A stretch of DNA of 64,000 nt from Alphaproteobacteria bacterium (GTDB lineage Bacteria > Myxococcota_A > UBA796 > GCA-2862545). A program made the translations under genes and the position numbers. The DNA lies in assembly GCA_020632925.1 (NCBI GenBank), contig JACKER010000007.1:244910-308909 (forward strand), given 5' to 3'. Of the stretch, positions 1-64,000 are shown piece by piece (positions within the stretch are counted from its first letter, which is position 1; each line of letters begins with the position of its first letter). Under the pieces are notes generated by a model. It was not told the DNA's origin and made no database searches. It saw nothing but the letters and a program-made list of their open reading frames with translations.

Positions 1-1
1 G

Positions 2-2539
2 GCACGTCGCGGGCTGTTCGACGAGGTCGAGCACCGGGTCCCGGGGCTGGGGGCGGTGCTCGCACGGTGCCTGGCGCCGGACCCCGACGATCGACCGGCC
101 TCGGCCGACGAGCTGGGGCGCGCGCTGGCGGCGCTCCGGTCTCGCCAGCGTCCGGGCCCGCCGCTGCGGGAGCTCGTGGGGCTGGTCGCGCCGGACACGG
201 TCGGTGGCGTGCCGACGGACCGCACCCCGCCCGTGGAGGTGGAGCCCACGCTGGTCGTGCGGGGGAACCTGCCCGTGTCGCGCGGCGCGTTCGTCGGGCG
301 CGACGAGCTGCCGCGGGTGCGGGCGTTGCTCACCGAGGGCCAGCGCCTGATCACGCTGCTCGGCCCTGGTGGGATGGGGAAGACGCGGCTGTCGATCGAG
401 GCCGCGCGCTCCTTCGGCGCCGACCAGGGTGTCGCGACCTGGTTCTTCGACCTGGCGGAGGCGCGCGACGCGGACGCCGTCTGCGCCACCGTGGGTCGCG
501 CGCTGTCGGTCGAGCTGCCGGAGCGGGATGAGGTCGAGCGGCTGGGCCACGCGCTGCGGGCGCTGGGGCGGGCCGTCGTCGTGCTCGACAACCTCGAGCA
601 GGTGGTGGAGGCGATGGGCCCGGTGGTGGAGCGCTGGCGGGCGCTGGCGCCGGACGCGTCGTGGCTGTGTACGTCGCGCATCCCCCTGCGTCTCCCGGGC
701 GAGCGCCGCGTACCGGTGGGGGCCCTCACGCTCGAGGAGGGGGTGGCGCTCTACGCGCAGCGCGCAGCGAGCCCGCCGACGGACGAGGAGCTGCCGCTGG
801 TGCGGCGGCTGGTGGAGGAGCTCGAGGGGATGCCGCTCGCGATCGAGCTGTGCGCGGCGCGGTCGGCGCGGATGGACCTGGTGACGATGCTGGCGCGGAC
901 CGACGATCGGCTGCGGCTGCTCGCCGGGGGTGGGTCGGAGCGACCCGAGCGGCACCGCAGCGTCCAGGCCTCGCTCGAGGGCAGCTGGGAGCTGCTGCCG
1001 GCGTGGGCGCGCCAGGCGCTGGCGAGGCTGTCGGTGTTCGAGGGCGGGTTCGCGGCGGCCGCGGCCGGCGTGGTGCTGGGTGCGCTCGCGGACCGCGGGC
1101 GGTGGGGCGTCGACGTGCTGCAGACGCTGTGCGACGACAGCCTGCTGCGGTACGACCCCGACCACGACCGGTTCGGGATGCTGGCGGTGGTCCAGGTCTT
1201 CGCGTCGGAGAAGCTCGGGGAGGCCGAGCGTCGGGCCGCCGAGATCGAGCACGGACGGTGGTTCGCGCAGCTCGGTGCGCAGGACGCGCTCGACGCGCTG
1301 CGGGTGCACGGCGGGACGGAGCGCGAGGCCGCGCTGCGCTTCGAGACGGACAACCTGCTCGCCGCCTGCCGGCGCGCGATCCGGCGGGGCGACGTGGCGG
1401 TCGCCGTGCCCACCGTGCGCGCGCTGGACGTGATCCTGAGCCGCACGGGACCGACGGGTCCGCTGCGCGACCTGCTCCTCGACGTGCGGGCGATGCCCGC
1501 GCTGCACCCCGACGACCCGGCCGCGATGGAGCTCGAGCTCGACGCCGCCTGGGCCGCGACGAAGTCGGGACGCGCGCGCGAGGCCCTCGCGGAGCTCGAG
1601 GAGCTGTTGCGACGGACCTCGAAGCGCCACCCGCGCGTGGAGGGCCGGACCGCCATCCTGCTCTCGCTCGAGTACAACGCGCACGGGCAGAACGGGCTCG
1701 CGGAGGTGACGGCACGTCGCGCCCTGGACCTCGCGCGCGAGACGGGCAGCGTCCTCGCGGAGATCAGCGCGGCCTTCCGGCTGGGGCAGGCGCTGCGGCT
1801 CTCGGGTGCCGTCGACGAGGCGGAGCGCTGGTTCCTGGGGGCCATGAAGCTGGCGCGCGACGTGGGCGACCGCCGCTCCGAGGGCGTGGGCCATGGGCTG
1901 CTGGGCCACACGTACCACTCGCTCGGCCGCTTCCGGGAGGCCCGACGGTCGCTGCTGCGGGCCCTGGCCGTCCACCGCGAGCTCGGCGACCGGTTCCAGG
2001 AGGCCGCGCGGCTCAACACGCTGGGCTTGATGGAGAAGGACCTGGGGCGGGTGGACGAGGCCCGGCGGGTGTACCGGGAGGCGCTGCGTCTGCACCGGGA
2101 GCTCGGTGATCGCGCGTCGGAGCACTACGTGCTCGGCTGCCTCGGGTTCCTGGAGCTCGAGCTCGGGGATCCGGACGCCTGCGCGCCGTTCCTCGCGGAC
2201 GCTGCCACGATCGCCGCGGAGCTCGGCGAGACCTCGATGCGCGCGCAGTGGGAGGCGGCCATGGGGCGCTACCACGCGCTGCGCGGGCGGGTCTCCGAGG
2301 CGACCGCAGCGATCGGGCGAGGGGAGCAGCTGCTGCGCGCGGGCGAGGTGGGCAGCACCCGGGTATGGGTCGAGGCCGCTCGGGCGGAGGTCCAGTGGCG
2401 GACGGGCGACGTACAGGGCGCGCTGCGGTCGCTCGAGCAGCTCGAGGCCTGGCTGTCGCGCCGCACGACCGATCGCGCCGCGCGGACCTGGCTCGAGGTC
2501 TCCCGCGTGCGCGGGCTCATGGAAGGAGACGAGGAATGA
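2..2539 (+). CDS. 5'-partial multidomain signalling protein. It carries the C-terminal end of a Ser/Thr kinase domain, an NB-ARC/AAA-type P-loop NTPase and C-terminal TPR repeats, so it looks STAND-like.
   Basis: The frame is open from the window start. The first residues ('ARCLAPDPDDRPASADELGRAL') look like the end of a kinase C-lobe. A Walker A motif 'LLGPGGMGKTRL' follows. The C-terminus has helical TPR-like repeats ('GRFREARRSLLRALAVHRELGDRFQEAARLNTLGL...'). Confidence 0.6.
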   Translation, partial: ARRGLFDEVEHRVPGLGAVLARCLAPDPDDRPASADELGRALAALRSRQRPGPPLRELVGLVAPDTVGGVPTDRTPPVEVEPTLVVRGNLPVSRGAFVGRDELPRVRALLTEGQRLITLLGPGGMGKTRLSIEAARSFGADQGVATWFFDLAEARDADAVCATVGRALSVELPERDEVERLGHALRALGRAVVVLDNLEQVVEAMGPVVERWRALAPDASWLCTSRIPLRLPGERRVPVGALTLEEGVALYAQRAASPPTDEELPLVRRLVEELEGMPLAIELCAARSARMDLVTMLARTDDRLRLLAGGGSERPERHRSVQASLEGSWELLPAWARQALARLSVFEGGFAAAAAGVVLGALADRGRWGVDVLQTLCDDSLLRYDPDHDRFGMLAVVQVFASEKLGEAERRAAEIEHGRWFAQLGAQDALDALRVHGGTEREAALRFETDNLLAACRRAIRRGDVAVAVPTVRALDVILSRTGPTGPLRDLLLDVRAMPALHPDDPAAMELELDAAWAATKSGRAREALAELEELLRRTSKRHPRVEGRTAILLSLEYNAHGQNGLAEVTARRALDLARETGSVLAEISAAFRLGQALRLSGAVDEAERWFLGAMKLARDVGDRRSEGVGHGLLGHTYHSLGRFREARRSLLRALAVHRELGDRFQEAARLNTLGLMEKDLGRVDEARRVYREALRLHRELGDRASEHYVLGCLGFLELELGDPDACAPFLADAATIAAELGETSMRAQWEAAMGRYHALRGRVSEATAAIGRGEQLLRAGEVGSTRVWVEAARAEVQWRTGDVQGALRSLEQLEAWLSRRTTDRAARTWLEVSRVRGLMEGDEE

Positions 2540-3369
2540 CGACGACGGTGGCGGTGCTGGGGACGGGCCTGCTGGGCGCGGGCTTCGCGAAGAACCTCCT
2601 GGAGAAGGGGGTCGCGGTCCGCGTCTGGAACCGGACGCGGGCCAAGGCGGAGGCGCTGGCGGCGCTCGGCGCGGTGGTGGCGGACTCGCCGGCGGACGCG
2701 GTGCGGGGCGCGGATCGCGCTCACCTGGTGCTGTCCGACGACGCCGCGGTGGACGCGGTGCTCGAGGCGATGGGGGACGCGCTCCCCGAGGTCGTGATCG
2801 ACCACACGACGGTGCTCCCGGCGGGCGTGCTCCGCCGCGTGGAGCGCTACGGGCGGCGCTACCTGCACGCGCCGGTGTTCATGGGGCCGAAGAACGCCGA
2901 GCAGGCGACGGGCACGATGATGGTGTCTGGCCCCGCGGACCTGGTCGCGGCGCACGCCGAGGCGCTGCGCTCGATGACGGGCAAGCTGGTCGAGCTCGGC
3001 GAGCGGCCCGACGTCGCCGCGGTCTACAAGCTGTGCGGCAACGGAATGCTGCTGTCGCTCCTCGCGAGCACCTCGGACATCATCGAGGTGGCGCGGGGTG
3101 CTGGCGTCGACCCCGTCGAGATGCTGACGATGTTCAGCTGGTTCGACGTGGCGCCGGTGATCGGCTGGCGTGGGACGCGCATGGCCAAGGGGCAGTTCGG
3201 CCCGCCCACGTTCGAGCTGGCGATGGCCCGCAAGGACATCCGCCTGATGCTGGAGACCGCGGACAGCCCGCACCAGATGGTGCTCCCCGCGATCGCGGAG
3301 CGCATGGACGAGCTGCTGGCCGCGGGGCTGGGCGCCGAGGACTACAGCGTGCTCGGCCGGCGGCGCTGA
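2536..3369 (+). CDS. NAD(P)-binding oxidoreductase of the 6-phosphogluconate / 3-hydroxyisobutyrate dehydrogenase-like family
   Basis: The N-terminal Rossmann motif 'VAVLGTGLLGAGFAKNLLEKGVAVRVWNRT' is present. A GGAAGGAG RBS lies 6 nt upstream of the ATG at 2536. The start overlaps the upstream stop as ATGA. Confidence 0.7.
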   Translation: MTTTVAVLGTGLLGAGFAKNLLEKGVAVRVWNRTRAKAEALAALGAVVADSPADAVRGADRAHLVLSDDAAVDAVLEAMGDALPEVVIDHTTVLPAGVLRRVERYGRRYLHAPVFMGPKNAEQATGTMMVSGPADLVAAHAEALRSMTGKLVELGERPDVAAVYKLCGNGMLLSLLASTSDIIEVARGAGVDPVEMLTMFSWFDVAPVIGWRGTRMAKGQFGPPTFELAMARKDIRLMLETADSPHQMVLPAIAERMDELLAAGLGAEDYSVLGRRR

Positions 3370-3372
3370 CGG

Positions 3373-3900
3373 GTGGACGTGGAGCTGCCCGAGTCCTTCG
3401 CACCGCGGATGACGGAGCACGGTCTCGTGCTGCGCGTCCGCGGCGAGGAGGGCGTGATGGCGGGCTGCGGGCTGCTCATCGCGGCCGCGGGGGTGTTCGG
3501 CGCCGCCCTCGGGTGGGGGGTGGTCGTCCTGCTGTTCGGGCTGCCCTTCGCGTTGCTCCTCCTCCTGCAGTACGCGACCACCAACGAGATCGAGCTCGTG
3601 GTCGACGAGCTGCGCGTGGTGCGCCGGCTGGCGGGCATCCGGCTCCGGACGCGACGCCTGCGCTGGGCGACGCTGCGGCCGGTGCAGGTGGAGACGGGCT
3701 CGGGCGTGCTCCGGCGCCTGGTGCTGACGGACGGGCGGACGACGTGCAGGGTGCTCGCCGACGGGCACGAGAGCGCCGACGTCGACAAGCTCCTGACCGT
3801 CCTCCAGCAGCTGCGCGAGCGGGCCGCGACCCGCGAGGACGTCCCCGTTCCGGCCGCACCCGCGGAGCTGCGCGGGTTGGTGGAGCGCACCCGCGAGTGA
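3373..3900 (+). CDS. hypothetical small membrane protein with two predicted TM helices
   Basis: This is an ORF with a hydrophobic stretch 'GCGLLIAAAGVFGAALGWGVVVLLFGLPFALLLLL'. No family was recognised. Confidence 0.4.
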   Translation: MDVELPESFAPRMTEHGLVLRVRGEEGVMAGCGLLIAAAGVFGAALGWGVVVLLFGLPFALLLLLQYATTNEIELVVDELRVVRRLAGIRLRTRRLRWATLRPVQVETGSGVLRRLVLTDGRTTCRVLADGHESADVDKLLTVLQQLRERAATREDVPVPAAPAELRGLVERTRE

Positions 3901-3903
3901 GCG

Positions 3904-4434
3904 TCAGCGGGGCCTGCGGGCGATGAGGACCCGGCGCGTGACGTTGAGGAGGATGAAGGGCAGCCCGCCGCCGAGGCGCACGTTGTCCCGCATCACCCAG
4001 GCCCACACCACGATGACGGCGGTGAGCGCGAGCAGGCCGAGCGACCGGCTCCGCACCCAGCTCGGGTCCGTGTGCGTCTGGCCGACGTACCCGGCGGGGG
4101 AGGCGAAGGTGGCGACGGCCCCGACCGCGAGCGCGCCCACGAACAGCCCGGTCGCCTGGGCCTCGCCCATCACCGCCGCGAGCGGGCCCACCCCCACGCC
4201 GAAGGCCAGCGCGCCGAGCCACAGCCAGATCGCCGTGCCCACGAGGATCGGGTTCGCACGCTGGCCCTGCCACCACACCAGGGCGTGGACGGGCACCGTC
4301 AGCGCCGCCGCCACCAGGAACAGCGGCCCGACCCGCGCGAGATCGACCGAGCCGCTCGTGACGAAGGAGATGGCCAGCGTGATCACCGGGACGAGCTGGA
4401 GGAGCTCGGCCCACGGCTTGTTCGCGTCGTGCAT
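3904..4434 (-). CDS. hypothetical integral membrane protein
   Basis: The ORF has several hydrophobic segments. Its start overlaps the upstream stop by 1 nt (TGATG). Confidence 0.45.
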   Translation of the reverse strand: MHDANKPWAELLQLVPVITLAISFVTSGSVDLARVGPLFLVAAALTVPVHALVWWQGQRANPILVGTAIWLWLGALAFGVGVGPLAAVMGEAQATGLFVGALAVGAVATFASPAGYVGQTHTDPSWVRSRSLGLLALTAVIVVWAWVMRDNVRLGGGLPFILLNVTRRVLIARRPR

Positions 4435-5003
4435 CAGAACCCGAACCCCACCGTCACCGAGGCGAAGGGCACCACGGGCCCTCCGCGTCCGAACACGTCA
4501 GGCGCCGCCGGGATCAGCGCCGCACCGCCGTCGATCACCCCGGTCACGTACGTCCGCGCGCCCGGGTCGACCCAGTAACGCCCCTGCAGCGACAGCGATG
4601 CCTCCGCGCCGGCGGCCTCGATGGGATCGGGCTCCTTGGCCTGCCCGAACTGGAAGCCCGGGCGGTCCGCCGTGCGCTGGACCTCGGCGAACCCGAGCCC
4701 CGGCATCAGCGTCGCGTTCAGCCGGCCCTCGCCCACGTCCAGCACCTTCCCCTTCGCGCGGAAGTGCGCCATGTCCGGGGCGTCGTCGTGGTGCAGGAAG
4801 CCGGCGCCCGTCCCGCAGGCCTCGATGGCGAGCCAACCCGTGGGCAAGCCCTGCGCGCAGAGGTACGGATGGGACAGGTCGTCCAGACGGTCCACGCCGA
4901 CCCGCAGATCGAACACCGGGTGCCCGGCATAGGGACGCGGATGTTCGGCGACGGAGCTCGATCCCGCGTGTGCCGACAGCATCAGGTACGCGACGACCAG
5001 CAT
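4434..5003 (-). CDS. putative secreted or outer-membrane protein
   Basis: There is an N-terminal signal peptide ('MLVVAYLMLSAHAGSSSVA'). The sequence is Gly-rich with alternating residues and ends in '...GFGF'. A C-terminal aromatic residue is typical of beta-barrel outer-membrane proteins. Confidence 0.4.
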   Translation of the reverse strand: MLVVAYLMLSAHAGSSSVAEHPRPYAGHPVFDLRVGVDRLDDLSHPYLCAQGLPTGWLAIEACGTGAGFLHHDDAPDMAHFRAKGKVLDVGEGRLNATLMPGLGFAEVQRTADRPGFQFGQAKEPDPIEAAGAEASLSLQGRYWVDPGARTYVTGVIDGGAALIPAAPDVFGRGGPVVPFASVTVGFGF

Positions 5004-5042
5004 CCGGACAGGCTATCATGTCCGGTCATCGATGGAGGAATC

Positions 5043-5498
5043 ATGCGCCGTCTCGTTGCCGCCGGGCTGCTGCTCGCCGCCCCCGCCGCCCTGTCCGCCC
5101 CGCCGTCCCCCGCGCAGATCGTGAAGTACCGCCATGCGGTGATGAACGGCCTCGGCGCCCACATGGCGGGCCTGTCCATGATCGTGAAGGGCGAGACCGA
5201 CCGGACCGGCGACGCCGTGATGCACGCCACCGCCGTGAAGGAGCTGGCGCACACCATCGGCGCGCTCTTCCCCGAGGGCACGGGCCCCGGCCACGAGTTC
5301 GAGACCGAGGCGAAGGCCGAGATCTGGTCGCAGCACGACAAGTTCGTGGAGGCGGTCAAGGCGCTCGAGACCGCCAGCGACAAGCTCGTCGACGCCGCCA
5401 AGACCGGTGACGTCGCCCAGATCAAGACCGCGCTCGGCGGTGTCGGCGGCGCCTGCGGCGACTGCCACGACGTGTACAAGGTCGACGACCACCACTGA
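5043..5498 (+). CDS. cytochrome c' (class II c-type cytochrome)
   Basis: It has a signal peptide, a four-helix-bundle-like sequence and a single CxxCH near the C-terminus ('GGACGDCHDVYK'). That placement is the hallmark of cytochrome c'. Confidence 0.75.
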   Translation: MRRLVAAGLLLAAPAALSAPPSPAQIVKYRHAVMNGLGAHMAGLSMIVKGETDRTGDAVMHATAVKELAHTIGALFPEGTGPGHEFETEAKAEIWSQHDKFVEAVKALETASDKLVDAAKTGDVAQIKTALGGVGGACGDCHDVYKVDDHH

Positions 5499-6280
5499 TG
5501 GTCCCGGTGCTGGTGGTGGGGGTGGCATGGGCTACCCCCGACGCCGAGGTGGGGGCGCTGCTCGCGGGCCTCGCGGGGTGCGCCTCCTGCCACACGGCCG
5601 CGGACGGCGCGCCCTACGCGGGCGGGTACGCCATCGAGACGCGCTTCGGCACGTTCTATGGCTCGAACCTCACGCCCGATCCGGAGACCGGGCTCGGGGA
5701 GTGGACGGAGCACGACCTGCTCCGCGCGCTGACGCGTGGCCGCTCGCCGAAGCACCATCCGTACTGGCCCGCCTTCCCCTACACCTCCTTCCGTCGGCTC
5801 ACCGACGAGGACGTGGGACACCTCTGGGCGTACCTGCGGACGCTCGATCCGGTCGTGGCGGAGGAGCGCGAGCAGGAGGCGAATGCCCCGGGCGTCGGGC
5901 TGTGGGGCTGGCGGCGGGTGGCGTTCCACGCTCGGGACTGGAAGCCGCTCGACGACCCCGAGCTCGACCGCGGTGCGTACCTCGTGGAGGTCGTGGGCCA
6001 CTGCGGCGAGTGCCACACCCCACGGAACGGCATCGGTCAGCTGAAGCGGAAGCAGGCGCTCGCGGGCAGCGACGAGCCCCCGCACCCCGCACCCGACATC
6101 CGGCCCGAGACGCTGAAGTGGACGCTGGGTGACTGGGACACGTTCCTGACGATGGGCATGATGCCGGATGGCGACTTCGCCGGGTCCGGCATGCGGCACG
6201 TGGTCCGCGACGGCACCGCGAAGCTGCCCGAGGCCGATCGCGCCGCGATGATCCGCTGGCTGATGGCGCCGACCGAGTAG
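5498..6280 (+). CDS. diheme c-type cytochrome
   Basis: There are two CxxCH motifs ('CASCH', 'CGECH'). The start overlaps the cytochrome c' stop as ATGA. Confidence 0.7.
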   Translation: MVPVLVVGVAWATPDAEVGALLAGLAGCASCHTAADGAPYAGGYAIETRFGTFYGSNLTPDPETGLGEWTEHDLLRALTRGRSPKHHPYWPAFPYTSFRRLTDEDVGHLWAYLRTLDPVVAEEREQEANAPGVGLWGWRRVAFHARDWKPLDDPELDRGAYLVEVVGHCGECHTPRNGIGQLKRKQALAGSDEPPHPAPDIRPETLKWTLGDWDTFLTMGMMPDGDFAGSGMRHVVRDGTAKLPEADRAAMIRWLMAPTE

Positions 6281-6281
6281 G

Positions 6282-6935
6282 TCAGAGCGGCTCGATGCAG
6301 CGCGGGATGATCTCGAAGAAGTTGTTCTCGACGGAGTTGCTCACGCGGGCCGCGAGCGTGTTCGTGCCGGGGACGAGCAGCGAGGTCACGTCGATGGGGG
6401 GGACCACCGTGGTCACCAGGCAGTTCGCGTTCTCGTTGACGCAGCCCTCCTGCTGCCAGGCGCCGCCCCAGTGCCCGACGGCGGTGCCGTTGAGCCACAC
6501 CCAGACGCCGTCGTCGCTCTGCAGCTCGAGCGAGAGGTTCAGGGGGATGTCGGTCAGCGTGAAGGTCGCCACGTACGCGCGGTCGCTGCCGGGTGGGGTG
6601 GCGGTGTCCGGCAGGGTGACGGCGGTGTAGGAGCCCGTGTCGGCGGCCGGGTTCCAGAACACGCGACCCTGCCCATCGGTGGGATCGGAGCGCTGGGTGA
6701 ACGTCGGGCTGCCGCGGAAGGCCAAGACCGGCAGCGTCACGTCGTCGCAGGTCCAGGGGACCGTCCCGGTGTGCACCACCGGTGTGGCGCTGTGCTCGGG
6801 CGGGGGAGTGGTGGGGGTCGTCGGCGTCGTCTCGGCGGTGTCGCCGATGGCCCCCGTCTCGGTCGAGGGCACGACCACCGGATCGGGCTTGCTGGCCAGG
6901 TGGTAGTCGGAGCACGCTGCGAGGAACAACAGCAT
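6282..6935 (-). CDS. lipoprotein with a PA14-like C-terminal domain
   Basis: The lipobox 'MLLFLAACS' is present. The C-terminus ('DDGVWVWLNGTAVGHW') resembles a PA14 domain. I chose the internal ATG at 6935, not the ORF start at 7037. Confidence 0.5.
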   Translation of the reverse strand: MLLFLAACSDYHLASKPDPVVVPSTETGAIGDTAETTPTTPTTPPPEHSATPVVHTGTVPWTCDDVTLPVLAFRGSPTFTQRSDPTDGQGRVFWNPAADTGSYTAVTLPDTATPPGSDRAYVATFTLTDIPLNLSLELQSDDGVWVWLNGTAVGHWGGAWQQEGCVNENANCLVTTVVPPIDVTSLLVPGTNTLAARVSNSVENNFFEIIPRCIEPL

Positions 6936-7018
6936 CCACGTCCTGCGCACGATCGCCCTCCGCGCGACACGGTAACTCCTGTTCGAGTTACGGTCATCCC
7001 CAAACTTCGAGGTGTCTC

Positions 7019-7894
7019 TTGGCGCGTCGCTCCTCACCGTACCTGGCCCTCGCGGCGCTCGTCCTCGTCGGCTGTACGGGCTCCGGCCTGCAGCCCACGA
7101 CCAAGGACCACACGGTCCCGACGGACGAGCCGGACGCGGATGCGGACGCGGACACGGACACGGACTCGGACGCGGACACCGACGCCGACACGGACGCGGA
7201 CACCGACTCGGACACGGACACGGACGCGGACGCGGACACCGACGCGGACACCGACGCCGACACGGATACCGCGGACACCGGGGGGCCGGGCAACCCCTGG
7301 TCCCACACGATCACGGTGGACGGGAACCTGTCGGACTGGCTCGCCGGAGAGACGTTCACCACCACGTCGTCCGGCACCGGATACGTGACCTGGGACGCCA
7401 CCTACCTCTACGTGGCCTACCAGCACCCGGACGTCGCGGCCGGGGGGCCCCAGCACTGGGTGGTGATCTACCTCGGGGACGGCGCTGCCGGGTCGAGGAC
7501 GGGCATCCAGCTCAACACGCAGCAGCCCGCGCTGCCGGCACCGTTCCGCTTCGTGGTGCGGTGGAAGGCCGACAACAGCTACAACGCGCTGGACGTCTGG
7601 AACGGCGCCAGCTGGTCGACCCAGAACAACTGGCTCGGGACGCAGGGCAGCGCGGTCGCGGAGAGCAACGCGAACCAGGCGGTGGAGTTCCGCATCCCGT
7701 TGGCCGCGTTGGGCGGCGCGAGCCGCGTCTCGCTGTACACGTCCTGGGTGTTCGAGGGCGCCGGCTTCGAGACGACCTACTCCCCGCTGCCCTCCGGCAC
7801 CTTCACCGACGGCTACGACCCCGACCCGACGACCTACTACAGCTTCGACCTCACCGGCCCCGGCGCACCGAACAGGACCGGTCCGAGCTTCTAG
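7019..7894 (+). CDS. lipoprotein with an acidic Asp-Ala/Asp-Thr repeat linker and a C-terminal CBM9/DOMON-like domain
   Basis: A TTG start gives 'M-ARRSSPYLALAALVLVGCTGS', which is a lipobox. About 50 aa of DADADTDTDSDADTD follows. The C-terminus has 'ITVDGNLSDW', which is carbohydrate-binding-module-like. Confidence 0.5.
   Translation: MARRSSPYLALAALVLVGCTGSGLQPTTKDHTVPTDEPDADADADTDTDSDADTDADTDADTDSDTDTDADADTDADTDADTDTADTGGPGNPWSHTITVDGNLSDWLAGETFTTTSSGTGYVTWDATYLYVAYQHPDVAAGGPQHWVVIYLGDGAAGSRTGIQLNTQQPALPAPFRFVVRWKADNSYNALDVWNGASWSTQNNWLGTQGSAVAESNANQAVEFRIPLAALGGASRVSLYTSWVFEGAGFETTYSPLPSGTFTDGYDPDPTTYYSFDLTGPGAPNRTGPSF
7135..7280 (+). repeat. in-frame hexanucleotide repeat ((gac gcg/acc)n) encoding the DA/DT acidic linker
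   Basis: This is a visible run of gacgcg/gacacc/gactcg units. Confidence 0.7.
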
Positions 7895-7972
7895 TCGACT
7901 CCGGCTTCGCTTCGCTCCGCCTCCGCGGGCAGCAGAGCTGCCTCCCACGGGTGCGGTTGCGTCGACTGGTAA

Positions 7973-8551
7973 CTAGAGCGTCTTCTTCGGCGTCATGAGC
8001 TTCTCGACGGCCTCCGCGGCGCGCTTCACGTCCGGATGGCCCTCGGGGCCCATGGCGGCCTTGCGGAGGACCTGGAGCGCCTCGTCCTTGCGGCCGCTCA
8101 CGCGCAGCAGCGTGCCCAGGTTGTACAGCGCCGACGGGTCGTCGGGCCGGCGGTCGAGGGCCTCGCGATACTTCTTCTCCGCCGCCTCGCTCTCGCCCTC
8201 CAGATACAGCTGCAGGCCCTCCTGGACCAGCTCGTCCGCCTCGTGCACGAACTCCACGTCCAGGATCGCCTTCGCGCCGAGGTTCACCAGCAGCGCGGCA
8301 AGCGGCGAGATCAGCCAGAAGGCCACACCCTCGCCCGCCAGGAACACCGCCAGCGGGATGTCGGGGCCGATCGCCTTGCCCCGGTACGACAGGCGGACCT
8401 TGGTGTACCGCCCGGCGACGAAGGACTCGTTCACCCGCTCGCGGAGCTTCTGCAGCGTCTGCTCGATCCGCTCCGGGTCGATCTCGAACTGGAAGCCGCC
8501 GAAAGGCCGCTGGGCTCGCTGCTCCTGCCGGTCCTGGTCCTCGTCGCTCAC
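7973..8551 (-). CDS. TPR-repeat protein with an N-terminal hydrophobic or amphipathic region
   Basis: The GTG start at 8551 overlaps the upstream stop as GTGA. The C-terminal half has TPR-like helices ('AAEKKYREALDRRPDDPSALYNLGTLL'). Confidence 0.5.
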   Translation of the reverse strand: MSDEDQDRQEQRAQRPFGGFQFEIDPERIEQTLQKLRERVNESFVAGRYTKVRLSYRGKAIGPDIPLAVFLAGEGVAFWLISPLAALLVNLGAKAILDVEFVHEADELVQEGLQLYLEGESEAAEKKYREALDRRPDDPSALYNLGTLLRVSGRKDEALQVLRKAAMGPEGHPDVKRAAEAVEKLMTPKKTL

Positions 8552-8880
8552 CGCTGCTCCCCGATTCGCGTGGTGTGGTCCCCGAACCACTTCGCCAGCC
8601 GATCGACCTCGGCCCGGACCGGGCGCGTCGCGTCCCGGCACCCGGCGGGGTCCGCGGAGACGGCGGCCGGGTCCAGGCAGTGTAGCTGCTCTGGCGTCAG
8701 CGCGAGAGCGTCGCACTGCCGAACGTATTCGGCCTTGTCCGGCCAGGCCGGCAACGGCGTGCCCGACTGGCGGAACATCTGCTCGAGGCTCGCCACCACG
8801 CCGTCGTAGGCGTCGGCGCACGGGCCCTCGGGCGCGGGCGGAGGTGCGGTGGCGCATCCCGCGAGGACGACGGCGAGCAT
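8548..8880 (-). CDS. small Cys-containing lipoprotein
   Basis: The lipobox 'MLAVVLAGCA' is present. The ATG overlaps the prc stop as ATGA. The protein is 111 aa with 4 further Cys. Confidence 0.45.
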   Translation of the reverse strand: MLAVVLAGCATAPPPAPEGPCADAYDGVVASLEQMFRQSGTPLPAWPDKAEYVRQCDALALTPEQLHCLDPAAVSADPAGCRDATRPVRAEVDRLAKWFGDHTTRIGEQR

Positions 8881-10961
8881 CAACCCAGGGCTTCCACCAG
8901 GTCGGCGAGCACGTGCAGCCCCTCGTCCAGGCCGTAGTCGTGAGCGCGCTGGTACGCCTTGCGCTCCTCGTCCGACATCGCCGAGAAGTCCACGTCCTCC
9001 TCGCCGCTCTCGGCGTCGAGCAGAGCCTTGCGGGCCTCGTAGTCGGCCTTGCGCTGCTCGAGGACCAGGGAGACCGCCGTGCGCGCCTTGTCCTCCTCGC
9101 GGCGGGCCAGCTGCTTGGCGAGGCGCTCGTAGTCGGGGTCGGCCGCCACCCGCGCCGCGGACTTCTCCTGGAGCTTCGGCACCGCGGACGCCAGGTCGGA
9201 GGTCTTCGCGTACGGAGCGGGCGGGATGCGGTCCCAGGCGAGCGCGTTGGGCAGGTCGGACTCGTGGATGAAGTCCACCCCGTCCCACACGGACGGGAGC
9301 TCCACGTCGCTCGTCACGCCGAGGTTCTGCGTCGAGCCGCCCGACACCCGGTAGAACTTCTGGATCGTGATCTTGAGCGCGCCGCCCTCGTCGTCGTCGG
9401 GCGCGTGGCGGCCCTTGAGCGCGGGGGTCAGCGGCACCACCTGCTGCACCGTGCCCTTCCCGTGCGTGGTGTGGTCGCCGACGACGAGCGCGCGCCCGTA
9501 GTCCTGGAGCGCCGCCGCCACGATCTCGGAGGCCGACGCGGAGGTCGAGTCCACCATGACCGTCAGCGGCCCGTCCCACACCACCCGCGGGTCCTCGTCG
9601 TGCAGCGCCTCGATCGCGCCCTTGCGGTCACGCACCTGGACCACGGGCCCACCGGGGAGGAAGAGCCCCGCGACCTCGATCGCCTCCATCAGCGAGCCGC
9701 CGCCGTTGCCGCGCAGGTCGAGGACGACGCCCTCGGCGCCCTGCGCCTTGACCGCCTCGAGCTGGTTGCTGAGGTCGTTCGAGGCGCTGCGCCCGCGGCG
9801 TGCACCCTGGTAGTCGACGTAGAAGTTCGACAGTCGGAGGATTCCCAGCTTGTGGCCGTCGACCTCCTCCACGTGCCCCTCGGCCGCGCTGCGCTCGAGC
9901 GTCACGCGGTCCCGCTGGATGGCGACGACCTCGCGCTCCCCGTCCGCGTGCTCGATGGTCAGGTTGACCTGGGTGCCCTTGGGGCCGCGGATCATCTTCA
10001 CGACGCGGTCCAGCCGCATCTCGACGACCTCGACCGGCGCCTCCGACTTCTGCGCGACCTCGAGGATGCGGTCCTTGGCGCGCACGCGACCGCTCATGTC
10101 GGCCGGACCACCGGGGATCACCCGGTCGATCACGACGTACCCGTCGTCGGTGGTGAGCTGCGCGCCGATGCCCTCGACGCTGTTGGTGATGTCCACGTCG
10201 AAGTCGTCCTTCGACGTCGGCTTGAACCAGACCGAGTGCGGGTCGGCGGACTGGGTCATCGCGTCGAGGTACGTCTCGAGCACGTCGACCGTCTCCATGT
10301 CCGAGACGTTCTTCGCGTAGCGATCGTACCGCTTGATCAGGCGGTCGCGGACCTGATCCTCGCTGTCGCGACCCGTCAGCATGCCGCTGATGAAGTCGTC
10401 CTCGACCCGCTTGCGCCACAGCTCGCGGGCCTCGGCGGCGGTCTCGGGCCAGCCGAGCCCGGCCTCCTTGCGGTCGTAGACGATGGTCTCGTCGTTCGTC
10501 AGGTCGACGGGGCCGGCGGCGAAGGCCTTCGCGTCCGCCGCGCGCTCCAGCATGCGCTGACGGTATCGGGAGTAGATGACGATGGCGGGCTCGAGGCGGG
10601 AGAGGGGCCGCGCCATCACCAGGTCGTCCAGCTGGTTGCGGTACTGCTCGAACTCGCGGATGTCGGACGCGAGGAACACGATCCGCGCGCCGTCGAGCTC
10701 GTCGATGTACCGGTCGAGCCACTTCGACGAGAGCTCGTCGTCGATCTGGACGTGCTGGTAGTGGACCTCCTCGAGGTACCCGGCGACCAGGCCCGCGACC
10801 TCCTGCTGGTACGGCTGGACGTCGAGGGAGGGGAGGCCGTCGGCGCCGGACGCGTCGAGCTTCGGGGTCGCCTTGGCCACCGGCCCCGGGTCGGGCATGG
10901 CGGCCACCGCGGTGACGGCGAACAGTGACAGGACCACGGGCAGCACGAGACGACGGGTCAC
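8880..10961 (-). CDS. prc: tail-specific (C-terminal processing) protease, S41 family
   Basis: It has a signal peptide, a PDZ region ('GGPADMSGRVRAKDRILEV') and an S41 catalytic region ('VVLDLRGNGGGSLMEA'). Confidence 0.85.
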   Translation of the reverse strand: MTRRLVLPVVLSLFAVTAVAAMPDPGPVAKATPKLDASGADGLPSLDVQPYQQEVAGLVAGYLEEVHYQHVQIDDELSSKWLDRYIDELDGARIVFLASDIREFEQYRNQLDDLVMARPLSRLEPAIVIYSRYRQRMLERAADAKAFAAGPVDLTNDETIVYDRKEAGLGWPETAAEARELWRKRVEDDFISGMLTGRDSEDQVRDRLIKRYDRYAKNVSDMETVDVLETYLDAMTQSADPHSVWFKPTSKDDFDVDITNSVEGIGAQLTTDDGYVVIDRVIPGGPADMSGRVRAKDRILEVAQKSEAPVEVVEMRLDRVVKMIRGPKGTQVNLTIEHADGEREVVAIQRDRVTLERSAAEGHVEEVDGHKLGILRLSNFYVDYQGARRGRSASNDLSNQLEAVKAQGAEGVVLDLRGNGGGSLMEAIEVAGLFLPGGPVVQVRDRKGAIEALHDEDPRVVWDGPLTVMVDSTSASASEIVAAALQDYGRALVVGDHTTHGKGTVQQVVPLTPALKGRHAPDDDEGGALKITIQKFYRVSGGSTQNLGVTSDVELPSVWDGVDFIHESDLPNALAWDRIPPAPYAKTSDLASAVPKLQEKSAARVAADPDYERLAKQLARREEDKARTAVSLVLEQRKADYEARKALLDAESGEEDVDFSAMSDEERKAYQRAHDYGLDEGLHVLADLVEALG

Positions 10962-10998
10962 GGGGACTCCAGGGCGAGATCCGGGGATGGGCGCAGCG

Positions 10999-11712
10999 TC
11001 AGCGCGCGACGACGCCGGGGAATGTCTGGGGCTTCTCCTCCCACGGGGGAGGGCGGCCGGTGGTCCGCTCCCAGTTCATGGCCACGAGCCGCTCCTTCTC
11101 GGAGTTGAGGGCGACGTGGAGGAAGGCGCCGACCAGCGCGAGGTTGAGGCTGCGCAGCGGGAACGCAGCGATCAGGAAGACCCAGGCGAAGCCGCGACCG
11201 ATGCGCACCGCGAGGCGGCTCGCGGGGATGAAGCCCATGTACTTGGCGAGGACGGCGCGGAGCACGCGGCCACCGTCCATCGGGAAGGCGGGGATCAGGT
11301 TGAACAGCCCCATCAGGACGTTGCTGGCGACGAACACCAGCGCGAAGGGCTGGCTGGTGCCGAGCCAGATCCAGCCGGCGATGGCGGCGAGCACGAAGTT
11401 GACCGCGGGGCCGGCGAGGGCGATCACGATCTCCTGGTCGGGCTCTTCGGGCATGCGCTCGATCGCCGCGACTCCGCCGAAGGGGTAGAGCGTGATGTGC
11501 GCGGTCTCGATCCCGAACCGCCGCGCGGCGAGGGCGTGGCCGAGCTCGTGCAGCACCACCGAGATGGACAGCCCGACGCTGGCGAACGCGCCGGCCAGCA
11601 TGCCGGGGAGACCGAACTGGTACCCCCCCATGGCCACCATCGCGACGATCAGCAGCGAGAACGACCAGTGGAGGCGGAGCGGAATGCCGGAGAGGGAGAT
11701 GACGTGGAGCAT
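10999..11712 (-). CDS. M50 family site-2 protease-like zinc metalloprotease
   Basis: It is polytopic and carries 'HELGHA' (HExxH) and 'NLIPAFPMDGGRV' (the LDG motif). Confidence 0.8.
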   Translation of the reverse strand: MLHVISLSGIPLRLHWSFSLLIVAMVAMGGYQFGLPGMLAGAFASVGLSISVVLHELGHALAARRFGIETAHITLYPFGGVAAIERMPEEPDQEIVIALAGPAVNFVLAAIAGWIWLGTSQPFALVFVASNVLMGLFNLIPAFPMDGGRVLRAVLAKYMGFIPASRLAVRIGRGFAWVFLIAAFPLRSLNLALVGAFLHVALNSEKERLVAMNWERTTGRPPPWEEKPQTFPGVVAR

Positions 11713-11792
11713 GGCACCTCGATCTCAGGTTCCCATGAAACCCACGATCCCGCACGCCGCTCGCGGTCAACAATGGTCATGGGGTCCGTGAC

Positions 11793-12860
11793 GTGCCGTT
11801 GACCAGCAGGCTGACGAACGGTGTCCGCAGGCGAGCGAAGACCGTCGGGCGGTCGTTGCGCGCGCTCGGCTGGTCCGCGACCCACCGGCCCGCGGAGGTC
11901 GAGGACGTCGTGGTCGTGGGTGGCGCGGCGGCTCCGCTGGTGCCCGTCGACCGCCCGATCAGCGTGCTGTGCTGGAACGTGCAGTTCGCCGCCGGCCGCG
12001 ACCGGGTCTTCTTCTACGACGGGGGACGCGCGGTCCGGGTGCCGCAGGACACCGTGCGCACCTGCCTGGACCGCCTCGCGGACGTGATCCGGTCGGCGGA
12101 CGTCGACCTGGTGCTGCTGCAGGAGGTCGACCGGGGCTCGGACCGCACCGGGCGCGTCGATCAGCACGCGGAGCTGCTCGCGCGCGTGCCGTACCCGTGC
12201 CACGCGTCCACCTGGTACTACCGCAACCCCTACGTGCCCTACCCGTCGTGGGAGCACCTGGGGCGCACGGAGGTCCACCTCTCCGTGTTCTCCCGCTTCC
12301 GCATCGCGGGGGCGCGGCGTTGGCGGCTGCCGGAGATGCGCGAGTCCTGGGTGTCGCGGCAGTTCAACCTGCGGCGGGCGCTGCTCGAGCTCGAGCTCCC
12401 GTTGCCCACGGGGCGGGTGGCGCGGGTGATCGACACGCACCTGTCGGCGTTCTCGAAGGGCGACGGGACGCTGCCGGCGCAGATCGAGGTCCTGGAGCGG
12501 CGGCTGGCGGCGGCGGACGCGGCGGGCATCCCGTGGGCGGCCGCGGGCGACTTCAACGCGCTCCCGCCGGGTGACGACCCCAGGCGGCTGGGGCCCGACG
12601 CGGAGCTCTACTCCGACGAGGGGCGGCCGCTGCTCCCGCTGTTCGACCGCTGGCAGAGCGCCGTGTCGCTCGAGGCCCACGAGGACGAGCCCGAGCGGTT
12701 CCGCACCTGGCTGCCGCCGGGGTCCGTGGTTGCCGACCGCGCGATCGACCACCTGTTCGCCTCGCACGACGTGGAGATCTATGACGCGACCGTGCTCCGC
12801 GGCGTGGTCGACGCCTCCGATCACCTGCCGCTGCGCGTGGAGCTGCGGTTCCCCTCCTGA
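11793..12860 (+). CDS. endonuclease/exonuclease/phosphatase (EEP) family protein
   Basis: It carries 'LLQEVD' and a C-terminal 'SDHLPLRVEL', which are typical EEP catalytic motifs. Confidence 0.75.
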   Translation: MPLTSRLTNGVRRRAKTVGRSLRALGWSATHRPAEVEDVVVVGGAAAPLVPVDRPISVLCWNVQFAAGRDRVFFYDGGRAVRVPQDTVRTCLDRLADVIRSADVDLVLLQEVDRGSDRTGRVDQHAELLARVPYPCHASTWYYRNPYVPYPSWEHLGRTEVHLSVFSRFRIAGARRWRLPEMRESWVSRQFNLRRALLELELPLPTGRVARVIDTHLSAFSKGDGTLPAQIEVLERRLAAADAAGIPWAAAGDFNALPPGDDPRRLGPDAELYSDEGRPLLPLFDRWQSAVSLEAHEDEPERFRTWLPPGSVVADRAIDHLFASHDVEIYDATVLRGVVDASDHLPLRVELRFPS

Positions 12861-12961
12861 CAGCGGTGTCGCGGTTCACGTCGCGGGGTTCCGTGCTGTA
12901 CGGGTGAACGCCGGGGATCCGCTGGCACGCCACGTGCTCTGCCCTCCGCGTGGAGGGTGGG

Positions 12962-13456
12962 ATGCGCGCGTGGTGGCTCGGTGGCCTGGTGGTGGTGGCG
13001 GCGGGGTGTGATCCGGAGGCGCAGGACGCGTGCGCGCAGGCCTCGAAGCTGTCCGCGCGCCTCGAGCTCGGGAACGGGATCGAGGACTTCGGCCGCCCGA
13101 TCGCCGACGGTGACCTCGTGCAGGTCGCCTACGGGATGCAGGGGGGCCAGCACGTGTGGATGAGCGTACGGACGGTCGGCCTGGTCCCGGGGCGTCACCG
13201 GACGCTCGGCAACGACCAGGACGTGCCGGTGTTCGAGGTCCGGTTGCTCGACGAGGACGGCGGGACCGTGGAGACGCAGACCTTCGACTTCTTCGCCATG
13301 GCGGGGACGGTCGAGGAGGCGACGCTGGCGCTCGGGACCTTCTTCGTCCCCTACGAGGACGAAGGGACGGTGCGGTCGTGGACCCTCGAAGGGGAGGCGG
13401 TGGACGTTTGCGGTACCCTCGTCGAGGACGCCCACCCCGTCTCGCTCCGCTGGTAG
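12962..13456 (+). CDS. hypothetical lipoprotein
   Basis: A GGAGGG RBS precedes the ATG at 12962. The lipobox 'LVVVAAGCD' is present. Confidence 0.45.
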   Translation: MRAWWLGGLVVVAAGCDPEAQDACAQASKLSARLELGNGIEDFGRPIADGDLVQVAYGMQGGQHVWMSVRTVGLVPGRHRTLGNDQDVPVFEVRLLDEDGGTVETQTFDFFAMAGTVEEATLALGTFFVPYEDEGTVRSWTLEGEAVDVCGTLVEDAHPVSLRW

Positions 13457-13530
13457 TGACGACGGCTCGTGGACAGTCGCCGAGCCTCCTGCGGGCTGGA
13501 CGATCCGTGGCGGCGTGACACACTCTGGTC

Positions 13531-14505
13531 GTGACGCGCGTGAACCTGGCGCTGATGACCGTCGCCCTGTCCGTCCTCGTGACGGCGGGTGGCAGCCTGG
13601 CCTTCCACGGCCGGGTGGGCGTGGACTTCCTGGTGACGGGCTTCGTCGCCTCCGCCCTGACCTACCTCGTGGTCGATCGGTTGACCTACCCCCTCCGCGC
13701 GGCGTTGAAGCAGAGCCGCGAGGACCTCGAGCGGCGGGTCGACGCGCGCACCTCGGAGCTCTCCGCGGCCCTGCACGCCCTCGAGACGGCGCACGCCGAG
13801 ACCAACGCGCTGCAGCTCCGGATGCGGATGAGCGAGCGCATCACGGGGACAGGCGCGTTCGCGTCGGCGGTGTCCCACGAGATCCGCAACCCGCTCTCGG
13901 CGACGTTGGGCAACCTGGAGCTGATGGTGGAGATGCTCGAGGAGGGCGCCGACCGGGACGAGCTCCTGGAGACCGCGCGCGACGCGCTGCTCGGCGCGCG
14001 GCAGGTCCACACCGTCGTGGGCGACCTGTCGACGCTGTCCCCGGCGAAGCACCAGGTGGCGACGACGGAGGTGGCGGAGATCGCGGGATCGGCGGTGCGT
14101 CTGGCGGCTCACGTCACCCGGCGAACGGCGGAGGTCCGCGTCGAGGTCCCTCCGGGTCTGCGGGCCGCGATCGCGCCACCCCGCCTCCTGCAGGTCGTGA
14201 TCAACCTGGTGGTCAACGCCGCCCATGCCACGAGGCCAGGTGCGGCCAACCTGATCGTCGTGTCGGCGGCGGAGCGTGACGGTGGGGTCGAGGTGTCCGT
14301 GGCCGACCAGGGCGTGGGCATCCCGGCCGACCAGCAGGACAAGGTCTTCGAGCCCCACTTCACGACGAAGGGGGAGGAGGGGACGGGCCTGGGGCTGGCC
14401 ATCGTGCGCCAGATCGCGGAGGCGGCGGGCGGTCGGGCCTCCCTGTCGTCGGTCGAGGGGGAGGGCACCACCGTCCGGGTCTGGCTACCGGCGGCTCACT
14501 CGTAG
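13531..14505 (+). CDS. sensor histidine kinase with no adjacent response regulator
   Basis: It has two TM helices, an H-box ('SHEIRNPL') and HATPase G-boxes ('GTGLGLAIV'). Confidence 0.8.
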   Translation: MTRVNLALMTVALSVLVTAGGSLAFHGRVGVDFLVTGFVASALTYLVVDRLTYPLRAALKQSREDLERRVDARTSELSAALHALETAHAETNALQLRMRMSERITGTGAFASAVSHEIRNPLSATLGNLELMVEMLEEGADRDELLETARDALLGARQVHTVVGDLSTLSPAKHQVATTEVAEIAGSAVRLAAHVTRRTAEVRVEVPPGLRAAIAPPRLLQVVINLVVNAAHATRPGAANLIVVSAAERDGGVEVSVADQGVGIPADQQDKVFEPHFTTKGEEGTGLGLAIVRQIAEAAGGRASLSSVEGEGTTVRVWLPAAHS

Positions 14506-15623
14506 CCCTGGTAGTCCTGGGCGCGCGCGACGTGCTCGGCGAGCTTCGCGTAGTCGTAGTCGCTGATCCAGCGAGGGAAGCAGTACCCCATCATGTCGGC
14601 GTGGTCGGCGGGGACGAAGCTCTTCGTGCGGAAGTCGTAGCCCTCGACGCCGATCGTGCCGTCCGCGTAGGGGAAGTCGGGGTCCGGGTCGCTGGGGTCG
14701 TTGCACGGGGCGTGCATCAAGCGGTGCGTGTGGCCGATCTCGTGGATGAGCGTGTCCTCGGACTTCTGGTCGCCGAACGCGGCCCCCGCGGCGAAGTACG
14801 AGCGAACCAGCTCCCCGTCGCCGCCGTCCTCGCTCGTGCCCGTGATGCCCTCGTACTCGTCGCGCGTCGCCACGCCGGTGGCCATGCCGTACCAGGTGAC
14901 GTTCCAGTCCTCCTCGCCGGCGAACATGGCCTCCTCCTGGAGCTGCCCGACGCGGACGTTGATGTCGCCGAGGTCGAACGGACCGGTCCACACCTCCACG
15001 GGGCCCACGTCGAGCTCGACGTCGGTGACCGGGTAGACCGCCATGAGGGCCGCGCGGTACCCCTCGACCACGGACGGCGAGGTGTCGGGCACGAAGCCGT
15101 CGACCTCGAAGGGCACCAGGTGGAGGCGCAGGGGGCCGGTCACCTTCGCGCCGAGCGCGGTCGGACCGTCCGCGGGCGCCGTCGCGACCACGGCGCCCTG
15201 GTCGAGCACACGCGCGGACCACGTCGCGTCCTCGGTCATCGCGTCGGCCGGGATCTCGACCACGAGCGTGTCCGGCACACCGACCGCGGCGAACGTGCGC
15301 ACCACGCCCCCCGACGCCAGGTCGAGCTCGAGGCGCACCTCGGCGCTCCAGCCCTCCCCTGGCTCCATCCTCGCGCGCACCACCGCCTGACGCCCCACGA
15401 CGAGGGGCGCGTTGCGGTCGGAGGCCGGGACCTGCTCGCCAGCGGACAGCACGGGGACCTCGACGGCCTGGAAGAACGCGAGGTCGGACAACCCCCCGTC
15501 GGCGGAGGGGGTGCTCCCCGTCGCCGGTGGCGTCGTGGTGCTCCCGGTGGGCGTCGCGATGGAGGTGAGGGTGCTCTCGGACGAGCAGGCGGTCAGCGCC
15601 AACGCAGTGAGACAGCGGAACAT
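14496..15623 (-). CDS. secreted zinc metalloprotease lipoprotein (metzincin-like)
   Basis: The lipobox 'LALTACSS' is present. 'HEIGHTHRLMH' fits HExxHxxxxxH spacing. Confidence 0.6.
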   Translation of the reverse strand: MFRCLTALALTACSSESTLTSIATPTGSTTTPPATGSTPSADGGLSDLAFFQAVEVPVLSAGEQVPASDRNAPLVVGRQAVVRARMEPGEGWSAEVRLELDLASGGVVRTFAAVGVPDTLVVEIPADAMTEDATWSARVLDQGAVVATAPADGPTALGAKVTGPLRLHLVPFEVDGFVPDTSPSVVEGYRAALMAVYPVTDVELDVGPVEVWTGPFDLGDINVRVGQLQEEAMFAGEEDWNVTWYGMATGVATRDEYEGITGTSEDGGDGELVRSYFAAGAAFGDQKSEDTLIHEIGHTHRLMHAPCNDPSDPDPDFPYADGTIGVEGYDFRTKSFVPADHADMMGYCFPRWISDYDYAKLAEHVARAQDYQGYE

Positions 15624-15689
15624 GGGCGGCTCCTCGGTGTACGGAGAGCCTATCGCCGTATCGGTGCCCTACCCGTTCACTCGCCATCC

Positions 15690-15750
15690 AAACTGTAGTC
15701 ATGACGAATACATATAGGATATAGCTGTATTATTAATAATACGACCGTAT
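15690..15750. promoter_or_regulatory. AT-rich palindromic element upstream of the metalloprotease gene
   Basis: 'aatacatataggatatagctgtattattaataatacg' sits in a ~70% GC background. It has inverted arms aataca/tgtatt and the palindrome tattaata. Confidence 0.3.
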
Positions 15751-15760
15751 CCGGACGGGA

Positions 15761-18700
15761 TCAGGGTGCGAGCGCAGCCGCCCAGATCGCGGCCTGCGGG
15801 TCCGGCAGCTCGCCGCTCTCGGCCGCCTTCGCGAAACCCGTCCGAGCGGCCTCCCGGTCTCCGGCGGTCCACGCCGCGCGGGCCTCCTCGAGCGGGGTCG
15901 GCGCGCTGCCCTCGGCCGTTGCCCGGCGGAACAGGTCCACCGCGGAGGGCCCGTTGCGACGGCGGAGCTCGGCGCGCGCCAGATCCAGCAGGCGGGGGCC
16001 GGGCTCGCCCGACCAACCCTCCGGGGGGACCGTCGCCACCAGCCGGTCCAGGTCGGCCGCCAACCGCACGTCCAGCACCGACATCGCCCCGTCACCCCCG
16101 ACGGCGACCAGCCGCGCACCCGTCGCGTCGAACGCGAGATCCGTGACCGAGCCGTCGTGCACCGGCAGGCCCAGCACGGGCGCGCAGGTCGCCGCGTCCC
16201 ACACCGCGATCCGCCCGTCCAGCGCCCCGGTGGCGACGAGCGAGCCGTCCGGCGACAGCGCGACCGCCTGCACGGCCTCGGCCCCCGTCTGCAGGCGGCA
16301 CCGCTCGACGAGCCCCTCGGGTCCCCGCTCCCACAGCAGCAGCGGGGGTGTGTGCCGCCCGACGACGACCCGATTGCCCCGGTGCGCCACGCGATAGGCC
16401 GGTCCCCGGTCCGGTCCGGGCACCTCGCGGACGTTGCCGGGCGACACGAGGGAGGCCAGCGCCTGCTCGCGGCGGTCGGTCGCGAGGAGCGTGCCGTCGT
16501 CGAGCGCCTCGAGGTCCCACACCAGCGGGAAGCCCGATGCGACCGTGGTGAGCTCTGCGCCGTCGGCGTCCACCGTCGTGATCCGCCCGTCCCCGAGCGC
16601 CACCGCCACCCGCCCGTCCGCGAGGGGCTCCACCGCCATCGCCACGTCGGGGAAGGTGTGGACCGCGGTGGCCGTGCCCTCGACGAGATCGACCGCCCAC
16701 AGGGCGTCGTCGACCGCCGCCCACCCGCGGGTCCCGTCGGGCGACAGCGCCGTGTCCCGCACCGTACCCGCCACCTCCAGCCGCCGGATCGCGCGCCCCG
16801 ATTCGATGTCGACGAGGACGAGCCCAGCACCCCCCACCAACGCCAGCGTGCCCGTGGCGTCCAGGTCCAGGGCGCGCAGGCCACCCTCCGCCAGGAAGGT
16901 GCGAGGGTCCGCGGCGGCGCCGGTCCAGACCGCGACCCCGTCGCCGCGGGTGAGCAGGGTACCGTCCCCACCGAACGCGAAGCTCCCCGAGGTCCGCGTC
17001 ACGGAGCCCTCGACCACCACCTGGCCCATCGGGATCCCCAGAGCGTCGCTCCGGCGCAGGCGGTGTCCGTCGAGCTGCAGCAGATCGCCGGTCGACGTGA
17101 ACGCGAGGCGGTCCATCTCGGACGCCGGCGCGGTCCAGCTCTCCCCGGTGGTGGGGGTGAGCACACGAAGCGTGTCCCCATCGACCCAGGCCAGACGGCC
17201 ATCGTCGGAGGGCACGGCCCAGCTCCCCGGGCCCTCCCAGTCGATGGCGCCGCTGTCCAGGTCGACGAGCATCGAGCGCTCTGCCTGCGCCATCTCCTTG
17301 CCCGGCTGCGCGGGGATCACGACCGCGTACCGACCGGTCGGGGACAGCGCCTGGACCCAGACGTTGCGCAGGGGGGCGCGGGTCCGGCTCCCCTCCAGGT
17401 CGGTGAACGCCAACCGGCCGGTGGCACCGACGTTCTCGAGCAGCCAGCCGCCGGCGATGAGCCCTCGGTCGAACACGTGGTCGGTGATGGCGGAGGGGAC
17501 GGTGCGGGGAGGGGCGTCCGGAGAGGAGAGGTCCGCCAGTCGCCAGCGGTCCTGGTGATGCCAGCCGGCCATCGGACGGCCCCCCACGAAGCCCGTGACC
17601 CAGCGGTCGTGCGCGGCGGCGCCTGGCCCGGGGTGTCGGCCCAGCACCCGCCCGTCGGGCACGCTCATCCACACCAGCCCCGAGGGCGAGGCGAGGATCA
17701 CGCTGGTGCCGTCCTCCGAGAGGGCGACCTCGTCCCGCGGCTCCGCGCCGAGGTCCATGAGCGGACGGGGGTGGCGGTGCTCGACCCAGGCGGACACGAG
17801 GTCCGCGCGCAGCATGGGGATCCCGAGGTCCGTGCCCCCGAGCGCGTGCAGGTCGCTCCGCGCGTCCGCCAGCGCCTGCCGTGGACCGCGGATCTGCCCC
17901 TGGCCGGACTCGGAGAGCGCGAGCAGGACCCGCGCGTCGATCTCCCGCACGTGGGCGTCGCGCTCGGCCGTGCGGGCCCGATGGGCGCCGACCGCCGCGG
18001 TCACCACCCAGGCGATGCTGGTCAGGAGCACCAGGCCGGCACCCGCTGCCATCGACAGCAGCCACGGCACCAGCCGCCCGCGGTTCCGCACCACCCAGCG
18101 CGAGAGGCGCTGCCCGACACCGTAGCGGTGGGCCGCGACCTCGCGTCCGTCGAGGAAGGCCTCCACGTCGGCGGACAGCGCCTCGACGCTGCTGTAGCGG
18201 CGCATGGGGTCCGTGCGCATCGCCTCGTCGACGATGCTGTCCAGCTCCCGCGGGATGCGCGGCACCCGCTTGCGCAGGGGCACCCGTCGTCCGGCGCGCA
18301 CGGCCAGCAACAGGCGGGGATGCCCACGCTCGAACGGAGGCTCGCCCGCGAGCAGGGTGTAGAGCAGCGCGCCCAGGGCGTAGACGTCGCTGCGGTGCGT
18401 GGCGGGGAGCCCTTCGGCCTGCTCGGGCGCCATGTACAGCGGGGTGCCGATCACCGCCTGGTCGTCGGTGAGCTCCGCGGACCCGGCGTCGAACGCGTCG
18501 GCGTCCACCTTCCTGCCGCCCGTGGCCTCGCCGATTCGCGTCGCGAGGCCCCAGTCGAGCACGATCACCTGGCCGTGCTCGCCCACCATCACGTTCCCCG
18601 GCTTCAGGTCGCGGTGGATGATGCCGCGGCTGTGGGCGTAGGAGATGGCGTCGCAGACCTTGAGGAACGTGCGGAGCCGCTGGTCGCGCGTGCCCGCGAG

Positions 18701-19102
18701 CCCGGCGCGCAGCAGCTGGTGCAGCGAGCGGCCGCGGACGTGGACCATCGTGAACCAGGGCTGGCCCGAGGAGTCGAGCCCGAGGTCGTGGACGGCGACG
18801 ATGTTGGGGTGCTCGAGCTGGGCGGTGAGCTGAGCCTCGAGGACGAAGCGCCGCTGCTGCTCGTCGGTCGGCGTCTCCGTGGACAGCCGCTTGATCGCCA
18901 CCTCGCGCCGCAGCAGCCGGTCGCGAGCGGCCTGCACCTCCCCGACGCCGCCGCGCCCGAGCCGGTCGCCGATCTCGTAGCGGGCGAGCGTGCCGCGGTC
19001 GCTCACCTGGTGGGCGACCTCGCGGATCCGGTCGAACGACGCCCCGTCGGCGCTGGCCGGCGCCTCGTCGGAGAGGTGGGTGGGCTCGTCCTCGGAGGCC
19101 AA
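15761..19102 (-). CDS. Ser/Thr protein kinase with a large beta-propeller (WD40/PQQ-like) region and a C-terminal TPR
   Basis: It carries '[11 protein letters not shown]' and 'DWGLA'. A TM segment follows the kinase domain. The extracytoplasmic region has repeated 'dG..lA.g..dG.v.vWd' units. Confidence 0.8.
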
Positions 19103-19111
19103 GCGGCGCGC

Positions 19112-20737
19112 TCAGGTCGAGAACACGTAGCCGGCGAAGCGCTCGCGCAGCGTGCGCTTGAGCACCTTGCCGGTCGGCCCGATGGGCAGGGCCTCGACGA
19201 ACTCGATCGCGTCCGGGAGCCACCACCTGGGCATGCGGCCCGCCAGGAAGGACATCACCTCGTTCGCCGTCAGCTCGGTCCCGGGGGCGCGCACCACGAC
19301 CAGCATCGGGCGCTCCTGCCACTTGGGGTGCGGCAGCCCGAAGGCCGCGGCGGTCTGCACGCCGGGGCAGGCGAGGGCGGCGTTCTCGAGGTCGATGCTC
19401 GAGATCCATTCGCCGCCGCTCTTGATGACGTCCTTGCTGCGGTCGGTGATCTGCATCGTGCCCCGGGCGTCCAGGGTCGCGATGTCACCGGTCGCGAACC
19501 AGCCGTCGTGGTGCGTGTCGGAGCCCTCCTGCCGGAAGTAGCCGCTCGCGACCCAGGGACCACGGATCTGCAGGTGGCCCGAGGCCTTGCCGTCGCGCGG
19601 GAGCTCGGTGCCCTCGTCGTCGACGATGCGCAGGTCCACCCCGTACATCGGCCGACCCTGCTTCAGCTTGTACGACAGGACCTCGCTCCACGGCATGCCC
19701 TCGTGCTCGGGGAGCATGACGTTGACGGTGCCGACGGGGCTGGTCTCGGTCATGCCCCAGGCGTGGATCACGCGCGCGTTGTGGCCCTTCTCGAACGCCT
19801 CGATCATCGTGCCCGGGCAGGCGGACCCTCCGATGACGACCTTCTTCACGGTCCCGAGCTTCTTGCCCTCGGAGGCCAGGTGCGCGAGCAGGTTGGCCCA
19901 CACGGTGGGGACGCCGAGCAGGCTCGTCACCCCCTCGGCCTCGACGAGCTCGGTCAGGCTCTTGCCGTCGAGCCCGGGCCCGGGGAGCACGAGCTTGCTG
20001 CCGACCATCGCGCACGCGTAGGGCACGCCCCAGGCGTTGACGTGGAACATCGGGACGACGGGCAGCGTCACGTCGGCCGCGGAGAGCGCCAGCGTGTCGG
20101 TCATCGTCACCGCGTAGCTGTGCAGCACGGTCGACCGGTGGCTGTACACCACGCCCTTGGGGTGGCCCGAGGTGCCCGAGGTGTAGCAGAGCGACGACGC
20201 CGTGCGCTCGTCGAAGGTGGGCCACACCAGCGCGTCGCTCTCGGCCTCGAGGAGCGTGTCGTGCACGAGCAGCCCCTCGATCGAGGACGCGGGGCGGTGG
20301 GCCTCGTCGGTCATGGCGACGAAGCCGCGCACGGTGCTCTTCGGCCGCGCGGCGAGGATCTCGGCGAGCTTCACGAAGGTGGTGTCGAAGAACACCCACT
20401 CGTCGGCGGCGTGGTCGACCACGTAGGCCAGCTGCTCGGGAGACAGGCGCGGGTTGATGGTGTGCAGGATGGCGCCGAGCCCCGACACCGCGAAGTACAG
20501 CTCGAGGTGGCGCTGGGTGTTCCACGCGATGGTGGCCACCCGATCCCCCTCGCGGACGCCCATCTTCAGCAAGGCGTTGGCCAGCCGGCGAGAGCGGCGC
20601 GCGACCTCGCCCCAGGTGGAGCGGTGGATCGGACCTTCGACCGTGCGGGTCACGACCTCCACGTCGGCGTGGAAGCGCTCGGCGAAGCTGATCTGGCTCG
20701 AGATCAGCAGGGGCTGGTCCATCATCTGTCCGAACAT
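19112..20737 (-). CDS. fadD: long-chain fatty-acid--CoA ligase (AMP-dependent synthetase)
   Basis: It carries the AMP-binding motif '[12 protein letters not shown]' and 'GWFATGDIA'. Confidence 0.85.
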
Positions 20738-20788
20738 CTCGGTCCTCCCGGGGGACCGAGTGTACCCAAGCCCGAGGTCCCGGGTTCG

Positions 20789-23425
20789 TCAGTCGTCGCC
20801 CCGGTCGTCCGGGTCGCGCTGACCACCGCCCTCGGGCCGTTGCTCGACCTTCACCGGTGGCCCGTCGCCGCCGTCGACGTCGGGCTCCTGCGCCGGTGCG
20901 TCCTTGCGCGCGATCTCGCCGGATGGCGGCTCGTAGGGCACGGCGGAGTAGTCGAGGCCCGGGACGCTGTCGCGGTATCCGGCGGGGCGCTGCAGATCCT
21001 TCGGGTCGAACAGCGGCTCGTTCGCCGCGGGATCCTCGGCGCGGGCGTCGAGCCACTGCGACAGCGTCGACATGCCGTGGCCGACGTAGTCGATGCGGAC
21101 CTTCTGCTCGTTCATCGTGTACTTGATGCCGCCGCGGATCTTCTCGGGCCGCGACGCGAACATGCTGTCCAGCTCGTCGAACTGCATCGTCGCGAGGAAG
21201 CGGATCGACTCGCGGGTGGCCCGCTCGTACTTCGCCTTGCGGTCGGGCGCCGACTGCAGCGCGAGCGAGTAGGCGGCGGCCGTGCCCTCCGAGTAGCAGA
21301 AGGTCTGCATGGCCGGCAGCTCCTCGGGCAGCTTGTAGTAGCCGCCGACGTAGTCGGGCCAGGGAGAGCGCTCCTCGGACCACTGGTAGCTGTCGATCAT
21401 CCAGTCCGCGACCTCGAGGCCGAACTGCGCCGCCTTCTCGTTCTTCGTCAGCTTGTACGCCTGCTTGGCGGCCATGACGGACCACGGGCCGAACTGGACG
21501 AGGTCGAGCCGGTCGTTGTTGTCGTACGTGTCGGTCGGCCAGCGCCCGGTCGGCACCTTGCGGACCGCGCGCTCCGTGAACCACGGGCGGTAGTGCTCGT
21601 AGAACTTGTCATACGCCTTCACCCACTCGGCCTCGCCGAAGTACTCGGCGACCATCCCGAGCGCGAGCATGGCCTCGCCGGGGACGATGTCGTTGCGGCT
21701 GTTCTCGTAGGGGTGGCCGGGCTGGACGTAGTAGGCGCGGAAGCGGCCATCCTCCTCCTGCTGCGACCGGACGAACTCCGCCATCTCCCGGATGCGGGCG
21801 TCTTCGGCGTGCGACTTCGTCGCGTCCGCCCAGGCGATCCAGCCGAGGAGGCCCACGGCGACGGTGCCGAGCTTCTGGACGGGCGGCTCGGCGGGCGTGG
21901 CCTCCTGGTACGACGGGTACCGGAAGAGCATGGTGCCGGCCGGCGGGTGGGGCAGGGGACCCTCCTCGGGGTCGGACCCGTGCACGGCGTACCGCATGAG
22001 CCAGTTCATCGCGGCCTGCGAGCCCTGGAGGTACCGGTCGTCGTTGCGGTACCGCCAGGTGTCGGCCAGGTCGCGAGCGGCCAGGATGTGGCGGACCTCG
22101 TTGTAGTCCGTCGAACGCCGGTTCTGCTCCGGCCAGTACTTGTATTCGAACTTGCCCGTCGGGTACTGGTTGGCGAGCCACCACTCGCCGCCCGCGACGA
22201 GCATGTCCTGGACGTGCCGGTCGGTGATCCAGTCCATCGGGACCTCGGGCTGGCCGCGGAACATGCGCAGCGCCGGGCCGCCGGGCGAGGACTCGACGAA
22301 GTGCTGGGTGCGGATGAGGTCGAGACGGGTGCGCGGGTCCTTCTCCCAGGGGCGGGCGTCGTTCCAGCCACCCTCCTGCACGGCGACGCGGAGGAACTCG
22401 TCGGCCGAGTGCAGCGAGCGGGTCACGAGCTCGGAGCCGGGCATGTACGTGAACTTCTCTTCGAGGTCCTCGCCCTTCTTCGGCTCGCGCTGCCGGAACA
22501 TCATCCCGTCGATGCCCATCTCCCACAGGTCGAAGATGGCGTGGCGCGAGCGCGGCTCGACGGGCGCTCGCTCCATCACGATCTGCACCTCGAGGTGCAC
22601 GTCGTCGAGGCGGTTCTGGAGCTTGCCCATGCCGAGGGTCTCGACGTTGCGCTCCCACTCGCGGGTCATCTTCTGCGCGAGCTCGTCGAGGGCGAGGTCG
22701 ACCGCGGACGTCCCGGGCTTGGCGTTGGCACCGACGACGTGCCGCGAGACGAGGGTGGAGCCCTGCAGGCGCATCGTGCCGATGATGCGCACGGCGTCGG
22801 GGCGCCACGTCTGGCCGTTGACGAGCCACTGGCCGCCCAACCGCTGGCGGAGCCCGCGCAGGATGCGGTCGCCCGTCTCGATGGGGACCCGCGCCGGCGA
22901 GCCGCGCACCGAGTACACCATCAGGTCCTCGGTCACGTAGCGGAGCTGGAACCACTCGAGGAAGTCGTGCTGCGCGAGGCGGGACAGCACGATCCGGTCG
23001 CGGTCGAGGGCCCCGGTGAGGTCGCGGCTGACGACCAGACCGCGGATGTCCCGGTCGAGGAACGCGCGGGCGACGGCCTCCTCGTCGGTCCCCATCAACA
23101 ACGGTTCGAGGTCCGGCTGGTCCTTCAGCGTGACGGTCGGGGCCTCGATCTCGATGTCGGCGATCGAGAACACCTTCTTCTTGGACCCGAGATCCTCGAT
23201 CGCCTGTCGGGCCGCGTCCGACAGCTTGGACCGCTCGAGGTCGGCGAGGCAGGCGTGCAGCCGATCCATGGGCTCGCCCGACAGGTGCCGGCAGCGCGGG
23301 ACGCGGTCGGCCCTGGACGGCTTGGAGGCCGGCCCATCGGGGAGCTTGTCGACGTTCTGCCAGACGACCGCGGCGATCACGACGCCCACGATGCCGATCG
23401 TCGGCACCCACTCCTTCCAACCCAT
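20789..23425 (-). CDS. large hypothetical protein anchored by an N-terminal TM helix, possibly with an alpha/alpha-toroid-like C-terminal domain
   Basis: The ORF is 878 aa with non-repetitive composition and a hydrophobic N-terminus ('[13 protein letters not shown]'). No motif was recognised. Confidence 0.5.
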
Positions 23426-23563
23426 GCAGCGCTCCCGGTCGTGCCAGTTAACGGATCCTCGGCAGCCGGTGCCAGGGGACGGTTGCTCGGGCGGGGTGGG
23501 CCGGATAACGCGGTGGGGTTGCGTGGTCGGCGTCGGCCGGGGTCACGCGAAGAGGAACCGACG

Positions 23564-23869
23564 ATGGCGAAGACGAGCTCGATCTACAAGCAGAAGAAGC
23601 GGGAGCGCCTGGTCCGCAAGTACGCGGCCCGCCGCGAGGAGCTGAAGCGGAAGTCCAAGGACCTGTCGCTGTCTCCCGAGGAGCGCCAGACCGCGCGCGA
23701 GCAGCTCGCGAAGCTGCCCCGCAACTCGAGCCCGGTGCGCCTCAAGACCCGCTGCATCGTCAGCGGCCGCAGCAAGGCGGTGTACCGCAAGCTCATGCTG
23801 AGCCGCATCGCGTTCCGCGAGCTGGCGCTGCAGGGCAAGCTGCCCGGGATCATGAAGGCCTCCTGGTAG
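23564..23869 (+). CDS. rpsN: 30S ribosomal protein S14 in a stand-alone context (long, non-zinc-ribbon form)
   Basis: '[28 protein letters not shown]...[38 protein letters not shown]' is 101 aa. An AAGAGGAA RBS is present. Confidence 0.9.
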
Positions 23870-23876
23870 GCCTCGG

Positions 23877-23907
23877 TCGCCGGCGGGATCGAGCCCGATC
23901 CGCCGGC
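23877..23907. terminator. GC-rich hairpin between convergent rpsN and the M32 peptidase gene
   Basis: Inverted repeat gccggcgggatcg...cgatccgccggc. Confidence 0.35.
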
Positions 23908-23932
23908 AGCCCGAGCCCTCGGCCCGCGACCC

Positions 23933-25447
23933 TCAGGACCTCCCGAGCACGGTGAGGAGGTCCGCGACGTGGTCGCGCTCGCCGATCGCGTCCTTCAGCA
24001 GGCGGTCGACCCTCACGGTCGCACCCCGCTGGTGGACGTGCTCCCGGAACCACCCGAGGATCGGCGCGAAGTCGCCGGCGCCGACGAGCTCGTCGACGGG
24101 CAGCTCGGTCTCGAGGTGCAGCAGGAAGGACGCTGCCCAGACGTTGCCCAGCGTGTAGCTCGGGAAGTAGCCGAACAGCTGGAAGGACCAGTGGATGTCC
24201 TGCAGCACGCCGGTCGCGGCGTCGGCGGGGCGCAGACCGAGCGTGCGCTCCATCGCGTCGTCCCAGGCCGCGGGCAGGTCGGCGACGGCGAGCTCGCCCG
24301 AGATCAGCGCCTGCTCGAGCTGGAAGCGCAGGGCGATGTGCAGGTTGTACGTCACCTGGTCCGCCTCGACGCGGATCGGCGTCCGCGCGACGCGGTTCAC
24401 GCGCGTCCAGAGCGCCTCGGCGTCCGGCACCGCGGCCAGGTGGCGGGAGAGCGGCCCCCGCAGCCAGCGCACGAAGGCCGGTGACCGCCCGATGGCGTTC
24501 TCCCAGAACCGCGACTGCGACTCGTGCAGCCCGGTGGACGGTGCGTGCATCAGCCCCGCGCCCGCGAGCGAGGGCGCCATGCCCTGCTCGTACATCCCGT
24601 GGCCGGCCTCGTGCAGCGTGGCGAACACGGCGCCCAGCGGGTCGTCGGGCAGGAAGCGGGTCGTGATGCGCACGTCCCGCAGGCCGCAGCGCGTGGTGAA
24701 CGGGTGCTCCGAGCGGTCCAGGCGGCCGATGGAGAAGTCGAAGCCGACGGCGCGGCTCAGCTCCTCGCAGAGCGCGCGCTGGGCGTCGGCGGACTCGGCC
24801 CAGGCCTCGGGCTCCGGGCTCGGCTCCACGGCGTCGAGGATGCCGCGCAGGCCGGGCACCAGGCGATCGAACAGCGCGGTCAGGTCGGCGCTGCGCACGC
24901 CGCGGTCGTAGTCCTCGAGCAGCACGTCGTACAGCGGCCCGTCGTGGCCGGTCGCCGCCGCGATCGCCGAGGCCCGCTCGCGCACCAGGGCGAGCTGACC
25001 CTCCATCGCCGCGAGCCACGGCCCGTGGTCCCCGGTCTGCCGCGCACCGAGCCAGGCGGTCATCGTCTCGCTGCGCACCCGCGCCAGCCGTTCCGCCAAC
25101 CCCGCGTCCACCGCGACCGAGCGCCGCCAGCCCCACGTTGCCTGTTCGATCGCCACCCGCTGGAGCTCGGTCGGATCGTCGCGCCCCTCGAGCGCCACGA
25201 GCAGCTCGCCGAGGGCCGGATCCGTCGTGCGCTCGTGCAGCAGGCGCGTGAGCGCCGCCTCCTGCTCCTGGCGATCACCCGCCGCGCCCGGAGGCATGCC
25301 CGTCTGCTGGTCCCAGCCCGCGAGCGCCTGGAGCCACCCCCAGGTCGCGATCTCGCGGTTGGCGCGCTCGAAGCGCTCCCAGAGCTCAGCGGTGGTCGCC
25401 ACGGTCGCCTCCGCGCGCGGGCAGCCCGAGGACGGCGCGCAGGTCAC
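23933..25447 (-). CDS. carboxypeptidase Taq-like M32 metallocarboxypeptidase
   Basis: It carries '[11 protein letters not shown]' and 'HESQSRFWE'. The start is uncertain and may overlap the thyX 3' end. Confidence 0.8.
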
Positions 25448-26360
25448 GGCGCTCTCGGAGCGACAGGCCCGAGCCGGGCAGGATGGCGTCGGCGTCGGCG
25501 CCAGCGATCAGCTGGCGCACCAGGTCGAGCTCGGCGCGCGACAGCGTGACCGCCCCGAGCCGGTAGTCCTCGAAGGCCTCCCAGGCCATGGGGACCCAGG
25601 CCTTCACGAGCTCGCCGATGATGTCGCCGTAGACCCGGATCTCGAGCTGGGCGTGGGGGTCCATCCGCAGGGACAGGAAGTGGAGCAGGTTGTGCAGGTC
25701 CACCTTCCAGTACCACTGCGTGTAGTAGTTGAGGGTGAGGTCCATCCGGGCCAGCTCGCGGGCGACCTGCGGCGCCCCGTCGTCCACGGGCTCGCCGTCG
25801 CCGCGGTCGTTGAGCAGCCGCTCGTACGTGTCGTACACCTGCATCGCGTCGCGCCGGAGCAAGGCGAGCACCTCGGCGGCACGCTCGGCGTCGAGCGTGT
25901 CCCCGCGACCCTGGCGGTTGCTCGCTGACTGGATCGCGAGATCCTCCGGGCGCGGGAGGTAGAACTCGCGGTCGAGGATCGAGTAGCGCGCGCTGTACTC
26001 GTTGACGTTGGCGGTGCGGTGACGGATCCACTGGCGCGCCACGAAGATGGGGAGCTTCACGTGCAGCTTGAGCTCGCACATCTCGAAGGGCGTCGTGTGC
26101 CGGTGGCGCATGAGGTACCGGACGAGCCCGCGGTCGTCGCGCGTGTTGCGGGTGCCCCGGCCGTAGGACACGCGCGCCGCCTGCACGATCGCCGCGTCGT
26201 CCCCCATGTAGTCGATCACCCGGACGAACCCGTGGTCCAGCACCGGATGCACGCGGAACAGCCGCTCCTCGAGCGCGGGGACCGTCGGGCGGCGCGTGGG
26301 CACCGGGGGCGCGGCGAGGAGGTCCTCGAGCTCGGTGGACGAGGGATCGGGCTCGGACAT
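25386..26360 (-). CDS. thyX: FAD-dependent thymidylate synthase
   Basis: It carries the ThyX motif '[14 protein letters not shown]' (RHRx7-8S). Confidence 0.9.
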
Positions 26361-26384
26361 GACACCTCCGCCGGGGGCGTCGCC

Positions 26385-26759
26385 CTAACCGTCCTTCGGG
26401 ACCCAGCCCAGGTCGGCCTTCTTCGCGCGGTAGAAGGTGTACGTGACGGTCCGGTCGACGCTCCTGCCGAACAGCTGGACCCGGAAGTGGAGGAAGATCA
26501 GGTCGTCGCCCAGCGCGCCGAGGAGCACCGGCTCGGCCGAGCCACGCCCGTACGGATCGTCGAAGTTGTCACAGCACAGGCGGTATCCCTTGGGCAGATC
26601 CTCGGTGCGCACGGAGGGCTCCCCGCCCGTCGACGTGAACACCAGCTCGACGCGGACGCGGTCGGCGCCGAGATCCAGATCGATCGACAGATCGTTGCCT
26701 CCGAACGTCGTCACCACGCCGCTCGCCACCACCCGGGCCGCACCCGACTCCACCTTCAC
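26385..26759 (-). CDS. hypothetical 124 aa protein, divergent from the spike gene
   Basis: This is an ORF with no recognised family. Confidence 0.4.
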   Translation of the reverse strand: MKVESGAARVVASGVVTTFGGNDLSIDLDLGADRVRVELVFTSTGGEPSVRTEDLPKGYRLCCDNFDDPYGRGSAEPVLLGALGDDLIFLHFRVQLFGRSVDRTVTYTFYRAKKADLGWVPKDG

Positions 26760-26778
26760 CGTCGACCTCCCGGACGCT

Positions 26779-26808
26779 TGACGCTGCGCGTTCGCTGCCT
26801 CTATCCTC
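26779..26808 (+). promoter_or_regulatory. sigma70-like promoter for the spike gene
   Basis: TTGACG, an 18 nt spacer, then TATCCT, about 45 nt upstream of the ATG at 26852. Confidence 0.3.
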
Positions 26809-26851
26809 AGGGTGCGCCATCCTCAGCGTCCCATTCTGCGAGGCCCCTGCC

Positions 26852-27745
26852 ATGCCGAAGATTACTGATTCCAAGGGCGGACCGCACTCCGGTCAGCAGC
26901 CCAACTACCAGATCGGGATCGTCGTCGACAACGTGGACCCCGAAGAGATGGGTCGGATCAAGGTCAAGTTCCCGACGTTGCAGGGCGAGCCGGTGTCGTA
27001 CTGGATCCGCCAGGCCTCCCCCGGTGCGGGCAAGGAGCGCGGGTTCTACTCGCTGCCCGAGAAGGAGGACGAGGTCAACGTCGCCTTCCAGCAGGGGTCG
27101 CAGGATCACGGCGTGATCACCGGCCAGTTCTGGAACGGCAAGGACAAGCCGCCCAAGGAGGCCAAGGACGGCCTGCCCGGTCCGGACAAGCAGCTGCTCG
27201 GCCAGGGCAAGGGCCAGTGGTCCAAGGACAAGTTCACCGACGGCACCAAGAGCCTCGACAAGAACGATCGCCGCTTCTGGAAGTCGCGGTCGGGCTCGCT
27301 GATCGTGTTCGACGACAGCTCGGGCGCCGAGTCCATCCAGATGTGGGACAGCACCCACACGCTGTCGTTCGCGCTCGACACGGCGAGCAAGCGGATCATC
27401 CTCGCGAACACGGGCGGGGACATCCACATCCGGACCCAGAACGACTTCTACCTGGAGGCCGGGAACGACATCAAGATTCGTGCCGGGAACGACATCATCG
27501 GCGAGTCGATGAACGACACGAAGCACCACGTCGGCAACAACTGGAAGGTCGACGTCGACGCGAAGACGGACCTGACCAGCAAGGCCGACTTCACCGCCGA
27601 GTCGAAGGCGAACATGACGCTCAAGTCCGCCATGACCACGAAGATCATCGGTGACGTGAGCTTCGAGGCCAAGGGCGGATCCACGGCGAAGCTTCAGGGC
27701 GGCTCCCTCACCGAGGTGAAGGGCGGCATGGTGAAGATCAACTAG
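26852..27745 (+). CDS. phage baseplate spike (gpV / gp5 / VgrG-like) protein
   Basis: The N-terminal OB-fold signature 'MGRIKVKFPTLQGEPVSYWIRQASPGAGKERGFY' is present. The C-terminus has beta-helix repeats ('GDIHIRTQNDFYLEAGNDIKIRAGNDI'). Confidence 0.65.
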   Translation: MPKITDSKGGPHSGQQPNYQIGIVVDNVDPEEMGRIKVKFPTLQGEPVSYWIRQASPGAGKERGFYSLPEKEDEVNVAFQQGSQDHGVITGQFWNGKDKPPKEAKDGLPGPDKQLLGQGKGQWSKDKFTDGTKSLDKNDRRFWKSRSGSLIVFDDSSGAESIQMWDSTHTLSFALDTASKRIILANTGGDIHIRTQNDFYLEAGNDIKIRAGNDIIGESMNDTKHHVGNNWKVDVDAKTDLTSKADFTAESKANMTLKSAMTTKIIGDVSFEAKGGSTAKLQGGSLTEVKGGMVKIN

Positions 27746-27771
27746 CGAGCCGCGGGCGCCTACTGCGCGAG

Positions 27772-29097
27772 TCAGGCGAAGATCGCGGGAACCTCGCCCA
27801 CGGGGCGCAGCGTGATCGAGGGCATCAGGGCAGGCCGCGGGCCCGTCGTCCGCAGCGCGCCGCGCTGCAGGATCGTCGCGAGCACGAGCGCGGCCTCCAT
27901 CAGCGCGAAGTGCTGACCGATGCACACGCGCGGCCCGCCGCCGAACGGGAAGAACGCGAACCGGGGGAGCCGGTCGTGCAACCCGTCGAGCCAGCGGGAC
28001 GGGTCGAATGCGAGCGGGTTCGGGAACCACCGCGGGTCGCGGTGCACCGCCCACTGGCTGATCAGCAGCTGTGCCCCCTTCGGGATGGTGTACTGCCGGA
28101 CGACCATGTCCTCCTGCGCCTCGCGGCCGATCGCCCACACCGGCGGGAGCAGGCGCATGGCCTCGTCGATGGTGGCCTGGACGCGTGGCAGCTTCGGCCA
28201 GTCGGCCACGGTGGCGGGGCGGTCGCCCAGCACCTCTCGGACCTCGGCGAGCAGGGGCTCGACCTCGACCGGGTTCTCACCGAGCAGCACCCAGGTCCAC
28301 GTCAGCGCGAGCGCCGTGGTCTCGTGGCCGGCGACGAAGGCCGTGACCGCCTCGTCCCGCAGCTCCACGTCCGACAGGCCCCCGTCGTCGTCGCGCGCCT
28401 GGATCAGGTGCGACAGCAGGTCGTCCCCGAGCCCCTTGCGGCGACGCGCCTCGATGAGGGCGTAGATCGTGCGGTCCAGCTGCTCGATCGCGGCGGAGGC
28501 CCGGCGGCGGCTGGGTGTCGGGATGGCCTTGGGCAGCAGGCGGCCCGGCCCCTGCGCCTCCTGCACGAACTCCGCCATCAGCACGTCGATCGTGTGGCCC
28601 ACCTCCGTGGTGTCGACGTCGAGGTCGGTGCCGAAGAGCGTGTCCAGCACGATGCGCTGGGTGACCAGCATCATCTGCTCGTGGACGTCGAGCGCCTGGT
28701 CGCGGTGCAGCCCGTCGAGCCACGAGCGCGTACAGGCGACCATGGTGTCCGCGTACTGCTCGACGTGCCGGCGGGTGAACGAAGGCGCGGCGAGCTTGCG
28801 GTGCCGCTTCCAGACGTCGTCTTCGGCGGTGACCAGCCCGTTGCCGAGCATCGGGCGGAGCAGGTCGTAGATGGCGTCCTTGTGGAGCTTCTTCGCGTCG
28901 CGGACGAGGATCTGCTCGATGTCGTCGGGATGCGAGAACATCCACAGGTCGTGCTCGAGGATGCGGAAGAAGGCGACGTCGCCGTGGTCGGTCGCCATCC
29001 GCTCGACGAAGCCCAGCGGATCGCGCGCGAACGGGACGAAGCTGCCCAGCAGCGGCCACTGGAACGGCCCTGGGACGTCGGGGCGGGGGCGCAGCAC
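27772..29097 (-). CDS. cytochrome P450
   Basis: It has the heme loop 'FGGGPRVCIG' and 'AGHETT'. The GTG start at 29097 has a GGAGG RBS. The remainder of the 993 aa ORF upstream is artefact. Confidence 0.85.
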   Translation of the reverse strand: MLRPRPDVPGPFQWPLLGSFVPFARDPLGFVERMATDHGDVAFFRILEHDLWMFSHPDDIEQILVRDAKKLHKDAIYDLLRPMLGNGLVTAEDDVWKRHRKLAAPSFTRRHVEQYADTMVACTRSWLDGLHRDQALDVHEQMMLVTQRIVLDTLFGTDLDVDTTEVGHTIDVLMAEFVQEAQGPGRLLPKAIPTPSRRRASAAIEQLDRTIYALIEARRRKGLGDDLLSHLIQARDDDGGLSDVELRDEAVTAFVAGHETTALALTWTWVLLGENPVEVEPLLAEVREVLGDRPATVADWPKLPRVQATIDEAMRLLPPVWAIGREAQEDMVVRQYTIPKGAQLLISQWAVHRDPRWFPNPLAFDPSRWLDGLHDRLPRFAFFPFGGGPRVCIGQHFALMEAALVLATILQRGALRTTGPRPALMPSITLRPVGEVPAIFA

Positions 29098-29111
29098 GGG
29101 GCCTCCGGAGG

Positions 29112-31076
29112 CTACTGCTGCGTGTTGAACCGCAGCGTGGTGGTCTTGCCCGGCTCGAACGTGTGGCGCTCCGTGAGGTCGAGCCCGGTGGTCGGGTTGG
29201 CGGCGCGGATCTCGTGCGGCCCGGCAGGCACCTGGAGCTCCTTGAACGGAGCGGTCTTGGGGAGCTTCTCGCCGTCGACGTAGATGTTCGCCCACCCGCC
29301 GCCGAGCAGCGTCACGGTGAGCAGGGGCGGGCTCGCGACGGGCTTGAGGTTCGAGGAGATCCGGTTCGTTCCGGGCTTCACGCTGCGGACGCCCGTCTTC
29401 GCCGTCTCGTACCCGTCGAGCCGCAGGTCGATGTTCACGGCGTCGCCGACCGACACCTTGCTCCAGGTGCAGGGCGTGGTGCAGATCTGCTTGCCGTCGA
29501 GGAGCACGGCCGCGCCCGAGGGGCTCGAGCGGATATCGAGCTCCGGGGGACCGGTCGGCTCGGGGGCCTGCGTGGGCACCGGCTCCGTCGGCTGCGGATC
29601 CGGCGTCGCCACCGGGATCGCGGCCAGCTGCTTGACCACCTTCACGATGCGGCCCTGCTCGACGTTGACCGACTCCTCGAGCGGCTCGTATCCCTCGGCC
29701 TCGAGGCGGACCGTGTACGTCCCGGGGGCCATGTCCTCCAGCATCACGCTGGTCCCGTTGCCCTTCTCGACGCCGTCCACGAGCACGCGCGCCGCGGGGA
29801 AGACCGTCACGTCCAGGATCGTCCGCTCGGCCGGCTGGGTCACGATCACGCCGTTGGGCGGTGCGTTGGGCGGCGGCTGGGTCCACACGAAGTAGACGAT
29901 GGCGGCGAGCGTGAGCCCGCCGAGCACGAAGAGCCCCACGCTCGCCCCGGCGATCCAGGGGACGACCGCCTGGACCGCGGTCTGCGTCACGTGCGACAGC
30001 GTCTCGCCCTGGGTTCCCTCCCAGTCCGCCGGCGGGAGGGTGTCCTTGAGCTTGCGGGCGAGCGTCTCGCCCTGCTGCAGCCGCGTCCGCTCCGACGCGA
30101 TCTCCTCGGCGAAGCTCTCCTGCAGGTACGCCCGCATCTTCGCCTTGAGGGTGTCCGAGGTCTCGGGGAAGAGGAAGTCGCGGAGGTCGGACTCGAGGTC
30201 GGCGGCCGATGCGTACCGGATGTCGCGGTCGCGGGTCAGCGCCTTCATGCAGATCGACGCCAGCCGCTCGGGCAGATCGGGGCGGAGCGTCTCGGGCGGC
30301 GTCACGTCCGCTTCGCGGACCTTGTTCAGCGTCGCCGTCTCGGAATCGGTCCGGAACAGGCGGCGCCCCGTCATCGTCTCCCACAGGATGATGCCGAGGC
30401 TGAAGAGGTCCGAGCGATGGTCGATCTCCGAGCCCTGGGCCTGCTCGGGCGACATGTACTCGAACTTGCCCTTGAGCATCCCGTCGCGCGTCTGGTACGC
30501 GTTCGACTCGGCCTTCGCGATGCCGAAGTCGGCGATCTTGACCTCGCCCTCGTACGACAGCAGCACGTTCGACGGGGAGATGTCGCGGTGGACGATGCCG
30601 AAGGGGTTCCCCTCGAGGTCGGTCTTCGCGTGGGCGTAGTGCAGGCCCTTGCAGACCTCGAGCGCGATGTACGCGCAGAGCTCCGGGGGCATGAACTGCT
30701 TGCGACGGGAACCGGCGCGCAGGAGGAAGCGGACGTCCTTGCCGTCCACGCACTCCATGACGATGAACCAGTTCTGCTGGATCTTCCCGAAGTCGTAGAT
30801 CCGGACGATGTTCGGGTGCTGCAGCTGCACGCTGACCCGCGCCTCGTCCTGGAACATCTCGACGAAGTCGGGGTTGTCGCCGATGTGCGGCAGGATCCGC
30901 TTGATGACGACCAGGTTCTCGAAGCCGCCGTGCGAGAAGGTCTTCGCCTTGAAGATCTCGGCCATGCCTCCGGCAGCGATCTTGTCGACGAGGAAATACT
31001 TCCCGAACGCGACGGGCTGGAACGCGGCGGGCTCGTTCGGTGCGCTGGAGCTGGTCTCTGACACGTCGGCCCCCAT
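29112..31076 (-). CDS. Ser/Thr protein kinase with a TM helix and three extracytoplasmic PEGA-like domains
   Basis: It carries 'HRDISPSNVLL' and 'DFGIA'. The PEGA-like region includes 'RVLVDGVEKGNGTSVMLEDMAPGTYTVRLEAEGYEP'. Confidence 0.85.
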   Translation of the reverse strand: MGADVSETSSSAPNEPAAFQPVAFGKYFLVDKIAAGGMAEIFKAKTFSHGGFENLVVIKRILPHIGDNPDFVEMFQDEARVSVQLQHPNIVRIYDFGKIQQNWFIVMECVDGKDVRFLLRAGSRRKQFMPPELCAYIALEVCKGLHYAHAKTDLEGNPFGIVHRDISPSNVLLSYEGEVKIADFGIAKAESNAYQTRDGMLKGKFEYMSPEQAQGSEIDHRSDLFSLGIILWETMTGRRLFRTDSETATLNKVREADVTPPETLRPDLPERLASICMKALTRDRDIRYASAADLESDLRDFLFPETSDTLKAKMRAYLQESFAEEIASERTRLQQGETLARKLKDTLPPADWEGTQGETLSHVTQTAVQAVVPWIAGASVGLFVLGGLTLAAIVYFVWTQPPPNAPPNGVIVTQPAERTILDVTVFPAARVLVDGVEKGNGTSVMLEDMAPGTYTVRLEAEGYEPLEESVNVEQGRIVKVVKQLAAIPVATPDPQPTEPVPTQAPEPTGPPELDIRSSPSGAAVLLDGKQICTTPCTWSKVSVGDAVNIDLRLDGYETAKTGVRSVKPGTNRISSNLKPVASPPLLTVTLLGGGWANIYVDGEKLPKTAPFKELQVPAGPHEIRAANPTTGLDLTERHTFEPGKTTTLRFNTQQ

Positions 31077-31092
31077 AACCGCCGATCAGCGT

Positions 31093-31938
31093 TCAGGCGG
31101 TAGGATCGGCGGGGCGATGGGGACCGGGCGTCGCGATGCGGCTCGACAGGTCGAAAGCGGCGCCGTTCGAGAGGATGTGCAGACGCACCCCGACCAGCTC
31201 GACGGGATCGCCGACCTCGGACAGTGCCATCGAGCTGTACGCGAGCTGACTCACGTCGACGACGGTGATCCCGCCGCTGCCCACCACGTGCGCGTGGTCG
31301 CGGGGGTCGATGAACGCGGCGGTGTCCTCGTCGAGCCCGAAGCCGACGCTGAACGGGTTGTACGACAGCGCCGTCAGCAGGCGGCCGAGCCGGTCCCGCT
31401 CGCGGAAGTGCTGGTCGATGATGATGCGGTTGGTCAGCCCCAGGCCGGGCGCGAGCGCCACCTGGCCCGCCCGTGGGGTGGCGCCCGAGGCGCCGTGCGC
31501 GATCATGTGCTCGCAGATGAAGGCAGCGCCGGCCGAGGTCCCGGCGACGTGCACGCCGCGGGCGTTCATCCGCCGGATCCGGGTGGCGATGGGCGTGCCG
31601 CCGAGGATGGTGGACAGGCGCAGCTGGTTCCCGCCGGTCAGGAAGATGCCGGTCACGCCCTCGAGCGCGTCCGACCAGCGCTCCTCCTCCGCGTGCTTGC
31701 GCTCGGCCACGTCGACGACGACGACATCGGCGATCCCGAGCTCCCGGAACACCCGCTTGTACGCGTCGCCCGTCGTCGGGAGCAGCGAGGCGGTGGGGAG
31801 GACCGCCACCCGCCCCTCGGAGCCGCCGCAGAGCTCGACGAAGCGGGCGAGGATGCGGCGATCGGAGATCTTGTCCTCGGCGCCGCCGATGGGGACGACG
31901 TAGCCGCGCGCGCCGGGAGAGGGTGCTGGGGAGGGCAT
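31093..31938 (-). CDS. cphB: cyanophycinase (S51 peptidase)
   Basis: It carries the catalytic-Ser motif 'GTSAGA' and 'GGNQ'. Confidence 0.85.
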   Translation of the reverse strand: MPSPAPSPGARGYVVPIGGAEDKISDRRILARFVELCGGSEGRVAVLPTASLLPTTGDAYKRVFRELGIADVVVVDVAERKHAEEERWSDALEGVTGIFLTGGNQLRLSTILGGTPIATRIRRMNARGVHVAGTSAGAAFICEHMIAHGASGATPRAGQVALAPGLGLTNRIIIDQHFRERDRLGRLLTALSYNPFSVGFGLDEDTAAFIDPRDHAHVVGSGGITVVDVSQLAYSSMALSEVGDPVELVGVRLHILSNGAAFDLSSRIATPGPHRPADPTA

Positions 31939-32031
31939 TCCGTGCTCCGCGTGGGGTGGGACACCCGGGTACCTGTCCCCGGACCGCGCAGCAAGCCCTT
32001 CGGGTCACCCATCGGCTACACTGCGCCGGTG

Positions 32032-32799
32032 ATGTGGTGGTGGATGACCAGCGCCTGGGCGGAGTGCACCTTCCGCGCCGGGCTGTCCGAGGTGACGACC
32101 GCGCTCGATTCGGCCGAGCTGGCGTACGTCTCCCTCGATGTGGCGCTCTTCGAGAAGGCGACGACGGAGGTCGACTTCGTCGTGCCCTGCCTCGAGGCGC
32201 CGTTGGACGTGGCCACGGCCGCGCGGCTCCACCGGCTGCGCGGGCTCGGTCGGTTCGCCGAGGGCGACACCCGGGGCGCCGTGCTCGAGCTCAGCACGGC
32301 CCGCGTCCTCGAGCCGGCCTTCGTCTTCCCGCTCGAGATGCTCCCCGAGGGCTTCGAGCTGCGCGTGATCTACGAGGGCCTGCCCACCGAGGCCTCCGAC
32401 GAGGTCACGCGCCTGCCGCGTCCGCGTGGCGGGAGCCTCGTGCTGGACGGCGCCGTGGGCCGGGACCGCGCGGACGACCGCTCCGTGATCTTCCAGCGGG
32501 TGGAGGGCGACGCCATCGTCCAGACCGCGGTGCTCGCGCCCACCGATCCCGTGCCCTGGTACCCGGGCATCTCGAAGCGCAGGACGGTGCTCGCGGTGTC
32601 GAGCCTGGCGACGGCCGCGGTGGCGACGGGCTTCTACGCCGCGGCCCTGCAGTCCAACAGCCACCTGTCGGACGCGACGTCGGAGGAGGAGCTGTTGCGC
32701 CGCGCGGGCGTGACCAACGTGCTCGGCGGGATCGGACTCGGCCTGTACGGGCTGGCAGGGGTGGGCGGCGTGGCCGCGGTGGTGGTGGGGCGCCCGTGA
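32032..32799 (+). CDS. hypothetical protein with a C-terminal TM segment
   Basis: This is the last 255 aa of a 663 aa ORF, starting at 'MWWWMTSAWAE'. No family was recognised. Confidence 0.4.
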   Translation: MWWWMTSAWAECTFRAGLSEVTTALDSAELAYVSLDVALFEKATTEVDFVVPCLEAPLDVATAARLHRLRGLGRFAEGDTRGAVLELSTARVLEPAFVFPLEMLPEGFELRVIYEGLPTEASDEVTRLPRPRGGSLVLDGAVGRDRADDRSVIFQRVEGDAIVQTAVLAPTDPVPWYPGISKRRTVLAVSSLATAAVATGFYAAALQSNSHLSDATSEEELLRRAGVTNVLGGIGLGLYGLAGVGGVAAVVVGRP

Positions 32800-34454
32800 A
32801 GCGCCTGGCGCTCCTCGATCCCGGGACGCGCATCGATCGGTACGTGGTGCTCGACGTGATCGGCCAGGGCGGGATGGCCGTGGTGTACCGCGTGCGGCAC
32901 GAGAGCCTGGGCAGTGTGCACGCGCTCAAGGTCGTGGGTGTGCCGAGCCGGAGCATCATGCAGCGGCTGTTGGCCGAGGGGAAGGCGCAGGCCAGGGTCC
33001 GGCACCGCAACATCGTCGCCGTCCACGACGTGATCGAGGTCGACGGCTCGCCCGGGCTGGTGATGGAGTACGTCAACGGCCCCTCGCTCGACGGCCTCAT
33101 CCACCACGTGCAGCTGGACCTGGTCACCATCGATCGCATCGGTCGGGCCTTGCTGCGTGGGGTGCAAGCCGCCCACGACGCCGGGCTCATCCACCGCGAC
33201 CTCAAGCCCGCCAACGTCCTGGTTTCGCTCGAGGACGACGGGCTGATCCCGAAGATCGCGGACTTCGGGCTGGTGAAGGACGTGGCCGTGGGCGGCGACA
33301 CCCGCACCGGCTCGATGATGGGGACGCCGAACTACATGTCGCCGGAGCAGATCCGGGACACGAAGTCGGTCGACCACCGCACCGACCTGTTCGCGCTCGG
33401 CGCCATCCTGTACGAGCTGGTCACCCAGCGGCTGGCCTTCAGCGGCAACGACGTCCTCGACATCTTCAACCGCATCGACCGCGGGCAGTACACCCCCCTG
33501 GGCGAGCTGCGCCCCGACGTGCCGCAGCGGATGGTCGAGGCGATCGAGGGCGCGCTGGCGGTCGACCGGGACCGGCGTTGGCCGGGTTGCGCCCGGATGC
33601 TCGAGGTCTGGTGCGGCGACGTCCTGGACCAGCAGATCCCGGCGATCCAGCTGCCTGAGGACACGGTGGAGTGGATCCGCTCCAGCACGACGCTCGTGCC
33701 CGACAGCGTCCCGCCGACACCCGCCGGCACGGCCGTGCCACCCTCGGACGCCGCGGACTCCAACGCGCCGATGACCTGGGCACTGGACGGCGCGGTGAGC
33801 GAGGAGTCTCCGGCCCTGGATCTCGACGCACACGCGCGGCGGCCCGTCTGGCTGGTCGGGGCGGGTGTCGCTGGCCTGGCGCTGCTCTGCGCGGGCGGCC
33901 TGGGCCTCGGCCTGGTGGGGGGCGCGGGCTCCTGGTGGGCGAGCAGACCGCCAGATCCCGTCCCCGTCCCCGTCGCCGCTCCTCCTACGCCCGCTCCCGC
34001 TCCCGCTCCCGCTCCCGCTCCCGCTCCCGCTCCCGCTCCCGCTCCCGATCCCGCTCCCGCTCCCGCTCCCGATCCCGCTCCCGCGCCGACACCCACGCCC
34101 CCCAGCCCACACCCCACCCCAACACCCGTCCCCATCCCGACGCCGACGACGCCGGACCCCGCGCCCGTGCCGGTACCCGAGCCCGTCCCCGTCCCCGTCC
34201 CCGCGCCACCCTCCGCCACCACGACCGCCACGGTGGCCGTCCAGGGCGACGCGACCTCCGTGCTCCTGCGCGACGGCGCCGGCGGCTCGGTCGTCCCGGG
34301 TGGCTCCGTCCCGCCAGGGTCCTACACTGTCCTCGCGACCTTCCCCGGCGCCCAGGAACCCGTCCAGATCGCCACGGGTGTCGCCCTCGCGGCGGGTGAT
34401 CGCATCCTCATCGTTTGCCAGTCCCAGTTCCGTCGGTGCAACATCAGAAGATGA
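32796..34454 (+). CDS. Ser/Thr protein kinase with a TM helix, a Pro-Ala repeat linker and a C-terminal PEGA-like domain
   Basis: The GTG at 32796 overlaps the upstream stop as GTGA. It carries 'HRDLKPANVLV' and 'DFGLV'. Confidence 0.8.
   Translation: MKRLALLDPGTRIDRYVVLDVIGQGGMAVVYRVRHESLGSVHALKVVGVPSRSIMQRLLAEGKAQARVRHRNIVAVHDVIEVDGSPGLVMEYVNGPSLDGLIHHVQLDLVTIDRIGRALLRGVQAAHDAGLIHRDLKPANVLVSLEDDGLIPKIADFGLVKDVAVGGDTRTGSMMGTPNYMSPEQIRDTKSVDHRTDLFALGAILYELVTQRLAFSGNDVLDIFNRIDRGQYTPLGELRPDVPQRMVEAIEGALAVDRDRRWPGCARMLEVWCGDVLDQQIPAIQLPEDTVEWIRSSTTLVPDSVPPTPAGTAVPPSDAADSNAPMTWALDGAVSEESPALDLDAHARRPVWLVGAGVAGLALLCAGGLGLGLVGGAGSWWASRPPDPVPVPVAAPPTPAPAPAPAPAPAPAPAPAPDPAPAPAPDPAPAPTPTPPSPHPTPTPVPIPTPTTPDPAPVPVPEPVPVPVPAPPSATTTATVAVQGDATSVLLRDGAGGSVVPGGSVPPGSYTVLATFPGAQEPVQIATGVALAAGDRILIVCQSQFRRCNIRR
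33988..34086 (+). repeat. in-frame (cccgct)n hexanucleotide repeat encoding the PAPAPA linker
   Basis: About 15 tandem cccgct/cccgat units. Confidence 0.7.
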
Positions 34455-37342
34455 AGACCTTCCTCGATCCTCGCGTTCTGCTCACGCTCGTGCTGTTCGG
34501 CTGCCCGTTCGCCGGAGACGGACGACTGGATCGGGTGCGCGACGCGGATGGCGACAAGGACCCGGCGATCGCCTTCGGCGGGCACGACTGCGACGACACG
34601 AACCCGAACGTGAACTCCAACGCGGTCGAGGACTGGTCCAACGACATCGACGACGACTGCGACGGCAACGCGTTCGACCAGGACGGCGACGGGTATCAGC
34701 GCGACGTGGACTGCGACGACGAGGACGCTGCCGCGAACGTCGACCGCACCTGGTACGAGGATGGCGACGGCGACGGCTTCCGCGGCATGACCGGCGTGGT
34801 GTCCTGCCGCGCGCCCGGGGAGGGGTGGGTCGCCGAGCAGGGCACCGACTGCGACGACACCGACGCGCTCGCCTTCCCGCAGGCGCAGGAGACGCTGTGC
34901 GACGGGGTCGACAACGACTGCGACGCGGAGATCGACGAGTCCGACGACGTGACGTACACCTCGTGGTGGCCCGACCTCGACGGCGACCACTTCGGCGACC
35001 GCCGCGAGACCCCGGTGAGCACCTGCGACGGGGCGCCGGGTGTCGACTGGGCCGACAACCAGCTCGACTGCGACGACGCGGACGCGACCCGGAGCCCCGA
35101 CGCCGACGAGGTCTGCGACGACATCGACAACGACTGCGACGACGACGTGGACGAGCCCGGCGACGTCACCTGGACGACCTACTGGCTCGATCTGGACGGC
35201 GACGGCGCGGGGTACTCGGGGAACACCTGGTCCGCGCCCGGCGTGCCAGCGTTCACGGAGGATGCCGGCAGCCTGAGTTCCTGCGCCGAGTCCGCGCCAG
35301 CCGGGTACGCCGACAACCAGGACGACTGCGACGACAGCGATCCCGACGTGCAGTGGTTCACCTGGTACCCGGACGGCGACGGTGACGGCTACGGCGCCTC
35401 GGGGAGCCAGGGCGTCGACGGGTGCTTCGGTCCGGCCACGACGGTCGCCAACGACGACGACTGCGACGACGCGGACGCCGAGGAACACCCCGGAGCACGG
35501 TGGTACGACGACCTCGACGGGGACGGCTTCGGCGTGGCCGGCGCCCCCGTGACCAGCTGCACGCGCCCGGCCTCCAAGGTCGCCGACGCGACGGACTGCG
35601 ACGACGACGACCCCGACGTCCACCCCGGCGCCCCGGGCGAGCAGGTGCACGACGGGGTGGACACGAACTGCGACGACGCCACCGAGTTCGACGGCCCGGA
35701 CGCGAACGACCTGCCCGATCTGGCCTGCGGACCCACCATCGCGTACGACGTGGACCCGAGCACGCTCCAGCAGGCGCTCGACGCCGCGGGCACCTGCAAG
35801 GTGCTGATCATGCACGTCAGCGCCGACCAACACTTCTACGGACCGGTCACGCTGCCCGCCTCCGGGGAGATCGCGCTGATCGGGGCTCCGTTCGAGGACG
35901 TGGCGTTCGTGTCGCCGATCGGTGGTCAGGCCATCGTGGGACCGCCCGGCTCGTCGGTCGACCTGCTGATCGAGAAGGTCACGTTCCAGGGCTGGGACAC
36001 CGCGGTGGCCCTCAACGACGGCTCGCTGACGCTGTCCGAGGTCCTGGTGTCCGACGGCGAGGGGGTCACCCGGCGGACGGGCGGGGACGGCCTGGCCATC
36101 TACGACTCGGCCTTCACCGGCGTCGATCTGATCTACGACCCGAGCTGGACCGGCGGAGGCCGCTTCGCGGACGTGTCGGCCGAGCGGGTGGTCGCCGCGT
36201 TCGCCGTGGCGCCGCACGTGGTGTTGCTGGGGGGCACCAGCACGACGTCCTGGCGGGACCTCGTCGTCACGAACAGCGCCGCCATCGTCAGCGTCCTGCA
36301 GATCCCCGACCCGCTGTTCAGCGTCGCAGCACGGAACGTCGCGATCGACGGGTTGGTCGTCCGCGACTCGCTGGGTCGGGCGCTGGACGTGCCTTCCCGC
36401 AACGGCGACGACATCGTGCTGTGGAACGTCGCGCTCGACGGGAACATCTCCGTCGACCGCGGGCTGGTGGCGGTTCAGGGTCCCGGGTTGAGCCTCCAGG
36501 GCCCCACGCTCGACGTGGAGAACCTCGTCGCACGCGACAACACGATGGAGGTGTTCTCCGCGACCCAGAGCGACCTCCGCTCGCAGGCCATGTTCGACTT
36601 CACCGGCGTGGGCACCACGATGGAGGGCGTGACCCTCATCGGCAACGAGACGGGCGAGAGCTGGCTGCTCCAGGGCGAGGGCGCGGGATCCCACGTGGTG
36701 CTCGCGGGCACGGGCGACCGCGGGCTGCGGTTCGGCGGCACCCTCGACCACCTCACCTTCGTCGGGTTCGGCGCAGGCGTGGACGCCATCGACAGCTACC
36801 TCACGTCGGATCTGACGCTGCGCGACGCGATCGTGGACCAGTCCGGGACGGCGCCGCTGACCGCACGCCTCCACCTCGACCGGGTGATCATCGGGCCGGA
36901 CAGCGCGCTGACCTGTGGGCTGCTCGAGGCCTGCGTGGAGCGGACCGACCCGCTCTTCCTCCGGTACGACCCGCTCGCCCCCTCGGAGCTGTGGGACTTC
37001 CGCGTCCTGCCGCCGAGCCCCGCCATCGCGGGCGCGGGCAGCTGCCCGTTCACCGGCGCGTGCGATCTCGGCGCGTACACCCCGGCGAACGTGCCCGAGC
37101 AGTACGACGACGCCGACGGGGACGGCTTGTACGACACCTGGGAGGAGCAGTTCTTCGGCGACGCCGCGCTGTGTCTGCCGGGGCAGAACGCCGATGGCGA
37201 CGGCTTCACCAACGGCCAGGAGTTCTTCTCGGGTACGCTCCCGACCATGAGCGACTTCGATCTGGACGGGCTCCTCGACGGTCCGGCGGACACCCCGACC
37301 GAGGACTGGGACCAGGCGCCCTGGGATCCTGCACACGGATGA
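34451..37342 (+). CDS. large secreted lipoprotein with N-terminal Cys/Asp-rich putative metal-binding (MopE-like) repeats, a central parallel beta-helix-like region and a thrombospondin-type-3-like calcium-binding C-terminus
   Basis: The ATG overlaps the kinase stop as ATGA. The lipobox 'LVLFGCPFAG' is present. About 6 repeats of 'DCDDxD..P(G/A)A.E.CDG.DNDCD' follow. The C-terminus has 'DADGDGLYDTWEEQFFGD...NADGDGFTNGQEFF'. Confidence 0.65.
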   Translation: MKTFLDPRVLLTLVLFGCPFAGDGRLDRVRDADGDKDPAIAFGGHDCDDTNPNVNSNAVEDWSNDIDDDCDGNAFDQDGDGYQRDVDCDDEDAAANVDRTWYEDGDGDGFRGMTGVVSCRAPGEGWVAEQGTDCDDTDALAFPQAQETLCDGVDNDCDAEIDESDDVTYTSWWPDLDGDHFGDRRETPVSTCDGAPGVDWADNQLDCDDADATRSPDADEVCDDIDNDCDDDVDEPGDVTWTTYWLDLDGDGAGYSGNTWSAPGVPAFTEDAGSLSSCAESAPAGYADNQDDCDDSDPDVQWFTWYPDGDGDGYGASGSQGVDGCFGPATTVANDDDCDDADAEEHPGARWYDDLDGDGFGVAGAPVTSCTRPASKVADATDCDDDDPDVHPGAPGEQVHDGVDTNCDDATEFDGPDANDLPDLACGPTIAYDVDPSTLQQALDAAGTCKVLIMHVSADQHFYGPVTLPASGEIALIGAPFEDVAFVSPIGGQAIVGPPGSSVDLLIEKVTFQGWDTAVALNDGSLTLSEVLVSDGEGVTRRTGGDGLAIYDSAFTGVDLIYDPSWTGGGRFADVSAERVVAAFAVAPHVVLLGGTSTTSWRDLVVTNSAAIVSVLQIPDPLFSVAARNVAIDGLVVRDSLGRALDVPSRNGDDIVLWNVALDGNISVDRGLVAVQGPGLSLQGPTLDVENLVARDNTMEVFSATQSDLRSQAMFDFTGVGTTMEGVTLIGNETGESWLLQGEGAGSHVVLAGTGDRGLRFGGTLDHLTFVGFGAGVDAIDSYLTSDLTLRDAIVDQSGTAPLTARLHLDRVIIGPDSALTCGLLEACVERTDPLFLRYDPLAPSELWDFRVLPPSPAIAGAGSCPFTGACDLGAYTPANVPEQYDDADGDGLYDTWEEQFFGDAALCLPGQNADGDGFTNGQEFFSGTLPTMSDFDLDGLLDGPADTPTEDWDQAPWDPAHG

Positions 37343-39678
37343 GACCGCTCGTCGCCCTCTTCCTCGTCGGCTGCCCGTTCGTGGGCGAAGATCGGCTCGC
37401 CGGGATCCGGGACGCGGACGGCGACGGCGATCCGGCCGAGCAGTTCGGCGGCAACGACTGCGACGACGGGGACCCGCTCGTGAGCTCGTTGATGACGGAG
37501 GACTGGTCCAACGACATCGACGACGACTGCGATGGCAACGCGTTCGACCAGGACGGGGACGGCTACCTGCGAGGGACGGACTGCGACGACACGGATGCGA
37601 CCGTGAACGTCGAGCGGACCTGGTACGCGGACGAGGACGGCGACGGCGTCGTCGGCGCCACCCCCTACGTCGCGTGCATCCCCGAGGACGGCTCCTCGGC
37701 CGACCCTGGCCCCGACTGCGACGACCAGGACCCGACGGTCGCGCTGGTCACGCTGTTCCGGGACGCCGACGGCGACGGGTACGGCGACCCGGCGACCACG
37801 ACCACCGACCACTGCGAGCCCGTCGAGGGGTGGGTCCCGACCTCCGGGGACTGCGACGACACCGATCCGGAGCAGCGACCGGGGGCGTCGTGGCACGACG
37901 ACGCCGACGGGGACGGCTTCGGGGCGGAGCAGGTCGCGTCCGTCGGCTGCGAGCGTCCGACCGGGCGCATCACCGACGACAGCGACTGCGACGACCGGGA
38001 CGCGAGCGTTCACCCTGGCGCTTCCGGCGAGCAGCTGCACGACGGGGTCGACACCGACTGCGACGACGGCAGCGAGCTCCCCGAGCTGGCGTGTGGGCCG
38101 ACCCCGATCGACGTGTATCCGGACGACATCCAGTCGCGACTGTCGTCGGGTGGGGACTGCCAGGCCCTCGTCCTGCACGTCGACGCCGCTCGCCCCGTCT
38201 ACGGACCCATCGTGCTCCCGGACGACGCGCGCATCTCGCTCGTCGGGGCCCCCTTCGAGGCCGTCGCCTTCGGCACCCCGATCGGCGGTGTCGCCATCAG
38301 CGGCGCTCCCGCGTTGCTCCAGATCGAGAAGGCGACGTTCGTGGGGTGGGACACGGCGGTCGCCGTGGGCGGAGGGTCGGTCACGTTGTCCGAGGTGCTC
38401 GTCGACGCCGGGGAGGTCGTGCGGGCCGACGCCCTCGCGGACGAGCTCACGATCTACGACTCGGTCTTCTCGGGGGTCGACCTGGTCTACGATCCCGACT
38501 GGGCCGGACCGGGCACCTTCGACGACGTCCTGGTCGAGCGGTCCTTCGTGGCTTCCGCCGTCGCGCCCCACGCCGTGCTGGACGGCGGCCGGAGCTCGAC
38601 CACCTGGCGCGACCTGGTGATCGCGAACAGCGCCGCCACCGTCAGCCTCCTGACCGTGCCGGTCGGTCCTACGGGCCGCGCGATCACGATCGAGGATCTG
38701 TGGGTCCAGGACTCGCTCGGCCGGGCGCTCGAGGCCGAGCTGCGCGACCAGGACGCGCTCGCGCTGAACGACATCACGCTGGTGGGCAACATCTCGGTGG
38801 ATCGCGGGCTGGTGGCGGTCACCGGGTCCGGGGGCGCCACGCTCGGGGTCAGCGGGTTCAGCGCCCGCCAGAACACGATGGAGGTGTTCTCGGGCGTGCT
38901 GAGCGACCTGCGTGAGCAGGCGATGTTCGACTTCGGACCCGGCACGGGCACGCTGCAGGACGTGTGGCTGCTCGGGAACGTGACGGGGGAGAGCTGGCTG
39001 TTCCAGGGCAAGGGGACGGGCTCGAACCTGCTGTTCGCGGGGACCGGGGAGCGGGGCTTCCGGTTCAACGGCGCCATGGACCACGTGACCGTCGTCGGGT
39101 TCGGAGAGGGGGTGCCCTCCGTGGACGGGATCTCGCTCGGTCTCCGGCTCTCCGACGCCATCGTCGCCGACTTGGGCACGGACTTCCCCGAGGTGCTCGT
39201 CCGCATGGACCGCGTGATGATCGCGCCGGGGTCCGCGGTGACCTGCGGGCCCAACGACGCGGACTGCCTCACCGGCGTCGACCCGATGCTGCTCCGCTAC
39301 GACCGCGCCGCTCCTTCGGAGCTGTGGGACCTGCGGGTCGGCCCGGACAGCCCGGCCATCGCGCCACGCGCGACCTGCACGTTCGCGGGGACGGCCTGCG
39401 ACCTCGGGGGCCTCACGCCGGTGAACGCGCCGATCGCCTACGCGGACACGGACGGCGACGGCATGTACGACACCTGGGAGACGCAGTTCTTCGGCGACGT
39501 GGCGAGCTGTGGTCCCGCGCAGAACCCGGACGGCGACGGGTACACCAACGTCGAGGAGTTCGCTTCGGGGACCCTGCCGACCGCGGCGGACTTCGACCTG
39601 GACGGGCTGCCCGACGGCGCCCCGGACGGCGTCGGAGGGACCTGGGACGACGCGCCCTGGGACCCGTCGGGCGGCTGA
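37339..39678 (+). CDS. tandem paralog of the preceding lipoprotein with the same domain order
   Basis: The ATG overlaps the upstream stop as ATGA. The lipobox 'LFLVGCPFVG' is present. Repeat and C-terminal blocks are collinear ('DTDGDGMYDTWETQFFGD'). Confidence 0.65.
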   Translation: MRPLVALFLVGCPFVGEDRLAGIRDADGDGDPAEQFGGNDCDDGDPLVSSLMTEDWSNDIDDDCDGNAFDQDGDGYLRGTDCDDTDATVNVERTWYADEDGDGVVGATPYVACIPEDGSSADPGPDCDDQDPTVALVTLFRDADGDGYGDPATTTTDHCEPVEGWVPTSGDCDDTDPEQRPGASWHDDADGDGFGAEQVASVGCERPTGRITDDSDCDDRDASVHPGASGEQLHDGVDTDCDDGSELPELACGPTPIDVYPDDIQSRLSSGGDCQALVLHVDAARPVYGPIVLPDDARISLVGAPFEAVAFGTPIGGVAISGAPALLQIEKATFVGWDTAVAVGGGSVTLSEVLVDAGEVVRADALADELTIYDSVFSGVDLVYDPDWAGPGTFDDVLVERSFVASAVAPHAVLDGGRSSTTWRDLVIANSAATVSLLTVPVGPTGRAITIEDLWVQDSLGRALEAELRDQDALALNDITLVGNISVDRGLVAVTGSGGATLGVSGFSARQNTMEVFSGVLSDLREQAMFDFGPGTGTLQDVWLLGNVTGESWLFQGKGTGSNLLFAGTGERGFRFNGAMDHVTVVGFGEGVPSVDGISLGLRLSDAIVADLGTDFPEVLVRMDRVMIAPGSAVTCGPNDADCLTGVDPMLLRYDRAAPSELWDLRVGPDSPAIAPRATCTFAGTACDLGGLTPVNAPIAYADTDGDGMYDTWETQFFGDVASCGPAQNPDGDGYTNVEEFASGTLPTAADFDLDGLPDGAPDGVGGTWDDAPWDPSGG

Positions 39679-39684
39679 GCGCGG

Positions 39685-40803
39685 TCAGAGCACCCAACGG
39701 CCGTGCGCGAGGACGCGGCTGACCGAGAGGTCCTCGCCCAGCACGACCAGGTCGGCGTCCGCTCCAGCCGCGATCCGCCCCTTGCCCTCGAAGCGATAGA
39801 GCGCTGCCGGGTTCGTCGTCACCGGCGCGAGCGCGCGTTCGGGCGGGACCCCCGCGGCCAGCAGCCCGCGCACGACGCCCAGCAGGCCCTCGGCGTCGCC
39901 GACCTCCATGTGGAGCAGCTTCCCGTCGCGGTCGAACGTCGGCAGGCAGCCCCCGGCATCCGACGACAGCGTGATGCGCGCCGGATCCCGGCCCTCGGTC
40001 AGGTAGCGGAGCACCGCGGCCGTCGGGTCGACGGTGCCGTCGTCGTAGGGGGGAGGGAAGGCGCTCACGTCGATCCAGCCGCCGTCGTCGGACCAGGCCA
40101 GCGCCTCCTCCCACAGCCGGGGGTTGCGGTTCACGTGTGTCGGGTGGAACACCCGCCGGGGGAGCTCCGTCTCCGCTGCCGCCCGGCGCAGCAGCTCGAG
40201 CCCGCGCCGGCCGTCGCCCAGGTGCAGGTGGACCAGACCCGCCTTGCGGCTCATCATGCCCGCGACGTGGGCGTCCGCGGCGACGCGCAGCAGCTCGTCG
40301 TAGGTCGGCTGGCTCGAGCGGTGGTCGGAGATGGCGACCTCGCCGACCGCCACGATCGTGGGCACGTGGACGATGTCGCCGCGCACCGAGCCGGTCAGCG
40401 TCGGCGGGGGGACCTCGTACCCTCCGGTGTGGATCCACGCAGACAGGCCCATCGCGCGGACCGCGTGGGCGCAGGCCAACAGCTCGCCGATCGTGCGCGT
40501 CGTGCAGTCCGTGCCGAGCAGGCCGACCGCGGTGGTGACGCCGGACCGCGCCAGCGACGCCGGCACCAGCGGCGGGACGCGGGTCTCGGGGCCGCCCTCC
40601 CCACCACCGCCGGTCAGGTGGACGTGGAGGTCGACCAGACCCGGGATCAGCGTGCAGCCGTCGAGGTCGACGACGTCCACACCCCAGCCGGGCGGGGGCT
40701 CGGCGGGCACCCCCAGGGCGAGCACGCGCCCGCCCCCGACGAGGACCGTGGTCGTTCCCAGGTCCTCGGGGGCCCAAACGCGGGCGCCGCGCAGCAGCAG
40801 CAT
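39685..40803 (-). CDS. iadA: isoaspartyl dipeptidase (beta-aspartyl dipeptidase)
   Basis: It carries 'HVHLTGGGGEGGPETR', 'AISDHRS', 'PTHVNRN' and 'TLSSD'. These match my memory of E. coli IadA. The ATG overlaps the cphA stop as ATGA. Confidence 0.8.
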   Translation of the reverse strand: MLLLRGARVWAPEDLGTTTVLVGGGRVLALGVPAEPPPGWGVDVVDLDGCTLIPGLVDLHVHLTGGGGEGGPETRVPPLVPASLARSGVTTAVGLLGTDCTTRTIGELLACAHAVRAMGLSAWIHTGGYEVPPPTLTGSVRGDIVHVPTIVAVGEVAISDHRSSQPTYDELLRVAADAHVAGMMSRKAGLVHLHLGDGRRGLELLRRAAAETELPRRVFHPTHVNRNPRLWEEALAWSDDGGWIDVSAFPPPYDDGTVDPTAAVLRYLTEGRDPARITLSSDAGGCLPTFDRDGKLLHMEVGDAEGLLGVVRGLLAAGVPPERALAPVTTNPAALYRFEGKGRIAAGADADLVVLGEDLSVSRVLAHGRWVL

Positions 40804-43607
40804 CAGTCGTTCGGCTCGGGCGCGCGGGCCACCCGGACCCCACGCTCGTCCATCACCAGCGCGCCCTGCGGCAGCTGGACGACGACGGGCTCCGGAGCCG
40901 GCGGCGCCGGGCGCCAGGCGGGCTGCTCCACGACCTGGACCGCGCCGTCGTGCTCGCGGCCGTAGTAGATGATCTGCTTCCAGCAGCGCGTGAGCTGATC
41001 ACCGAAGACCAGCAGCAGATCGCCCTCTCGGCAGCTGCGCAGCCCCATGTCGAGCGCCTCGATCTCGTCGGGGACGATGTGGACCGCCGCGGGCTGGACC
41101 CCGGCCTCGAGCAGCGCGTCGCGCATCAGCTTCGCCACCGCGCCGCGGTCGCGGCCGCGCGCGTCGTCGTCCTCCTTGCAGATGAACAGGTCGAACGAGC
41201 AGGACGCCCGCGCGGCGATGCGCTGGATGTCCTCGTCGCGGCGGTCGCCGGGGGCGGTGAGCAGGACCACGCGCTTCGTGCGCATCCCGGTCCCGTCCGA
41301 CAGGCGGTCGACCAGGTTGCACATCGCCTCGATCGCGTGCGGGTTGTGGCCGTAGTCGAGGATGACCTTGAAGCCGAGCTCGTCGTAGACGTTCATCCGG
41401 CCCGGCGCCTGGAAGAAGCTGTTGTCGAAGGTCCGGAGCCCGTGGCGGATGTCGTCCAGCTTCACGCCCATCGCCCAGGCCATCGCGGCCGCGAACATCG
41501 CGTTCTGGACGTTGTGGATGGCCTTGCCCTCCATCGTCGCCGGGATGAGGTGGGTCCACAGCAGCGGCATGTGCGACATCCGGTCGTAGATGGTGATCAT
41601 CTGACCGTTGACCCCACCCTCGAGCCCCACGGCCAGCCCGCCCTGCCGGATGTGCTCGCGCACCAGCTCGTGCTGGGGGTTCATCGTCACGTACGCGACG
41701 CGCCGGGCCTCGCTGTGGTCCGCCATCGCGAGGCAGAGCGGGTCGTCGGCGTTGAGCACCACGCAGTCGGACGCGACCTCGATCGGGATGCGCTTGACCT
41801 CGGCGAGCTGCTCGAGCGTGTGGATGCCGCCCAACCCGAGGTGGTCGCCGGCGACGTTGAGGCAGCAGGCCACGTCGGGGTGCCTGTACCCCATGCCGGC
41901 GCGGAGCAGGCCGCCGCGCGCGGTCTCGAGCACGGCGACCGTGACCTTCGGGTCGCGGAGCACCATCTGGGCGCTGATCGGTCCGGTCATGTCGCCCGGG
42001 ACCGTGCGGTTGCCGTCGACGTAGACGCCGTCGGTCGTGGTCAGGCCGACGACCGCGCCGGCCATCTTGTGGATGTGCGCGAGCATGCGGCTCGTCGTCG
42101 TCTTGCCGTTGGTCCCCGTCACGGCGGCGATGGGGATGCGCGTCGGCGTGCCCGGGGGGAACAGCATCTCCATGACGGCGCCCGCCACGTCGCGGGGGTG
42201 ACCCTCCGAGGGCGCGACGTGCATCCGGAAGCCGGGTGCGGCGTTGACCTCGCAGATCCCGCCGCCGACATCGGTCCAGGAGCGCGTGATGTCCGGCGTC
42301 AGGAAGTCCACGCCGCACACGTCCAGCCCCACGGCGGCCGTCGCCCGCTCCGCCATCTCGCGGTTGTCGGGGTGGATCATGTCCGTCACGTCGATCGCGG
42401 TGCCGCCCGTGGACAGGTTCGCCGTCGACCGGAGGTAGAAGACCTCTCCGGCGGTCAGCACGCTCTCCGCCGTCTTGCCGGCGGCCGCGAGCAGCCGCTG
42501 GGCCTGTCCGTCGAGCTCGAGGCGCGTCAGCACCTTCTCGTGCCCGATGCCGCGCCGGGGATCGAGGTTCACGAGGTCCACGAGCTGCGCGACCGTGTGC
42601 TGTCCGTCGCCGACCACGTGCCCCGGCACGCGCTTGCTCGCGGCCACGAGCCGCCCGTCCACCACCAGCAGCCGGTGGTCGAAGCCCTCCACGCACTGCT
42701 CGACCAGCACGACCCGCGAGTGCTCGCGCGCGACCGCGAAGGCGTCGGACACGGCCTGCTCGCCCTCGATCCCGATGGTGATGCCCCGACCGTGGTTGGC
42801 GTCGAGCGGCTTGACCACGACCTTGCCGCCGATGCGCTGCCAGGCGCGGACGGCCTCCTCGCCGGTACGGACCTGGATCTGCTTGGGCACGGGCAGCCCC
42901 ATGTCCGCGAGGATCCGGTTCGTGAGGTTCTTGTCCGACGCGATCTCGACGCCGATGTTCTTGGTCTCGCTCGTCACCGTTGCCCAGATGCGCTTCTGGC
43001 GGCACCCGTGGCCGAACTGGACGAGGGACGCGTCACCGATGCGCAGCCAGGGGATGTCCCGAGCCTCGGCCGCCCGCACCAGCGAGGCCGTGGAGGGCCC
43101 GAACGCGCGGCTCTGCGTCTCGAGGATGAGATCCTCGAGCTCCATCGCGAAGTCGAAGCCGGGCTCCGGCGGCGCGTCGGGGTGCAGCGCCTCGGGGATG
43201 ATGTGGTGGAGGAGTCGGAGCGCCAGCTCGCCCGCCGCCATGCCCACCCAGGGGTCCTCGTACTCGTAGACGACGTGGTACTGCCCGACCTCGCCCGACC
43301 CCCGGGTCTTGCCGAAGGTCACGGGGAAGCCCGCGAGGTGCTGGAGCTCGATCGCGACGTGCTCGAGCACGTGGCCCATCCAGGTGCCGCCGTCCTCCCG
43401 CAGCCGCCGGACGAAGCCGCCGGGCTCGCCGTAGGAGCAGCCGTGGTCGCCCAGGCCGGGCAGCAGCTGCAGGAGCTGATCCACGAAGCCCGGGATCGCC
43501 GCGGACGGGTGGTCCTCGAGCGGGCCGAGGTCGAGCAGGAAGCGGATCACGCGGAAGTGCGCGTACAGGTTCGGGCCGAGGTAGGTACGGCGCTCGAGGA
43601 TGCGCAT
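40803..43607 (-). CDS. cphA: cyanophycin synthetase
   Basis: It has an ATP-grasp domain followed by a Mur-ligase domain ('VTGTNGKTTT'). Confidence 0.9.
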   Translation of the reverse strand: MRILERRTYLGPNLYAHFRVIRFLLDLGPLEDHPSAAIPGFVDQLLQLLPGLGDHGCSYGEPGGFVRRLREDGGTWMGHVLEHVAIELQHLAGFPVTFGKTRGSGEVGQYHVVYEYEDPWVGMAAGELALRLLHHIIPEALHPDAPPEPGFDFAMELEDLILETQSRAFGPSTASLVRAAEARDIPWLRIGDASLVQFGHGCRQKRIWATVTSETKNIGVEIASDKNLTNRILADMGLPVPKQIQVRTGEEAVRAWQRIGGKVVVKPLDANHGRGITIGIEGEQAVSDAFAVAREHSRVVLVEQCVEGFDHRLLVVDGRLVAASKRVPGHVVGDGQHTVAQLVDLVNLDPRRGIGHEKVLTRLELDGQAQRLLAAAGKTAESVLTAGEVFYLRSTANLSTGGTAIDVTDMIHPDNREMAERATAAVGLDVCGVDFLTPDITRSWTDVGGGICEVNAAPGFRMHVAPSEGHPRDVAGAVMEMLFPPGTPTRIPIAAVTGTNGKTTTSRMLAHIHKMAGAVVGLTTTDGVYVDGNRTVPGDMTGPISAQMVLRDPKVTVAVLETARGGLLRAGMGYRHPDVACCLNVAGDHLGLGGIHTLEQLAEVKRIPIEVASDCVVLNADDPLCLAMADHSEARRVAYVTMNPQHELVREHIRQGGLAVGLEGGVNGQMITIYDRMSHMPLLWTHLIPATMEGKAIHNVQNAMFAAAMAWAMGVKLDDIRHGLRTFDNSFFQAPGRMNVYDELGFKVILDYGHNPHAIEAMCNLVDRLSDGTGMRTKRVVLLTAPGDRRDEDIQRIAARASCSFDLFICKEDDDARGRDRGAVAKLMRDALLEAGVQPAAVHIVPDEIEALDMGLRSCREGDLLLVFGDQLTRCWKQIIYYGREHDGAVQVVEQPAWRPAPPAPEPVVVQLPQGALVMDERGVRVARAPEPND

Positions 43608-43666
43608 GGGGCAGGGATCTCCGGGAGGCCGGTCGGGCCGGGCGGGAGTCTAGCCGAGGAGCCGTC

Positions 43667-44221
43667 CTACGCGAACAGGCCGCGGATCATGGCGAAGAGC
43701 CTGGCGAACAGGCTCGGGGGTGCGGGCGGGGCGAGCGGAGCCTCGGGGCTCGGGGGCGCGCCGGGCGGAAGGGCGGGGGCCGTGGGCACGCCGAGGTCGG
43801 GCTCGGGCGCCAGCGCCGCCACGCGCGGGAACTCGCGCTCCGGGGTCGGGTGGAGCGGGGTCGCGAACAGGTCGAGCAGGTCGGGCACGCGCTCGGCGGC
43901 AGGATGGGGCACCGGAGACCGTGCCTCGGGCCGTGGCGGACGGCTCGCGCGCACCTGCGGGGTCGGCGGGGTCTCGGGCCCGTCGTCGGTCTCGGCCGGC
44001 CAGGTCTTCGCGAGCGTCGTGGGCGGCGTCGGCTCGGGGTCCATCCGCTCGGTCCCGAGTCCCGACGCGAGGTTCTGGAGCAGGCCGTCCACGGCCTCGT
44101 CGGTGAGCTCGTCGAGGACGGACGCCGGCAGCTCGTCCGAGGCCTCCTCTTCCGCGAAGGGGTCGTAGGTCCCGGTGCGGGGTTTCGCCGCGGCCGGTGG
44201 ATGGTCGTCGTCCGCACCCAT
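43667..44221 (-). CDS. hypothetical acidic, Pro-rich, probably disordered protein
   Basis: It is the only non-Arg-rich frame among overlapping ORFs and ends in '...LFA'. Confidence 0.3.
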   Translation of the reverse strand: MGADDDHPPAAAKPRTGTYDPFAEEEASDELPASVLDELTDEAVDGLLQNLASGLGTERMDPEPTPPTTLAKTWPAETDDGPETPPTPQVRASRPPRPEARSPVPHPAAERVPDLLDLFATPLHPTPEREFPRVAALAPEPDLGVPTAPALPPGAPPSPEAPLAPPAPPSLFARLFAMIRGLFA

Positions 44222-44278
44222 GGTTCGCTTCCATAGCGTGCTCGCACCGCGGGATCACCTCGTGACCCCGGACGGCCG

Positions 44279-44950
44279 TTACGCTGGGAACACGCTCCGG
44301 AAGAACCCGGTCAGCACCGACCACGCGGAGGGCGCCGAGGCTGTGGACTTCGTCTCGGGCGCGGGGGCGCGCTCGGGCTGGGGCCGCGGGGTGGGCTCGC
44401 TCGGCGCGGGCATGGCCAGGGCGGCGGCGAAGACGGTGGGCTCCGAAGGGACGGAGATCTCGCTCGGTTCCAGGTCGGACTCGACGCGGGGCGGGAAGAG
44501 GGGGCGGCTCGGCGTGGTCTTCAGGTTCGAGAGATCCAAGAGATCATCATCGGACGCCTCCGAGGGCAGCGGCATGTTCGTCGGCGGGAGCGAGTTCGCC
44601 CGGTTGCGGGACGGGCGCTGCTGCGGGGACGTCGTGCGGGCCGGGACGGGGGAGGCCGCGAACGACGCGGTCCGCATCGGAGGCCGCATGCTCACCGGCG
44701 CGTCCAGCGAGGGCTCGTCCGGGTGGAGCATGATCGTGGTGCCCTGGAGGTCCAGCATCATCACGTCGACGTCGACGTCGGAGAGCCCGGCCAGCAGCGC
44801 CTCGGGGACGACCGTCTCCTCCCCGTCGTCGTCGAGCGGGACGTAGGTGCCCAGGGGCTCGCCCGAACGGGCCACCATGCCAGCGATGCGGTAGGTCCCG
44901 CCGTCGGCCGTGGGGTCGGGGGTCTCGTCGTGGTCGAAGGCGATGCCCAT
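44279..44950 (-). CDS. hypothetical acidic, Pro/Ser-rich protein
   Basis: An AGGAGGTG RBS lies 6 nt upstream of the ATG at 44950. Confidence 0.35.
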   Translation of the reverse strand: MGIAFDHDETPDPTADGGTYRIAGMVARSGEPLGTYVPLDDDGEETVVPEALLAGLSDVDVDVMMLDLQGTTIMLHPDEPSLDAPVSMRPPMRTASFAASPVPARTTSPQQRPSRNRANSLPPTNMPLPSEASDDDLLDLSNLKTTPSRPLFPPRVESDLEPSEISVPSEPTVFAAALAMPAPSEPTPRPQPERAPAPETKSTASAPSAWSVLTGFFRSVFPA

Positions 44951-45126
44951 GTGAACACCTCCTGGAGGGGTGGCTTGCACTATTTGTATATAGAGCCATT
45001 CCGGAATCCACGGTTCCACTGAGGGTTACAGGGCCGATGATCAGCCTCTGAACAGAGAGATGGCCCGGTTTCGCCCCTGGTTGCACCGACGGACGGCGTC
45101 GTTGGTGGGCGGATCGGTGGGGACGG

Positions 45127-45669
45127 GTGACACTCGCCAGGTCCCGCGGTGTCCCAGGGAGTGAACGGACGCCACACGAGAGGTTCATGGGCGTCGACAT
45201 CCGTGCCTGGTACCAGCAGTATGGTCCGATGGTCCACCGTCGGTGCCGGGCGCTTCTTCGTGACGAGGAGGAGGCGATGGAGGCGATGCAGGACGTGTTC
45301 GTGGAGGTGGTGCGCCGCGGCGATCGGCTCGAGGTCGACGCTCCGAGCTCCTTCCTCTACCGAACGGCCACCAACGTCTGCCTGAACCGGATCCGGTCGC
45401 GCAAGCGCAAGCCGTCGGAGGCCGACACCGACGTCGTCGAGCGCATCGCGATGGCGCCGGAGGCCGAGGACAAGACGCTGATGGGCCTGCTGCTCGCGCG
45501 GATCTTCGCCAACGAGCAGGTGTCGACGCGCGAGATGGCGGTCATGCACCTGGTCGACGGGCTCACCCTCGAGGAGGTCGCGCAGGAGACCGGGCTGTCC
45601 GTCTCCGGCGTCCGAAAGCGGCTACGGGTCCTCAAGGCGCACGTCGCCGAGCTGCAGGAGGTCGCGTGA
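45127..45669 (+). CDS. ECF (sigma-70 family) RNA polymerase sigma factor
   Basis: It has region 2 ('FVEVVRR') and a region 4 HTH ('EVAQETGLSVSGVRKRL'). The start may be the ATG at 45187. Confidence 0.8.
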   Translation: MTLARSRGVPGSERTPHERFMGVDIRAWYQQYGPMVHRRCRALLRDEEEAMEAMQDVFVEVVRRGDRLEVDAPSSFLYRTATNVCLNRIRSRKRKPSEADTDVVERIAMAPEAEDKTLMGLLLARIFANEQVSTREMAVMHLVDGLTLEEVAQETGLSVSGVRKRLRVLKAHVAELQEVA

Positions 45670-46454
45670 CCGCCCCCGACCAGCGCCGCATCCCCGATCT
45701 GCTCGTGGAGCGCGTGTTCCTCGGCGAGGCCACCGAGGAGGAGCGGGCGCGGGTCATGGCGGACCCGGACGCCGCCGACCGCCTGCGCGCCATGCCGATG
45801 GAGAACGCGAGGTTCTTCATGGCGCACCCGCCCGAGGAGGTCGTGCCGCGGATCGAGGGCCGGGTACGCATCGACGAGGCGCGGCGCAGGCTCGCCCAGC
45901 GCAACGGGCTGCTCGGCGGGCTCGTGATGGTCCCGCTCGCGGCCGCCGCGCTCTCGCTGTTCGTCGTAACGCAGGGTCCGAGCACGGGGACGGGTACCGG
46001 CGGCGGGCCAGGTGTCGAGCACACCACGGCGAAGGGCCTGTCGTCGCGCCTTCGGGTGTACCACCAGACCAGCAAGGGCGTGCGGCGGATCGCACCCGCG
46101 CAGGTGATGCGCAAGGGCGATCGGCTGCAGCTCGGCATCATCGCGGGCGACGCGACGAACGGCGCGGTGTTCAGCATCGACGGCCGCGGTCAGGTGACGC
46201 AGCACTTCCCGGTGGACGGGGGTGGGACGACGCTGACGAACGGCGAGCTTCGGATCCCCGAGGCGTACGAGCTGGACGACGCCCCGGATTACGAGCGCTT
46301 CCTGCTGGTCACCGGGGCCGGGCCGGTCGACGTGGCCGCCGTGCGGGCGGCGGTGGAGACCCTCGCCGGATCGGCGGATGCGAGGGAGGGCGAGCTCGCG
46401 CTCCCCGAGGGGCTCGACCAGGGGTCCTTCCTCGTACGGAAGGAGGAGCGCTGA
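45666..46454 (+). CDS. anti-sigma factor: cytoplasmic N-domain, one TM helix and an extracytoplasmic DUF4384-like domain
   Basis: The GTG overlaps the sigma-factor stop as GTGA. The TM helix is 'LLGGLVMVPLAAAALSLFVV'. Confidence 0.6.
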   Translation: MTAPDQRRIPDLLVERVFLGEATEEERARVMADPDAADRLRAMPMENARFFMAHPPEEVVPRIEGRVRIDEARRRLAQRNGLLGGLVMVPLAAAALSLFVVTQGPSTGTGTGGGPGVEHTTAKGLSSRLRVYHQTSKGVRRIAPAQVMRKGDRLQLGIIAGDATNGAVFSIDGRGQVTQHFPVDGGGTTLTNGELRIPEAYELDDAPDYERFLLVTGAGPVDVAAVRAAVETLAGSADAREGELALPEGLDQGSFLVRKEER

Positions 46455-48568
46455 TGCTCCCCGTCCTCCTGACGCTCGCGACCGCGCGGGCCGAGGAGGT
46501 CCACCGCTACGCGCTGATCGTCGGGACCAACGACGGCGGCACGGAGCGGGTGACCCTCCGCTACGCCCAGACCGACGCGCAGACCATGGCCGAGATCCTC
46601 GGCTCGCTCGGCGGGGTCTCGTCCGGCCGCTCCACCGTGCTGCTCGACCCCGGCGTGGAGGATCTGCGCACCGCGTTCTCCAGGCTCCACGGCGAGATCG
46701 CGGCGGACACCGAACGGACCGAGGTGATCTTCTACTACTCGGGGCACAGCGACGAGGACGGCCTGCTGCTCGGCGACGAGCTGTTCGGGTACCGCGAGCT
46801 GCGGTCCTCCCTCGACGGGCTCGGGGCCAAGGTCCGACTCGCGATCCTGGACTCGTGCGCCTCGGGCTCGCTGATCCTGTCCAAGGGCGGCACGAAGGTC
46901 GCGTCCTTCCTGCCCGAGACCGGCGCCTCGGTCGACGGGGTGGCGTACATCACCTCCAGCAGCGCCGACGAGGTGAGCCAGGAGGGCGATCGGGTCGGCG
47001 GCTCCTACTTCACGCACTACCTCGCGTCCGGGCTGCGGGGTGCCGCGGACCTCACGGGGGACGGCCGGGTCACGCTGAACGAGGCGTACGTGTTCGCGCG
47101 GGACGAGACGCTCGAGCGGACCGAGCGCACGCAGCACGGCCCGCAGCACGCGAGCTACGACTTCCAGCTCTCCGGCTCGGGCGAGCTCGTGCTCACGGAC
47201 CTCACCCGCCGCGACGCGAGCCTGGTGATCGCCGAGGGTGTCGGCGGGCACGTGGTCGTCCGCGACGAAGAGGGCCGGCTGGTCGCGGAGCTGGACAAGC
47301 CCGCGGACCGTCAGACGCACCTGGCGGTCCCGGCCGGCGACTACGTGGTGACGGTGCTCCCCGAGGAGGGTGGCGTCCTCGAGTCCACGCTGCGGGTCGC
47401 CACCGGCGAGACCTCGATGGTCGACACCGACGGCCTCGCGGCGGCGGACGCCGAGGACGCGGTCGCGCGGGGTGATCTCGCGCCGCGGGCGGCGGCCATC
47501 CTGGACGCGCTGAAGGTGGAGCGCGAGGGCGTGAGCCTGATGCTGGTGCCCGGCGTGCCCGAGGTGTCCTCGGGCGTCGATCGCGTGGGGATCGGGCTGA
47601 TCACCGGGCGGTCGGAGGTCGTGCAGGGGTTCGCGTTCGGCACCTTCTACTACGACGTGAGCAGCGACCTCGACGGCTACGAGACCTCGTTCGGCATCGC
47701 GCGCGCCGAGACCGGCAGCGGCCTGCAGACCGCGATGATCGGCAACGTCACCGCGGGCCCGTTCGACGGCGGGCAGCTCACGCTGGGTGCCAACAGCGCG
47801 CACGGTGGCATCCGCGGCATCCAGGTGGCGATGGGCGCGAACCAGGCGGCGGGTGGCTTCCGCGGCTGGCAGACCTCGCTCGGTCTGAACCGATCGGGGA
47901 CCTACTCCGAGGGCACGCAGCTCGCGATGGGGCTGAACGTGGCGCGCGATCTGCGCGGGCTGCAGGTGGCGACGATCAACGTCGCGCGGGACACCGTCGG
48001 CGGCCAGGTGGGCCTGATCAACGTCGGCCGCGACGTGCACGGCGTCCAGCTCGGTCTGATCAACGTCGCGAACGACAGCGACCTGCCCATCGGGCTGCTC
48101 TCCTTCGTGAAGGAGGGGCGGCACGACCTGCTGCTGTACGCGAGCGAGAGCGACTGGGTGAACGGCGAGCTGCGCCTCGGCGGACCCCACACGTACACGC
48201 TGCTCGGCGGCGGCTTCCAGCCCGACCGGCACGTGTACGCGTCCTACGGCCTCGGCGGGCACGCGACCTTCGGCAAGGCCTGGCTGGATCTCGACGCTGT
48301 GCAGCAGGTCTACCTGCCGATGGGGTCCTCGCTGGTGGACCCGGCCGGCGGGACGCGCTCGGTGTTCGACGAGCCGCCGACCGGCGTGATCCGCCTCCGG
48401 ACGACGGTGGGCTTCCAGATCCTGCCCGAGCTCGCACCCTTCGCCGGCGCCTCGGTGGCCGCGCGGATCCCGGTCGACGCCCGCCAGGTAGACATGGTGC
48501 CCGCGCTGGACGCGCCGGACAACGCCTGGGTGGTGTGGCCCGGCGTCTTCGCGGGACTCCAGTTCTGA
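46454..48568 (+). CDS. secreted caspase-like (peptidase C14) protein with a C-terminal array of about 20 aa Gly/Gln repeats
   Basis: It has a signal peptide. The His/Cys dyad is in caspase context ('FYYSGHSDEDG', 'ILDSCASGS'). The repeats are 'GLQVATINVARDTVGGQVGLINVGRDVHGVQLGLINVAND'. Confidence 0.75.
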   Translation: MLPVLLTLATARAEEVHRYALIVGTNDGGTERVTLRYAQTDAQTMAEILGSLGGVSSGRSTVLLDPGVEDLRTAFSRLHGEIAADTERTEVIFYYSGHSDEDGLLLGDELFGYRELRSSLDGLGAKVRLAILDSCASGSLILSKGGTKVASFLPETGASVDGVAYITSSSADEVSQEGDRVGGSYFTHYLASGLRGAADLTGDGRVTLNEAYVFARDETLERTERTQHGPQHASYDFQLSGSGELVLTDLTRRDASLVIAEGVGGHVVVRDEEGRLVAELDKPADRQTHLAVPAGDYVVTVLPEEGGVLESTLRVATGETSMVDTDGLAAADAEDAVARGDLAPRAAAILDALKVEREGVSLMLVPGVPEVSSGVDRVGIGLITGRSEVVQGFAFGTFYYDVSSDLDGYETSFGIARAETGSGLQTAMIGNVTAGPFDGGQLTLGANSAHGGIRGIQVAMGANQAAGGFRGWQTSLGLNRSGTYSEGTQLAMGLNVARDLRGLQVATINVARDTVGGQVGLINVGRDVHGVQLGLINVANDSDLPIGLLSFVKEGRHDLLLYASESDWVNGELRLGGPHTYTLLGGGFQPDRHVYASYGLGGHATFGKAWLDLDAVQQVYLPMGSSLVDPAGGTRSVFDEPPTGVIRLRTTVGFQILPELAPFAGASVAARIPVDARQVDMVPALDAPDNAWVVWPGVFAGLQF

Positions 48569-48572
48569 TCGC

Positions 48573-50849
48573 TCAGCGCAGCACGCCCGTGGTCACGAAG
48601 CTGGTCACGCAGTCGCTGCCCTGCTCCTCGTCGCGCTCGAAGTCGTACACCCCGCCCTCCCCTCGGACGTAGGCGAGCGAGGTGATGCTGGCCTCGACCG
48701 GCTCGGTGCGCGGGTCGCCGCAGTTCGGGCCGCCGGAGTACGTGAAGGTCCCGCTCCGCAGCTGGACCAGATGGAGCGTGCCCACGTCCTTCACCGGGAC
48801 GTTGAACGAGGTGGACCCGTCGCCCTCCATCACGAACGGGCCGGAGAACGACTCGTCCAAGACGCACGCGGGATCGGGCGAGATGTTGCCGAAGTGGCCC
48901 ACCTGCACCCCGTTGCCGGAGACCGCGAGGAGCGTGCCGTCCTCGTCGATCTGCACGGTCACGTCGACGGTCGTCGTGCGCTCACCGTGCGGACAGGTCT
49001 CCGTGGTCACGCTGTGGATGGACCCGGAGTACCCGTGCAGCGGAAGACAATGGCGGGCGAGCTGCTCGTCTCGAACGTCGAGGTCGCCCGTGTACGGACC
49101 TGCGAACGCCCCCCAACACAGGATGTCGAGGTCGCTCACGGACGCCTCGTCGAGCCGCAGCTCCTCCGAGGGGGCCGCGTCGGCGGGGATGGTCACCGTC
49201 ACGATGCCGAGCCTGCCGTCGCCGTCGAGGTCGAACGCAGCCTCCCCGTCGCGGTTCGCGAAGCCGTCGCCGTTCAGGTCGCCGCGCGGCCAGGTGCGCT
49301 CGGCCGTGTCGGTGTCGATCTCGGCGAGCAGGGCCCGGATGTCGTCGTCGTCGAAGCCCTGTCTCTGTGGGAAGTAGTCGAGCATCGTGCGCCGCACGGG
49401 GAGGCCGCGTGACTCGAGGGCGAGCGTGGCGGACAGCGCGTCCACCCAGCGACCGTCCCACGCGTCCAGCAACCGGCCTCGGATCTCGGCTGCGTCGAGC
49501 GTCGGGTCCATCGCGCGCAGCCACGCGGCCAGGCCGGCCAGCTGGGGTGCCGCCCCGCTCGTTCCGCGCGACGTCATCAAGAACCCGTCGTTCTCCTTGT
49601 GGCAGTCCTTGTCCGCGCGTACGCACACACCGAGGAGCTTCTCGCCGATCATCCGAACCGGCGAGCCCCGGCTCGAGAACACCGACTCGACGCCGCTCTC
49701 GCTCGAGGCGCCCACGATCAGGGTCTGGCCCTGGACGTGGTCGATGCGCTCTCCGACCCGTGCCCGTGCGTCGGCGATCGCCTCCGTGATGTCCTCCCGG
49801 TCGCTCACGGGCACGAGCGACGCGAGGTCGTCGCCCGTCGCCTGCAGCGTGAAGACCGAGTTCATGGCCGTCACCACTCCGTCACCCCCGTCGTTGCCGC
49901 CCGAGGTGGTGTGGAGGAAGCCGGCGCCACGCCGCACGAGCAGCTCCCGCCACGCGAGGGCGAGCTCGGCCCGATCCAGCTCGCTCTCCTGCGCTCCGAA
50001 TCCGAACGACGTGTTGAGCACGAAGAACTCGGACAGGGGTAGCGTCCTGCCCAGCTCGAGCACCTGGTCGAGAGGGTCGCCGATGCCGCGGAGGTTGACC
50101 GAGACCAGGTCGAGCGAGGTCTCCGGGGCGGCGTGGGTCCCGGTGGGCGTGATGGCGTCTGCTTTCGCTCCCACCAGGCTCGCGACCCAGTACCCGTGGT
50201 TGCCGGCGAGTTCCCTCTTGATCGCTACGTCCTTCATCCTGGGGCTGGGGCCGACGAAGCGCTGCGTGGCGATCTGGGTGTGGGCCACGTTCTCGGTGTA
50301 GAAGTCGACGACGTAGACCGGAACGCGGTTCGTCGCGAGGGGTGCGGCGTTCCAGGCGGCGAAGAACCGCTGGAGGCCGAGGGCGGGCTGCGCCGTACCC
50401 GCGGGCCCGCTGGGGGCGCCGCGGTCGTTCGCGCCAGGGGAGCTGGGAGCGGTCGCCAGCCAGGCAGGTCGTGCGCGCCGGATGCCGCGCATGGCGCTCA
50501 AGCCGTCCGCGACCCGCTGCGCGTCCGCCAGATCGGCCATCGGGGGCACGGTGATCGTGAGCCAGGCGAAGCCCTCGAGGCTGGACGCGACGCTGCCATC
50601 GACGGACGCGAGCGCTTCCTCGAAGGACGTCTCGTCGACCTCGTCGTCCAGCAACACGACCAGGCGATCGAGGATCAGGCCGTCGGCGCCCACCTCGTCG
50701 TCGGTGATCGGCGCGGGCCCCTCGTCGACCACGAAGTCGAGGCCCAGCGCCGGATCGTCGCTGGTGGAGGGGTCGTTGTGGGAGCAGGACAGGAGCGAGG
50801 CGAGCACCAACGACGTGATCAAGGATCCCCCGATGTCGTGTCGGAACAT
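48573..50849 (-). CDS. subtilisin-like S8 serine protease lipoprotein
   Basis: The lipobox 'LVLASLLSCS' is present. It carries His ('GNHGYWVASLVG') and Ser ('GTSGAAPQLAGLAAW') motifs. The C-terminus has DxDGDG motifs. Confidence 0.7.
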   Translation of the reverse strand: MFRHDIGGSLITSLVLASLLSCSHNDPSTSDDPALGLDFVVDEGPAPITDDEVGADGLILDRLVVLLDDEVDETSFEEALASVDGSVASSLEGFAWLTITVPPMADLADAQRVADGLSAMRGIRRARPAWLATAPSSPGANDRGAPSGPAGTAQPALGLQRFFAAWNAAPLATNRVPVYVVDFYTENVAHTQIATQRFVGPSPRMKDVAIKRELAGNHGYWVASLVGAKADAITPTGTHAAPETSLDLVSVNLRGIGDPLDQVLELGRTLPLSEFFVLNTSFGFGAQESELDRAELALAWRELLVRRGAGFLHTTSGGNDGGDGVVTAMNSVFTLQATGDDLASLVPVSDREDITEAIADARARVGERIDHVQGQTLIVGASSESGVESVFSSRGSPVRMIGEKLLGVCVRADKDCHKENDGFLMTSRGTSGAAPQLAGLAAWLRAMDPTLDAAEIRGRLLDAWDGRWVDALSATLALESRGLPVRRTMLDYFPQRQGFDDDDIRALLAEIDTDTAERTWPRGDLNGDGFANRDGEAAFDLDGDGRLGIVTVTIPADAAPSEELRLDEASVSDLDILCWGAFAGPYTGDLDVRDEQLARHCLPLHGYSGSIHSVTTETCPHGERTTTVDVTVQIDEDGTLLAVSGNGVQVGHFGNISPDPACVLDESFSGPFVMEGDGSTSFNVPVKDVGTLHLVQLRSGTFTYSGGPNCGDPRTEPVEASITSLAYVRGEGGVYDFERDEEQGSDCVTSFVTTGVLR

Positions 50850-50945
50850 GAGCCGCAGCCTCCGTCAAGCCCCATTGCGAGCGGATCTACGGCAGCGGTG
50901 GTGAGGGGACGGGCTCGCCCACCGGCGGCGGCGGTATGGTCGCCC

Positions 50946-51650
50946 ATGCGTCGCGCCGACCGACTCTTCCGCCTCGTCCAGCTCCTGCGGACCTCGCCCG
51001 TCCGCACGGGGGCCTCGCTCGCCGAGGAGCTCGGCGTGTCGCTCCGCACCGTGTACCGGGACATCGGGGACCTCGAGGCCCAGGGCGTGCCCATCGAGGG
51101 TGAGGCGGGCGTCGGCTACCGGCTCGCGCGCGGGCACGACCTGCCGCCGATGACGTTCACGGCGGCGGAGATCGAGGCGCTCGTGCTCGGTGCGCGCATG
51201 GTGGGCTCCTGGGCGGACGGCGAGCTGGCGTCGGCCTCGCAGTCCGCGGTCGACAAGATCCGTGAGGTCCTGCCGACGTTGCTGCGGCCCCTGGCCGACG
51301 AGACCACGCTCTTCGTGCCGCACCTGCGCGCCTCCGACGACGCGCTGGGTCCGCTCCGGGTGGCGATCCGCGACCGGCGCAAGGTCCGCCTGTCGTACGA
51401 GAACGGCCAGGGGGAGGCGACGGACCGCGTGGTGTGGCCGCTGGGGCTGTTCTTCTGGGGGAAGCGCTGGTCGCTGGTCGGCTGGTGCGAGCTGCGCGGG
51501 GACAGCCGGAACTTCCGGGTCGATCGCATCGCCGCGGTCGACGTCCTCGACACGACGTACCCCCTGGACCAGGAGCGCTCGCTGCAGGCCGCCCTCGCGC
51601 GAGAGCAGGAGCGGATCGGCGAGGGGTTCCCGCGGATCCGCGGGGTGTAG
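50946..51650 (+). CDS. YafY-family transcriptional regulator (HTH plus WYL domain)
   Basis: N-terminal 'LFRLVQLLRTSPVRTGASLAEELGVSLRTVYRDIGDLEAQGVPIEGEAGVGYRL'. The C-terminus has 'WPLGLFFWGKRWSLVGWCELRGDSRNFRVDRI', which is a WYL domain. Confidence 0.8.
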   Translation: MRRADRLFRLVQLLRTSPVRTGASLAEELGVSLRTVYRDIGDLEAQGVPIEGEAGVGYRLARGHDLPPMTFTAAEIEALVLGARMVGSWADGELASASQSAVDKIREVLPTLLRPLADETTLFVPHLRASDDALGPLRVAIRDRRKVRLSYENGQGEATDRVVWPLGLFFWGKRWSLVGWCELRGDSRNFRVDRIAAVDVLDTTYPLDQERSLQAALAREQERIGEGFPRIRGV

Positions 51651-51651
51651 G

Positions 51652-52257
51652 TCAGTGTCCGCCGAGGGCGGGCCAGCCGTCGAGCTGCCGCAGGCGGTCG
51701 AGCCAGGAGGCGACGGGGCCCTCCAGCTCGAGCCGCGCGATGACCTGCGAGGACTCGAGCGCGCCGGCCAGCACGAAGTCGGCGATGGTGGGCTCGGGAC
51801 CCGCCACGAAGCTCTCCGTCACCGCCGGGGCGAGGATGGCGAGCTGCTGCTCGACGTCGGCGCGCGCGGCCGCGACCTCCTCGGGGTCCGGCGTGCCCCC
51901 GCGCATCACCGTCAGGCCGGTGGCGGCGTTGAGCCGACCGAGCGCGGTCCCCAGGTGGGCGAGGCCCCAGGAGGACCAGCGGGACACGTCGGCCCGCTGG
52001 CGCGCGTCGCGGCCGAGGGCGTTCGGCGCGTGGAGCTCTGCGAGGTAGCGGAGGATGGCCGCCGACTCCCAGAGCACGAAGTCGCCGTCGACCAGCGTGG
52101 GGACCCGGCCGTTGGGGTTGAGCGCGAGGTACGCGGGGCTCTTCTGCTCGCCCTTCTCGAGGGCGACGTGGACCAGCTCGACGGGGATGCCCTGGGTCCG
52201 GACGAAGGCGAGCACGCGGCGGGAGCAACCGGACATGGGGTGAAGATGAAGCTGCAA
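51652..52257 (-). CDS. glutathione S-transferase
   Basis: The TTG start has an AAGGAGG RBS 5 nt upstream and gives 'MQLHLHPMSGCSRRVLAF...'. The GST N-terminal motif 'GRVPTLVDGDFVLWESAAILRYL' is present. Confidence 0.75.
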   Translation of the reverse strand: MQLHLHPMSGCSRRVLAFVRTQGIPVELVHVALEKGEQKSPAYLALNPNGRVPTLVDGDFVLWESAAILRYLAELHAPNALGRDARQRADVSRWSSWGLAHLGTALGRLNAATGLTVMRGGTPDPEEVAAARADVEQQLAILAPAVTESFVAGPEPTIADFVLAGALESSQVIARLELEGPVASWLDRLRQLDGWPALGGH

Positions 52258-52321
52258 GGGACCTCCTTTCGCCCACCTCGTAGCGGGGCCTCCGGAGGCC
52301 GACCGGAGCCCTGCTGACAGC

Positions 52322-52846
52322 GTGGTGTCAGCAGTCGACGCGGGACGGGCGCGGTGGCTATGTCGGCCCTCCGACGACGGAGCCCGCATGCTGTGGATGT
52401 CCTTCGCGCTGGCCGGGGAGCCCGTCGCCAGCACCGCGTCCCACCACGAGGTCGTGCGCCTCGAGCCCGGCGAGGATCCGCGCGCCCGCCTCGAGGCCCT
52501 GCAGTCCGAACGCGGTTGGACCGGTGCATCCATCGTGTCGGCGGTCGGCAGCCTCACCGAGGCCTCCCTCCGGTATGCCGACGAGCCCGACGAGACCCAC
52601 GTCCGCGGCCCGCTCGAGGTCGTCTCGCTGTCCGGCACCCTCGGTCCCGACGGTCCGCACCTGCACCTCAGCGTGTCCGACCGACGCGGGCGCACGCGCG
52701 GCGGGCATCTGGGCCACGGCTCGACGGTCTACACCACGCTCGAGCTGGTGATCCTCGTGCTCGACGACGTGACGCTCGCGCGCGAGACCGACCCCGCGAC
52801 CACCTGGGAGGAGCTCGCCCCGCGCCACACACCCCCTACGAACTGA
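52322..52846 (+). CDS. PPC/DUF296-like domain protein
   Basis: 'VSLSGTLGPDGPHLHLSVSDRRGRTRGGHLGHGSTVYTTLELVI'. The start may be internal at 52388. Confidence 0.55.
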   Translation: MVSAVDAGRARWLCRPSDDGARMLWMSFALAGEPVASTASHHEVVRLEPGEDPRARLEALQSERGWTGASIVSAVGSLTEASLRYADEPDETHVRGPLEVVSLSGTLGPDGPHLHLSVSDRRGRTRGGHLGHGSTVYTTLELVILVLDDVTLARETDPATTWEELAPRHTPPTN

Positions 52847-52853
52847 GGTTCGA

Positions 52854-53165
52854 TCACGGTGGTGACCCTGAAGGGAACAGGGTGGTGAGGGTCTGTCGTC
52901 CGGCGGCGTTGGCGTGCGCCATGGCGTGCGCGATGTCCGCCTCCGAGGGCGGCCCGAGGACGGTCAGCAACGACTCGGGGCACACGATCGCACCGCCGTC
53001 GAGGCAGAGCACGTGCCACCAGGTGTCGTCCTCGGGCGTGGCGGCGACGCGACGGTCGGTCTGAGCCTTCAGCCAGCTCTTCGACGGCCGTGGTTGCGGG
53101 TGCACCAGCAGACCCGGACGGTCGTGGTTGTCGCGGACCAGGATGCCGGGACGCACGTGGCTCAT
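52854..53165 (-). CDS. small hypothetical protein, last gene of the efflux operon
   Basis: This is an ORF 10 nt downstream of the permease gene. No family was recognised. Confidence 0.3.
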   Translation of the reverse strand: MSHVRPGILVRDNHDRPGLLVHPQPRPSKSWLKAQTDRRVAATPEDDTWWHVLCLDGGAIVCPESLLTVLGPPSEADIAHAMAHANAAGRQTLTTLFPSGSPP

Positions 53166-53175
53166 GGGGTGGATG

Positions 53176-54405
53176 CTACTCCGAGCGGAGCGCCTGCACC
53201 GGGTCGAGGCGGGAGGCGCGCATCGCGGGGTACATGCCGAACACCAGGCCCACACCCGTCGAGAACACCATCCCGACGACGACGGACCAGGGCTCCACCC
53301 GGAACGGCCACGCCGTCACCCAGTGGGTGAGGGCCATGGTGGCGAGCCCGAGCAGCCCGAGCGCGCAGAAGAGCCCGAGCAACGCGCCCAGCAGCGCGAT
53401 GAACGTCGTCTCCGCGAGGAACTGCCACAGGATCTCGCCGCGGGTCGCGCCGAGCGCGCGTCGGACGCCGATCTCCGTCGTCCGCTCCGTGACCGTCACC
53501 AGCATGATGTTCATGATGTTGATGCCGCCGACGATCATCGAGAACAGCGTGGTCAGGTAGAGCAGGAGCTGGATCACCAGTCCGATCGTCTCGCCCATGT
53601 CGTCCTCGCGGTCCGCACCCTCGAAGCGGAAGCTGCGCACGTCGCGGTTGCGCATGAGGACGAGGTCCACGACGCTCCGCGCCTGCGTGATCAGCCCGCC
53701 GACCTCCCCGACCATGTCGGGCGGCGTGTTGATGCGGACAGCGATGTCCTGCGGGTCCTTGTTGCCCTGGAAGCTCATGGTCCAGGTGCGCTGCGGCACG
53801 AGCGCCCGGTGGTTCCAGCCCCAGTCGCCGCCCGGCCCCATCTCCGCCTTCTTCTCGAGGATGCCGACCACGAGCATCGAGCGGCCGTCGAGCTTGATCG
53901 TGTCACCGACCTTGGGTTTGCCGTCGTCCACGTCGGCGCCGAGGATGACTACGTGGCGGGTGGACGCGTAGTCGTCGGGGGCGAAGGGACGGCCGGAGCC
54001 GAGCGGGAGGTTGTGGACCTCGAACGTCTGCTCCGAGACGCCGAGGCCGAGCACCGTGAAGTCCTCGTCGCCGTAGCGGGCGGGGACGCGGCGCATCGAC
54101 GTGTTCGCGGAGACCGTCGCGCCCTCGAGCATCGTGGTCCGCTCGAGCGCCCGCACGTCGCCGCGGTCCAGCGGGCGCGCGTCGGGGTTCTGGTAGATCT
54201 CGTGGAAGTCGTTCTGCACGACGAGGACGTTCTCGCCCTTGGCCTCCGCGGACGCCGCCTCGAGCACGGTCGTCGCGACGCCGAGCAGCGACGCGATCAG
54301 CACGAGCGACGCCACGCCGACCACGATGCCGGAGACCGTGAGCAGGAAGCGCAGCTTGTTGGTCCACGCGAGGTGGAGCGCCGAGCGCAGGTGCCGTCCG
54401 ATCAC
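53176..54405 (-). CDS. ABC transporter permease of the FtsX/MacB type
   Basis: It has the FtsX topology: TM1, a large periplasmic domain, then TM2-4. Confidence 0.8.
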   Translation of the reverse strand: MIGRHLRSALHLAWTNKLRFLLTVSGIVVGVASLVLIASLLGVATTVLEAASAEAKGENVLVVQNDFHEIYQNPDARPLDRGDVRALERTTMLEGATVSANTSMRRVPARYGDEDFTVLGLGVSEQTFEVHNLPLGSGRPFAPDDYASTRHVVILGADVDDGKPKVGDTIKLDGRSMLVVGILEKKAEMGPGGDWGWNHRALVPQRTWTMSFQGNKDPQDIAVRINTPPDMVGEVGGLITQARSVVDLVLMRNRDVRSFRFEGADREDDMGETIGLVIQLLLYLTTLFSMIVGGINIMNIMLVTVTERTTEIGVRRALGATRGEILWQFLAETTFIALLGALLGLFCALGLLGLATMALTHWVTAWPFRVEPWSVVVGMVFSTGVGLVFGMYPAMRASRLDPVQALRSE

Positions 54406-54409
54406 GCCG

Positions 54410-55639
54410 TCACCTCCGCAGACACTCGACGATGTCGAGCCGACTGGCCCGCCACGCCGGGATGGAGCCGAACATCAGGCCGATGAAGGCCGTGGAGCCG
54501 AGTGCGACCGCCACCCCGTTGACCGACCACACGGGCACCCAGGTCTCGACGGCCATGCCGATCGCGACGTGCGCGAGGCTCGTGACCAGCAGCCCCGTCA
54601 CCACACCGAGCACGCCACCCGTCAGCGACAGCGTCGTGGACTCGATCACGAACTGGAACATGATGGTCGGCCGGCTCGCGCCCACCGCCTTGCGGATGCC
54701 GATCTCGCGGACCCGCTCGGTGACCGAGACCAGCATGATGTTCATCACGCCGATGCCGCCGGCGAACAGGCTGATGCCCGCGATGGCGACCACGACCGCG
54801 TCGAGCGCCATGAAGAACGTGTAGAACTGCTGGAGGAAGCTGCCGAAGTTCAGTGACGAGAAGTCCTCGACGTTGCGGTGCAGCGTGAGCAGCGCGGCGT
54901 TGCCGACGGCCTCGACGCTCGCGTTCGACTTCGGGTCGTCGGTCAGCCCGACGAGGAAGCGCGCCTGCTCCGGGCGACCCTCACGCTTCTCCGCGGTCGA
55001 CATCGGGATGAAGGCCGTGGAGTCCCAGGAGAACCCGAAGGACAGGCCGAACAGGTTGCGCGTCTCGAGCACGCCGACGACGGTGTACGGCTTGCGGCCG
55101 ATGGTCATCGTGCGCCCCACCGCGGTCGCCCGCTCGCCGAACAGCTCGTCCGCCAGCGGCCCGGTGATGACCGCGACGCGGCGCAGCGACTCGAGGTCCT
55201 GGCGCTCGACGCCGCGCCCGTGCTCCACGTGCCAGTCGAGGATGTCGAACAGCCCGAGCTCCACACCGACGACGTCCGCCTGCGTGGGCGCGTCCGACGT
55301 CACCCACAGGTTCTCGCGGCCGTAGCTCGCCTGGGGTGCGAGCCGCGCGAGGTGCGGGACCTCGCGGAGCCGCGCCACGTCGGCGTCGGTGAAGCCCTTG
55401 TCGTAGACGGCCTTCTGCCGCGTCGTGGCTTCCTTGCCCTCGCTCGGGATCCAGATCACCAGTCGCGCGCCGCCGATGCTCTCCACGGCGCTCGACAGCG
55501 TCTTGTGGCCCGACTGCGCCAGCGACAGCATCACCACGATCGAGAACGTCCCGATCGTCACCGACAGCATCGTCAGCAGCGTGCGGAACGGGTTCGCTCG
55601 CAGGGTGCGCAGCGCGAGGCGGGCGGTCTCCCAGATCAT
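54410..55639 (-). CDS. ABC transporter permease of the FtsX/MacB type (second paralog)
   Basis: It has the same architecture. The ATG overlaps the MFP stop as ATGA. Confidence 0.8.
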   Translation of the reverse strand: MIWETARLALRTLRANPFRTLLTMLSVTIGTFSIVVMLSLAQSGHKTLSSAVESIGGARLVIWIPSEGKEATTRQKAVYDKGFTDADVARLREVPHLARLAPQASYGRENLWVTSDAPTQADVVGVELGLFDILDWHVEHGRGVERQDLESLRRVAVITGPLADELFGERATAVGRTMTIGRKPYTVVGVLETRNLFGLSFGFSWDSTAFIPMSTAEKREGRPEQARFLVGLTDDPKSNASVEAVGNAALLTLHRNVEDFSSLNFGSFLQQFYTFFMALDAVVVAIAGISLFAGGIGVMNIMLVSVTERVREIGIRKAVGASRPTIMFQFVIESTTLSLTGGVLGVVTGLLVTSLAHVAIGMAVETWVPVWSVNGVAVALGSTAFIGLMFGSIPAWRASRLDIVECLRR

Positions 55640-56700
55640 TCGACCTTCGCCGACAGGTCCTTCACGTCCGCCTGGGCGTAGATCTGGTCGCCGTCGTTCA
55701 CCCCACTCGTGATCTCGACCTCGCGATCGGTCCGGTGGCCGACGGTCACCTTCGTCTTCTCCTTGGTCTTGCCGGTGGCGCCGTCGACGACCAGGTAGAC
55801 GTAGCTGTCACCGTTCTCCTGGAACACGGTCTCGGCGGGCACCTTGACCACGTCCTTCCACTCGCCGACGCGGATGCGGACCTCGGCCGTCATCCCGGGC
55901 TTGATCTCGACCTGCGACGTGGACGGATCGATCTCCACCTTCACGGTGAACACGTCGATCTGGCGCGAGGTGTCGGTGTGCCCCGCGGCGGCGATGGCGG
56001 TGACCTCGCCGGGCACCTCCTCCCCCGGGTACGCGTCGAGCAGGATGGTGGCCGACTGGCCGATGGCGACCTTGGCGACGTCGACCTGGTTGAGGTCGAG
56101 CTCCATGAGCAGCCGGTCCATCTGCGCGATGGTGAGCTGGGCCTCGCCGTTGACCGTGGCCGTCACCCCGGCGGTGACGAGCTCGCCGGGCTCGACGTTG
56201 CGCCGGATCACGACGCCGTCGATGGGGCTGCTGATGGTGCAGTAGTCGAGGCGGTCCTGCGCGGCCTGGACCTGCACGCGCGTGCGCTCGACCGCGATCT
56301 TCGCAAGGTCCACCTGGCGGACCGCGAGATCGTACTCGGCCTCCGAGATGCCGCGGCTCGCGAGCGCCTGCTCCTTGCGCTTGCGCTCGACCTCCGCGTT
56401 CTGCAGCGTCAGCCGGGCTTCCTGGAGGGAGACCCTCGCGAGCGACAGGTCGCGGGCGTAGTCGGTGTCGACGACCTTCATGAGCAGGTCGCCCTTGTGG
56501 ACCTCCTGGCCCTCCTCGACGTGGACCGAGGCGACCTCGCCCGAGACCTTGGCCTTGATGTCGACCTCGAACGAGGGCGCGATCTTGCCGGACTCGCTCA
56601 CGTCGTCGACCAGCTCGTCGCGGGAGACGGTGCGGATGAGCGCGTCGTCGAGGGCGCCACCTCCTCCCATCGAGCAGGCGAACAGCAGCAGGGCGATCAT
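55636..56700 (-). CDS. efflux membrane-fusion (periplasmic adaptor) lipoprotein, MacA/HlyD-like
   Basis: The lipobox 'LLLFACSMGG' is present. It has coiled-coil and lipoyl/beta-barrel motifs. It is the C-terminal part of a 779 aa ORF. Confidence 0.8.
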   Translation of the reverse strand: MIALLLFACSMGGGGALDDALIRTVSRDELVDDVSESGKIAPSFEVDIKAKVSGEVASVHVEEGQEVHKGDLLMKVVDTDYARDLSLARVSLQEARLTLQNAEVERKRKEQALASRGISEAEYDLAVRQVDLAKIAVERTRVQVQAAQDRLDYCTISSPIDGVVIRRNVEPGELVTAGVTATVNGEAQLTIAQMDRLLMELDLNQVDVAKVAIGQSATILLDAYPGEEVPGEVTAIAAAGHTDTSRQIDVFTVKVEIDPSTSQVEIKPGMTAEVRIRVGEWKDVVKVPAETVFQENGDSYVYLVVDGATGKTKEKTKVTVGHRTDREVEITSGVNDGDQIYAQADVKDLSAKVE

Positions 56701-57986
56701 GGCGCGGTCTCCGTGAGGTCGTCGCCGCGCGCCCAGCGCAGGGCGACCTCGGCGAGCGTGAGCTGGACGAGCAGATCGGCCTCGCGCAGGCGGGCCGACC
56801 GGAAGGCGCTCTGGGCGCTGAACAGGTCGAGGATCGAGGCGTTGCCCTGGCCGTAGAGCTCCTGCACGATGCGCAGGTTGCTGGCGGCGAGCTCCTGCTG
56901 CGACCGGACCAGGGGCACCTGCTCGCGCAGCATGTTCACGCGGCTGGCGGCGACGCGGACCTGGTTGCCGATCTCGAGCTCCTGGGAGCGCTGCTGTTGC
57001 TCGAGCTGGCGGGCGCCGACCTTGGCGCGCTCGACGTTCTGGTGGGTCTTCCACAGGTCGAAGGGGCTCCAGGTCGCGCGCAGGCCGATGCTCGCGTCCA
57101 GCGTCGGGCGGAGCTGGTCGGCGTCGGGCCCGCCGAGGGAGGTCCCCGCGGTGGCGCCGGCCGCGCCCGCCGTCCCCACGACGGAGACCGCGGGCAGCGC
57201 ACCCGAGCGGGCCAGGCGCAGCTCGGCGTCGTTCTGGTCGATGCTGGCCTCGACGCGCGCCAGCTCGGGCCGCGCGTCCCCGTCGCCCTCGCTCACGGAG
57301 ACGGGGGCGAGCTCGGGCTCGGTGGACACGGCGTCGGTGAGCACGAGGTGGTCGGAGGCGTCGTGCCCGAGCAGCTGCAGGAGGTCCTGCTCGGCGGCGT
57401 ACTGGCGCTGGCGCTGGGACAGCAGGTCGGCCTGCTGGGACACGAGATCGACCCGCGAGCGGTTCACGTCGAGATCGGCCGACAACCCGGCGGCGGCGCG
57501 GGCCTCGATGATGGCGAGCGTCTCGGCGGTGGCGTCGAGCGCATCCTCGGTGGCGGCGATGGACAGCTCGATGCCCTTCACGTTCCAGTAGGCGTCGATC
57601 GCGGAGCGCACGAGCTGCCGGCGCGTGATCTCGATGTCGGTGCGGGTGACGTCGAGGGAGGCCTCGGCGCGATCGATGTTCGCGTCCACCCCGCCGCCCG
57701 ACCACAGGATCATCGAGCCCGTGCCGCGGGCGTCCCAGTTGGCCCCGCTCGCGTCGTAGGCCTCGGCACCCCAGGGCTTGACGACACCGAGCTCGGCGCT
57801 GCCGTTGGCGGTCACGCTGGCGCCGAAGCGGTCGAGCTTCGCGCGCTGCACGTCGATGCGCGACAGGAGCTCGCGCAGCTCGGTGGACGCGAGATCGGGG
57901 TTCGCCGCCTCGACCTCCGTGATGGCGTCGGCGAGCGAGAGGTTCGTGTCGGCGGCCTGGGCCACCGCGAGCCACAGCGCGATCAC
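56697..57986 (-). CDS. TolC-family outer-membrane efflux protein
   Basis: The GTG start with a GGAGG RBS overlaps the ATPase stop as GTGA. It has a short signal peptide '[10 protein letters not shown]'. Confidence 0.75.
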   Translation of the reverse strand: MIALWLAVAQAADTNLSLADAITEVEAANPDLASTELRELLSRIDVQRAKLDRFGASVTANGSAELGVVKPWGAEAYDASGANWDARGTGSMILWSGGGVDANIDRAEASLDVTRTDIEITRRQLVRSAIDAYWNVKGIELSIAATEDALDATAETLAIIEARAAAGLSADLDVNRSRVDLVSQQADLLSQRQRQYAAEQDLLQLLGHDASDHLVLTDAVSTEPELAPVSVSEGDGDARPELARVEASIDQNDAELRLARSGALPAVSVVGTAGAAGATAGTSLGGPDADQLRPTLDASIGLRATWSPFDLWKTHQNVERAKVGARQLEQQQRSQELEIGNQVRVAASRVNMLREQVPLVRSQQELAASNLRIVQELYGQGNASILDLFSAQSAFRSARLREADLLVQLTLAEVALRWARGDDLTETAP

Positions 57987-58696
57987 GCGGACCTCCGCAG
58001 CACGGTGTCGGGGTCGCCGTCCTCGACGATGTGCCCGTCCCGCATCCAGACGACGCGCTTGGCGTAGCGCGCGACGTGCGGCTCGTGGGTGACGATGAGG
58101 ATGGTGAGGCCGCTCTCGTGCAGGCCGCCGATGAGGTTCATGATCTGCCGCGTGGTCTCGGTGTCGAGCGCGCCGGTGGGCTCGTCGGCGAGGAGGAGGG
58201 GAGGGCGGTTGACGAGCGCGCGCGCGATGGCCACGCGCTGCTGCTGTCCGCCGGAGAGCTGGTTGGGGCGGTGCCCGACGCGGTCCCCGAGCCCGACCTC
58301 TTCGAGCGCCTTGCGGGAGCGCTCGCGGCGCTCGCGGGTGCCGACCCCGGCGTAGACCAGCGGGACCTCGACGTTCTCGAGCGCCGACAGCCGGGGGAGG
58401 AGGTGGAAGCTCTGGAAGACGAAGCCGATCTTCTGGTTGCGGATGCGCGAGAGGGCGCGGTCGCCGAGCTTGCTCACCGGCTGTCCCTCGAGCTTGACGA
58501 CGCCCGTGTTGGGTCGGTCCAGCAGGCCGATCAGGTTCATCATCGTGGACTTCCCGGAGCCCGAGGTGCCCATGATCGCGACGTACTCCCCGGCGTCCAC
58601 GCGCAGGCTGACGTGATCGAGCGCACGGAGCTCCGTGTCGCCGGAGCGGTAGATGCGACTCACGTCGTCGAGCTCGACCAGCGGCCGACCGTCCAA
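57983..58696 (-). CDS. ABC transporter ATP-binding protein (MacB/LolD-type NBD)
   Basis: It has Walker A ('GTSGSGKST'), the ABC signature ('[15 protein letters not shown]') and Walker B ('[12 protein letters not shown]'). Confidence 0.85.
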
Positions 58697-58845
58697 CTGT
58701 CCCCCCCTTTCGGTGCCGGAGCCTACGCCCCTGGTGGCGTCGGTCTTGCATCGTCCGGCACGAGGGCGCCCCCGCTGGTGACGATCCGCGACACGCGGGC
58801 GGCGCTCCATCCCCCTCTCCCCCACAGGGGGAGAGGGTTGGGGTG

Positions 58846-61250
58846 AGGGGGCCCGGGACGCTGGTGGTGCTGCGCGACGCCGCTGATGGGAACCGCCGAG
58901 AAGCTCAGGACAGAGCGGGGCTGCGGTCGTGGTCGTCCTCTCGGGTCGCCGGGCGCGCCAGCACGCGGGAGCCGGCGGGTGGTGGGCCCGGCAGCACTCT
59001 GTCCTCGGCGTCCTCTGCGTCCTCTGCGGTTCCGATTCGGGGCGCCTCGCCCGTCGGGGTGTTCGCAGGCCCGGGACGCTGGTGGCGATGCGCGACGCCG
59101 CTGATGGGAACCGCCGAGAAGCTCAGGACAGAGCGGGGCTGCGGTCGTGGTCGTCCTCTCGGGACGCCGGGCGCTGGCGCTACGGTGTTCACCGCGCTCC
59201 TGACCGTGGTGGTGTACGGAGAGTCGGCGGGTGATGGGCCCGGCACTCTGTCCTCGGCGTCCTCTGCGTCTCTGCGGTTCGAATCTGGGCGCCTCGCCCC
59301 GTCGGGGGTGATCGCGGAGCCCGGGACGCTGGTGGTGATGCGCGACGCCGCTGATGGGAACCGCCGAGAAGCTCAGGACAGAGCGGGGCCGCGGTCGTGG
59401 TCGTCCTCTCGGGGCGCCCAGCACCCAGGGCTGGCGCTACGGAGAGGGCGGAAGTGGGCCCGGCACTCTGTCCTCGGCGTCCTCCGCGTCCTCTGCGGTT
59501 CCGAATCTGGGCGTCTCGCCCCGTCGGGGTGTTCGCGGGTCCGGGACGCTGGTGGCGATGCGCGACGCTGCTGATGGGAACCGCCGAGAAGCTCAGGACA
59601 GAGTGGGGCCGCGGTCGTGGTCGTCCTCTCGGGGCGCCCAGGGCCGACGCTGCGGTGTTCACCGCGCTCCTGGCCGTGGTGGTGTACGGAGAGTCGGCGG
59701 GTGATGGGCCCGGCACTCTGTCCTCGGCGTCCTCTGCGTCCTCTGCGGTTCCGAATCTGGGCGTCTCGCCCCGTCGGGGTGTTCGCGGGTCCGGGACGCT
59801 GGTGGCGATGCGCGACGCTGCTGATGGGAACCGCCGAGAAGCTCAGGACAGAGTGGGGCCGCGGTCGTGGTCGTCCTCTCGGGGCGCCCAGGGCCGACGC
59901 TGCGGTGTTCACCGCGCTCCTGGCCGTGGTGGTGTACGGAGAGTCGGCGGGTGATGGGCCCGGCACTCTGTCCTCGGCGTCCTCTGCGTCCTCTGCGGTT
60001 CCGAATCTGGGCGTCTCGCCCCGTCGGGGTGTTCGCGGGTCCGGGACGCTGGTGGCGATGCGCGACGCTGCTGATGGGAACCGCCGAGAAGCTCAGGACA
60101 GAGCGGGGCTGCGGTCGTGGTCGTCCTCTCGGGACGCCGGGCGCTGGCGCTACGGTGTTCACCGCGCTCCTGACCGTGGTGGTGTACGGAGAGTCGGCGG
60201 GTGATGGGCCCGGCACTCTGTCCTCGGCGTCCTCTGCGTCTCTGCGGTTCGAATCTGGGCGCCTCGCCCCGTCGGGGGTGATCGCGGAGCCCGGGACGCT
60301 GGTGGTGATGCGCGACGCCGCTGATGGGAACCGCCGAGAAGCTCAGGACAGAGCGGGGCCGCGGTCGTGGTCGTCCTCTCGGGGCGCCCAGCACCCAGGG
60401 CTGGCGCTACGGAGAGGGGGCGGAAGTGGGCCCGGCACTCTGTCCTCGGCGTCCTCCGCGTCCTCTGCGGTTCCGAATCTGGGCGTCTCGCCCCGTCGGG
60501 GTGTTCGCGGGTCCGGGACGCTGGTGGCGATGCGCGACGCTGCTGATGGGAACCGCCGAGAAGCTCAGGACAGAGTGGGGCCGCGGTCGTGGTCGTCCTC
60601 TCGGGGCGCCCAGGGCCGACGCTGCGGTGTTCACCGCGCTCCTGGCCGTGGTGGTGTACGGAGAGTCGGCGGGTGATGGGCCCGGCACTCTGTCCTCGGC
60701 GTCCTCTGCGTCCTCTGCGGTTCCGAATCTGGGCGTCTCGCCCCGTCGGGGTGTTCGCGGGTCCGGGACGCTGGTGGCGATGCGCGACGCCGCTGATGGG
60801 AACCGCCGAGAAGCTCAGGACAGAGCGGGGCCGCGGTCGTGGTCGTCCTCTCGGGGCGCCCAGCACCCAGGGCTGGCGCTACGGAGAGCGGGCGGAAGTG
60901 GGCCCGGCACTCTGTCCTCGGCGTCCTCCGCGTCCTCTGCGGTTCCGAATCTGGGCGTCTCGCCCCGTCGGGGTGTTCGCGGGTCCGGGACGCTGGTGGC
61001 GATGCGCGACGCCGCTGATGGGAACCGCCGAGAAGCTCAGGACAGAGCGGGGCTGCGGTCGTGGTCGTCCTCTCGGGTCGCCGGGCGCGCCAGCCCGCGG
61101 GAGCCGGCGGGTGGTGGGCCCGGCACTCTGTCCTCGGCGTCCTCTGCGTCCTCTGTGGTTCCGAATCTGGGCGTCTCGCCCCGTCGGGGTGTTCGCGGAG
61201 CCCGGGACTGGTAGCGGTGCGCGACGCCCCCGATGTGAACTGCGGCCGCC
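58846..61250. repeat. tandem array of about 10 copies of a 225-250 bp palindromic unit (noncoding, MITE/ERIC-like)
   Basis: The anchor 'gatgggaaccgccgagaagctcaggacagag' recurs every 224-250 bp. The units are near-identical, with 3 linker variants. Confidence 0.8.
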
Positions 61251-61421
61251 ATCACCGTGACCACGGATCGCGCCAACGACGTGCGTCCCCCCAGGTGACC
61301 AGGTACAGCGAATCGCTCCCGAGGCGGCGTCGAACGATCGGCGACACGCTCGGGACGGGGCGTTTCGGGTGCGGGACGGCGAGCGGGGATGGGCCCTCGC
61401 TCCAGAACTCGTGGGGGAACC

Positions 61422-62669
61422 GTGCGGATCGGCATCGACTTCGGCACCACCAACTCCGCGGTCGCCGTCCTGGGGCCGGGCGGTCCGCGCCTGCTCGAGC
61501 TGGCGCCGGGGGAGCGGACGCAGCGCACCGTGATCCACGCGTCGACCGAGGGTGAGATCACGTTCGGGAACGCCGCCTTCCGGGCCTACGTCGAGCAGGA
61601 CCTCTCCGGGCGCTTCCTGCGGTCCATCAAGGCCTTCCTGTCGCAGGACGTGCCGAAGACCACGCTCGGTCGCCGGCGCTACGCGTTCACCGAGCTCATC
61701 TCGGCCTACCTGCGCTTCCTGATCACGGGAGCCGAGCGGGTGACGGGGGAGTCCGTCACGCACGTGGTCGTCGGGCGGCCCGTGTCCTTCTCGAACGACG
61801 TGGAGCGCGACGAGCTGGCGCTCACGCGCTTGCAGCAGGCCATCGCGGACGCGGGCGTGGGGTCGGTCGGGCTGCAGCTCGAGCCCGTGGCCGCCGCGTA
61901 CCGCTACGAGCTCGGGCTGGACCGCGAGCGGATCGTGCTGGTCGGCGACTTCGGCGGCGGCACGTCGGACTTCGCCATCCTGCGCTGCGGCCCGGAGCGC
62001 ACGGCCTCGCGCGACCGCCTCGACGACGTGCTCGGGACCTCGGGCGTCGCGCAGGCGGGCGACGTGCTGGACGGGCGGTTCATGGACACGTTCCTGATGG
62101 ACGCGTTCGGCCGCGGCTCCACCTGGGTGCGCCCGTACCGGACCGAGCCCGAGCCCTGGGACCACCCGGTGCAGCGCCAGATCCAGCGGCTGTACTACCT
62201 GCACCTGCTGCGGTCGCGGGAGCTGCAGGAGGGCCTGGATCGCCTGGAGCCGCGCATGACCGATCCGACGGTGGTGCGGCGGCTGCGGCGGCTGATCTTC
62301 GACGACCTCGGGTACCCGATGGCGTGGGCGATCGAGGCGGCGAAGCGCGCGTTCGCGGACGGACCGGCGGTGACCTTCCGGTTCGACGAGTTCTACAGCG
62401 AGGCGCTCGACCTGCGTCGCGACGTGGATCTGGGGACCTACGAGGAGGGCTGCGCGGCCGTGCTCGACGCGTACCGGGGCGCCATCGACGAGGTGCTGGT
62501 GAGGGCGGGGCTGACGGCGGACGACGTGGACGACGTGTTCCTCACGGGCGGGACCTCGCAGCTGCCGTTCGTGCGGGGGCTGTTCGCGGAGCGCTTCGGC
62601 CCGGGGCGGCTGCGCAGCGCGGACGCGTTCACCAGCGTGTGCGAGGGGCTGGCGGTGGCGGCCGCTTGA
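61422..62669 (+). CDS. Hsp70-family actin-like ATPase (short YegD/HscC-like form)
   Basis: It carries 'IGIDFGTTNSAVAV', 'DFGGGTSD' and 'LTGGTSQLP'. Confidence 0.8.
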   Translation: MRIGIDFGTTNSAVAVLGPGGPRLLELAPGERTQRTVIHASTEGEITFGNAAFRAYVEQDLSGRFLRSIKAFLSQDVPKTTLGRRRYAFTELISAYLRFLITGAERVTGESVTHVVVGRPVSFSNDVERDELALTRLQQAIADAGVGSVGLQLEPVAAAYRYELGLDRERIVLVGDFGGGTSDFAILRCGPERTASRDRLDDVLGTSGVAQAGDVLDGRFMDTFLMDAFGRGSTWVRPYRTEPEPWDHPVQRQIQRLYYLHLLRSRELQEGLDRLEPRMTDPTVVRRLRRLIFDDLGYPMAWAIEAAKRAFADGPAVTFRFDEFYSEALDLRRDVDLGTYEEGCAAVLDAYRGAIDEVLVRAGLTADDVDDVFLTGGTSQLPFVRGLFAERFGPGRLRSADAFTSVCEGLAVAAA

Positions 62670-62700
62670 TTCGGCTGCAGGAGCGTCGAAGAGGTGGTGG

Positions 62701-63390
62701 TCATTCACCTCGAAGCCGCTGGAGGACGCGGATGTCGTCCGGTGTCAGCTCGACGCAGTCCACGTTGGGATCACAGGTCGGATTCCCGTTGCACCAGAAC
62801 GAACCAGGGTGACCTGGATCCCCCCACCAGGCCAGATCCGAAGCGACACCGCTGCAGCACGTGGGCTGCTGTCGTTGAATGGCCTCGACCATCCCCGCGG
62901 AGTCGAAATAGATCTGGGTGCCATGCGAGACCAGATTGGTATAGAAACCAAAGTCGTCCTGATCGATGCGGTAGGTTCGCGAGTAGACGAAATAGTGGCG
63001 GCCAGATTCCGTCTGGCACCTCAGCGCCTTCTCTGTGTGGACGGTGTATGTGCTCACACCCTCCTCGGATCGAGTCGACGTCTGAATGTATGGGTTGAAA
63101 GCGGGTTCGAGGAACCCTCTGCTCGTGACGTAGTCGAGAAAGGTAGGGTAGGACCCACCGAGAACGACCTCACATCCCCTCTCCAGACCAGCGACCGGAT
63201 AGCAGGTTCGAAAGCGATCGTGGGGAAATGTCTTGGTGCCGATGCAGCCAGCGACCTGGAGCTCTTTGGTGCCGGCATCGCATGGCTCCTGGATACCTGC
63301 GGTATCGCACACGGGCGGGGGTGTTGCCGACTCCGACCGGTGACATGCCACTACCATGACCATGAGTACAGGAAGACACGAAGCGATCAT
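62701..63390 (-). CDS. Cys-rich secreted lipoprotein, hypothetical, in a lower-GC region
   Basis: The lipobox 'MVMVVACHRS' is present. It has 14 Cys and a C-terminal 'WWGDPGHPGSFWCNGNPTCDP'. Confidence 0.5.
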   Translation of the reverse strand: MIASCLPVLMVMVVACHRSESATPPPVCDTAGIQEPCDAGTKELQVAGCIGTKTFPHDRFRTCYPVAGLERGCEVVLGGSYPTFLDYVTSRGFLEPAFNPYIQTSTRSEEGVSTYTVHTEKALRCQTESGRHYFVYSRTYRIDQDDFGFYTNLVSHGTQIYFDSAGMVEAIQRQQPTCCSGVASDLAWWGDPGHPGSFWCNGNPTCDPNVDCVELTPDDIRVLQRLRGE

Positions 63391-63489
63391 CGGCTACTGT
63401 GCCCCCGAGCCACAACCGTAGCGCATCGCCATCGCGTAGATGTTGTTCGACGGCGTTTGCGCATCCAACCGCCCGCAGTGACCAGGGCC

Positions 63490-63560
63490 GCGCGGCCGTG
63501 CTCGACGCGTGCCGCGACGCCATCGACGAGGTGCTGGTGAAGGCGGGGCTGACGGCGTAG
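63490..63560 (+). pseudogene. ~67 bp remnant copy of an internal Hsp70-like gene segment (~94% identical to 62453-62519)
   Basis: The frame is preserved ('AAVLDACRDAIDEVLVKAGLTA') and then hits TAG. Confidence 0.5.
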
Positions 63561-63572
63561 GATGCTCGAAGA

Positions 63573-64000
63573 TCAAGGAATCGCGCGGAGGCCCCGCCCG
63601 TGCCCGATCGCGCTGCGACGTTGCTGTTCGACCATGCGCTGGAGCTCGTCCTGTTGGTAGCGGTGCCACTCGACGCAGCAGTGGTCGCCAACGCAAGCCG
63701 GCGCGGTGGCGTCGTTGGGATCACCCCACCAGGCCCAGTCGGTGATGCGGCCCGCACAGCACACGGGACTGCCGCGCCGGACCGAGCGGACCTTTCCGGT
63801 GGCATCGAACCAGACCCCGACCCACCGATCCCAGACGTGGTCGTCCCACCACAGGCTACCCGGGTCGTACTGCACGAGCGAGGAACTCGTCAGCACGAAG
63901 TCGTAGTGGGCGCCGTCGCTCGTGGTGCAGCTCTGGGCGAGGCCGTACCTTTCCAGGTACTGTTCCTGGAACCCGGTGTCATCATCCGGCCCCGGCGGCC
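63573..64000 (-). CDS. 5'-truncated paralog of the Cys-rich protein at 62701-63390
   Basis: 'CTTSDGAHYDFVLTS...PVCCAGRITDWAWWGDP' aligns with 'CQTESGRHYFVYS...PTCCSGVASDLAWWGDP'. The frame is open to the window edge. Confidence 0.45.
   Translation of the reverse strand, partial: PPGPDDDTGFQEQYLERYGLAQSCTTSDGAHYDFVLTSSSLVQYDPGSLWWDDHVWDRWVGVWFDATGKVRSVRRGSPVCCAGRITDWAWWGDPNDATAPACVGDHCCVEWHRYQQDELQRMVEQQRRSAIGHGRGLRAIP

What the first reader, a model, noticed from the sequence alone, without database searches (positions are those of the whole stretch)
27772..43607. Split cyanophycin metabolism locus brackets a kinase/lipoprotein operon, and cphB is co-operonic with a PEGA-domain kinase and a P450
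cphA (cyanophycin synthetase, 40803-43607) is translationally coupled (ATGA) to iadA (isoaspartyl dipeptidase, 39685-40803). IadA completes breakdown of the beta-Asp-Arg dipeptides that cyanophycinase releases. Cyanophycinase cphB (31093-31938) sits 8 kb away on the same strand. It lies 16 nt upstream of a PEGA-domain Ser/Thr kinase, which lies 14 nt upstream of a cytochrome P450.
Between the two halves, on the opposite strand, is an operon of a hypothetical protein, a Ser/Thr kinase and two giant lipoproteins. I do not know of kinase or P450 partnering with cyanophycin degradation as a described arrangement. It suggests cyanophycin turnover is wired into a signalling or secondary-metabolic programme.
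Basis: partly seen in the sequence, partly recalled or inferred. Interest (0 to 1): 0.6.

Follow-up and report, generated by a model that had tools for sequence, protein, structure and literature searches.

The report
Cyanophycin genes with clade-specific kinase–P450 operon
An uncultured myxobacterium carries an ordinary, complete set of cyanophycin (nitrogen-reserve polymer) genes, and in one small group of relatives the degrading enzyme's gene sits in an apparent operon with a membrane kinase and a P450, with no evidence beyond that adjacency that the three work together.

Summary
cphA, iadA and cphB all pass NCBIfam equivalog cut-offs, and the 16-nt and 14-nt junctions are as stated. The opposite-strand operon (hypothetical, kinase, two lipoproteins) is real and joined by 4-nt overlaps. 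One detail is wrong: the cphA/iadA overlap is 1 nt (TGATG), not ATGA.

The cphB→PEGA-kinase→P450 trio is conserved in all 6 related lineages whose context could be read (cphB 79-96% identical), while both flanks differ among them. Those lineages form one clade in the cphB, kinase and P450 trees, so this is one evolutionary event.

Sister lineages with equally similar cphB lack the trio. None of 80 other species has this kinase or a P450 within the up to 10 kb fetched on each side of cphB; 56 of 69 have cphA directly downstream instead. Orthologues of the kinase and of the P450 in sister lineages sit in unrelated contexts. The 7.7-kb "bracketed" operon is shared only with the closest relative, as far as that 7-kb contig reaches.

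Verdict: a normal cyanophycin pathway whose cluster was loosened by rearrangement, plus a young, probably co-transcribed operon. Wiring into signalling remains speculation. Interest is low to moderate.

The parts
40803..43607 (-). cphA: cyanophycin synthetase CphA1 (934 aa)
   Evidence: TIGR02068 scores 1108 bits against a cut-off of 850. It has the Cyanophycin_syn N domain, an ATP-grasp domain and Mur-ligase M and C domains. It aligns to solved CphA1 7LGN over residues 1-915 at 982 bits.
39685..40803 (-). iadA: isoaspartyl (beta-aspartyl) dipeptidase (372 aa); its start overlaps the cphA stop by 1 nt (TGATG)
   Evidence: TIGR01975 scores 359.8 against a cut-off of 331.25. All nine solved relatives found are isoaspartyl dipeptidases; the best is 8DQN at 379 bits. 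The junction was read.
37339..39678 (+). Lipoprotein 2 (779 aa), with MopE-type metal-binding motifs and lipobox LVGC; paralogue of lipoprotein 1
   Evidence: PF11617 hit. It is 48-51% identical to lipoprotein 1. Its ATG overlaps the lipoprotein 1 stop as ATGA.
34451..37342 (+). Lipoprotein 1 (963 aa), with four MopE-type motifs and lipobox LFGC
   Evidence: PF11617, 77 bits, 4 stretches. Its ATG at 34451 overlaps the stop of the second kinase (translation).
32796..34454 (+). Second Ser/Thr kinase (552 aa): kinase domain, Pro-rich linker, C-terminal domain
   Evidence: PF00069, 153 bits. Only 31% identical to the PEGA kinase. Its GTG start overlaps the stop of the hypothetical gene.
32032..32799 (+). 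Hypothetical protein (255 aa): helical-hairpin N-terminal part, small beta domain, two long C-terminal helices; divergent from cphB across 93 nt
   Evidence: No Pfam family in the correct frame. 1416 representative clusters match at E<=1e-3. AlphaFold model has pLDDT 94.5. No significant match among solved structures. Among the fetched loci it was found only in L100 and L001.
31093..31938 (-). cphB: intracellular-type cyanophycinase (281 aa), first gene of the trio
   Evidence: TIGR02069 scores 262.8 against a cut-off of 126.6. It aligns to 3EN0 at 196 bits. The Ser-His-Glu positions (S135, H177, E204) are invariant in alignment A1.
29112..31076 (-). Receptor-type Ser/Thr kinase (654 aa): cytoplasmic kinase domain, one hydrophobic span (about aa 370-397), PEGA repeats outside the membrane; starts 16 nt after cphB
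   Evidence: PF00069, 134 bits, and PF08308 PEGA, 95 bits. The K, HRD, DFG and SPE motifs are readable in the translation.
27772..29097 (-). Cytochrome P450 (441 aa); starts 14 nt after the kinase, GTG start preceded by GGAGG
   Evidence: PF00067, 262 bits. The FGGGPRVCIG haem-ligand motif is present. Best solved relatives are 7WZL, CYP170A1 (3DBG) and CYP97A3 (6J94).

Best explanation
This is a complete, conventional cyanophycin pathway in an uncultured Myxococcota bacterium. CphA1 makes the polymer, CphB cuts it to beta-Asp-Arg, and IadA splits the dipeptide. These roles follow from what is established for the three families.

The once-contiguous gene cluster has been loosened by rearrangement.
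- In the wider relatives the order is iadA-cphB-cphA.
- In this group it is cphA-iadA-[0 to 4 variable genes]-cphB.
- In the window the variable slot holds a 7.7-kb opposite-strand operon: hypothetical protein, kinase, two MopE-motif lipoproteins. Of the relatives examined, only the closest one (L100, a 7-kb contig that ends inside the second kinase gene) shows it.

Separately, in the ancestor of one shallow clade, cphB became the first gene of a three-gene unit. The other two genes are a transmembrane PEGA Ser/Thr kinase and a P450. Both have orthologues that are unlinked to cphB and to each other in sister lineages.

The three genes are most likely co-transcribed from the cphB promoter. This is inferred from the short gaps or overlaps and from the unit staying intact while both flanks changed. 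Co-expression is the only link the data support. A biochemical link between kinase or P450 and cyanophycin breakdown is not shown, and I judge it unlikely.
For: Enzyme identities:
- All three cyanophycin enzymes pass equivalog cut-offs.
- Each matches solved family members over its full length; the cyanophycinase catalytic residues are conserved.

The trio in relatives:
- It is present in the window, L100, P0003, P0004, L098/L099 and L002/L003.
- cphB-kinase gaps range from 16 nt in the window to about 56 nt. The kinase and P450 either overlap by 4 nt or are 13-14 nt apart.
- Upstream neighbours differ: the hypothetical protein plus second kinase, a 134-aa ORF, iadA, or MacB/FtsX.
- Downstream neighbours differ: a VgrG-like gene, an extra 317-aa gene, TPMT, or carotenoid genes.

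Single origin:
- Trio-bearing cphB sequences form one clade.
- The P450 tree and the kinase tree also place the trio copies in one clade.

Absence outside the clade:
- L084 (80% identity) has cphB alone.
- L086 (79%) has cphA-iadA-cphB followed by an MFS transporter.
- L004 (75%) has none of it.
- None of 80 species loci has this kinase or a P450 within the up to 10 kb fetched on each side of cphB. cphA lies directly downstream in 56 of 69 and iadA directly upstream in 46 of 74.

Orthologues elsewhere:
- Kinase orthologues in L087-L090, L092 and L094 follow a small Cys-rich lipoprotein. L087-L089, which have 8-kb flanks, contain no cphB or P450.
- P450 orthologues in L101-L103 stand alone.

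The insert: the genes of the 7.7-kb insert (hypothetical protein, second kinase) were found only in L100 and L001.
Against: - Both flanks broke repeatedly while the two internal junctions never did. That is mild evidence that selection keeps the three genes together, which could reflect a functional link rather than shared expression alone.
- An unrelated kinase lies 16 nt downstream of cphB in L085.
- Other unrelated kinases lie divergently next to cphB in L011 and L015, and in the window itself (the second kinase, one gene away).
- No transcript data exist, so an internal promoter inside cphB cannot be excluded.
- The trees are neighbour-joining without bootstrap support.
Confidence: 0.7

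Rival explanations
1. One reading: the PEGA receptor kinase senses something outside the cell and controls cyanophycin breakdown. It would do so by phosphorylating CphB or a regulator, so that reserve mobilisation is tied to a signalling programme.
For: - Operon-like spacing.
- The trio is intact in 6 of 6 clade members despite reshuffled flanks.
- The kinase has all catalytic motifs.
- Unrelated kinases also neighbour cphB in L085, L011 and L015.
Against: - One evolutionary origin only.
- Absent from sister lineages and from 80 species.
- Kinase orthologues elsewhere pair with a small lipoprotein, not with cphB.
- Kinases are dense in these genomes: roughly 0.03 per kb, or about 3.5% of genes, once the kinases used to select the loci are removed from the count. 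By my rough estimate, about four kinase-cphB adjacencies among roughly 26 Myxococcota contexts is not clearly above chance.
- The literature search found no link between cyanophycinase and such kinases.
Confidence: 0.13
2. The P450 belongs to terpenoid or carotenoid metabolism. It, perhaps with the kinase, merely rides on the cphB transcript and has no role in cyanophycin metabolism.
For: - In L098 the P450 is followed after 98 nt by lycopene cyclase, a polyprenyl synthase and a phytoene-synthase-like gene.
- L003 has the same cluster one gene further on.
- The closest solved or curated relatives include the terpene oxidase CYP170A1 and the carotenoid hydroxylase CYP97A3.
Against: - The window has no carotenoid genes.
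- P0003 and P0004 have a TPMT-type methyltransferase after the P450 instead.
- Stand-alone P450 orthologues in L101-L103 are not next to carotenoid genes.
- The equivalog scores are far below cut-off (238 against 700).
Confidence: 0.15

Closest known systems
Clustered cphA1-cyanophycinase-iadA loci, such as that of Leucothrix mucor (Sharon et al. 2023, PMC10206079)
   Same: The same three enzyme families are present. cphA and iadA are adjacent and coupled. The best solved match of the window IadA is 8DQN, an isoaspartyl dipeptidase; I believe this is the L. mucor enzyme, from memory. In 36 of 64 informative related loci iadA, cphB and cphA are directly adjacent.
   Different: Here cphB is 7.7 kb from iadA, beyond the 5-kb clustering criterion of that paper. 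The order is cphA-iadA...cphB rather than iadA-cphB-cphA. cphB is followed by a kinase and a P450 instead of cphA. The paper does not mention kinases or P450s.
Cyanobacterial cphB-cphA pair
   Same: A CphB-type intracellular cyanophycinase with the Ser-His-Glu triad (alignment to 3EN0) and a three-domain CphA1.
   Different: The two genes are not adjacent, the host is a myxobacterium, and a dedicated-looking iadA is coupled to cphA.
Myxobacterial Hanks-type receptor Ser/Thr kinases
   Same: A kinase domain with intact catalytic motifs, a single membrane span and an extracytoplasmic repeat domain. The window has three full kinase domains in about 55 genes.
   Different: No characterised member is known to me (from memory) that is co-operonic with cyanophycinase. 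Its orthologues elsewhere pair with a small Cys-rich lipoprotein.
CYP170A1 (albaflavenone monooxygenase, 3DBG) and CYP97A3 (carotenoid hydroxylase, 6J94)
   Same: Same P450 fold and class, with full-length alignments at 167 and 150 bits.
   Different: Far below equivalog cut-offs (238 against 700 for the albaflavenone model). There is no terpene synthase or redox partner in the locus. The substrate is unknown.

Membership tests
Cyanophycin synthetase CphA1 | Score at or above the curated equivalog cut-off (TIGR02068) | tested here: met
   1108 bits against 850
Cyanophycin synthetase CphA1 | N domain, ATP-grasp domain and Mur-ligase-like domain in one chain | tested here: met
   PF18921, ATP-grasp families, PF08245 and PF02875. 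Residues 1-915 align to 7LGN.
Cyanophycin synthetase CphA1 | Makes cyanophycin from Asp, Arg and ATP | not testable with these tools
   Needs an enzyme assay or granule staining.
Cyanophycinase CphB (peptidase S51) | Score at or above the curated equivalog cut-off (TIGR02069) | tested here: met
   262.8 bits against 126.6
Cyanophycinase CphB (peptidase S51) | Catalytic Ser-His-Glu residues conserved | tested here: met
   The GTSAGA Ser, DQHF His and DED Glu align with 3EN0. S135, H177 and E204 are invariant in alignment A1. Which residues form the triad is recalled from the 3EN0 literature.
Cyanophycinase CphB (peptidase S51) | Intracellular type, with no signal peptide (unlike CphE) | tested here: inconclusive
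   The N-terminus MPSPAPSPGARGYVVPIGG has no hydrophobic stretch by eye. No signal-peptide predictor was run.
Isoaspartyl dipeptidase IadA | Score at or above the curated equivalog cut-off (TIGR01975) | tested here: met
   359.8 bits against 331.25. All solved relatives found are isoaspartyl dipeptidases.
Clustered cyanophycin locus (criterion of PMC10206079: genes no more than 5 kb apart) | cphA1, cyanophycinase and iadA all within 5-kb gaps | tested here: not met
   cphA and iadA overlap, but cphB is 7.7 kb from iadA.
Hanks-type Ser/Thr kinase with PEGA domain | Pkinase domain above cut-off with catalytic Lys, HRD and DFG, plus PEGA repeats | tested here: met
   PF00069, 133.7 bits, and PF08308, 94.8 bits. 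Motifs were read in the translation.
Cytochrome P450 | P450 domain above cut-off with the Cys haem-ligand motif | tested here: met
   PF00067, 262 bits. FGGGPRVCIG is present.
Named P450 equivalogs (albaflavenone monooxygenase, pentalenene oxygenase, ApyO) | Score at or above the equivalog cut-off | tested here: not met
   238 against 700, 232 against 800 and 177 against 525.
Functionally coupled gene set, as judged by conserved neighbourhood | The same neighbours recur in several independent lineages | tested here: not met
   The trio occurs in one clade only. It is absent from sister lineages and from 80 species.

The most novel reading that the evidence does not exclude
In this clade of uncultured Myxococcota, cyanophycin mobilisation is placed under a co-transcribed transmembrane Ser/Thr kinase, which phosphorylates CphB or a partner in response to an extracellular cue. 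The P450 acts on a product or signal of the same programme. This would be the first case of cyanophycin turnover controlled by a eukaryote-like kinase.
Probability: 0.1. Interest if true: 0.55.

Novelty: new variant of a known kind. Interest (0 to 1): 0.25.

Why it matters
Cyanophycin metabolism has not been studied in myxobacteria, as far as the paper search shows. This locus, with the 80-species scan, shows that a full synthesis-and-degradation pathway is common there.

The kinase-P450 operon would matter only if the kinase really controls the enzyme. That would be a new way of regulating a nitrogen reserve. As it stands, the main value is a worked example: tight gene spacing together with conservation inside one young clade does not establish a functional link in genomes crowded with kinases.

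Tried and rejected
- **Wrong frame for the hypothetical gene (my error).** It was first queried as 32034-32799. This wasted the last homologue search. The correct gene is 32032-32799. Pfam was rerun in the right frame and still found no family.
- **Promoter and terminator scan.** Nothing inside the trio and nothing useful elsewhere; the scan is uninformative for this GC content.
- **Rfam on 26000-46000.** No match.
- **PADLOC.** Only generic kinase-domain hits (PD-T4-6, mad6) on both kinases and nothing on their neighbours. A defence system was rejected.
- **Carotenoid genes in the window.** None.
- **Small Cys-rich lipoprotein partner of the kinase orthologues.** Absent from the window and from the trio loci.
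- **Fold search of the hypothetical protein against solved structures.** No significant match. The afdb50 library was unavailable.
- **Missing DNA.** None was available for the P0003 and P0004 loci, so their 134-aa ORF upstream of cphB could not be compared.
- **Paper search for 7WZL.** Nothing found.
- **Chance estimate for a kinase next to cphB.** It is not clearly above background. The trio is a single event, so no meaningful probability can be attached to it.
Full report
**What is in the sequence**

The window is about 72% G+C, so raw ORF lists are crowded with false frames.

On the minus strand, in reading order:
- cphA, 40803-43607
- iadA, 39685-40803
- cphB, 31093-31938
- a Ser/Thr kinase, 29112-31076
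- a P450, 27772-29097

Between iadA and cphB, on the plus strand:
- a hypothetical gene, 32032-32799
- a second kinase, 32796-34454
- two lipoprotein genes, 34451-37342 and 37339-39678

The junctions are as stated: 16 nt from cphB to the kinase, and 14 nt from the kinase to the P450, whose GTG start follows a GGAGG. One detail is wrong. The cphA stop and iadA start overlap by a single base (TGATG), not by ATGA. The 4-nt overlaps are in the plus-strand operon.

**Are the gene calls sound?**

Yes. Each cyanophycin enzyme exceeds its curated equivalog cut-off:

| Gene | Model | Score | Cut-off |
|---|---|---|---|
| cphA | TIGR02068 | 1108 | 850 |
| cphB | TIGR02069 | 262.8 | 126.6 |
| iadA | TIGR01975 | 359.8 | 331.25 |

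- CphA has the N domain, an ATP-grasp domain and Mur-ligase domains. It aligns over residues 1-915 to solved CphA1 7LGN.
- CphB aligns with Synechocystis cyanophycinase 3EN0. Its catalytic Ser, His and Glu are conserved and are invariant across 24 homologues.
- IadA's best solved relative is the isoaspartyl dipeptidase 8DQN.
- The kinase has a Pkinase domain and PEGA repeats. It has readable Lys, HRD, DFG and SPE motifs and one hydrophobic span between the two parts. It looks like an active receptor-type kinase.
- The P450 scores 262 bits on PF00067 and has the Cys-ligand motif. It falls far below every named equivalog. Its nearest solved relatives are 7WZL, CYP170A1 and the carotenoid hydroxylase CYP97A3.

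**Source organism**

The closest cphB homologues come from metagenome-assembled Myxococcota genomes. The nearest locus, L100 from GCA_020430605.1, is 88% identical in DNA over 5.6 kb.

**Is the cphB-kinase-P450 trio conserved?**

Within one clade, yes. Six distinct lineages with cphB 79-96% identical all show cphB, then a roughly 650-aa PEGA kinase, then a roughly 440-aa P450 on one strand. They are the window, L100, P0003, P0004, L098/L099 and L002/L003.

In four of them the kinase and P450 overlap by 4 nt.

The neighbours on both sides differ:
- Upstream: the hypothetical gene plus second kinase, a 134-aa ORF, iadA, or MacB/FtsX genes.
- Downstream: a VgrG-like gene, an extra 317-aa gene, a TPMT methyltransferase, or a carotenoid cluster.

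I count at least five flank changes and none at the two internal junctions. This is mild evidence that the unit is kept together, as expected for an operon.

**How deep is that conservation?**

It is shallow and has a single origin. In a neighbour-joining tree of cphB, all trio-bearing sequences form one clade. The P450 tree and the kinase tree also put the trio copies in a single clade.

Sister lineages with similarly close cphB lack the trio:

| Locus | cphB identity | Context |
|---|---|---|
| L084 | 80% | cphB alone |
| L086 | 79% | cphA-iadA-cphB, then an MFS transporter |
| L004 | 75% | nothing relevant |
| L085 | 75% | a different 295-aa kinase (27% identical), no P450 |

A scan of one genome per species returned 80 loci with cphB 56-75% identical, from Myxococcota, Gemmatimonadota and Gammaproteobacteria among others. 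None has this kinase or a P450 within the up to 10 kb fetched on each side of cphB. Instead, cphA lies directly downstream of cphB in 56 of 69 informative loci. iadA lies directly upstream in 46 of 74. Both hold in 36 of 64.

**Where are the kinase and P450 in other lineages?**

Kinase orthologues were found in L087-L090, L092 and L094. Their kinase domains are 62-75% identical. The PEGA part, where it could be compared, is 36-45% identical, against 43% inside the trio clade.
- L087-L089, which carry 8-kb flanks, contain no cphB or P450.
- L090, L092 and L094 are short contigs with no cphB upstream.
- All six are instead preceded by a conserved small Cys-rich lipoprotein, which is absent from the window and the trio loci.

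P450 orthologues at 58-62% identity are nearly as close as trio members are to each other. They stand alone in L101, L102 and L103. L101 and L103 share their own neighbourhood of DUF4328, shikimate dehydrogenase and FHA proteins.

So the three genes were brought together once, from separate places.

**The "split" and the "bracketed" operon**

In this group the order is cphA, iadA, a variable slot, then cphB. The slot holds:
- no genes in L002 (there other genes separate cphA from iadA instead)
- one gene in L086
- two in P0003
- three in P0004
- four in the window

The window's four genes are translationally coupled. The hypothetical gene and the second kinase were found only in L100 and L001. 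Those contigs end inside the second kinase gene, so the lipoproteins could not be checked there.

The split is therefore a rearrangement-prone site, not an architecture. By the 5-kb criterion of Sharon et al., cphA and iadA count as clustered and cphB does not. That paper reports that cphA1 and cyanophycinase cluster in 81% of genomes having both, and it does not mention kinases or P450s.

**Chance**

Kinases are dense here. The window has three full kinase domains in about 55 genes. Relatives' loci carry roughly 0.03 per kb, or about 3.5% of genes, once the kinases used to select those loci are removed from the count (my calculation).

Unrelated kinases neighbour cphB in L085, L011 and L015. 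By my rough estimate, about four adjacencies among roughly 26 Myxococcota contexts, against about two expected, is not clearly above chance. The trio is a single event noticed after the fact, so no meaningful probability can be attached to it.

**Mechanism**

*Shown:*
- the enzyme identities
- the layout
- conservation limited to one clade
- unlinked orthologues elsewhere

*Inferred:*
- The three trio genes share a transcript from the 93-nt divergent region upstream of cphB.
- CphA1 and IadA are co-translated.

*Not shown:* any action of the kinase or P450 on cyanophycin metabolism.

A side lead is that the P450 may serve terpenoid or carotenoid chemistry. Carotenoid genes follow it in L098 and L003, and CYP97A3 is among its closest solved relatives. 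The window has no such genes, and stand-alone orthologues are not near any.

**Other checks**

- Rfam found nothing in 26000-46000.
- The promoter and terminator scan found nothing inside the trio.
- PADLOC gave only generic kinase-domain hits.
- The hypothetical protein belongs to a large family with no Pfam model, with 1416 representative clusters. It folds with high confidence (pLDDT 94.5) into a helical-hairpin part, a small beta domain and two long helices. It has no significant solved match.
- I first queried this gene in the wrong frame and corrected it.

**Verdict**

This is a normal cyanophycin pathway with a loosened cluster, plus a young, clade-specific, probably co-transcribed cphB-kinase-P450 operon of unknown significance.

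Noticed in passing
L087 7626-7916; L088 7635-7937; L089 7647-7967; L090 76-393; L092 about 490-763; L094 about 375-668: Orthologues of the PEGA kinase in sister lineages are each preceded by a small (about 95-110 aa) Cys-rich lipoprotein with six conserved cysteines. It is absent from the window and from all trio loci. This looks like the kinase's older conserved partner.
   Followed up: partly
window 32032-32799 (+): The hypothetical protein belongs to a large family with no Pfam model. 1416 representative clusters match at E<=1e-3, at about 255-280 aa, with C53, R68 and Q155 invariant. The AlphaFold model is confident (pLDDT 94.5) and has no significant match among solved structures.
   Followed up: partly
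L098 11661-15861; L003 9352-14879: In two trio lineages the P450 is followed by a carotenoid cluster: lycopene cyclase, polyprenyl synthase, a phytoene-synthase-like gene, a B12-binding MerR regulator, CrtC and a glycosyltransferase. The window has no such genes.
   Followed up: partly
window 26385-27745: A small VgrG-like protein (297 aa, Phage_base_V OB domain) lies beside a DUF6864 protein. Its last 360 nt are 97.5% identical to L100, whereas the rest of the shared region is 88% identical. L100 has an extra 317-aa gene between the P450 and this gene.
   Followed up: no
window 34451-39678 (+): The two large lipoproteins are paralogues (48-51% identical). Both carry MopE-type putative metal-binding motifs. 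MopE-motif proteins also appear near cphB or the P450 in P0003, P0004 and L102.
   Followed up: no
L085 9597-10484; L011 410-1243; L015 3193-4044: Unrelated Ser/Thr kinases neighbour cphB in other Myxococcota: 16 nt downstream in L085, and divergently upstream in L011 and L015. By a rough estimate this is not clearly above the background kinase density.
   Followed up: partly
window 15761-19102 (-) and 56-2539 (+): A third full kinase, fused to WD40 repeats, lies 10 kb from the trio. The truncated ORF at the window start may also be a kinase, judging from its C-terminal lobe motif. This underlines how kinase-rich the genome is.
   Followed up: no

What the first reader, a model, noticed from the sequence alone, without database searches (positions are those of the whole stretch)
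32796..39678. Ser/Thr kinase translationally coupled to two tandem giant paralogous lipoproteins with MopE-like Cys/Asp repeats, a beta-helix and a TSP3-like Ca-binding tail
Three consecutive genes overlap by ATGA: the kinase stop with lipoprotein 1 start (34451), and lipoprotein 1 stop with lipoprotein 2 start (37339). Both lipoproteins, about 963 and 779 aa, have the same four-part order:
- a lipobox;
- about 6 copies of 'DCDDxDxxxxPGAxExCDGxDNDCD';
- a central region of about 500 aa with parallel-beta-helix-like periodicity ('LTLSEVLV', 'NISVDRGLVAV', 'NTMEVFS');
- a C-terminus with DxDGDG thrombospondin-type-3-like calcium-binding motifs.
From memory, the Cys/Asp repeat resembles the myxobacterial 'putative metal-binding motif' related to the copper protein MopE. 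Tight coupling of two secreted paralogs to a membrane kinase suggests a cell-surface sensing or adhesion module. The function is unknown.
Basis: partly seen in the sequence, partly recalled or inferred. Interest (0 to 1): 0.6.

Follow-up and report, generated by a model that had tools for sequence, protein, structure and literature searches.

The report
Kinase operon with beta-helix lipoproteins
A four-gene operon from an uncultured myxobacterium-like bacterium links a small membrane protein and a membrane Ser/Thr kinase to two paralogous calcium-repeat, beta-helix lipoprotein-like proteins; the same gene neighbourhood recurs in four other lineages, so it is probably one cell-envelope sensing unit, built from ordinary domain types.

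Summary
The kinase (32796-34454), lipoprotein 1 (34451-37342, 963 aa) and lipoprotein 2 (37339-39678, 779 aa) overlap by ATGA. The two lipoproteins are 51% identical paralogs.

Each has four parts:
- a short lipobox-like N-terminus;
- Pfam PF11617 Cys/Asp repeats interleaved with DxDGDG loops;
- a body of about 450 aa;
- a tail that resembles the bacterial TSP3 repeat.

A secreted, membrane-anchored protein of about 255 aa (about 32032-32799) overlaps the kinase start by GTGA. This pair, with the same overlap, recurs in all five related loci that show the upstream region.

The beta-helix body is a very rare orphan family; I found nine proteins. In five lineages a member sits beside the small-protein/kinase pair, once on the opposite strand.

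My best reading is an envelope sensing cassette in which the lipoprotein is the extracytoplasmic partner of the kinase. That step is inferred. Calcium is a more likely ligand than copper. I rate it a new variant of known kinds, of moderate interest.

The parts
32032..32799 (+). It has a short signal peptide (A-W-A|E-C), a periplasmic domain of about 170 aa with two invariant Cys, and two C-terminal hydrophobic helices (residues 186-206 and 230-254). The start is uncertain: GTG 31951, GTG 32029 or ATG 32032. The stop TGA at 32797-32799 overlaps the kinase GTG.
   Evidence: The codon-position GC plot shows + strand coding from about 32000. Translation is and the GTGA overlap. There is no Pfam, NCBIfam or PDB match. 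Homologs at 45-54% identity sit in the same position, with the same (A/G)TGA overlap, in L007, L008, L009, L013 and L014.
32796..34454 (+). Gene 2: a Hanks-type Ser/Thr kinase of 552 aa. The catalytic domain is at 32841-33581, the single TM helix at 33840-33932, a Pro/Ala/Thr/Val-rich linker of about 100 aa at 33936-34229, and an extracytoplasmic beta-domain of about 74 aa ending in C-x6-C at 34230-34451.
   Evidence: Pkinase scores 1e-44. GQGG, ALK, HRD and DFG are present, the TM helix spans residues 349-379, and 88% of the linker is P/A/T/V. Relatives share the C-terminal domain and its Cys pair. Pfam sees no PEGA domain here, but some relatives carry PF08308 or PF13620.
34451..37342 (+). 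Gene 3: lipoprotein 1, 963 aa. The signal and lipobox (Cys18) are at 34451-34504, the Cys/Asp (PF11617) and DxDGDG repeat region at about 34535-35680, the beta-helix body at 35711-37090, and the TSP3_bac-like tail at 37091-37339.
37339..39678 (+). Gene 4: lipoprotein 2, 779 aa, a paralog of lp1 that lacks about 160 aa of its repeats. The signal and lipobox (Cys12) are at 37339-37374, the repeats at about 37405-38070, the beta-helix body at 38077-39429 and the tail at 39430-39675. A convergent gene ends 6 nt downstream.
   Evidence: It is identical to the database protein P0002, named 'MAG: hypothetical protein H6735_01230'. No alternative in-frame start occurs in the 40 codons upstream. An ortholog, P0001, is 69% identical and has conserved downstream synteny.
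31939..32031 (.). Short divergent intergenic region between the minus-strand S51 peptidase gene (start 31938) and gene 1. It is the only obvious place for the operon's promoter.
   Evidence: No sigma-70-like site was found, but the scan is uninformative at 72% GC.

Best explanation
**Shown**
- Four co-directional genes with 4-nt start/stop overlaps encode proteins that all carry extracytoplasmic parts with conserved cysteine pairs.
- Gene 1 encodes a secreted domain of about 170 aa, held in the inner membrane by a C-terminal helical hairpin.
- Gene 2 encodes an intact Hanks-type Ser/Thr kinase. Its catalytic domain is cytoplasmic. A proline-rich linker of about 100 residues carries a small C-terminal beta-domain outside the membrane.
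- Genes 3 and 4 encode two paralogous lipobox-bearing proteins. Each has disulfide-stapled Asp-rich repeats (PF11617 motif plus DxDGDG loops), a right-handed parallel beta-helix and a short bacterial-TSP3-like tail.
- The small-protein/kinase pair is constant across relatives. A lipoprotein of this rare family lies beside the pair in five lineages.

**Inferred**
- The operon is one envelope-sensing cassette.
- The lipoprotein sits on the outer membrane or cell surface and is stiffened by calcium. It uses its beta-helix face to bind a polymeric ligand, most likely a glycan of the matrix, the cell wall or prey.
- It reports ligand occupancy or mechanical load to the periplasmic domains of the small protein and/or the kinase. 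The kinase's long linker could span the periplasm.
- The kinase then phosphorylates cytoplasmic targets.
- In logic this resembles lipoprotein-to-inner-membrane-kinase relays such as RcsF-IgaA-RcsC/D or NlpE-CpxA, but with a eukaryote-like kinase.
- The duplication into lp1 and lp2 would give two ligand specificities or a heteromeric receptor.
For: **Anatomy:**

- adhesins: Vag8, PfbA, EtpA;
- NosD.

**Conserved linkage:**
- L005: the kinase ends 2 nt before a family lipoprotein.
- L008: small protein, kinase and lipoprotein, all overlapping.
- L013: the same order, with 27% identity to lp1 over the full length.
- L014: the lipoprotein is divergently adjacent to the small-protein/kinase pair.

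**Phylogeny:** in a neighbour-joining tree, lipoprotein-linked kinases are interleaved with unlinked ones, which suggests an old linkage.

**Small protein and kinase:** the pair, with an (A/G)TGA overlap, occurs in 6 of 6 loci where DNA upstream of the kinase could be read.

**Cysteines:** conserved pairs occur in all three protein types.

**Selection:** dN/dS is 0.36 between lp2 and its ortholog.
Against: - No direct evidence exists for interaction, co-transcription, lipidation or localisation.
- Three kinase-clade loci (the P0152 locus, L007, L009/L010) have the small protein and the kinase but no lipoprotein within 6-8 kb.
- One family lipoprotein, P0114, stands alone with no kinase nearby. 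The lipoprotein is therefore dispensable for the kinase, and the kinase for the lipoprotein.
- Relatives without lipoproteins also carry the kinase's C-terminal domain, so it is not a dedicated docking domain.
- Myxobacterium-like genomes carry very many Ser/Thr kinases, three in this window alone. That raises the chance of adjacency, although not of repeated adjacency to a family this rare.
- The signal peptides are atypically short, with 10-17 residues before the Cys.
Confidence: 0.45

Rival explanations
1. The lipoproteins share a transcript with the kinase but work independently. They are surface adhesins or secreted or surface glycan-binding or glycan-degrading proteins (lyase, hydrolase or epimerase-like beta-helices). 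They serve matrix remodelling, attachment or predation. The kinase neither senses through them nor controls them directly.
For: The best structural matches are capsule depolymerases, tailspikes, alginate epimerases or lyases and GH87 glucanases, as well as adhesins. Beta-helix domains joined to TSP3_bac repeats are a very common architecture in large secreted proteins: 6539 profile hits through the tail, and beta-helix or pectinesterase domains in the sampled hits. The lipoprotein occurs alone in L006, and the kinase pair occurs without a lipoprotein in three loci.
Against: A family for which only nine proteins were found lies beside the same kinase clade in five lineages, including one rearranged locus. 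That is hard to explain without functional dependence. No known catalytic motif is conserved: the D-P-x-W stretch of lp1 and lp2 is absent from P0082, P0114 and the L008 protein. No carbohydrate-active Pfam family matches.
Confidence: 0.3
2. Polymorphic cell-surface recognition proteins, used for kin or partner recognition or as phage or predator decoys. The fast-evolving, duplicated beta-helix lipoproteins would act as variable receptors, with the kinase signalling contact.
For: The genes are tandemly duplicated. dN/dS is fairly high for bacterial genes at 0.36-0.50. The distribution is very patchy and family members have diverged to 26-29% identity. The lipoproteins are Cys-rich repeat stalks, as in other myxobacterial surface receptors (PMC12045341 and bioRxiv 10.1101/2023.10.19.562135, found).
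Against: No toxin/immunity pair or sorting tag such as MYXO-CTERM was seen. dS is under-estimated at about 95% GC3, so dN/dS is inflated. Divergence is spread evenly over the domains rather than concentrated in a variable head. There are no population data.
Confidence: 0.1
3. MopE-like copper handling: the Cys/Asp repeats bind copper and the operon senses or scavenges copper.
For: Pfam names the matching motif Cu-binding_MopE (PF11617), and both proteins pass its threshold.
Against: The invariant residues of the repeat region in the six-member alignment are Asp, Cys, Gly, Pro, Trp, Arg, Ala, Val and Thr. There is no His or Met. From memory of Helland et al. 2008, which is listed in the references of PMC3278476, MopE binds copper through two His and an oxidised Trp. 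The repeat region shows no sequence similarity to any PDB chain at E <= 1. The interleaved D-x-D-G-D-G loops fit the DxDxDG calcium-binding pattern, the same pattern invoked for Ca-dependent CglD. No copper-homeostasis genes lie nearby.
Confidence: 0.05

Closest known systems
Myxococcus xanthus CglD, a surface-exposed outer-membrane lipoprotein of the gliding focal-adhesion machinery (bioRxiv 10.1101/2023.10.19.562135)
   Same: It is a large lipoprotein from a myxobacterium. It has many DxDxDG (thrombospondin/COMP-type) calcium loops and a Cys-rich region, and is proposed to have mechanosensory or adhesive surface roles.
   Different: The functional head of CglD is a von Willebrand A / beta-integrin-like domain, not a beta-helix. 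It works with the Glt motility complex, not with a Ser/Thr kinase operon. I tested no sequence homology between the two.
Right-handed parallel beta-helix (pectin-lyase fold) glycan-active proteins and adhesins: Klebsiella K1 depolymerase or lyase (9k4a, 7w1c), AlgE4 epimerase A-module (2pyg), GH87 glucanase (7c7d), NosD (7o0y), Vag8, PfbA, EtpA
   Different: Sequence identity is only 9-20%. The body matches no Pfam or PDB sequence. The catalytic motifs of these enzymes are not conserved across the family. Foldseek TM-scores are low, at 0.3-0.4.
Pfam PF11617 'putative metal-binding motif' (Cu-binding_MopE) repeat proteins of Myxococcota
   Same: Both lipoproteins score above the gathering threshold with several repeats. 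NCBI names the ortholog P0001 'putative metal-binding motif-containing protein'.
   Different: Only some units carry the full C-D-G-x-D-N-D-C-D half; the others continue as W-Y-x-D-x-D-G-D-G-F/Y-G loops. There is no similarity to the solved MopE chain and no His is conserved.
Lipoprotein-to-kinase envelope stress relays (RcsF-IgaA-RcsC/D and NlpE-CpxA of enterobacteria). This is an analogy drawn from general knowledge.
   Same: The proposed logic is the same: a lipoprotein sensor, an inner-membrane intermediary with a periplasmic domain, and a membrane kinase.
   Different: Those systems use histidine kinases and unrelated proteins, and their genes are not arranged as one coupled operon. No homology is claimed, and the relay here is untested.
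Receptor-type Hanks kinases with extracytoplasmic sensor domains (PknB/Stk1 with PASTA domains; myxobacterial kinases with PEGA domains)
   Same: The layout is the same: an N-terminal cytoplasmic kinase domain, one TM helix and a C-terminal extracytoplasmic domain. The best NCBIfam match is the PASTA kinase model, through the kinase domain only (203 bits against a cut-off of 450).
   Different: There are no PASTA domains. The C-terminal domain of about 74 aa with C-x6-C is not recognised by Pfam in this protein. The obligatory upstream small-protein partner is not a feature of PknB systems.

Membership tests
Hanks-type (eukaryote-like) Ser/Thr protein kinase, Pfam PF00069 | Pfam Pkinase score above the gathering threshold | tested here: met
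   153.4 bits against a cut-off of 31.7, E = 1e-44, residues 16-262.
Hanks-type (eukaryote-like) Ser/Thr protein kinase, Pfam PF00069 | Catalytic motifs intact: Gly-rich loop, the Lys of VAIK, HRD, DFG and the (A/S)PE motif | tested here: met
   GQGG at 23, ALK at 43, HRD at 133, DFG at 156 and SPE at about 182-184.
PF11617 putative metal-binding motif (Cu-binding_MopE) | Pfam score above the gathering threshold of 27 bits | tested here: met
   lp1 scores 77 bits and lp2 42.2 bits. Each N-terminal region alone gives 5 matched stretches.
MopE-type copper site | Conserved copper ligands (two His and an oxidised Trp in MopE, recalled from Helland et al. 2008) and similarity to the solved MopE structure | tested here: not met
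   No His is invariant in the repeat region of the six-member alignment. phmmer of the lp1 repeat region against all PDB sequences finds nothing at E <= 1. Metal binding itself cannot be tested here.
Right-handed parallel beta-helix (pectin-lyase-like fold) | Sequence-profile match (Pfam Beta_helix PF13229 or related) | tested here: not met
   lp1 has no hit. One of 5 family members matches, at E = 0.036. There is no PDB sequence hit.
Right-handed parallel beta-helix (pectin-lyase-like fold) | Three-dimensional fold | tested here: met
Polysaccharide lyase / glycoside hydrolase / C5-epimerase beta-helix enzymes | Family-specific catalytic residues conserved | tested here: inconclusive
   No carbohydrate-active Pfam family matches. 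The family-invariant polar residues are E508, D552, R579, N697, N732, R838 and D849 in lp1 numbering. I could not map them onto the model or onto any known active site.
Bacterial TSP3 repeat, Pfam PF18884 | Pfam score above the gathering threshold of 25 bits | tested here: not met
   The lp2 tail scores 24.2 bits (E = 3e-5) and the lp1 tail 15.5 bits (E = 0.016).
Bacterial TSP3 repeat, Pfam PF18884 | Reciprocal similarity to proteins that carry the repeat | tested here: met
   The family profile hits 6539 proteins through tail positions of about 445-515, with E as low as 1e-105. All five hits I sampled carry PF18884 at 1e-17 to 1e-46.
Eukaryotic thrombospondin type 3 repeat, Pfam PF02412 | Pfam match | tested here: not met
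   E = 2.7 and 8.2 bits, for lp2 only.
Bacterial lipoprotein (signal peptidase II substrate) | A lipobox [LVI][ASTVIF][GAS]C after a hydrophobic segment, near the N-terminus | tested here: inconclusive
   L-F-G-C (Cys18) and L-V-G-C (Cys12) are present, and 'GCP' is conserved across the family. The peptides are very short: 9-17 residues before the Cys, and this is confirmed for P0114 by an in-frame stop 4 codons upstream. By my own reading they fail PROSITE PS51257's position and charge rule. No dedicated predictor was available.
PEGA / CarboxypepD_reg-like domain (kinase C-terminus) | Pfam PF08308 or PF13620 match | tested here: not met
   There is no hit at E <= 10 for residues 440-552. Several homologous kinases do carry PF08308 or PF13620 in the precomputed annotation, so a distant relationship is possible.

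The most novel reading that the evidence does not exclude
This is a previously undescribed three-component, trans-envelope signalling system of Myxococcota-like bacteria. An outer-membrane or surface beta-helix lipoprotein, stiffened by calcium repeats, acts as the ligand- or force-sensing receptor. A dedicated small hairpin-anchored periplasmic protein acts as the adaptor. A eukaryote-like Ser/Thr kinase on a long proline-rich tether acts as the transducer. It would be the Hanks-kinase counterpart of lipoprotein-driven histidine-kinase relays, and a bacterial parallel to matrix-receptor signalling.
Probability: 0.3. Interest if true: 0.6.

Novelty: new variant of a known kind. Interest (0 to 1): 0.4.

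Why it matters
Myxobacteria and their relatives encode about a hundred eukaryote-like kinases each. For very few of these are the input signals or partner proteins known. A gene cassette that repeatedly ties one kinase clade to a specific small periplasmic protein and a specific surface beta-helix lipoprotein gives a concrete, testable candidate for how such a kinase receives an extracellular signal. It also defines two orphan protein families, the small partner protein and the beta-helix body, which current domain libraries do not cover. All the building blocks are familiar, so the value lies in the wiring, not in a new kind of molecule.

Tried and rejected
- **Long + strand ORF 30808-32799.** It looked like a 663-aa fourth gene. 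Codon-position GC shows that everything upstream of about 32000 is the shadow of two real minus-strand genes, so only the last 255 codons or so are coding.
- **First AlphaFold run.** With three close sequences it gave pLDDT 43 and was discarded. Adding two members at about 29% identity raised it to 76.
- **Searches for more lipoprotein relatives.**
  - The word-indexed search returned only 2-3 proteins.
  - The species-representative genome scan found only tail-level or partial matches.
  - Two scans of JGI metagenome contigs found nothing.
  - One call failed because the alignment had no conserved stretch.
  - The further members came from the full HMMER scan and from walking the neighbourhoods of kinase homologs.
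- **Body of the lipoprotein.** Its profile matched nothing significant in PDB sequences, in Pfam, or in the bodies of the 150 tail-matched proteins.
- **Small protein.** Its profile found nothing in PDB.
- **AlphaFold database library (afdb50).** It was unavailable for fold search.
- **Promoter and terminator scan.** It found nothing and is uninformative at 72% GC.
- **Literature searches.** They found no description of this operon or family.
- **Copper.** Rejected as the likely ligand, for the reasons given under the rival explanations.


Full report
**1. What is in the sequence**

The window is 72% G+C, so long open frames occur on every strand. I therefore called genes by codon-position GC.

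- a kinase at 32796 (GTG) to 34454;
- lipoprotein 1 (lp1) at 34451-37342, 963 aa;
- lipoprotein 2 (lp2) at 37339-39678, 779 aa.

ATGA start/stop overlaps sit at 34451 and 37339. The coding frame switches exactly at these junctions. lp2 has no other in-frame start in the 40 codons upstream.

From about 32000 to 32799 the + strand is coding in the frame of the long ORF 30808-32799. Upstream of 32004 that ORF is only the shadow of two real minus-strand genes. The real product has about 255 aa, starting at ATG 32032, or possibly GTG 31951 or 32029. Its TGA overlaps the kinase GTG, giving GTGA at 32796-32799.

The operon ends at lp2, because a convergent gene stops 6 nt downstream.

**2. The four proteins**

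*Gene 1.* It matches nothing in Pfam, NCBIfam or PDB. It has:
- a short signal peptide with an A-x-A cleavage site followed by C-T-F;
- a domain of about 170 aa with two invariant Cys;
- two C-terminal hydrophobic helices.

*Gene 2.* This is an intact Hanks-type Ser/Thr kinase. Pkinase scores 1e-44, and GQGG, ALK, HRD, DFG and SPE are all present. It has one TM helix at residues 349-379 and a linker of about 100 residues that is 88% Pro/Ala/Thr/Val. It ends in a domain of about 74 aa that closes with C-x6-C. Relatives share this terminal domain. Pfam does not recognise it in this protein, but labels it PEGA or CarboxypepD_reg in some homologs.

*Genes 3 and 4.* lp1 and lp2 are 51% identical. 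lp1 carries about 160 extra residues of repeats. Both begin with a lipobox-like motif, L-F-G-C at Cys18 and L-V-G-C at Cys12.

*Repeat region.* It passes Pfam PF11617, at 77 and 42 bits against a cut-off of 27. D-C-D-D-x-D-x4-P is followed either by the C-D-G-x-D-N-D-C-D half or by W-Y-x-D-x-D-G-D-G-F/Y-G...C.

The region carries a net charge of -101 in lp1 and -58 in lp2. Its invariant residues are Asp, Cys, Gly, Pro, Trp, Arg, Ala, Val and Thr, with no His. It resembles no solved structure in sequence. I therefore read it as a disulfide-stapled array of DxDxDG-type calcium loops, not as a copper site. The metal itself is untested.

*Tail.* It falls just under the Pfam threshold for the bacterial TSP3 repeat PF18884: 24.2 bits for lp2 and 15.5 for lp1, against a cut-off of 25. 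It does not match the eukaryotic TSP_3 family. The reciprocal evidence is strong. A family profile hits 6539 proteins through the tail positions alone, and all five hits I sampled carry PF18884.

**3. The central body is a beta-helix, shown by structure and not by sequence**

The body of about 450 aa matches nothing in Pfam; Beta_helix appears in only 1 of 5 members, at E = 0.036. It also matches no PDB sequence and none of the bodies of the 150 tail-matched proteins.

An AlphaFold model built from three close sequences failed, with pLDDT 43. Adding two members at about 29% identity gave pLDDT 76.2 and pTM 0.78.

- GH87 glucanase, NosD, and the adhesins Vag8, PfbA and EtpA.

Foldseek agrees on the fold class but with low TM-scores of 0.3-0.4. 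The fold is well supported. No particular enzyme family is.

**4. How rare the family is, and what it sits next to**

In about 15 billion proteins, the body profile found only the window's two genes, P0001, P0082 and P0114. Two metagenome scans and one genome scan added nothing. Walking the neighbourhoods of kinase homologs added three more members: L008:6088-8601, L013:7748-10684 and L014:2880-5180.

| Locus | Arrangement |
|---|---|
| Window | small protein > kinase > lp1 > lp2, all overlapping |
| L005 | kinase (5'-truncated contig) ends 2 nt before the lipoprotein |
| L008 | small protein > kinase > lipoprotein, overlaps of 4 and 1 nt |
| L013 | same order, 31-nt gap before the lipoprotein |
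| L014 | lipoprotein divergent from, and 45 nt away from, small protein > kinase |
| L001 | ortholog of lp2 at a contig end, same downstream genes as the window |
| L006 | P0114 stands alone, no kinase nearby |

Conversely, three kinase-clade loci have the small protein and the kinase but no lipoprotein within the flanks: the P0152 locus, L007 and L009/L010.

The small protein is 45-54% identical across loci. It always ends in an (A/G)TGA overlap with the kinase start. More distant kinases, at about 50% identity in the catalytic domain, lack it.

In a rough neighbour-joining tree, lipoprotein-linked and unlinked kinases are interleaved. This fits an old linkage with later losses better than repeated gains.

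**5. Selection**

Nei-Gojobori dN/dS is 0.36 for lp2 against its ortholog and 0.50 for lp1 against lp2. It is similar across the repeats, the body and the tail. The genes are under purifying selection but evolve fairly fast. With about 95% GC3, dS is under-estimated, so these ratios are upper bounds.

**6. Interpretation**

The anatomy and the conserved neighbourhood are shown. The following is inferred.

The cassette is one envelope-sensing unit. A calcium-stiffened, lipid-anchored beta-helix protein binds a polymeric ligand outside the cell. It communicates with the periplasmic parts of the small protein and/or the kinase, and the kinase's long proline-rich tether could cross the periplasm. 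I put this at about 0.45.

The rivals are:
- Independent surface adhesins or glycan-active enzymes that merely share a transcript with the kinase (0.3). The enzyme-rich list of structural neighbours favours this, as does the fact that each partner can occur without the other.
- A polymorphic recognition role (0.1).
- A MopE-like copper role (0.05).

**7. Comparison with what is known**

Each domain type is familiar. Beta-helix domains joined to TSP3_bac repeats are a common architecture for secreted proteins.

The nearest characterised myxobacterial analogue is CglD, a surface lipoprotein with DxDxDG/COMP-like calcium repeats and a Cys-rich stalk, but with a VWA head and no kinase partner. In logic, the proposed relay resembles RcsF-IgaA-Rcs or NlpE-CpxA. 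That comparison is an analogy from general knowledge, not homology.

Literature searches found no description of this cassette or of either orphan family.

**8. Verdict**

The amendments are four genes rather than three, calcium rather than copper, and fold evidence from structure rather than from HMMs. This is a new variant of known kinds, of moderate interest (0.4). Its value is as a testable kinase-input hypothesis and as the definition of two uncatalogued families.

Noticed in passing
window 31096-31938 (-), 39688-40803 (-), 40806-43607 (-); L001: Cyanophycin-metabolism genes bracket the operon. An S51 peptidase (the cyanophycinase family) lies divergently upstream. An amidohydrolase and a cyanophycin synthetase (Cyanophycin_syn + ATP-grasp + Mur ligase domains) lie convergently downstream. 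The downstream pair is syntenic in the Myxococcales MAG contig L001. The kinase operon looks as if it was inserted into a cyanophycin gene cluster.
   Followed up: partly
window 29115-31076 (-); L007 5817-7133 (-); P0152 locus: A second Ser/Thr kinase, with two PEGA domains, lies divergently upstream. In L007 and in the P0152 locus a kinase on the opposite strand sits directly next to the small-protein gene. This may be a recurrent divergent kinase pair.
   Followed up: partly
window 34451-34504, 37339-37374, about 32032-32067; L006 10001; L009 5739: The signal peptides in this gene set are remarkably short. Only 9-12 residues precede the lipobox Cys or the A-x-A site, and some lack any basic residue (for example MLWPVFLLAGC). 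For P0114 an in-frame stop 4 codons upstream rules out a longer N-terminus.
   Followed up: partly
window 26639-27745 (+): This gene has a phage baseplate / type VI spike OB domain (Phage_base_V). It lies in the lowest-GC stretch of the window (0.675) and has atypical codon-position GC (GC1 0.57). It may be foreign DNA. Separately, in L008 the gene after the family lipoprotein carries an eCIS_core domain.
   Followed up: no
window 15764-19111 (-): A third Ser/Thr kinase in the window, 1116 aa, with a C-terminal WD40 beta-propeller. This fits a kinase-rich, myxobacterium-like genome.
   Followed up: no
window 37339-39678 (database entry P0002): The source MAG is labelled 'Alphaproteobacteria bacterium' (locus tag H6735_01230). 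The closest relatives of its proteins are in Myxococcales/Myxococcota MAGs, and the gene content (many Hanks kinases, PF11617 repeats, 72% GC) looks myxobacterial. The taxonomic label may be wrong.
   Followed up: no
window 30808-32004 (+): The first 1.2 kb or so of a 663-codon + strand ORF is a non-coding shadow of two minus-strand genes. Only its last 255 codons or so are a real gene. This is a trap for ORF-based annotation at this GC content.
   Followed up: yes
L014 13049-13521 (-) and 8565-12092 (-): The L014 contig carries a second protein with PF11617 and Beta_helix domains, close to another Ser/Thr kinase with TPR repeats. The pairing of kinase genes with MopE-repeat beta-helix proteins may extend beyond this one clade.
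   Followed up: no
L011 3501-4484; L012 7718-8704: The more distant kinase relatives P0161 and P0163 lack the upstream small protein. Each is instead followed by an unannotated gene of about 327 aa, possibly a different dedicated partner.
   Followed up: no
window 20792-23542 (-): A 917-aa protein with strong coding signal (GC3 0.96) has no Pfam match at E <= 1e-4.
   Followed up: no

What the first reader, a model, noticed from the sequence alone, without database searches (positions are those of the whole stretch)
45127..48568. ECF sigma / anti-sigma (DUF4384-like) / secreted caspase-like protein with a C-terminal Gly-Gln repeat array, in one translationally coupled operon
Three genes overlap by GTGA and TGATG junctions. 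The first is an ECF sigma factor. The second is a single-pass anti-sigma whose extracytoplasmic domain resembles DUF4384. My memory is that DUF4384 often co-occurs with caspase domains in myxobacteria; this is from memory and is not verified. The third is a signal-peptide-bearing protein with an intact caspase His/Cys dyad (SGHSDEDG, DSCASG). It is followed by about 12 tandem 20 aa repeats, G-[LV]-Q-[VL]-[AG]-x-x-N-V-A-x-D-x-x-G.
The arrangement suggests a periplasmic proteolytic signalling cascade in which a caspase-like enzyme controls ECF sigma release by acting on the anti-sigma ectodomain. It could instead be a protease-based suicide or defence module. Neither idea is established for this gene family, as far as I can judge from sequence alone.
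Basis: partly seen in the sequence, partly recalled or inferred. Interest (0 to 1): 0.7.

Follow-up and report, generated by a model that had tools for sequence, protein, structure and literature searches.

The report
Sigma factor operon with membrane-anchored caspase
This is a widely conserved three-gene switch (an alternative sigma factor, its probable membrane-bound inhibitor, and a caspase-like protease predicted to be anchored in the outer membrane), and the last two genes turn out to be relatives of actD and its downstream neighbour in the Myxococcus operon that times a developmental cell-to-cell signal.

Summary
The three overlapping + strand genes are real. They encode an ECF sigma factor (true start ATG 45187, not GTG 45127), a single-pass membrane protein, and a 704-aa Peptidase_C14 protein with invariant His98/Cys135. 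The membrane protein has a 4-helix cytoplasmic domain, a disordered linker and a divergent DUF4384-like Ig-fold ectodomain.

Structure prediction resolves the third protein as signal peptide, metacaspase-like domain, beta-sandwich, linker, beta-solenoid and 8-stranded OmpA-like barrel. The solenoid is built from LA_2272-type repeats of 14-16 aa, not 20. It is therefore probably anchored in the outer membrane rather than secreted.

The trio is conserved as a unit in 49 of 80 genomic loci while the flanks vary. A bipartite motif, GT[GA]ACA-N15-GGTGT with fixed spacing, lies upstream of the caspase operon in 69 of 78 loci. It is the likely autoregulated ECF promoter, and the window copy is at 45127-45152.

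Gene 2 is homologous to the protein at the actD position of the act operon in Myxococcus-group genomes. There, actD plus a caspase gene follow actABC, with the same motif between actC and actD.

Whether the caspase cleaves the anti-sigma ectodomain is not shown. It is plausible because both proteins face the periplasm, the S1 pocket is metacaspase-like and acidic, and both carry an invariant (R-x-)K-G. A defence role has no support.

The parts
45127..45152 (+). Putative autoregulated ECF promoter: GTGACA (45127-45132), a 15-nt spacer, then GGTGT (45148-45152). It ends 35 nt before the sigma start codon.
   Evidence: GTGAC[AC]-N15-GGTGT occurs with invariant spacing in 35 of 48 sigma upstream regions. 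Across 1.21 Mb of loci there are 62 copies on the + strand and 4 on the - strand, against 0-3 per shuffle. This is the only exact copy in the 64-kb window.
45187..45669 (+). ECF sigma factor, 160 aa. A purine-rich GAGAGG lies at 45178-45183.
   Evidence: Pfam Sigma70_r2 and Sigma70_ECF are above cut-off, Sigma70_r4_2 is just below (25.1 vs 25.7 bits), and TIGR02937 scores 61 bits against a cut-off of 42.9. Homologues are 159-160 aa and 60-99% identical.
45666..46454 (+). ActD-family single-pass membrane protein and probable anti-sigma, 262 aa. The start overlaps the sigma stop codon (GTGA).
   Evidence: AF2 model with pLDDT 87. The family has 2309 clusters at E<=1e-30. NCBI names some members 'ActD' or 'ActD-like'.
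45666..45914 (+). Cytoplasmic 4-helix domain (aa 1-83), the candidate sigma-binding domain. E15 is invariant within the conserved PDxLxER motif.
   Evidence: No anti-sigma HMM or structure match was found.
45930..46025 (+). Transmembrane helix (aa 89-102) followed by a disordered, length-variable periplasmic linker (aa 103-120).
   Evidence: AF2 pLDDT is below 50 for aa 103-120. The alignment is gappy and variable in this stretch. The Arg-rich N-side (RRRLAQR) indicates N-in topology; this is read directly from the sequence.
46032..46037 (+). Invariant K123-G124 at the boundary between linker and ectodomain. It is the candidate cleavage site. In most relatives the motif is R-x-K-G.
   Evidence: Invariant in 55 sequences.
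46038..46451 (+). Ig-like beta-sandwich ectodomain, a divergent relative of DUF4384 (aa 125-262).
46454..48568 (+). Caspase-family protein, 704 aa. The start overlaps the gene 2 stop codon (TGATG).
46499..47143 (+). Metacaspase-like catalytic domain (aa 16-230). Key codons are His98 (46745-46747), Cys135 (46856-46858), the S1-type Asp41 and Asp133, and invariant K144-G145 (46883-46888) in the disordered loop after the catalytic Cys.
47162..47446 (+). Beta-sandwich domain (aa 237-331), followed by a disordered linker (aa 335-357, nt 47456-47524).
   Evidence: AF2 secondary structure and pLDDT.
47525..48109 (+). Beta-solenoid built from G-x-Q...N repeats of the LA_2272 type (aa 358-552).
48119..48565 (+). 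Eight-stranded OmpA-like outer-membrane beta-barrel (aa 556-704) that ends in ...FAGLQF.

Best explanation
This is a self-contained, autoregulated envelope-signalling operon.

Shown or strongly supported:
- Gene 1 is an ECF sigma factor.
- A conserved, fixed-spacing bipartite motif sits just upstream and behaves like the promoter of a regulon that nearly always contains caspase genes of this family.
- Gene 2 is an N-in single-pass membrane protein of the ActD family. It has a 4-helix cytoplasmic domain, a disordered periplasmic linker and a DUF4384-like Ig-fold ectodomain.
- Gene 3 is a catalytically intact, metacaspase-like cysteine protease. A flexible linker and a beta-solenoid stalk join it to an 8-stranded outer-membrane barrel, so the protease domain should hang into the periplasm from the outer membrane.

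Inferred:
- The cytoplasmic domain of gene 2 sequesters the sigma factor.
- An envelope cue lets the outer-membrane-tethered protease cut gene 2 at or near the invariant (R-x-)K-G at the foot of its linker. This would be the site-1 cut.
- Intramembrane proteolysis then frees the sigma factor.
- The sigma factor re-transcribes its own operon and the other motif-bearing operons. Those include the actD-caspase pair inside the act operon and a TonB/ExbBD/TonB-dependent-receptor/caspase operon in Myxococcaceae.
For: -
- The structure models have pLDDT 87 and 81, and their fold matches are.
- The genes are translationally coupled.
- An ActD-like gene lies directly upstream of the caspase gene in 68 of 80 loci, and the sigma gene is also present in 49. 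The flanking genes are not conserved. The same trio occurs in the 4 loci fetched through gene 2 and sigma homologues, including a Spirochaetota MAG.
- The promoter motif lies upstream of the caspase operon in 69 of 78 loci, with 72 copies on the + strand and 4 on the - strand.
- The catalytic dyad is intact in all 84 loci.
- D41 and D133 are invariant and align with the acidic S1 residues of the metacaspase C-x-N-D and D-S-C motifs, which predicts Arg/Lys specificity (pocket roles from the published TbMCA2 structure, my own knowledge).
- An invariant K-G, mostly R-x-K-G, occurs both at the linker/ectodomain boundary of gene 2 and in the disordered loop after the caspase catalytic Cys. Presence of the Arg co-varies between partners (Fisher p = 0.01, not corrected for phylogeny).
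- DUF4384 is reported as fused to protease domains and to cyanobacterial orthocaspases.
- There are precedents for caspase-fold proteases acting on sigma regulators. Craspase Csx29 cleaves Csx30, which binds RpoE, and some Csx30 C-terminal domains are DUF4384. The DdvA anti-sigma carries a periplasmic CHAT domain.
Against:
- The cytoplasmic domain of gene 2 matches no anti-sigma HMM or solved anti-sigma structure.
- Caspase paralogues under the same motif exist without any ActD-like partner: 12 of 80 loci, about half of them at the end of a TonB-type operon. The caspase therefore has at least one role other than cutting ActD and could be purely an output.
- The K-G in gene 2 may be structural, and the co-variation is weak.
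- The orientation of the protease relative to the outer membrane (periplasmic or surface) is inferred from the usual topology of 8-stranded barrels. It was not tested.
- The motif is called a promoter by inference only.
Confidence: 0.45

Rival explanations
1. Output-only model. The sigma factor and the ActD-like protein form an ordinary ECF sigma/anti-sigma pair that senses some other envelope cue. The outer-membrane-anchored caspase is simply the main regulon product. It would be an effector protease that processes envelope, surface or signalling proteins and does not act on the anti-sigma.
For: - The promoter motif heads operons that carry caspase paralogues but no ActD-like gene. In some loci it heads an ExbB-ExbD-TonB-TonB-dependent receptor-lipoprotein-caspase operon; in L073, L014 and L067 it lies directly upstream of the caspase.
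- ECF operons commonly carry target genes downstream of the anti-sigma gene (general knowledge).
- Several genomes hold two caspases of this family but only one ActD-like gene among the loci fetched.
Against: - It does not explain the very tight pairing of ActD-like and caspase genes (68 of 80 loci, often with overlapping stop and start codons). That pairing persists even when the sigma gene is absent, as in the act operon and the ActD-only loci.
- It does not explain the recurrent fusion of DUF4384 to proteases elsewhere.
- It does not explain the shared invariant K-G motif.
Confidence: 0.3
2. Docking or inhibitor model. The DUF4384-like ectodomain binds the caspase without being cleaved. It would act as a tether, pro-domain in trans or inhibitor. 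Signalling would work through occupancy: when the caspase engages substrate, or when the distance between the two membranes changes, the ectodomain is released. The anti-sigma then becomes unstable to general proteases such as DegS- or Prc-type enzymes.
For: - The adjacency and co-conservation evidence is the same as for the best explanation.
- DUF4384 occurs as an accessory domain of proteases and of orthocaspases with mutated catalytic residues, which hints at a binding rather than a substrate role.
- A rigid beta-solenoid stalk plus flexible linkers on both partners would suit a trans-periplasm contact.
Against: - The catalytic dyad is invariant in every paralogue, so catalysis is under selection.
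- No interface was predicted or tested.
- The invariant basic K-G at the linker foot fits a substrate site for an Arg/Lys-specific enzyme.
Confidence: 0.15
3. Protease-based suicide or anti-phage defence module.
For: - Caspase-fold proteases do act in bacterial defence, for example craspase, CHAT-containing systems and the gasdermin-activating proteases (the first, the rest from general knowledge).
- There is a weak, sub-threshold match to caspase_w_EACC1 (53.5 bits against a cut-off of 140).
Against: - None of the three proteins hits a PADLOC model.
- The neighbours are housekeeping-type genes: cyanophycin synthetase, an amidohydrolase, a GST, an S8 protease and a WYL regulator.
- The protease has a signal peptide and an outer-membrane barrel, so it cannot reach cytoplasmic targets.
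- The module is a stable, vertically conserved feature across Myxococcota and is embedded in a developmental operon in Myxococcus.
Confidence: 0.03

Closest known systems
ActD and the caspase-family gene that follows it in the Myxococcus act operon (actABCD; it controls the level and timing of csgA/C-signal)
   Same: - Gene 2 is homologous over its full length to the protein at the actD position (35-39% identity, tblastn E 1e-22 to 1e-37). NCBI names some family members ActD or ActD-like.
- In 8 genome loci plus the Myxococcus faecalis chromosome, the order is GGDEF response regulator, sigma-54 activator, GNAT, ActD-like, then a full-length caspase homologue. The last two genes have overlapping or abutting stop and start codons.
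- The same GTGACA-N15-GGTGT motif lies in the gap between actC and actD.
   Different: - There is no adjacent sigma gene. The pair is embedded in a sigma-54-dependent developmental operon.
- The literature available here describes a four-gene actABCD operon and assigns no biochemical function to ActD.
- The timing phenotypes of actC and actD are recalled from Gronewold & Kaiser 2001, which could not be read here.
Type III-E CRISPR 'craspase': the Csx29 (TPR-CHAT) protease, Csx30, Csx31 and the ECF sigma RpoE
   Same: A caspase-fold protease cleaves a regulator that binds an ECF sigma factor at a flexible linker. One group of Csx30 C-terminal domains belongs to DUF4384.
   Different: - The whole system is cytoplasmic and is activated by target RNA.
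- The protease is a CHAT/separase-type enzyme, not a C14 metacaspase-like one.
- There is no membrane anchor and no outer-membrane component.
DdvS/DdvA of Myxococcus xanthus
   Same: An ECF sigma factor is paired with a single-pass anti-sigma whose periplasmic part carries a caspase-fold (CHAT) His-Cys module. That module is proposed to start regulated proteolysis.
   Different: - In DdvA the protease fold is fused in cis to the anti-sigma, it forms a dimer, and it follows a zinc-binding anti-sigma domain. It controls CBASS and CRISPR defence genes.
- Here the protease is a separate outer-membrane-anchored protein, and the anti-sigma ectodomain is an Ig-like DUF4384-type domain.
Classical regulated intramembrane proteolysis of anti-sigma factors (RseA/DegS/RseP, RsiW/PrsW, FecR/FecA with Prc and RseP)
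   Same: The logic is the same: a site-1 cut in the extracytoplasmic part of a single-pass anti-sigma, followed by a site-2 protease and sigma release, with an autoregulated operon. FecA offers the parallel of an outer-membrane partner. One Spirochaetota locus places ExbB-ExbD-TonB and a TonB-dependent receptor directly before the trio.
   Different: The candidate site-1 enzyme is a cysteine protease of the caspase fold tethered to the outer membrane. The known site-1 enzymes are serine or metallo proteases. None of the steps is demonstrated here.
Metacaspases and bacterial orthocaspases (Arabidopsis MC4/MC9, yeast Yca1, TbMCA2, cyanobacterial orthocaspases)
   Same: - The His/Cys dyad is shared.
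- The Asp residues at the C-x-N-D and D-S-C positions are conserved, implying a basic P1 specificity.
- A disordered loop follows the catalytic Cys, as at autoprocessing sites.
   Different: Identity is only about 22%. The architecture is different and unusual: an export signal, a beta-sandwich, an LA_2272-repeat solenoid and an OmpA-like barrel.

Membership tests
ECF (group 4) sigma-70 factors | Regions 2 and 4 are present, regions 1.1 and 3 are absent, and the protein is about 160-200 aa. | tested here: met
   Sigma70_r2 scores 57.7 bits (cut-off 24), Sigma70_ECF 22.8 (21.1), Sigma70_r4_2 25.1 (cut-off 25.7, marginal) and TIGR02937 61.1 (42.9). The protein is 160 aa.
ECF (group 4) sigma-70 factors | A self-matching bipartite promoter lies upstream of its own gene (autoregulation). 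| tested here: met
   GTGAC[AC]-N15-GGTGT with fixed spacing is present in 35 of 48 sigma upstream regions, including the window at 45127-45152. Its dependence on this sigma factor is inferred, not shown.
Class I anti-sigma factors (anti-sigma domain, ASD) | Sequence or fold homology of the N-terminal domain to known anti-sigma domains (zf-HC2, RsiW, RseA or ChrR type). | tested here: inconclusive
   No Pfam or NCBIfam hit reaches threshold. PRK13920 gives E 0.096, and zf-HC2 appears in 3 of 55 members at E>=0.11. The PDB profile search and both fold searches returned no anti-sigma structure among the matches listed; those lists are dominated by the beta domain.
Class I anti-sigma factors (anti-sigma domain, ASD) | Architecture and context: a roughly 80-aa, 4-helix cytoplasmic domain, one transmembrane helix, and a gene directly downstream of and coupled to an ECF sigma gene. 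| tested here: met
   AF2 predicts helices at aa 11-18, 24-32, 34-53 and 56-83, and a transmembrane helix at aa 89-102. The genes overlap by GTGA. The adjacency holds in 49 of 80 loci.
Class I anti-sigma factors (anti-sigma domain, ASD) | Physical binding to, and inhibition of, the cognate sigma factor. | not testable with these tools
   This needs two-hybrid or pull-down assays, or a complex prediction.
DUF4384 (PF14326) | An HMM score above the Pfam gathering threshold. | tested here: not met
   The window protein scores 12.6 bits against a cut-off of 27 (E 0.15). It covers only profile positions 3-39 of 81.
DUF4384 (PF14326) | Remote homology shown at the family level. | tested here: met
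   32 of 55 aligned family members hit DUF4384 at E<=1, with a best E of 2.5e-5. One homologue carries a precomputed PF14326 hit.
Peptidase C14 (caspase/metacaspase) | An HMM match above threshold and the caspase-hemoglobinase fold. | tested here: met
   [not shown]
Peptidase C14 (caspase/metacaspase) | A catalytic His-Cys dyad. | tested here: met
   H98 and C135 are invariant in 30 sequences, and the motifs are present in all 84 loci.
Metacaspase/orthocaspase subtype (basic P1 specificity) | Acidic S1 pocket residues (the Asp of C-x-N-D and the Asp of D-x-C). | tested here: met
   D41 and D133 are invariant and align to those positions in metacaspase-1 and metacaspase-4. The actual specificity was not tested.
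LA_2272 surface-repeat proteins (NF047436) | A repeat HMM match above the cut-off. | tested here: met
   The match scores 28.5 bits against a cut-off of 25, in 2 stretches. The related VC2662_fam model scores only 17.8 against 140, so that membership is not met.
OmpA-like 8-stranded outer-membrane barrels | Eight antiparallel strands that close into a barrel, and a hydrophobic or aromatic C-terminal residue. | tested here: met
   [not shown]
ActD family (Myxococcus act operon) | Full-length homology to the protein encoded at the actD position after actA, actB and actC. | tested here: met
   tblastn gives E 1e-22 to 1e-37 over residues 9-259 for the act-type loci L025, L029, L035, L036, L038, L058 and L059, with a partial match (residues 128-259) for L045. 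The operon context was verified with Pfam. The M. xanthus DK1622 sequence itself was not available here.
Known anti-phage defence systems (PADLOC; EACC1-associated caspases) | An HMM match to a defence-system component. | tested here: not met
   None of the three proteins has a PADLOC hit that passes on its own. caspase_w_EACC1 scores 53.5 bits against a cut-off of 140.

The most novel reading that the evidence does not exclude
A large, undescribed class of trans-envelope signalling systems may exist. The gene 2 family alone has more than 2,300 clusters at 50% identity. The systems occur mainly in Myxococcota but also in Spirochaetota and other phyla.

In this reading, an outer-membrane-tethered, Arg/Lys-specific metacaspase is the site-1 protease. 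It cuts an ActD-type anti-sigma at a conserved R-x-K-G and so releases an ECF sigma factor.

Myxococcus ActD would then be an 'orphan' anti-sigma of this class. An internal ECF promoter would couple actD and its caspase to that sigma factor. Periplasmic caspase proteolysis would thereby be linked to the timing of C-signal production in fruiting-body development.
Probability: 0.3. Interest if true: 0.8.

Novelty: new variant of a known kind. Interest (0 to 1): 0.62.

Why it matters
ECF sigma/anti-sigma pairs released by regulated proteolysis are a well-known kind of system. A dedicated, outer-membrane-anchored caspase-fold protease as the conserved third partner was not found in the literature that could be searched here.

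If the protease does cut the anti-sigma, three things follow:
- A new protease class and a new geometry (protease on the outer membrane, substrate on the inner membrane) are added to anti-sigma signalling.
- It becomes a periplasmic counterpart to the cytoplasmic craspase-Csx30-RpoE pathway.
- A biochemical role is assigned to bacterial metacaspase-like enzymes, most of which have no known substrate.

Independently of the mechanism, the homology gives ActD a concrete, testable molecular identity. ActD is a developmental timing gene of Myxococcus with no assigned function. The work also predicts an unnoticed internal promoter and a fifth, caspase gene in the act locus. The fixed-spacing motif defines a regulon that can be mapped in any Myxococcota genome.

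Tried and rejected
- A canonical ECF -35/-10 search (GAAC...CGT) upstream of the sigma genes found nothing conserved. De novo k-mer enrichment then gave the real motif.
- The sigma-70 promoter and intrinsic terminator scans found nothing in 44900-48800.
- Tandem Repeats Finder found no DNA-level repeat under the protein repeats.
- A PDB sequence search with the gene 2 profile gave only chance-level hits. Foldseek against the PDB with the gene 2 model gave no hit at E<=0.001 and only generic Ig-like folds, so the anti-sigma domain could not be confirmed by fold.
- Profile-profile comparison of gene 2 with the caspase protein, to test whether the caspase's own beta-sandwich is DUF4384-like, gave probability 2% and was rejected.
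- Comparison of gene 2 with the 307-aa lipoprotein that precedes the caspase in the TonB-type operons showed no relationship.
- The window's flanking genes (S8 protease, the 246-aa and 184-aa unknowns, cyanophycin synthetase, GST) have no homologues near the trio in any of the 85 loci, so they are not part of the module.
- PADLOC gave no defence assignment.
- The main text of the ECF classification paper has no caspase, peptidase or DUF4384 mention, and its supplements are not held, so the ECF group number could not be assigned.
- The Gronewold & Kaiser papers from 2001, 2002 and 2007 are not held.

Full report
OBSERVATION

The three + strand ORFs exist as described. They overlap by GTGA at 45666-45669 and by one base within TGATG at 46454.

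ORF1 matches Sigma70_r2, Sigma70_ECF and the TIGR02937 ECF superfamily model above their cut-offs, and Sigma70_r4_2 just below its cut-off. ORF3 matches Peptidase_C14 over residues 18-199 (E 1.3e-13). In an alignment of 30 full-length homologues, H98 (SGHSD) and C135 (DSCASG) are invariant. The dyad motifs are present in all 84 homologous loci later examined.

Four details need correcting.

1. The GTG at 45127 is not the start codon. Sigma homologues are almost all 159-160 aa and align end to end with the product of ATG 45187. Bases 45127-45152 are a conserved promoter-like motif (see the promoter section).
2. The repeats have a period of 14-16 aa, not 20. Eight clear G-x-Q...N units start at aa 423, 439, 455, 471, 487, 502, 516 and 530, and they are preceded by degenerate rungs from about aa 358. 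There is no DNA-level tandem repeat. The repeats hit NCBIfam's LA_2272 surface-repeat model above its cut-off.
3. ORF2 has no Pfam hit at threshold. Its DUF4384 match has E 0.15. However, 32 of 55 aligned family members hit DUF4384 at E<=1, with a best E of 2.5e-5.
4. The third protein is predicted to be anchored in the outer membrane rather than freely secreted.

ANATOMY

- a beta-sandwich, aa 237-331;
- a disordered linker, aa 335-357;

In 8-stranded barrels of the OmpA type both termini face the periplasm (established knowledge). The protease domain should therefore hang into the periplasm on a stalk. This orientation is an inference.

By sequence, the nearest solved relatives are metacaspases. 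The invariant D41 and D133 align with the Asp residues of the metacaspase C-x-N-D and D-S-C motifs. In TbMCA2 these residues line the S1 pocket and confer Arg/Lys specificity (my own knowledge of the published structure).

CONSERVATION

The caspase protein has more than 2,000 full-length homologues. They are mostly from Myxococcota and include cultured Myxococcus, Corallococcus, Archangium and Stigmatella. I fetched 80 genome loci around such homologues and classified them with tblastn.

| Locus class | Loci (of 80) |
|---|---|
| Sigma + ActD-like + caspase, contiguous and in the same order | 49 |
| ActD-like + caspase embedded in an act-type operon (one of them partial, actC only) | 9 |
| ActD-like + caspase only (five of these on truncated contigs) | 10 |
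| Caspase with neither partner | 12 |

None of the window's flanking genes recurs near any of these loci, so the trio itself is the conserved unit. The reverse check started from distant ORF2 or sigma homologues and found the trio again in a Spirochaetota MAG, two other MAGs and a 6.9-Mb genome. A profile search shows that the ORF2 family is large: 2,309 clusters at 50% identity with E<=1e-30, all about 250-300 aa. It has no Pfam or NCBIfam model of its own.

PROMOTER AND REGULON

K-mer enrichment in the 150 nt upstream of 48 sigma genes gave GGTGACA and CGGTGT (30-37 of 48 sequences, against 0.5-2 expected). The two elements are always separated by the same distance: GTGAC[AC]-N15-GGTGT occurs in 35 of 48 regions, mostly 44-101 nt before the ATG.

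The window has exactly one perfect copy, at 45127-45152. Across 1.21 Mb of fetched loci there are 62 copies on the gene strand and 4 on the other strand, against 0-3 per shuffle. Allowing GT[GA]AC, 69 of 78 loci with enough upstream DNA carry the motif upstream of the caspase operon.

A fixed-spacing bipartite element just upstream of an ECF sigma gene is what an autoregulated ECF promoter looks like. That this sigma factor reads it is an inference.

The same motif also occurs in three other settings:
- in the gap between actC and actD in every act-type locus (for example L058 at 7005-7030, and L084 at 7096 in a 169-nt gap);
- at the head of an ExbB-ExbD-TonB-TonB-dependent receptor-lipoprotein-caspase operon in Myxococcaceae that has no ActD-like gene;
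- directly upstream of solitary caspase genes (L073, L014, L067).

Caspases of this family are therefore, at minimum, the characteristic output of this regulon.

THE ActD LINK

NCBI names some ORF2 homologues 'ActD' or 'ActD-like'. In loci from Myxococcus, Corallococcus and Pyxidicoccus, and in the M. faecalis chromosome, the gene order is:
- GGDEF response regulator;
- sigma-54 enhancer-binding protein;
- GNAT/epimerase protein;
- ActD-like protein;
- caspase.

The last two genes have overlapping or abutting stop and start codons. [quoted passage not shown] The literature available here lists it as a four-gene actABCD operon. That actC and actD mutants shift the timing of csgA expression is my recollection of Gronewold & Kaiser 2001, which could not be read here. 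I found no description of ActD as an anti-sigma-like protein, nor of the downstream caspase.

MECHANISM

The best-supported reading is as follows. The sigma factor is held at the inner membrane by the cytoplasmic domain of the ActD-like protein. The outer-membrane-tethered metacaspase-like protease interacts with the ActD-like ectodomain. Cleavage at the foot of the disordered linker starts regulated proteolysis and releases the sigma factor, and the operon then amplifies itself.

Evidence for an interaction:
- The ActD-like/caspase pairing is very tight and survives loss of the sigma gene.
- DUF4384 is fused to proteases and orthocaspases elsewhere, which is Rosetta-stone-type evidence.
- Both partners are extracytoplasmic and carry flexible linkers.

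Evidence for cleavage:
- The S1 pocket is acidic.
- An invariant K-G, usually R-x-K-G, lies exactly where the ActD linker meets the fold. The same invariant K-G(G), usually R-x-K-G-G, lies in the disordered loop after the caspase's catalytic Cys, which is a typical autoprocessing position.
- Presence of the Arg co-varies between partners (50/13/2/5 in the 2x2 table; Fisher p = 0.01; not corrected for phylogeny).

Evidence against: nothing shows contact or cleavage, the anti-sigma domain is unverified, and caspase paralogues without ActD exist under the same promoter. I put the full mechanism at about 0.45, an output-only model at about 0.3, a non-cleaving docking model at about 0.15 and defence or suicide at about 0.03.

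COMPARISON WITH KNOWN SYSTEMS

In logic, the nearest systems are:
- classical anti-sigma regulated intramembrane proteolysis (RseA/DegS/RseP, and FecA/FecR/FecI);
- the DdvS/DdvA pair of M. xanthus, whose anti-sigma carries a periplasmic CHAT caspase-fold domain in cis;
- the type III-E craspase pathway, in which the caspase-fold Csx29 cleaves Csx30, a partner of the ECF sigma RpoE whose C-terminal domain is DUF4384 in one subgroup.

This module differs from all of them. The protease is a separate C14, metacaspase-like enzyme on an outer-membrane barrel with a beta-solenoid stalk, and the anti-sigma has an Ig-like DUF4384-type ectodomain.

By homology, the nearest relative is ActD plus its downstream caspase. 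The module is not a member of any PADLOC defence system.

NOVELTY AND VERDICT

The components belong to known families and the overall logic is a known kind of system. The conserved three-part arrangement, the predicted outer-membrane anchoring of the protease, the regulon motif and the ActD homology appear to be undescribed in the searchable literature. The supplements of the ECF classification paper could not be checked.

I classify this as a new variant of a known kind, with interest 0.62.

Noticed in passing
L053 1996-10052; also L060, L065, L069, L071, L075 and L080 (Myxococcus, Pyxidicoccus and Citreicoccus genomes): A second operon type carries a caspase paralogue and is headed by the same GTGACA-N15-GGTGT motif. 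Its genes are ExbB, ExbD, TonB, a roughly 900-aa TonB-dependent receptor with an extra N-terminal TonB_C-like domain, a 306-aa lipoprotein with no family match, and the caspase. It has no ActD-like gene.
   Followed up: partly
L081 840-9107 (Spirochaetota MAG, GCA_043803405.1): ExbB, ExbD, TonB and a Plug-domain TonB-dependent receptor lie directly upstream of the sigma/ActD-like/caspase trio on the same strand. This hints at an ancestral link between the trio and a TonB system. The exact promoter motif is absent from this locus.
   Followed up: partly
L084 7023-7192 (Myxococcus faecalis chromosome); L058 7005-7030: The 169-nt gap between actC and actD holds the ECF-type motif. This predicts an internal promoter that would express actD plus the caspase gene independently of the sigma-54 act promoter. 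No cognate sigma gene was found in the Myxococcus loci held here.
   Followed up: partly
L085 8211-10685 (6.9-Mb genome): In this locus the caspase gene is only 456 aa and is followed by a separate 328-aa gene with no Pfam hit. This may be a split of the protease part from the solenoid/barrel part, or a frameshift.
   Followed up: no
L063 10118-10143; L082 4086: The motif is not always directly before the sigma gene. In L063 one exact copy lies just downstream of the caspase gene (a one-mismatch GTAAC variant also lies upstream, at 6592). In L082 it precedes an extra 415-aa gene of unknown family placed before the sigma gene.
   Followed up: no
window 39685-43607 (-): This stretch holds a cyanophycin synthetase (Cyanophycin_syn N-terminal domain, ATP-grasp and Mur-ligase domains; 934 aa) followed by an amidohydrolase-family gene (372 aa). 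It looks like a cyanophycin metabolism pair and is unrelated to the trio.
   Followed up: partly
window 48573-50849 (-): A 758-aa S8 subtilase with an N-terminal lipoprotein-like signal converges on the caspase gene. Only 4 nt separate the two stop codons. It is not conserved next to the trio in other loci.
   Followed up: partly
window 43667-45019 (-): Two Pro/Ala/Glu-rich ORFs (184 and 246 aa) are divergent from the sigma gene. They have no family match and no homologues near the trio elsewhere.
   Followed up: partly
window 45666-46454 (protein P0121): The identical protein is deposited as coming from an 'Alphaproteobacteria bacterium' MAG (locus tag H6735_01260), whereas most close relatives that carry a source name are labelled Myxococcota or Myxococcales. 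The taxonomic label of the source bin is probably wrong. Several related MAG contigs are labelled Enterobacterales or Enterobacteriaceae, which is equally implausible.
   Followed up: no
window 50865-51650 (+): An HTH_11 + WYL-domain regulator lies two genes downstream of the trio. WYL regulators are often linked to defence or DNA-damage loci, but no other defence gene is nearby.
   Followed up: no
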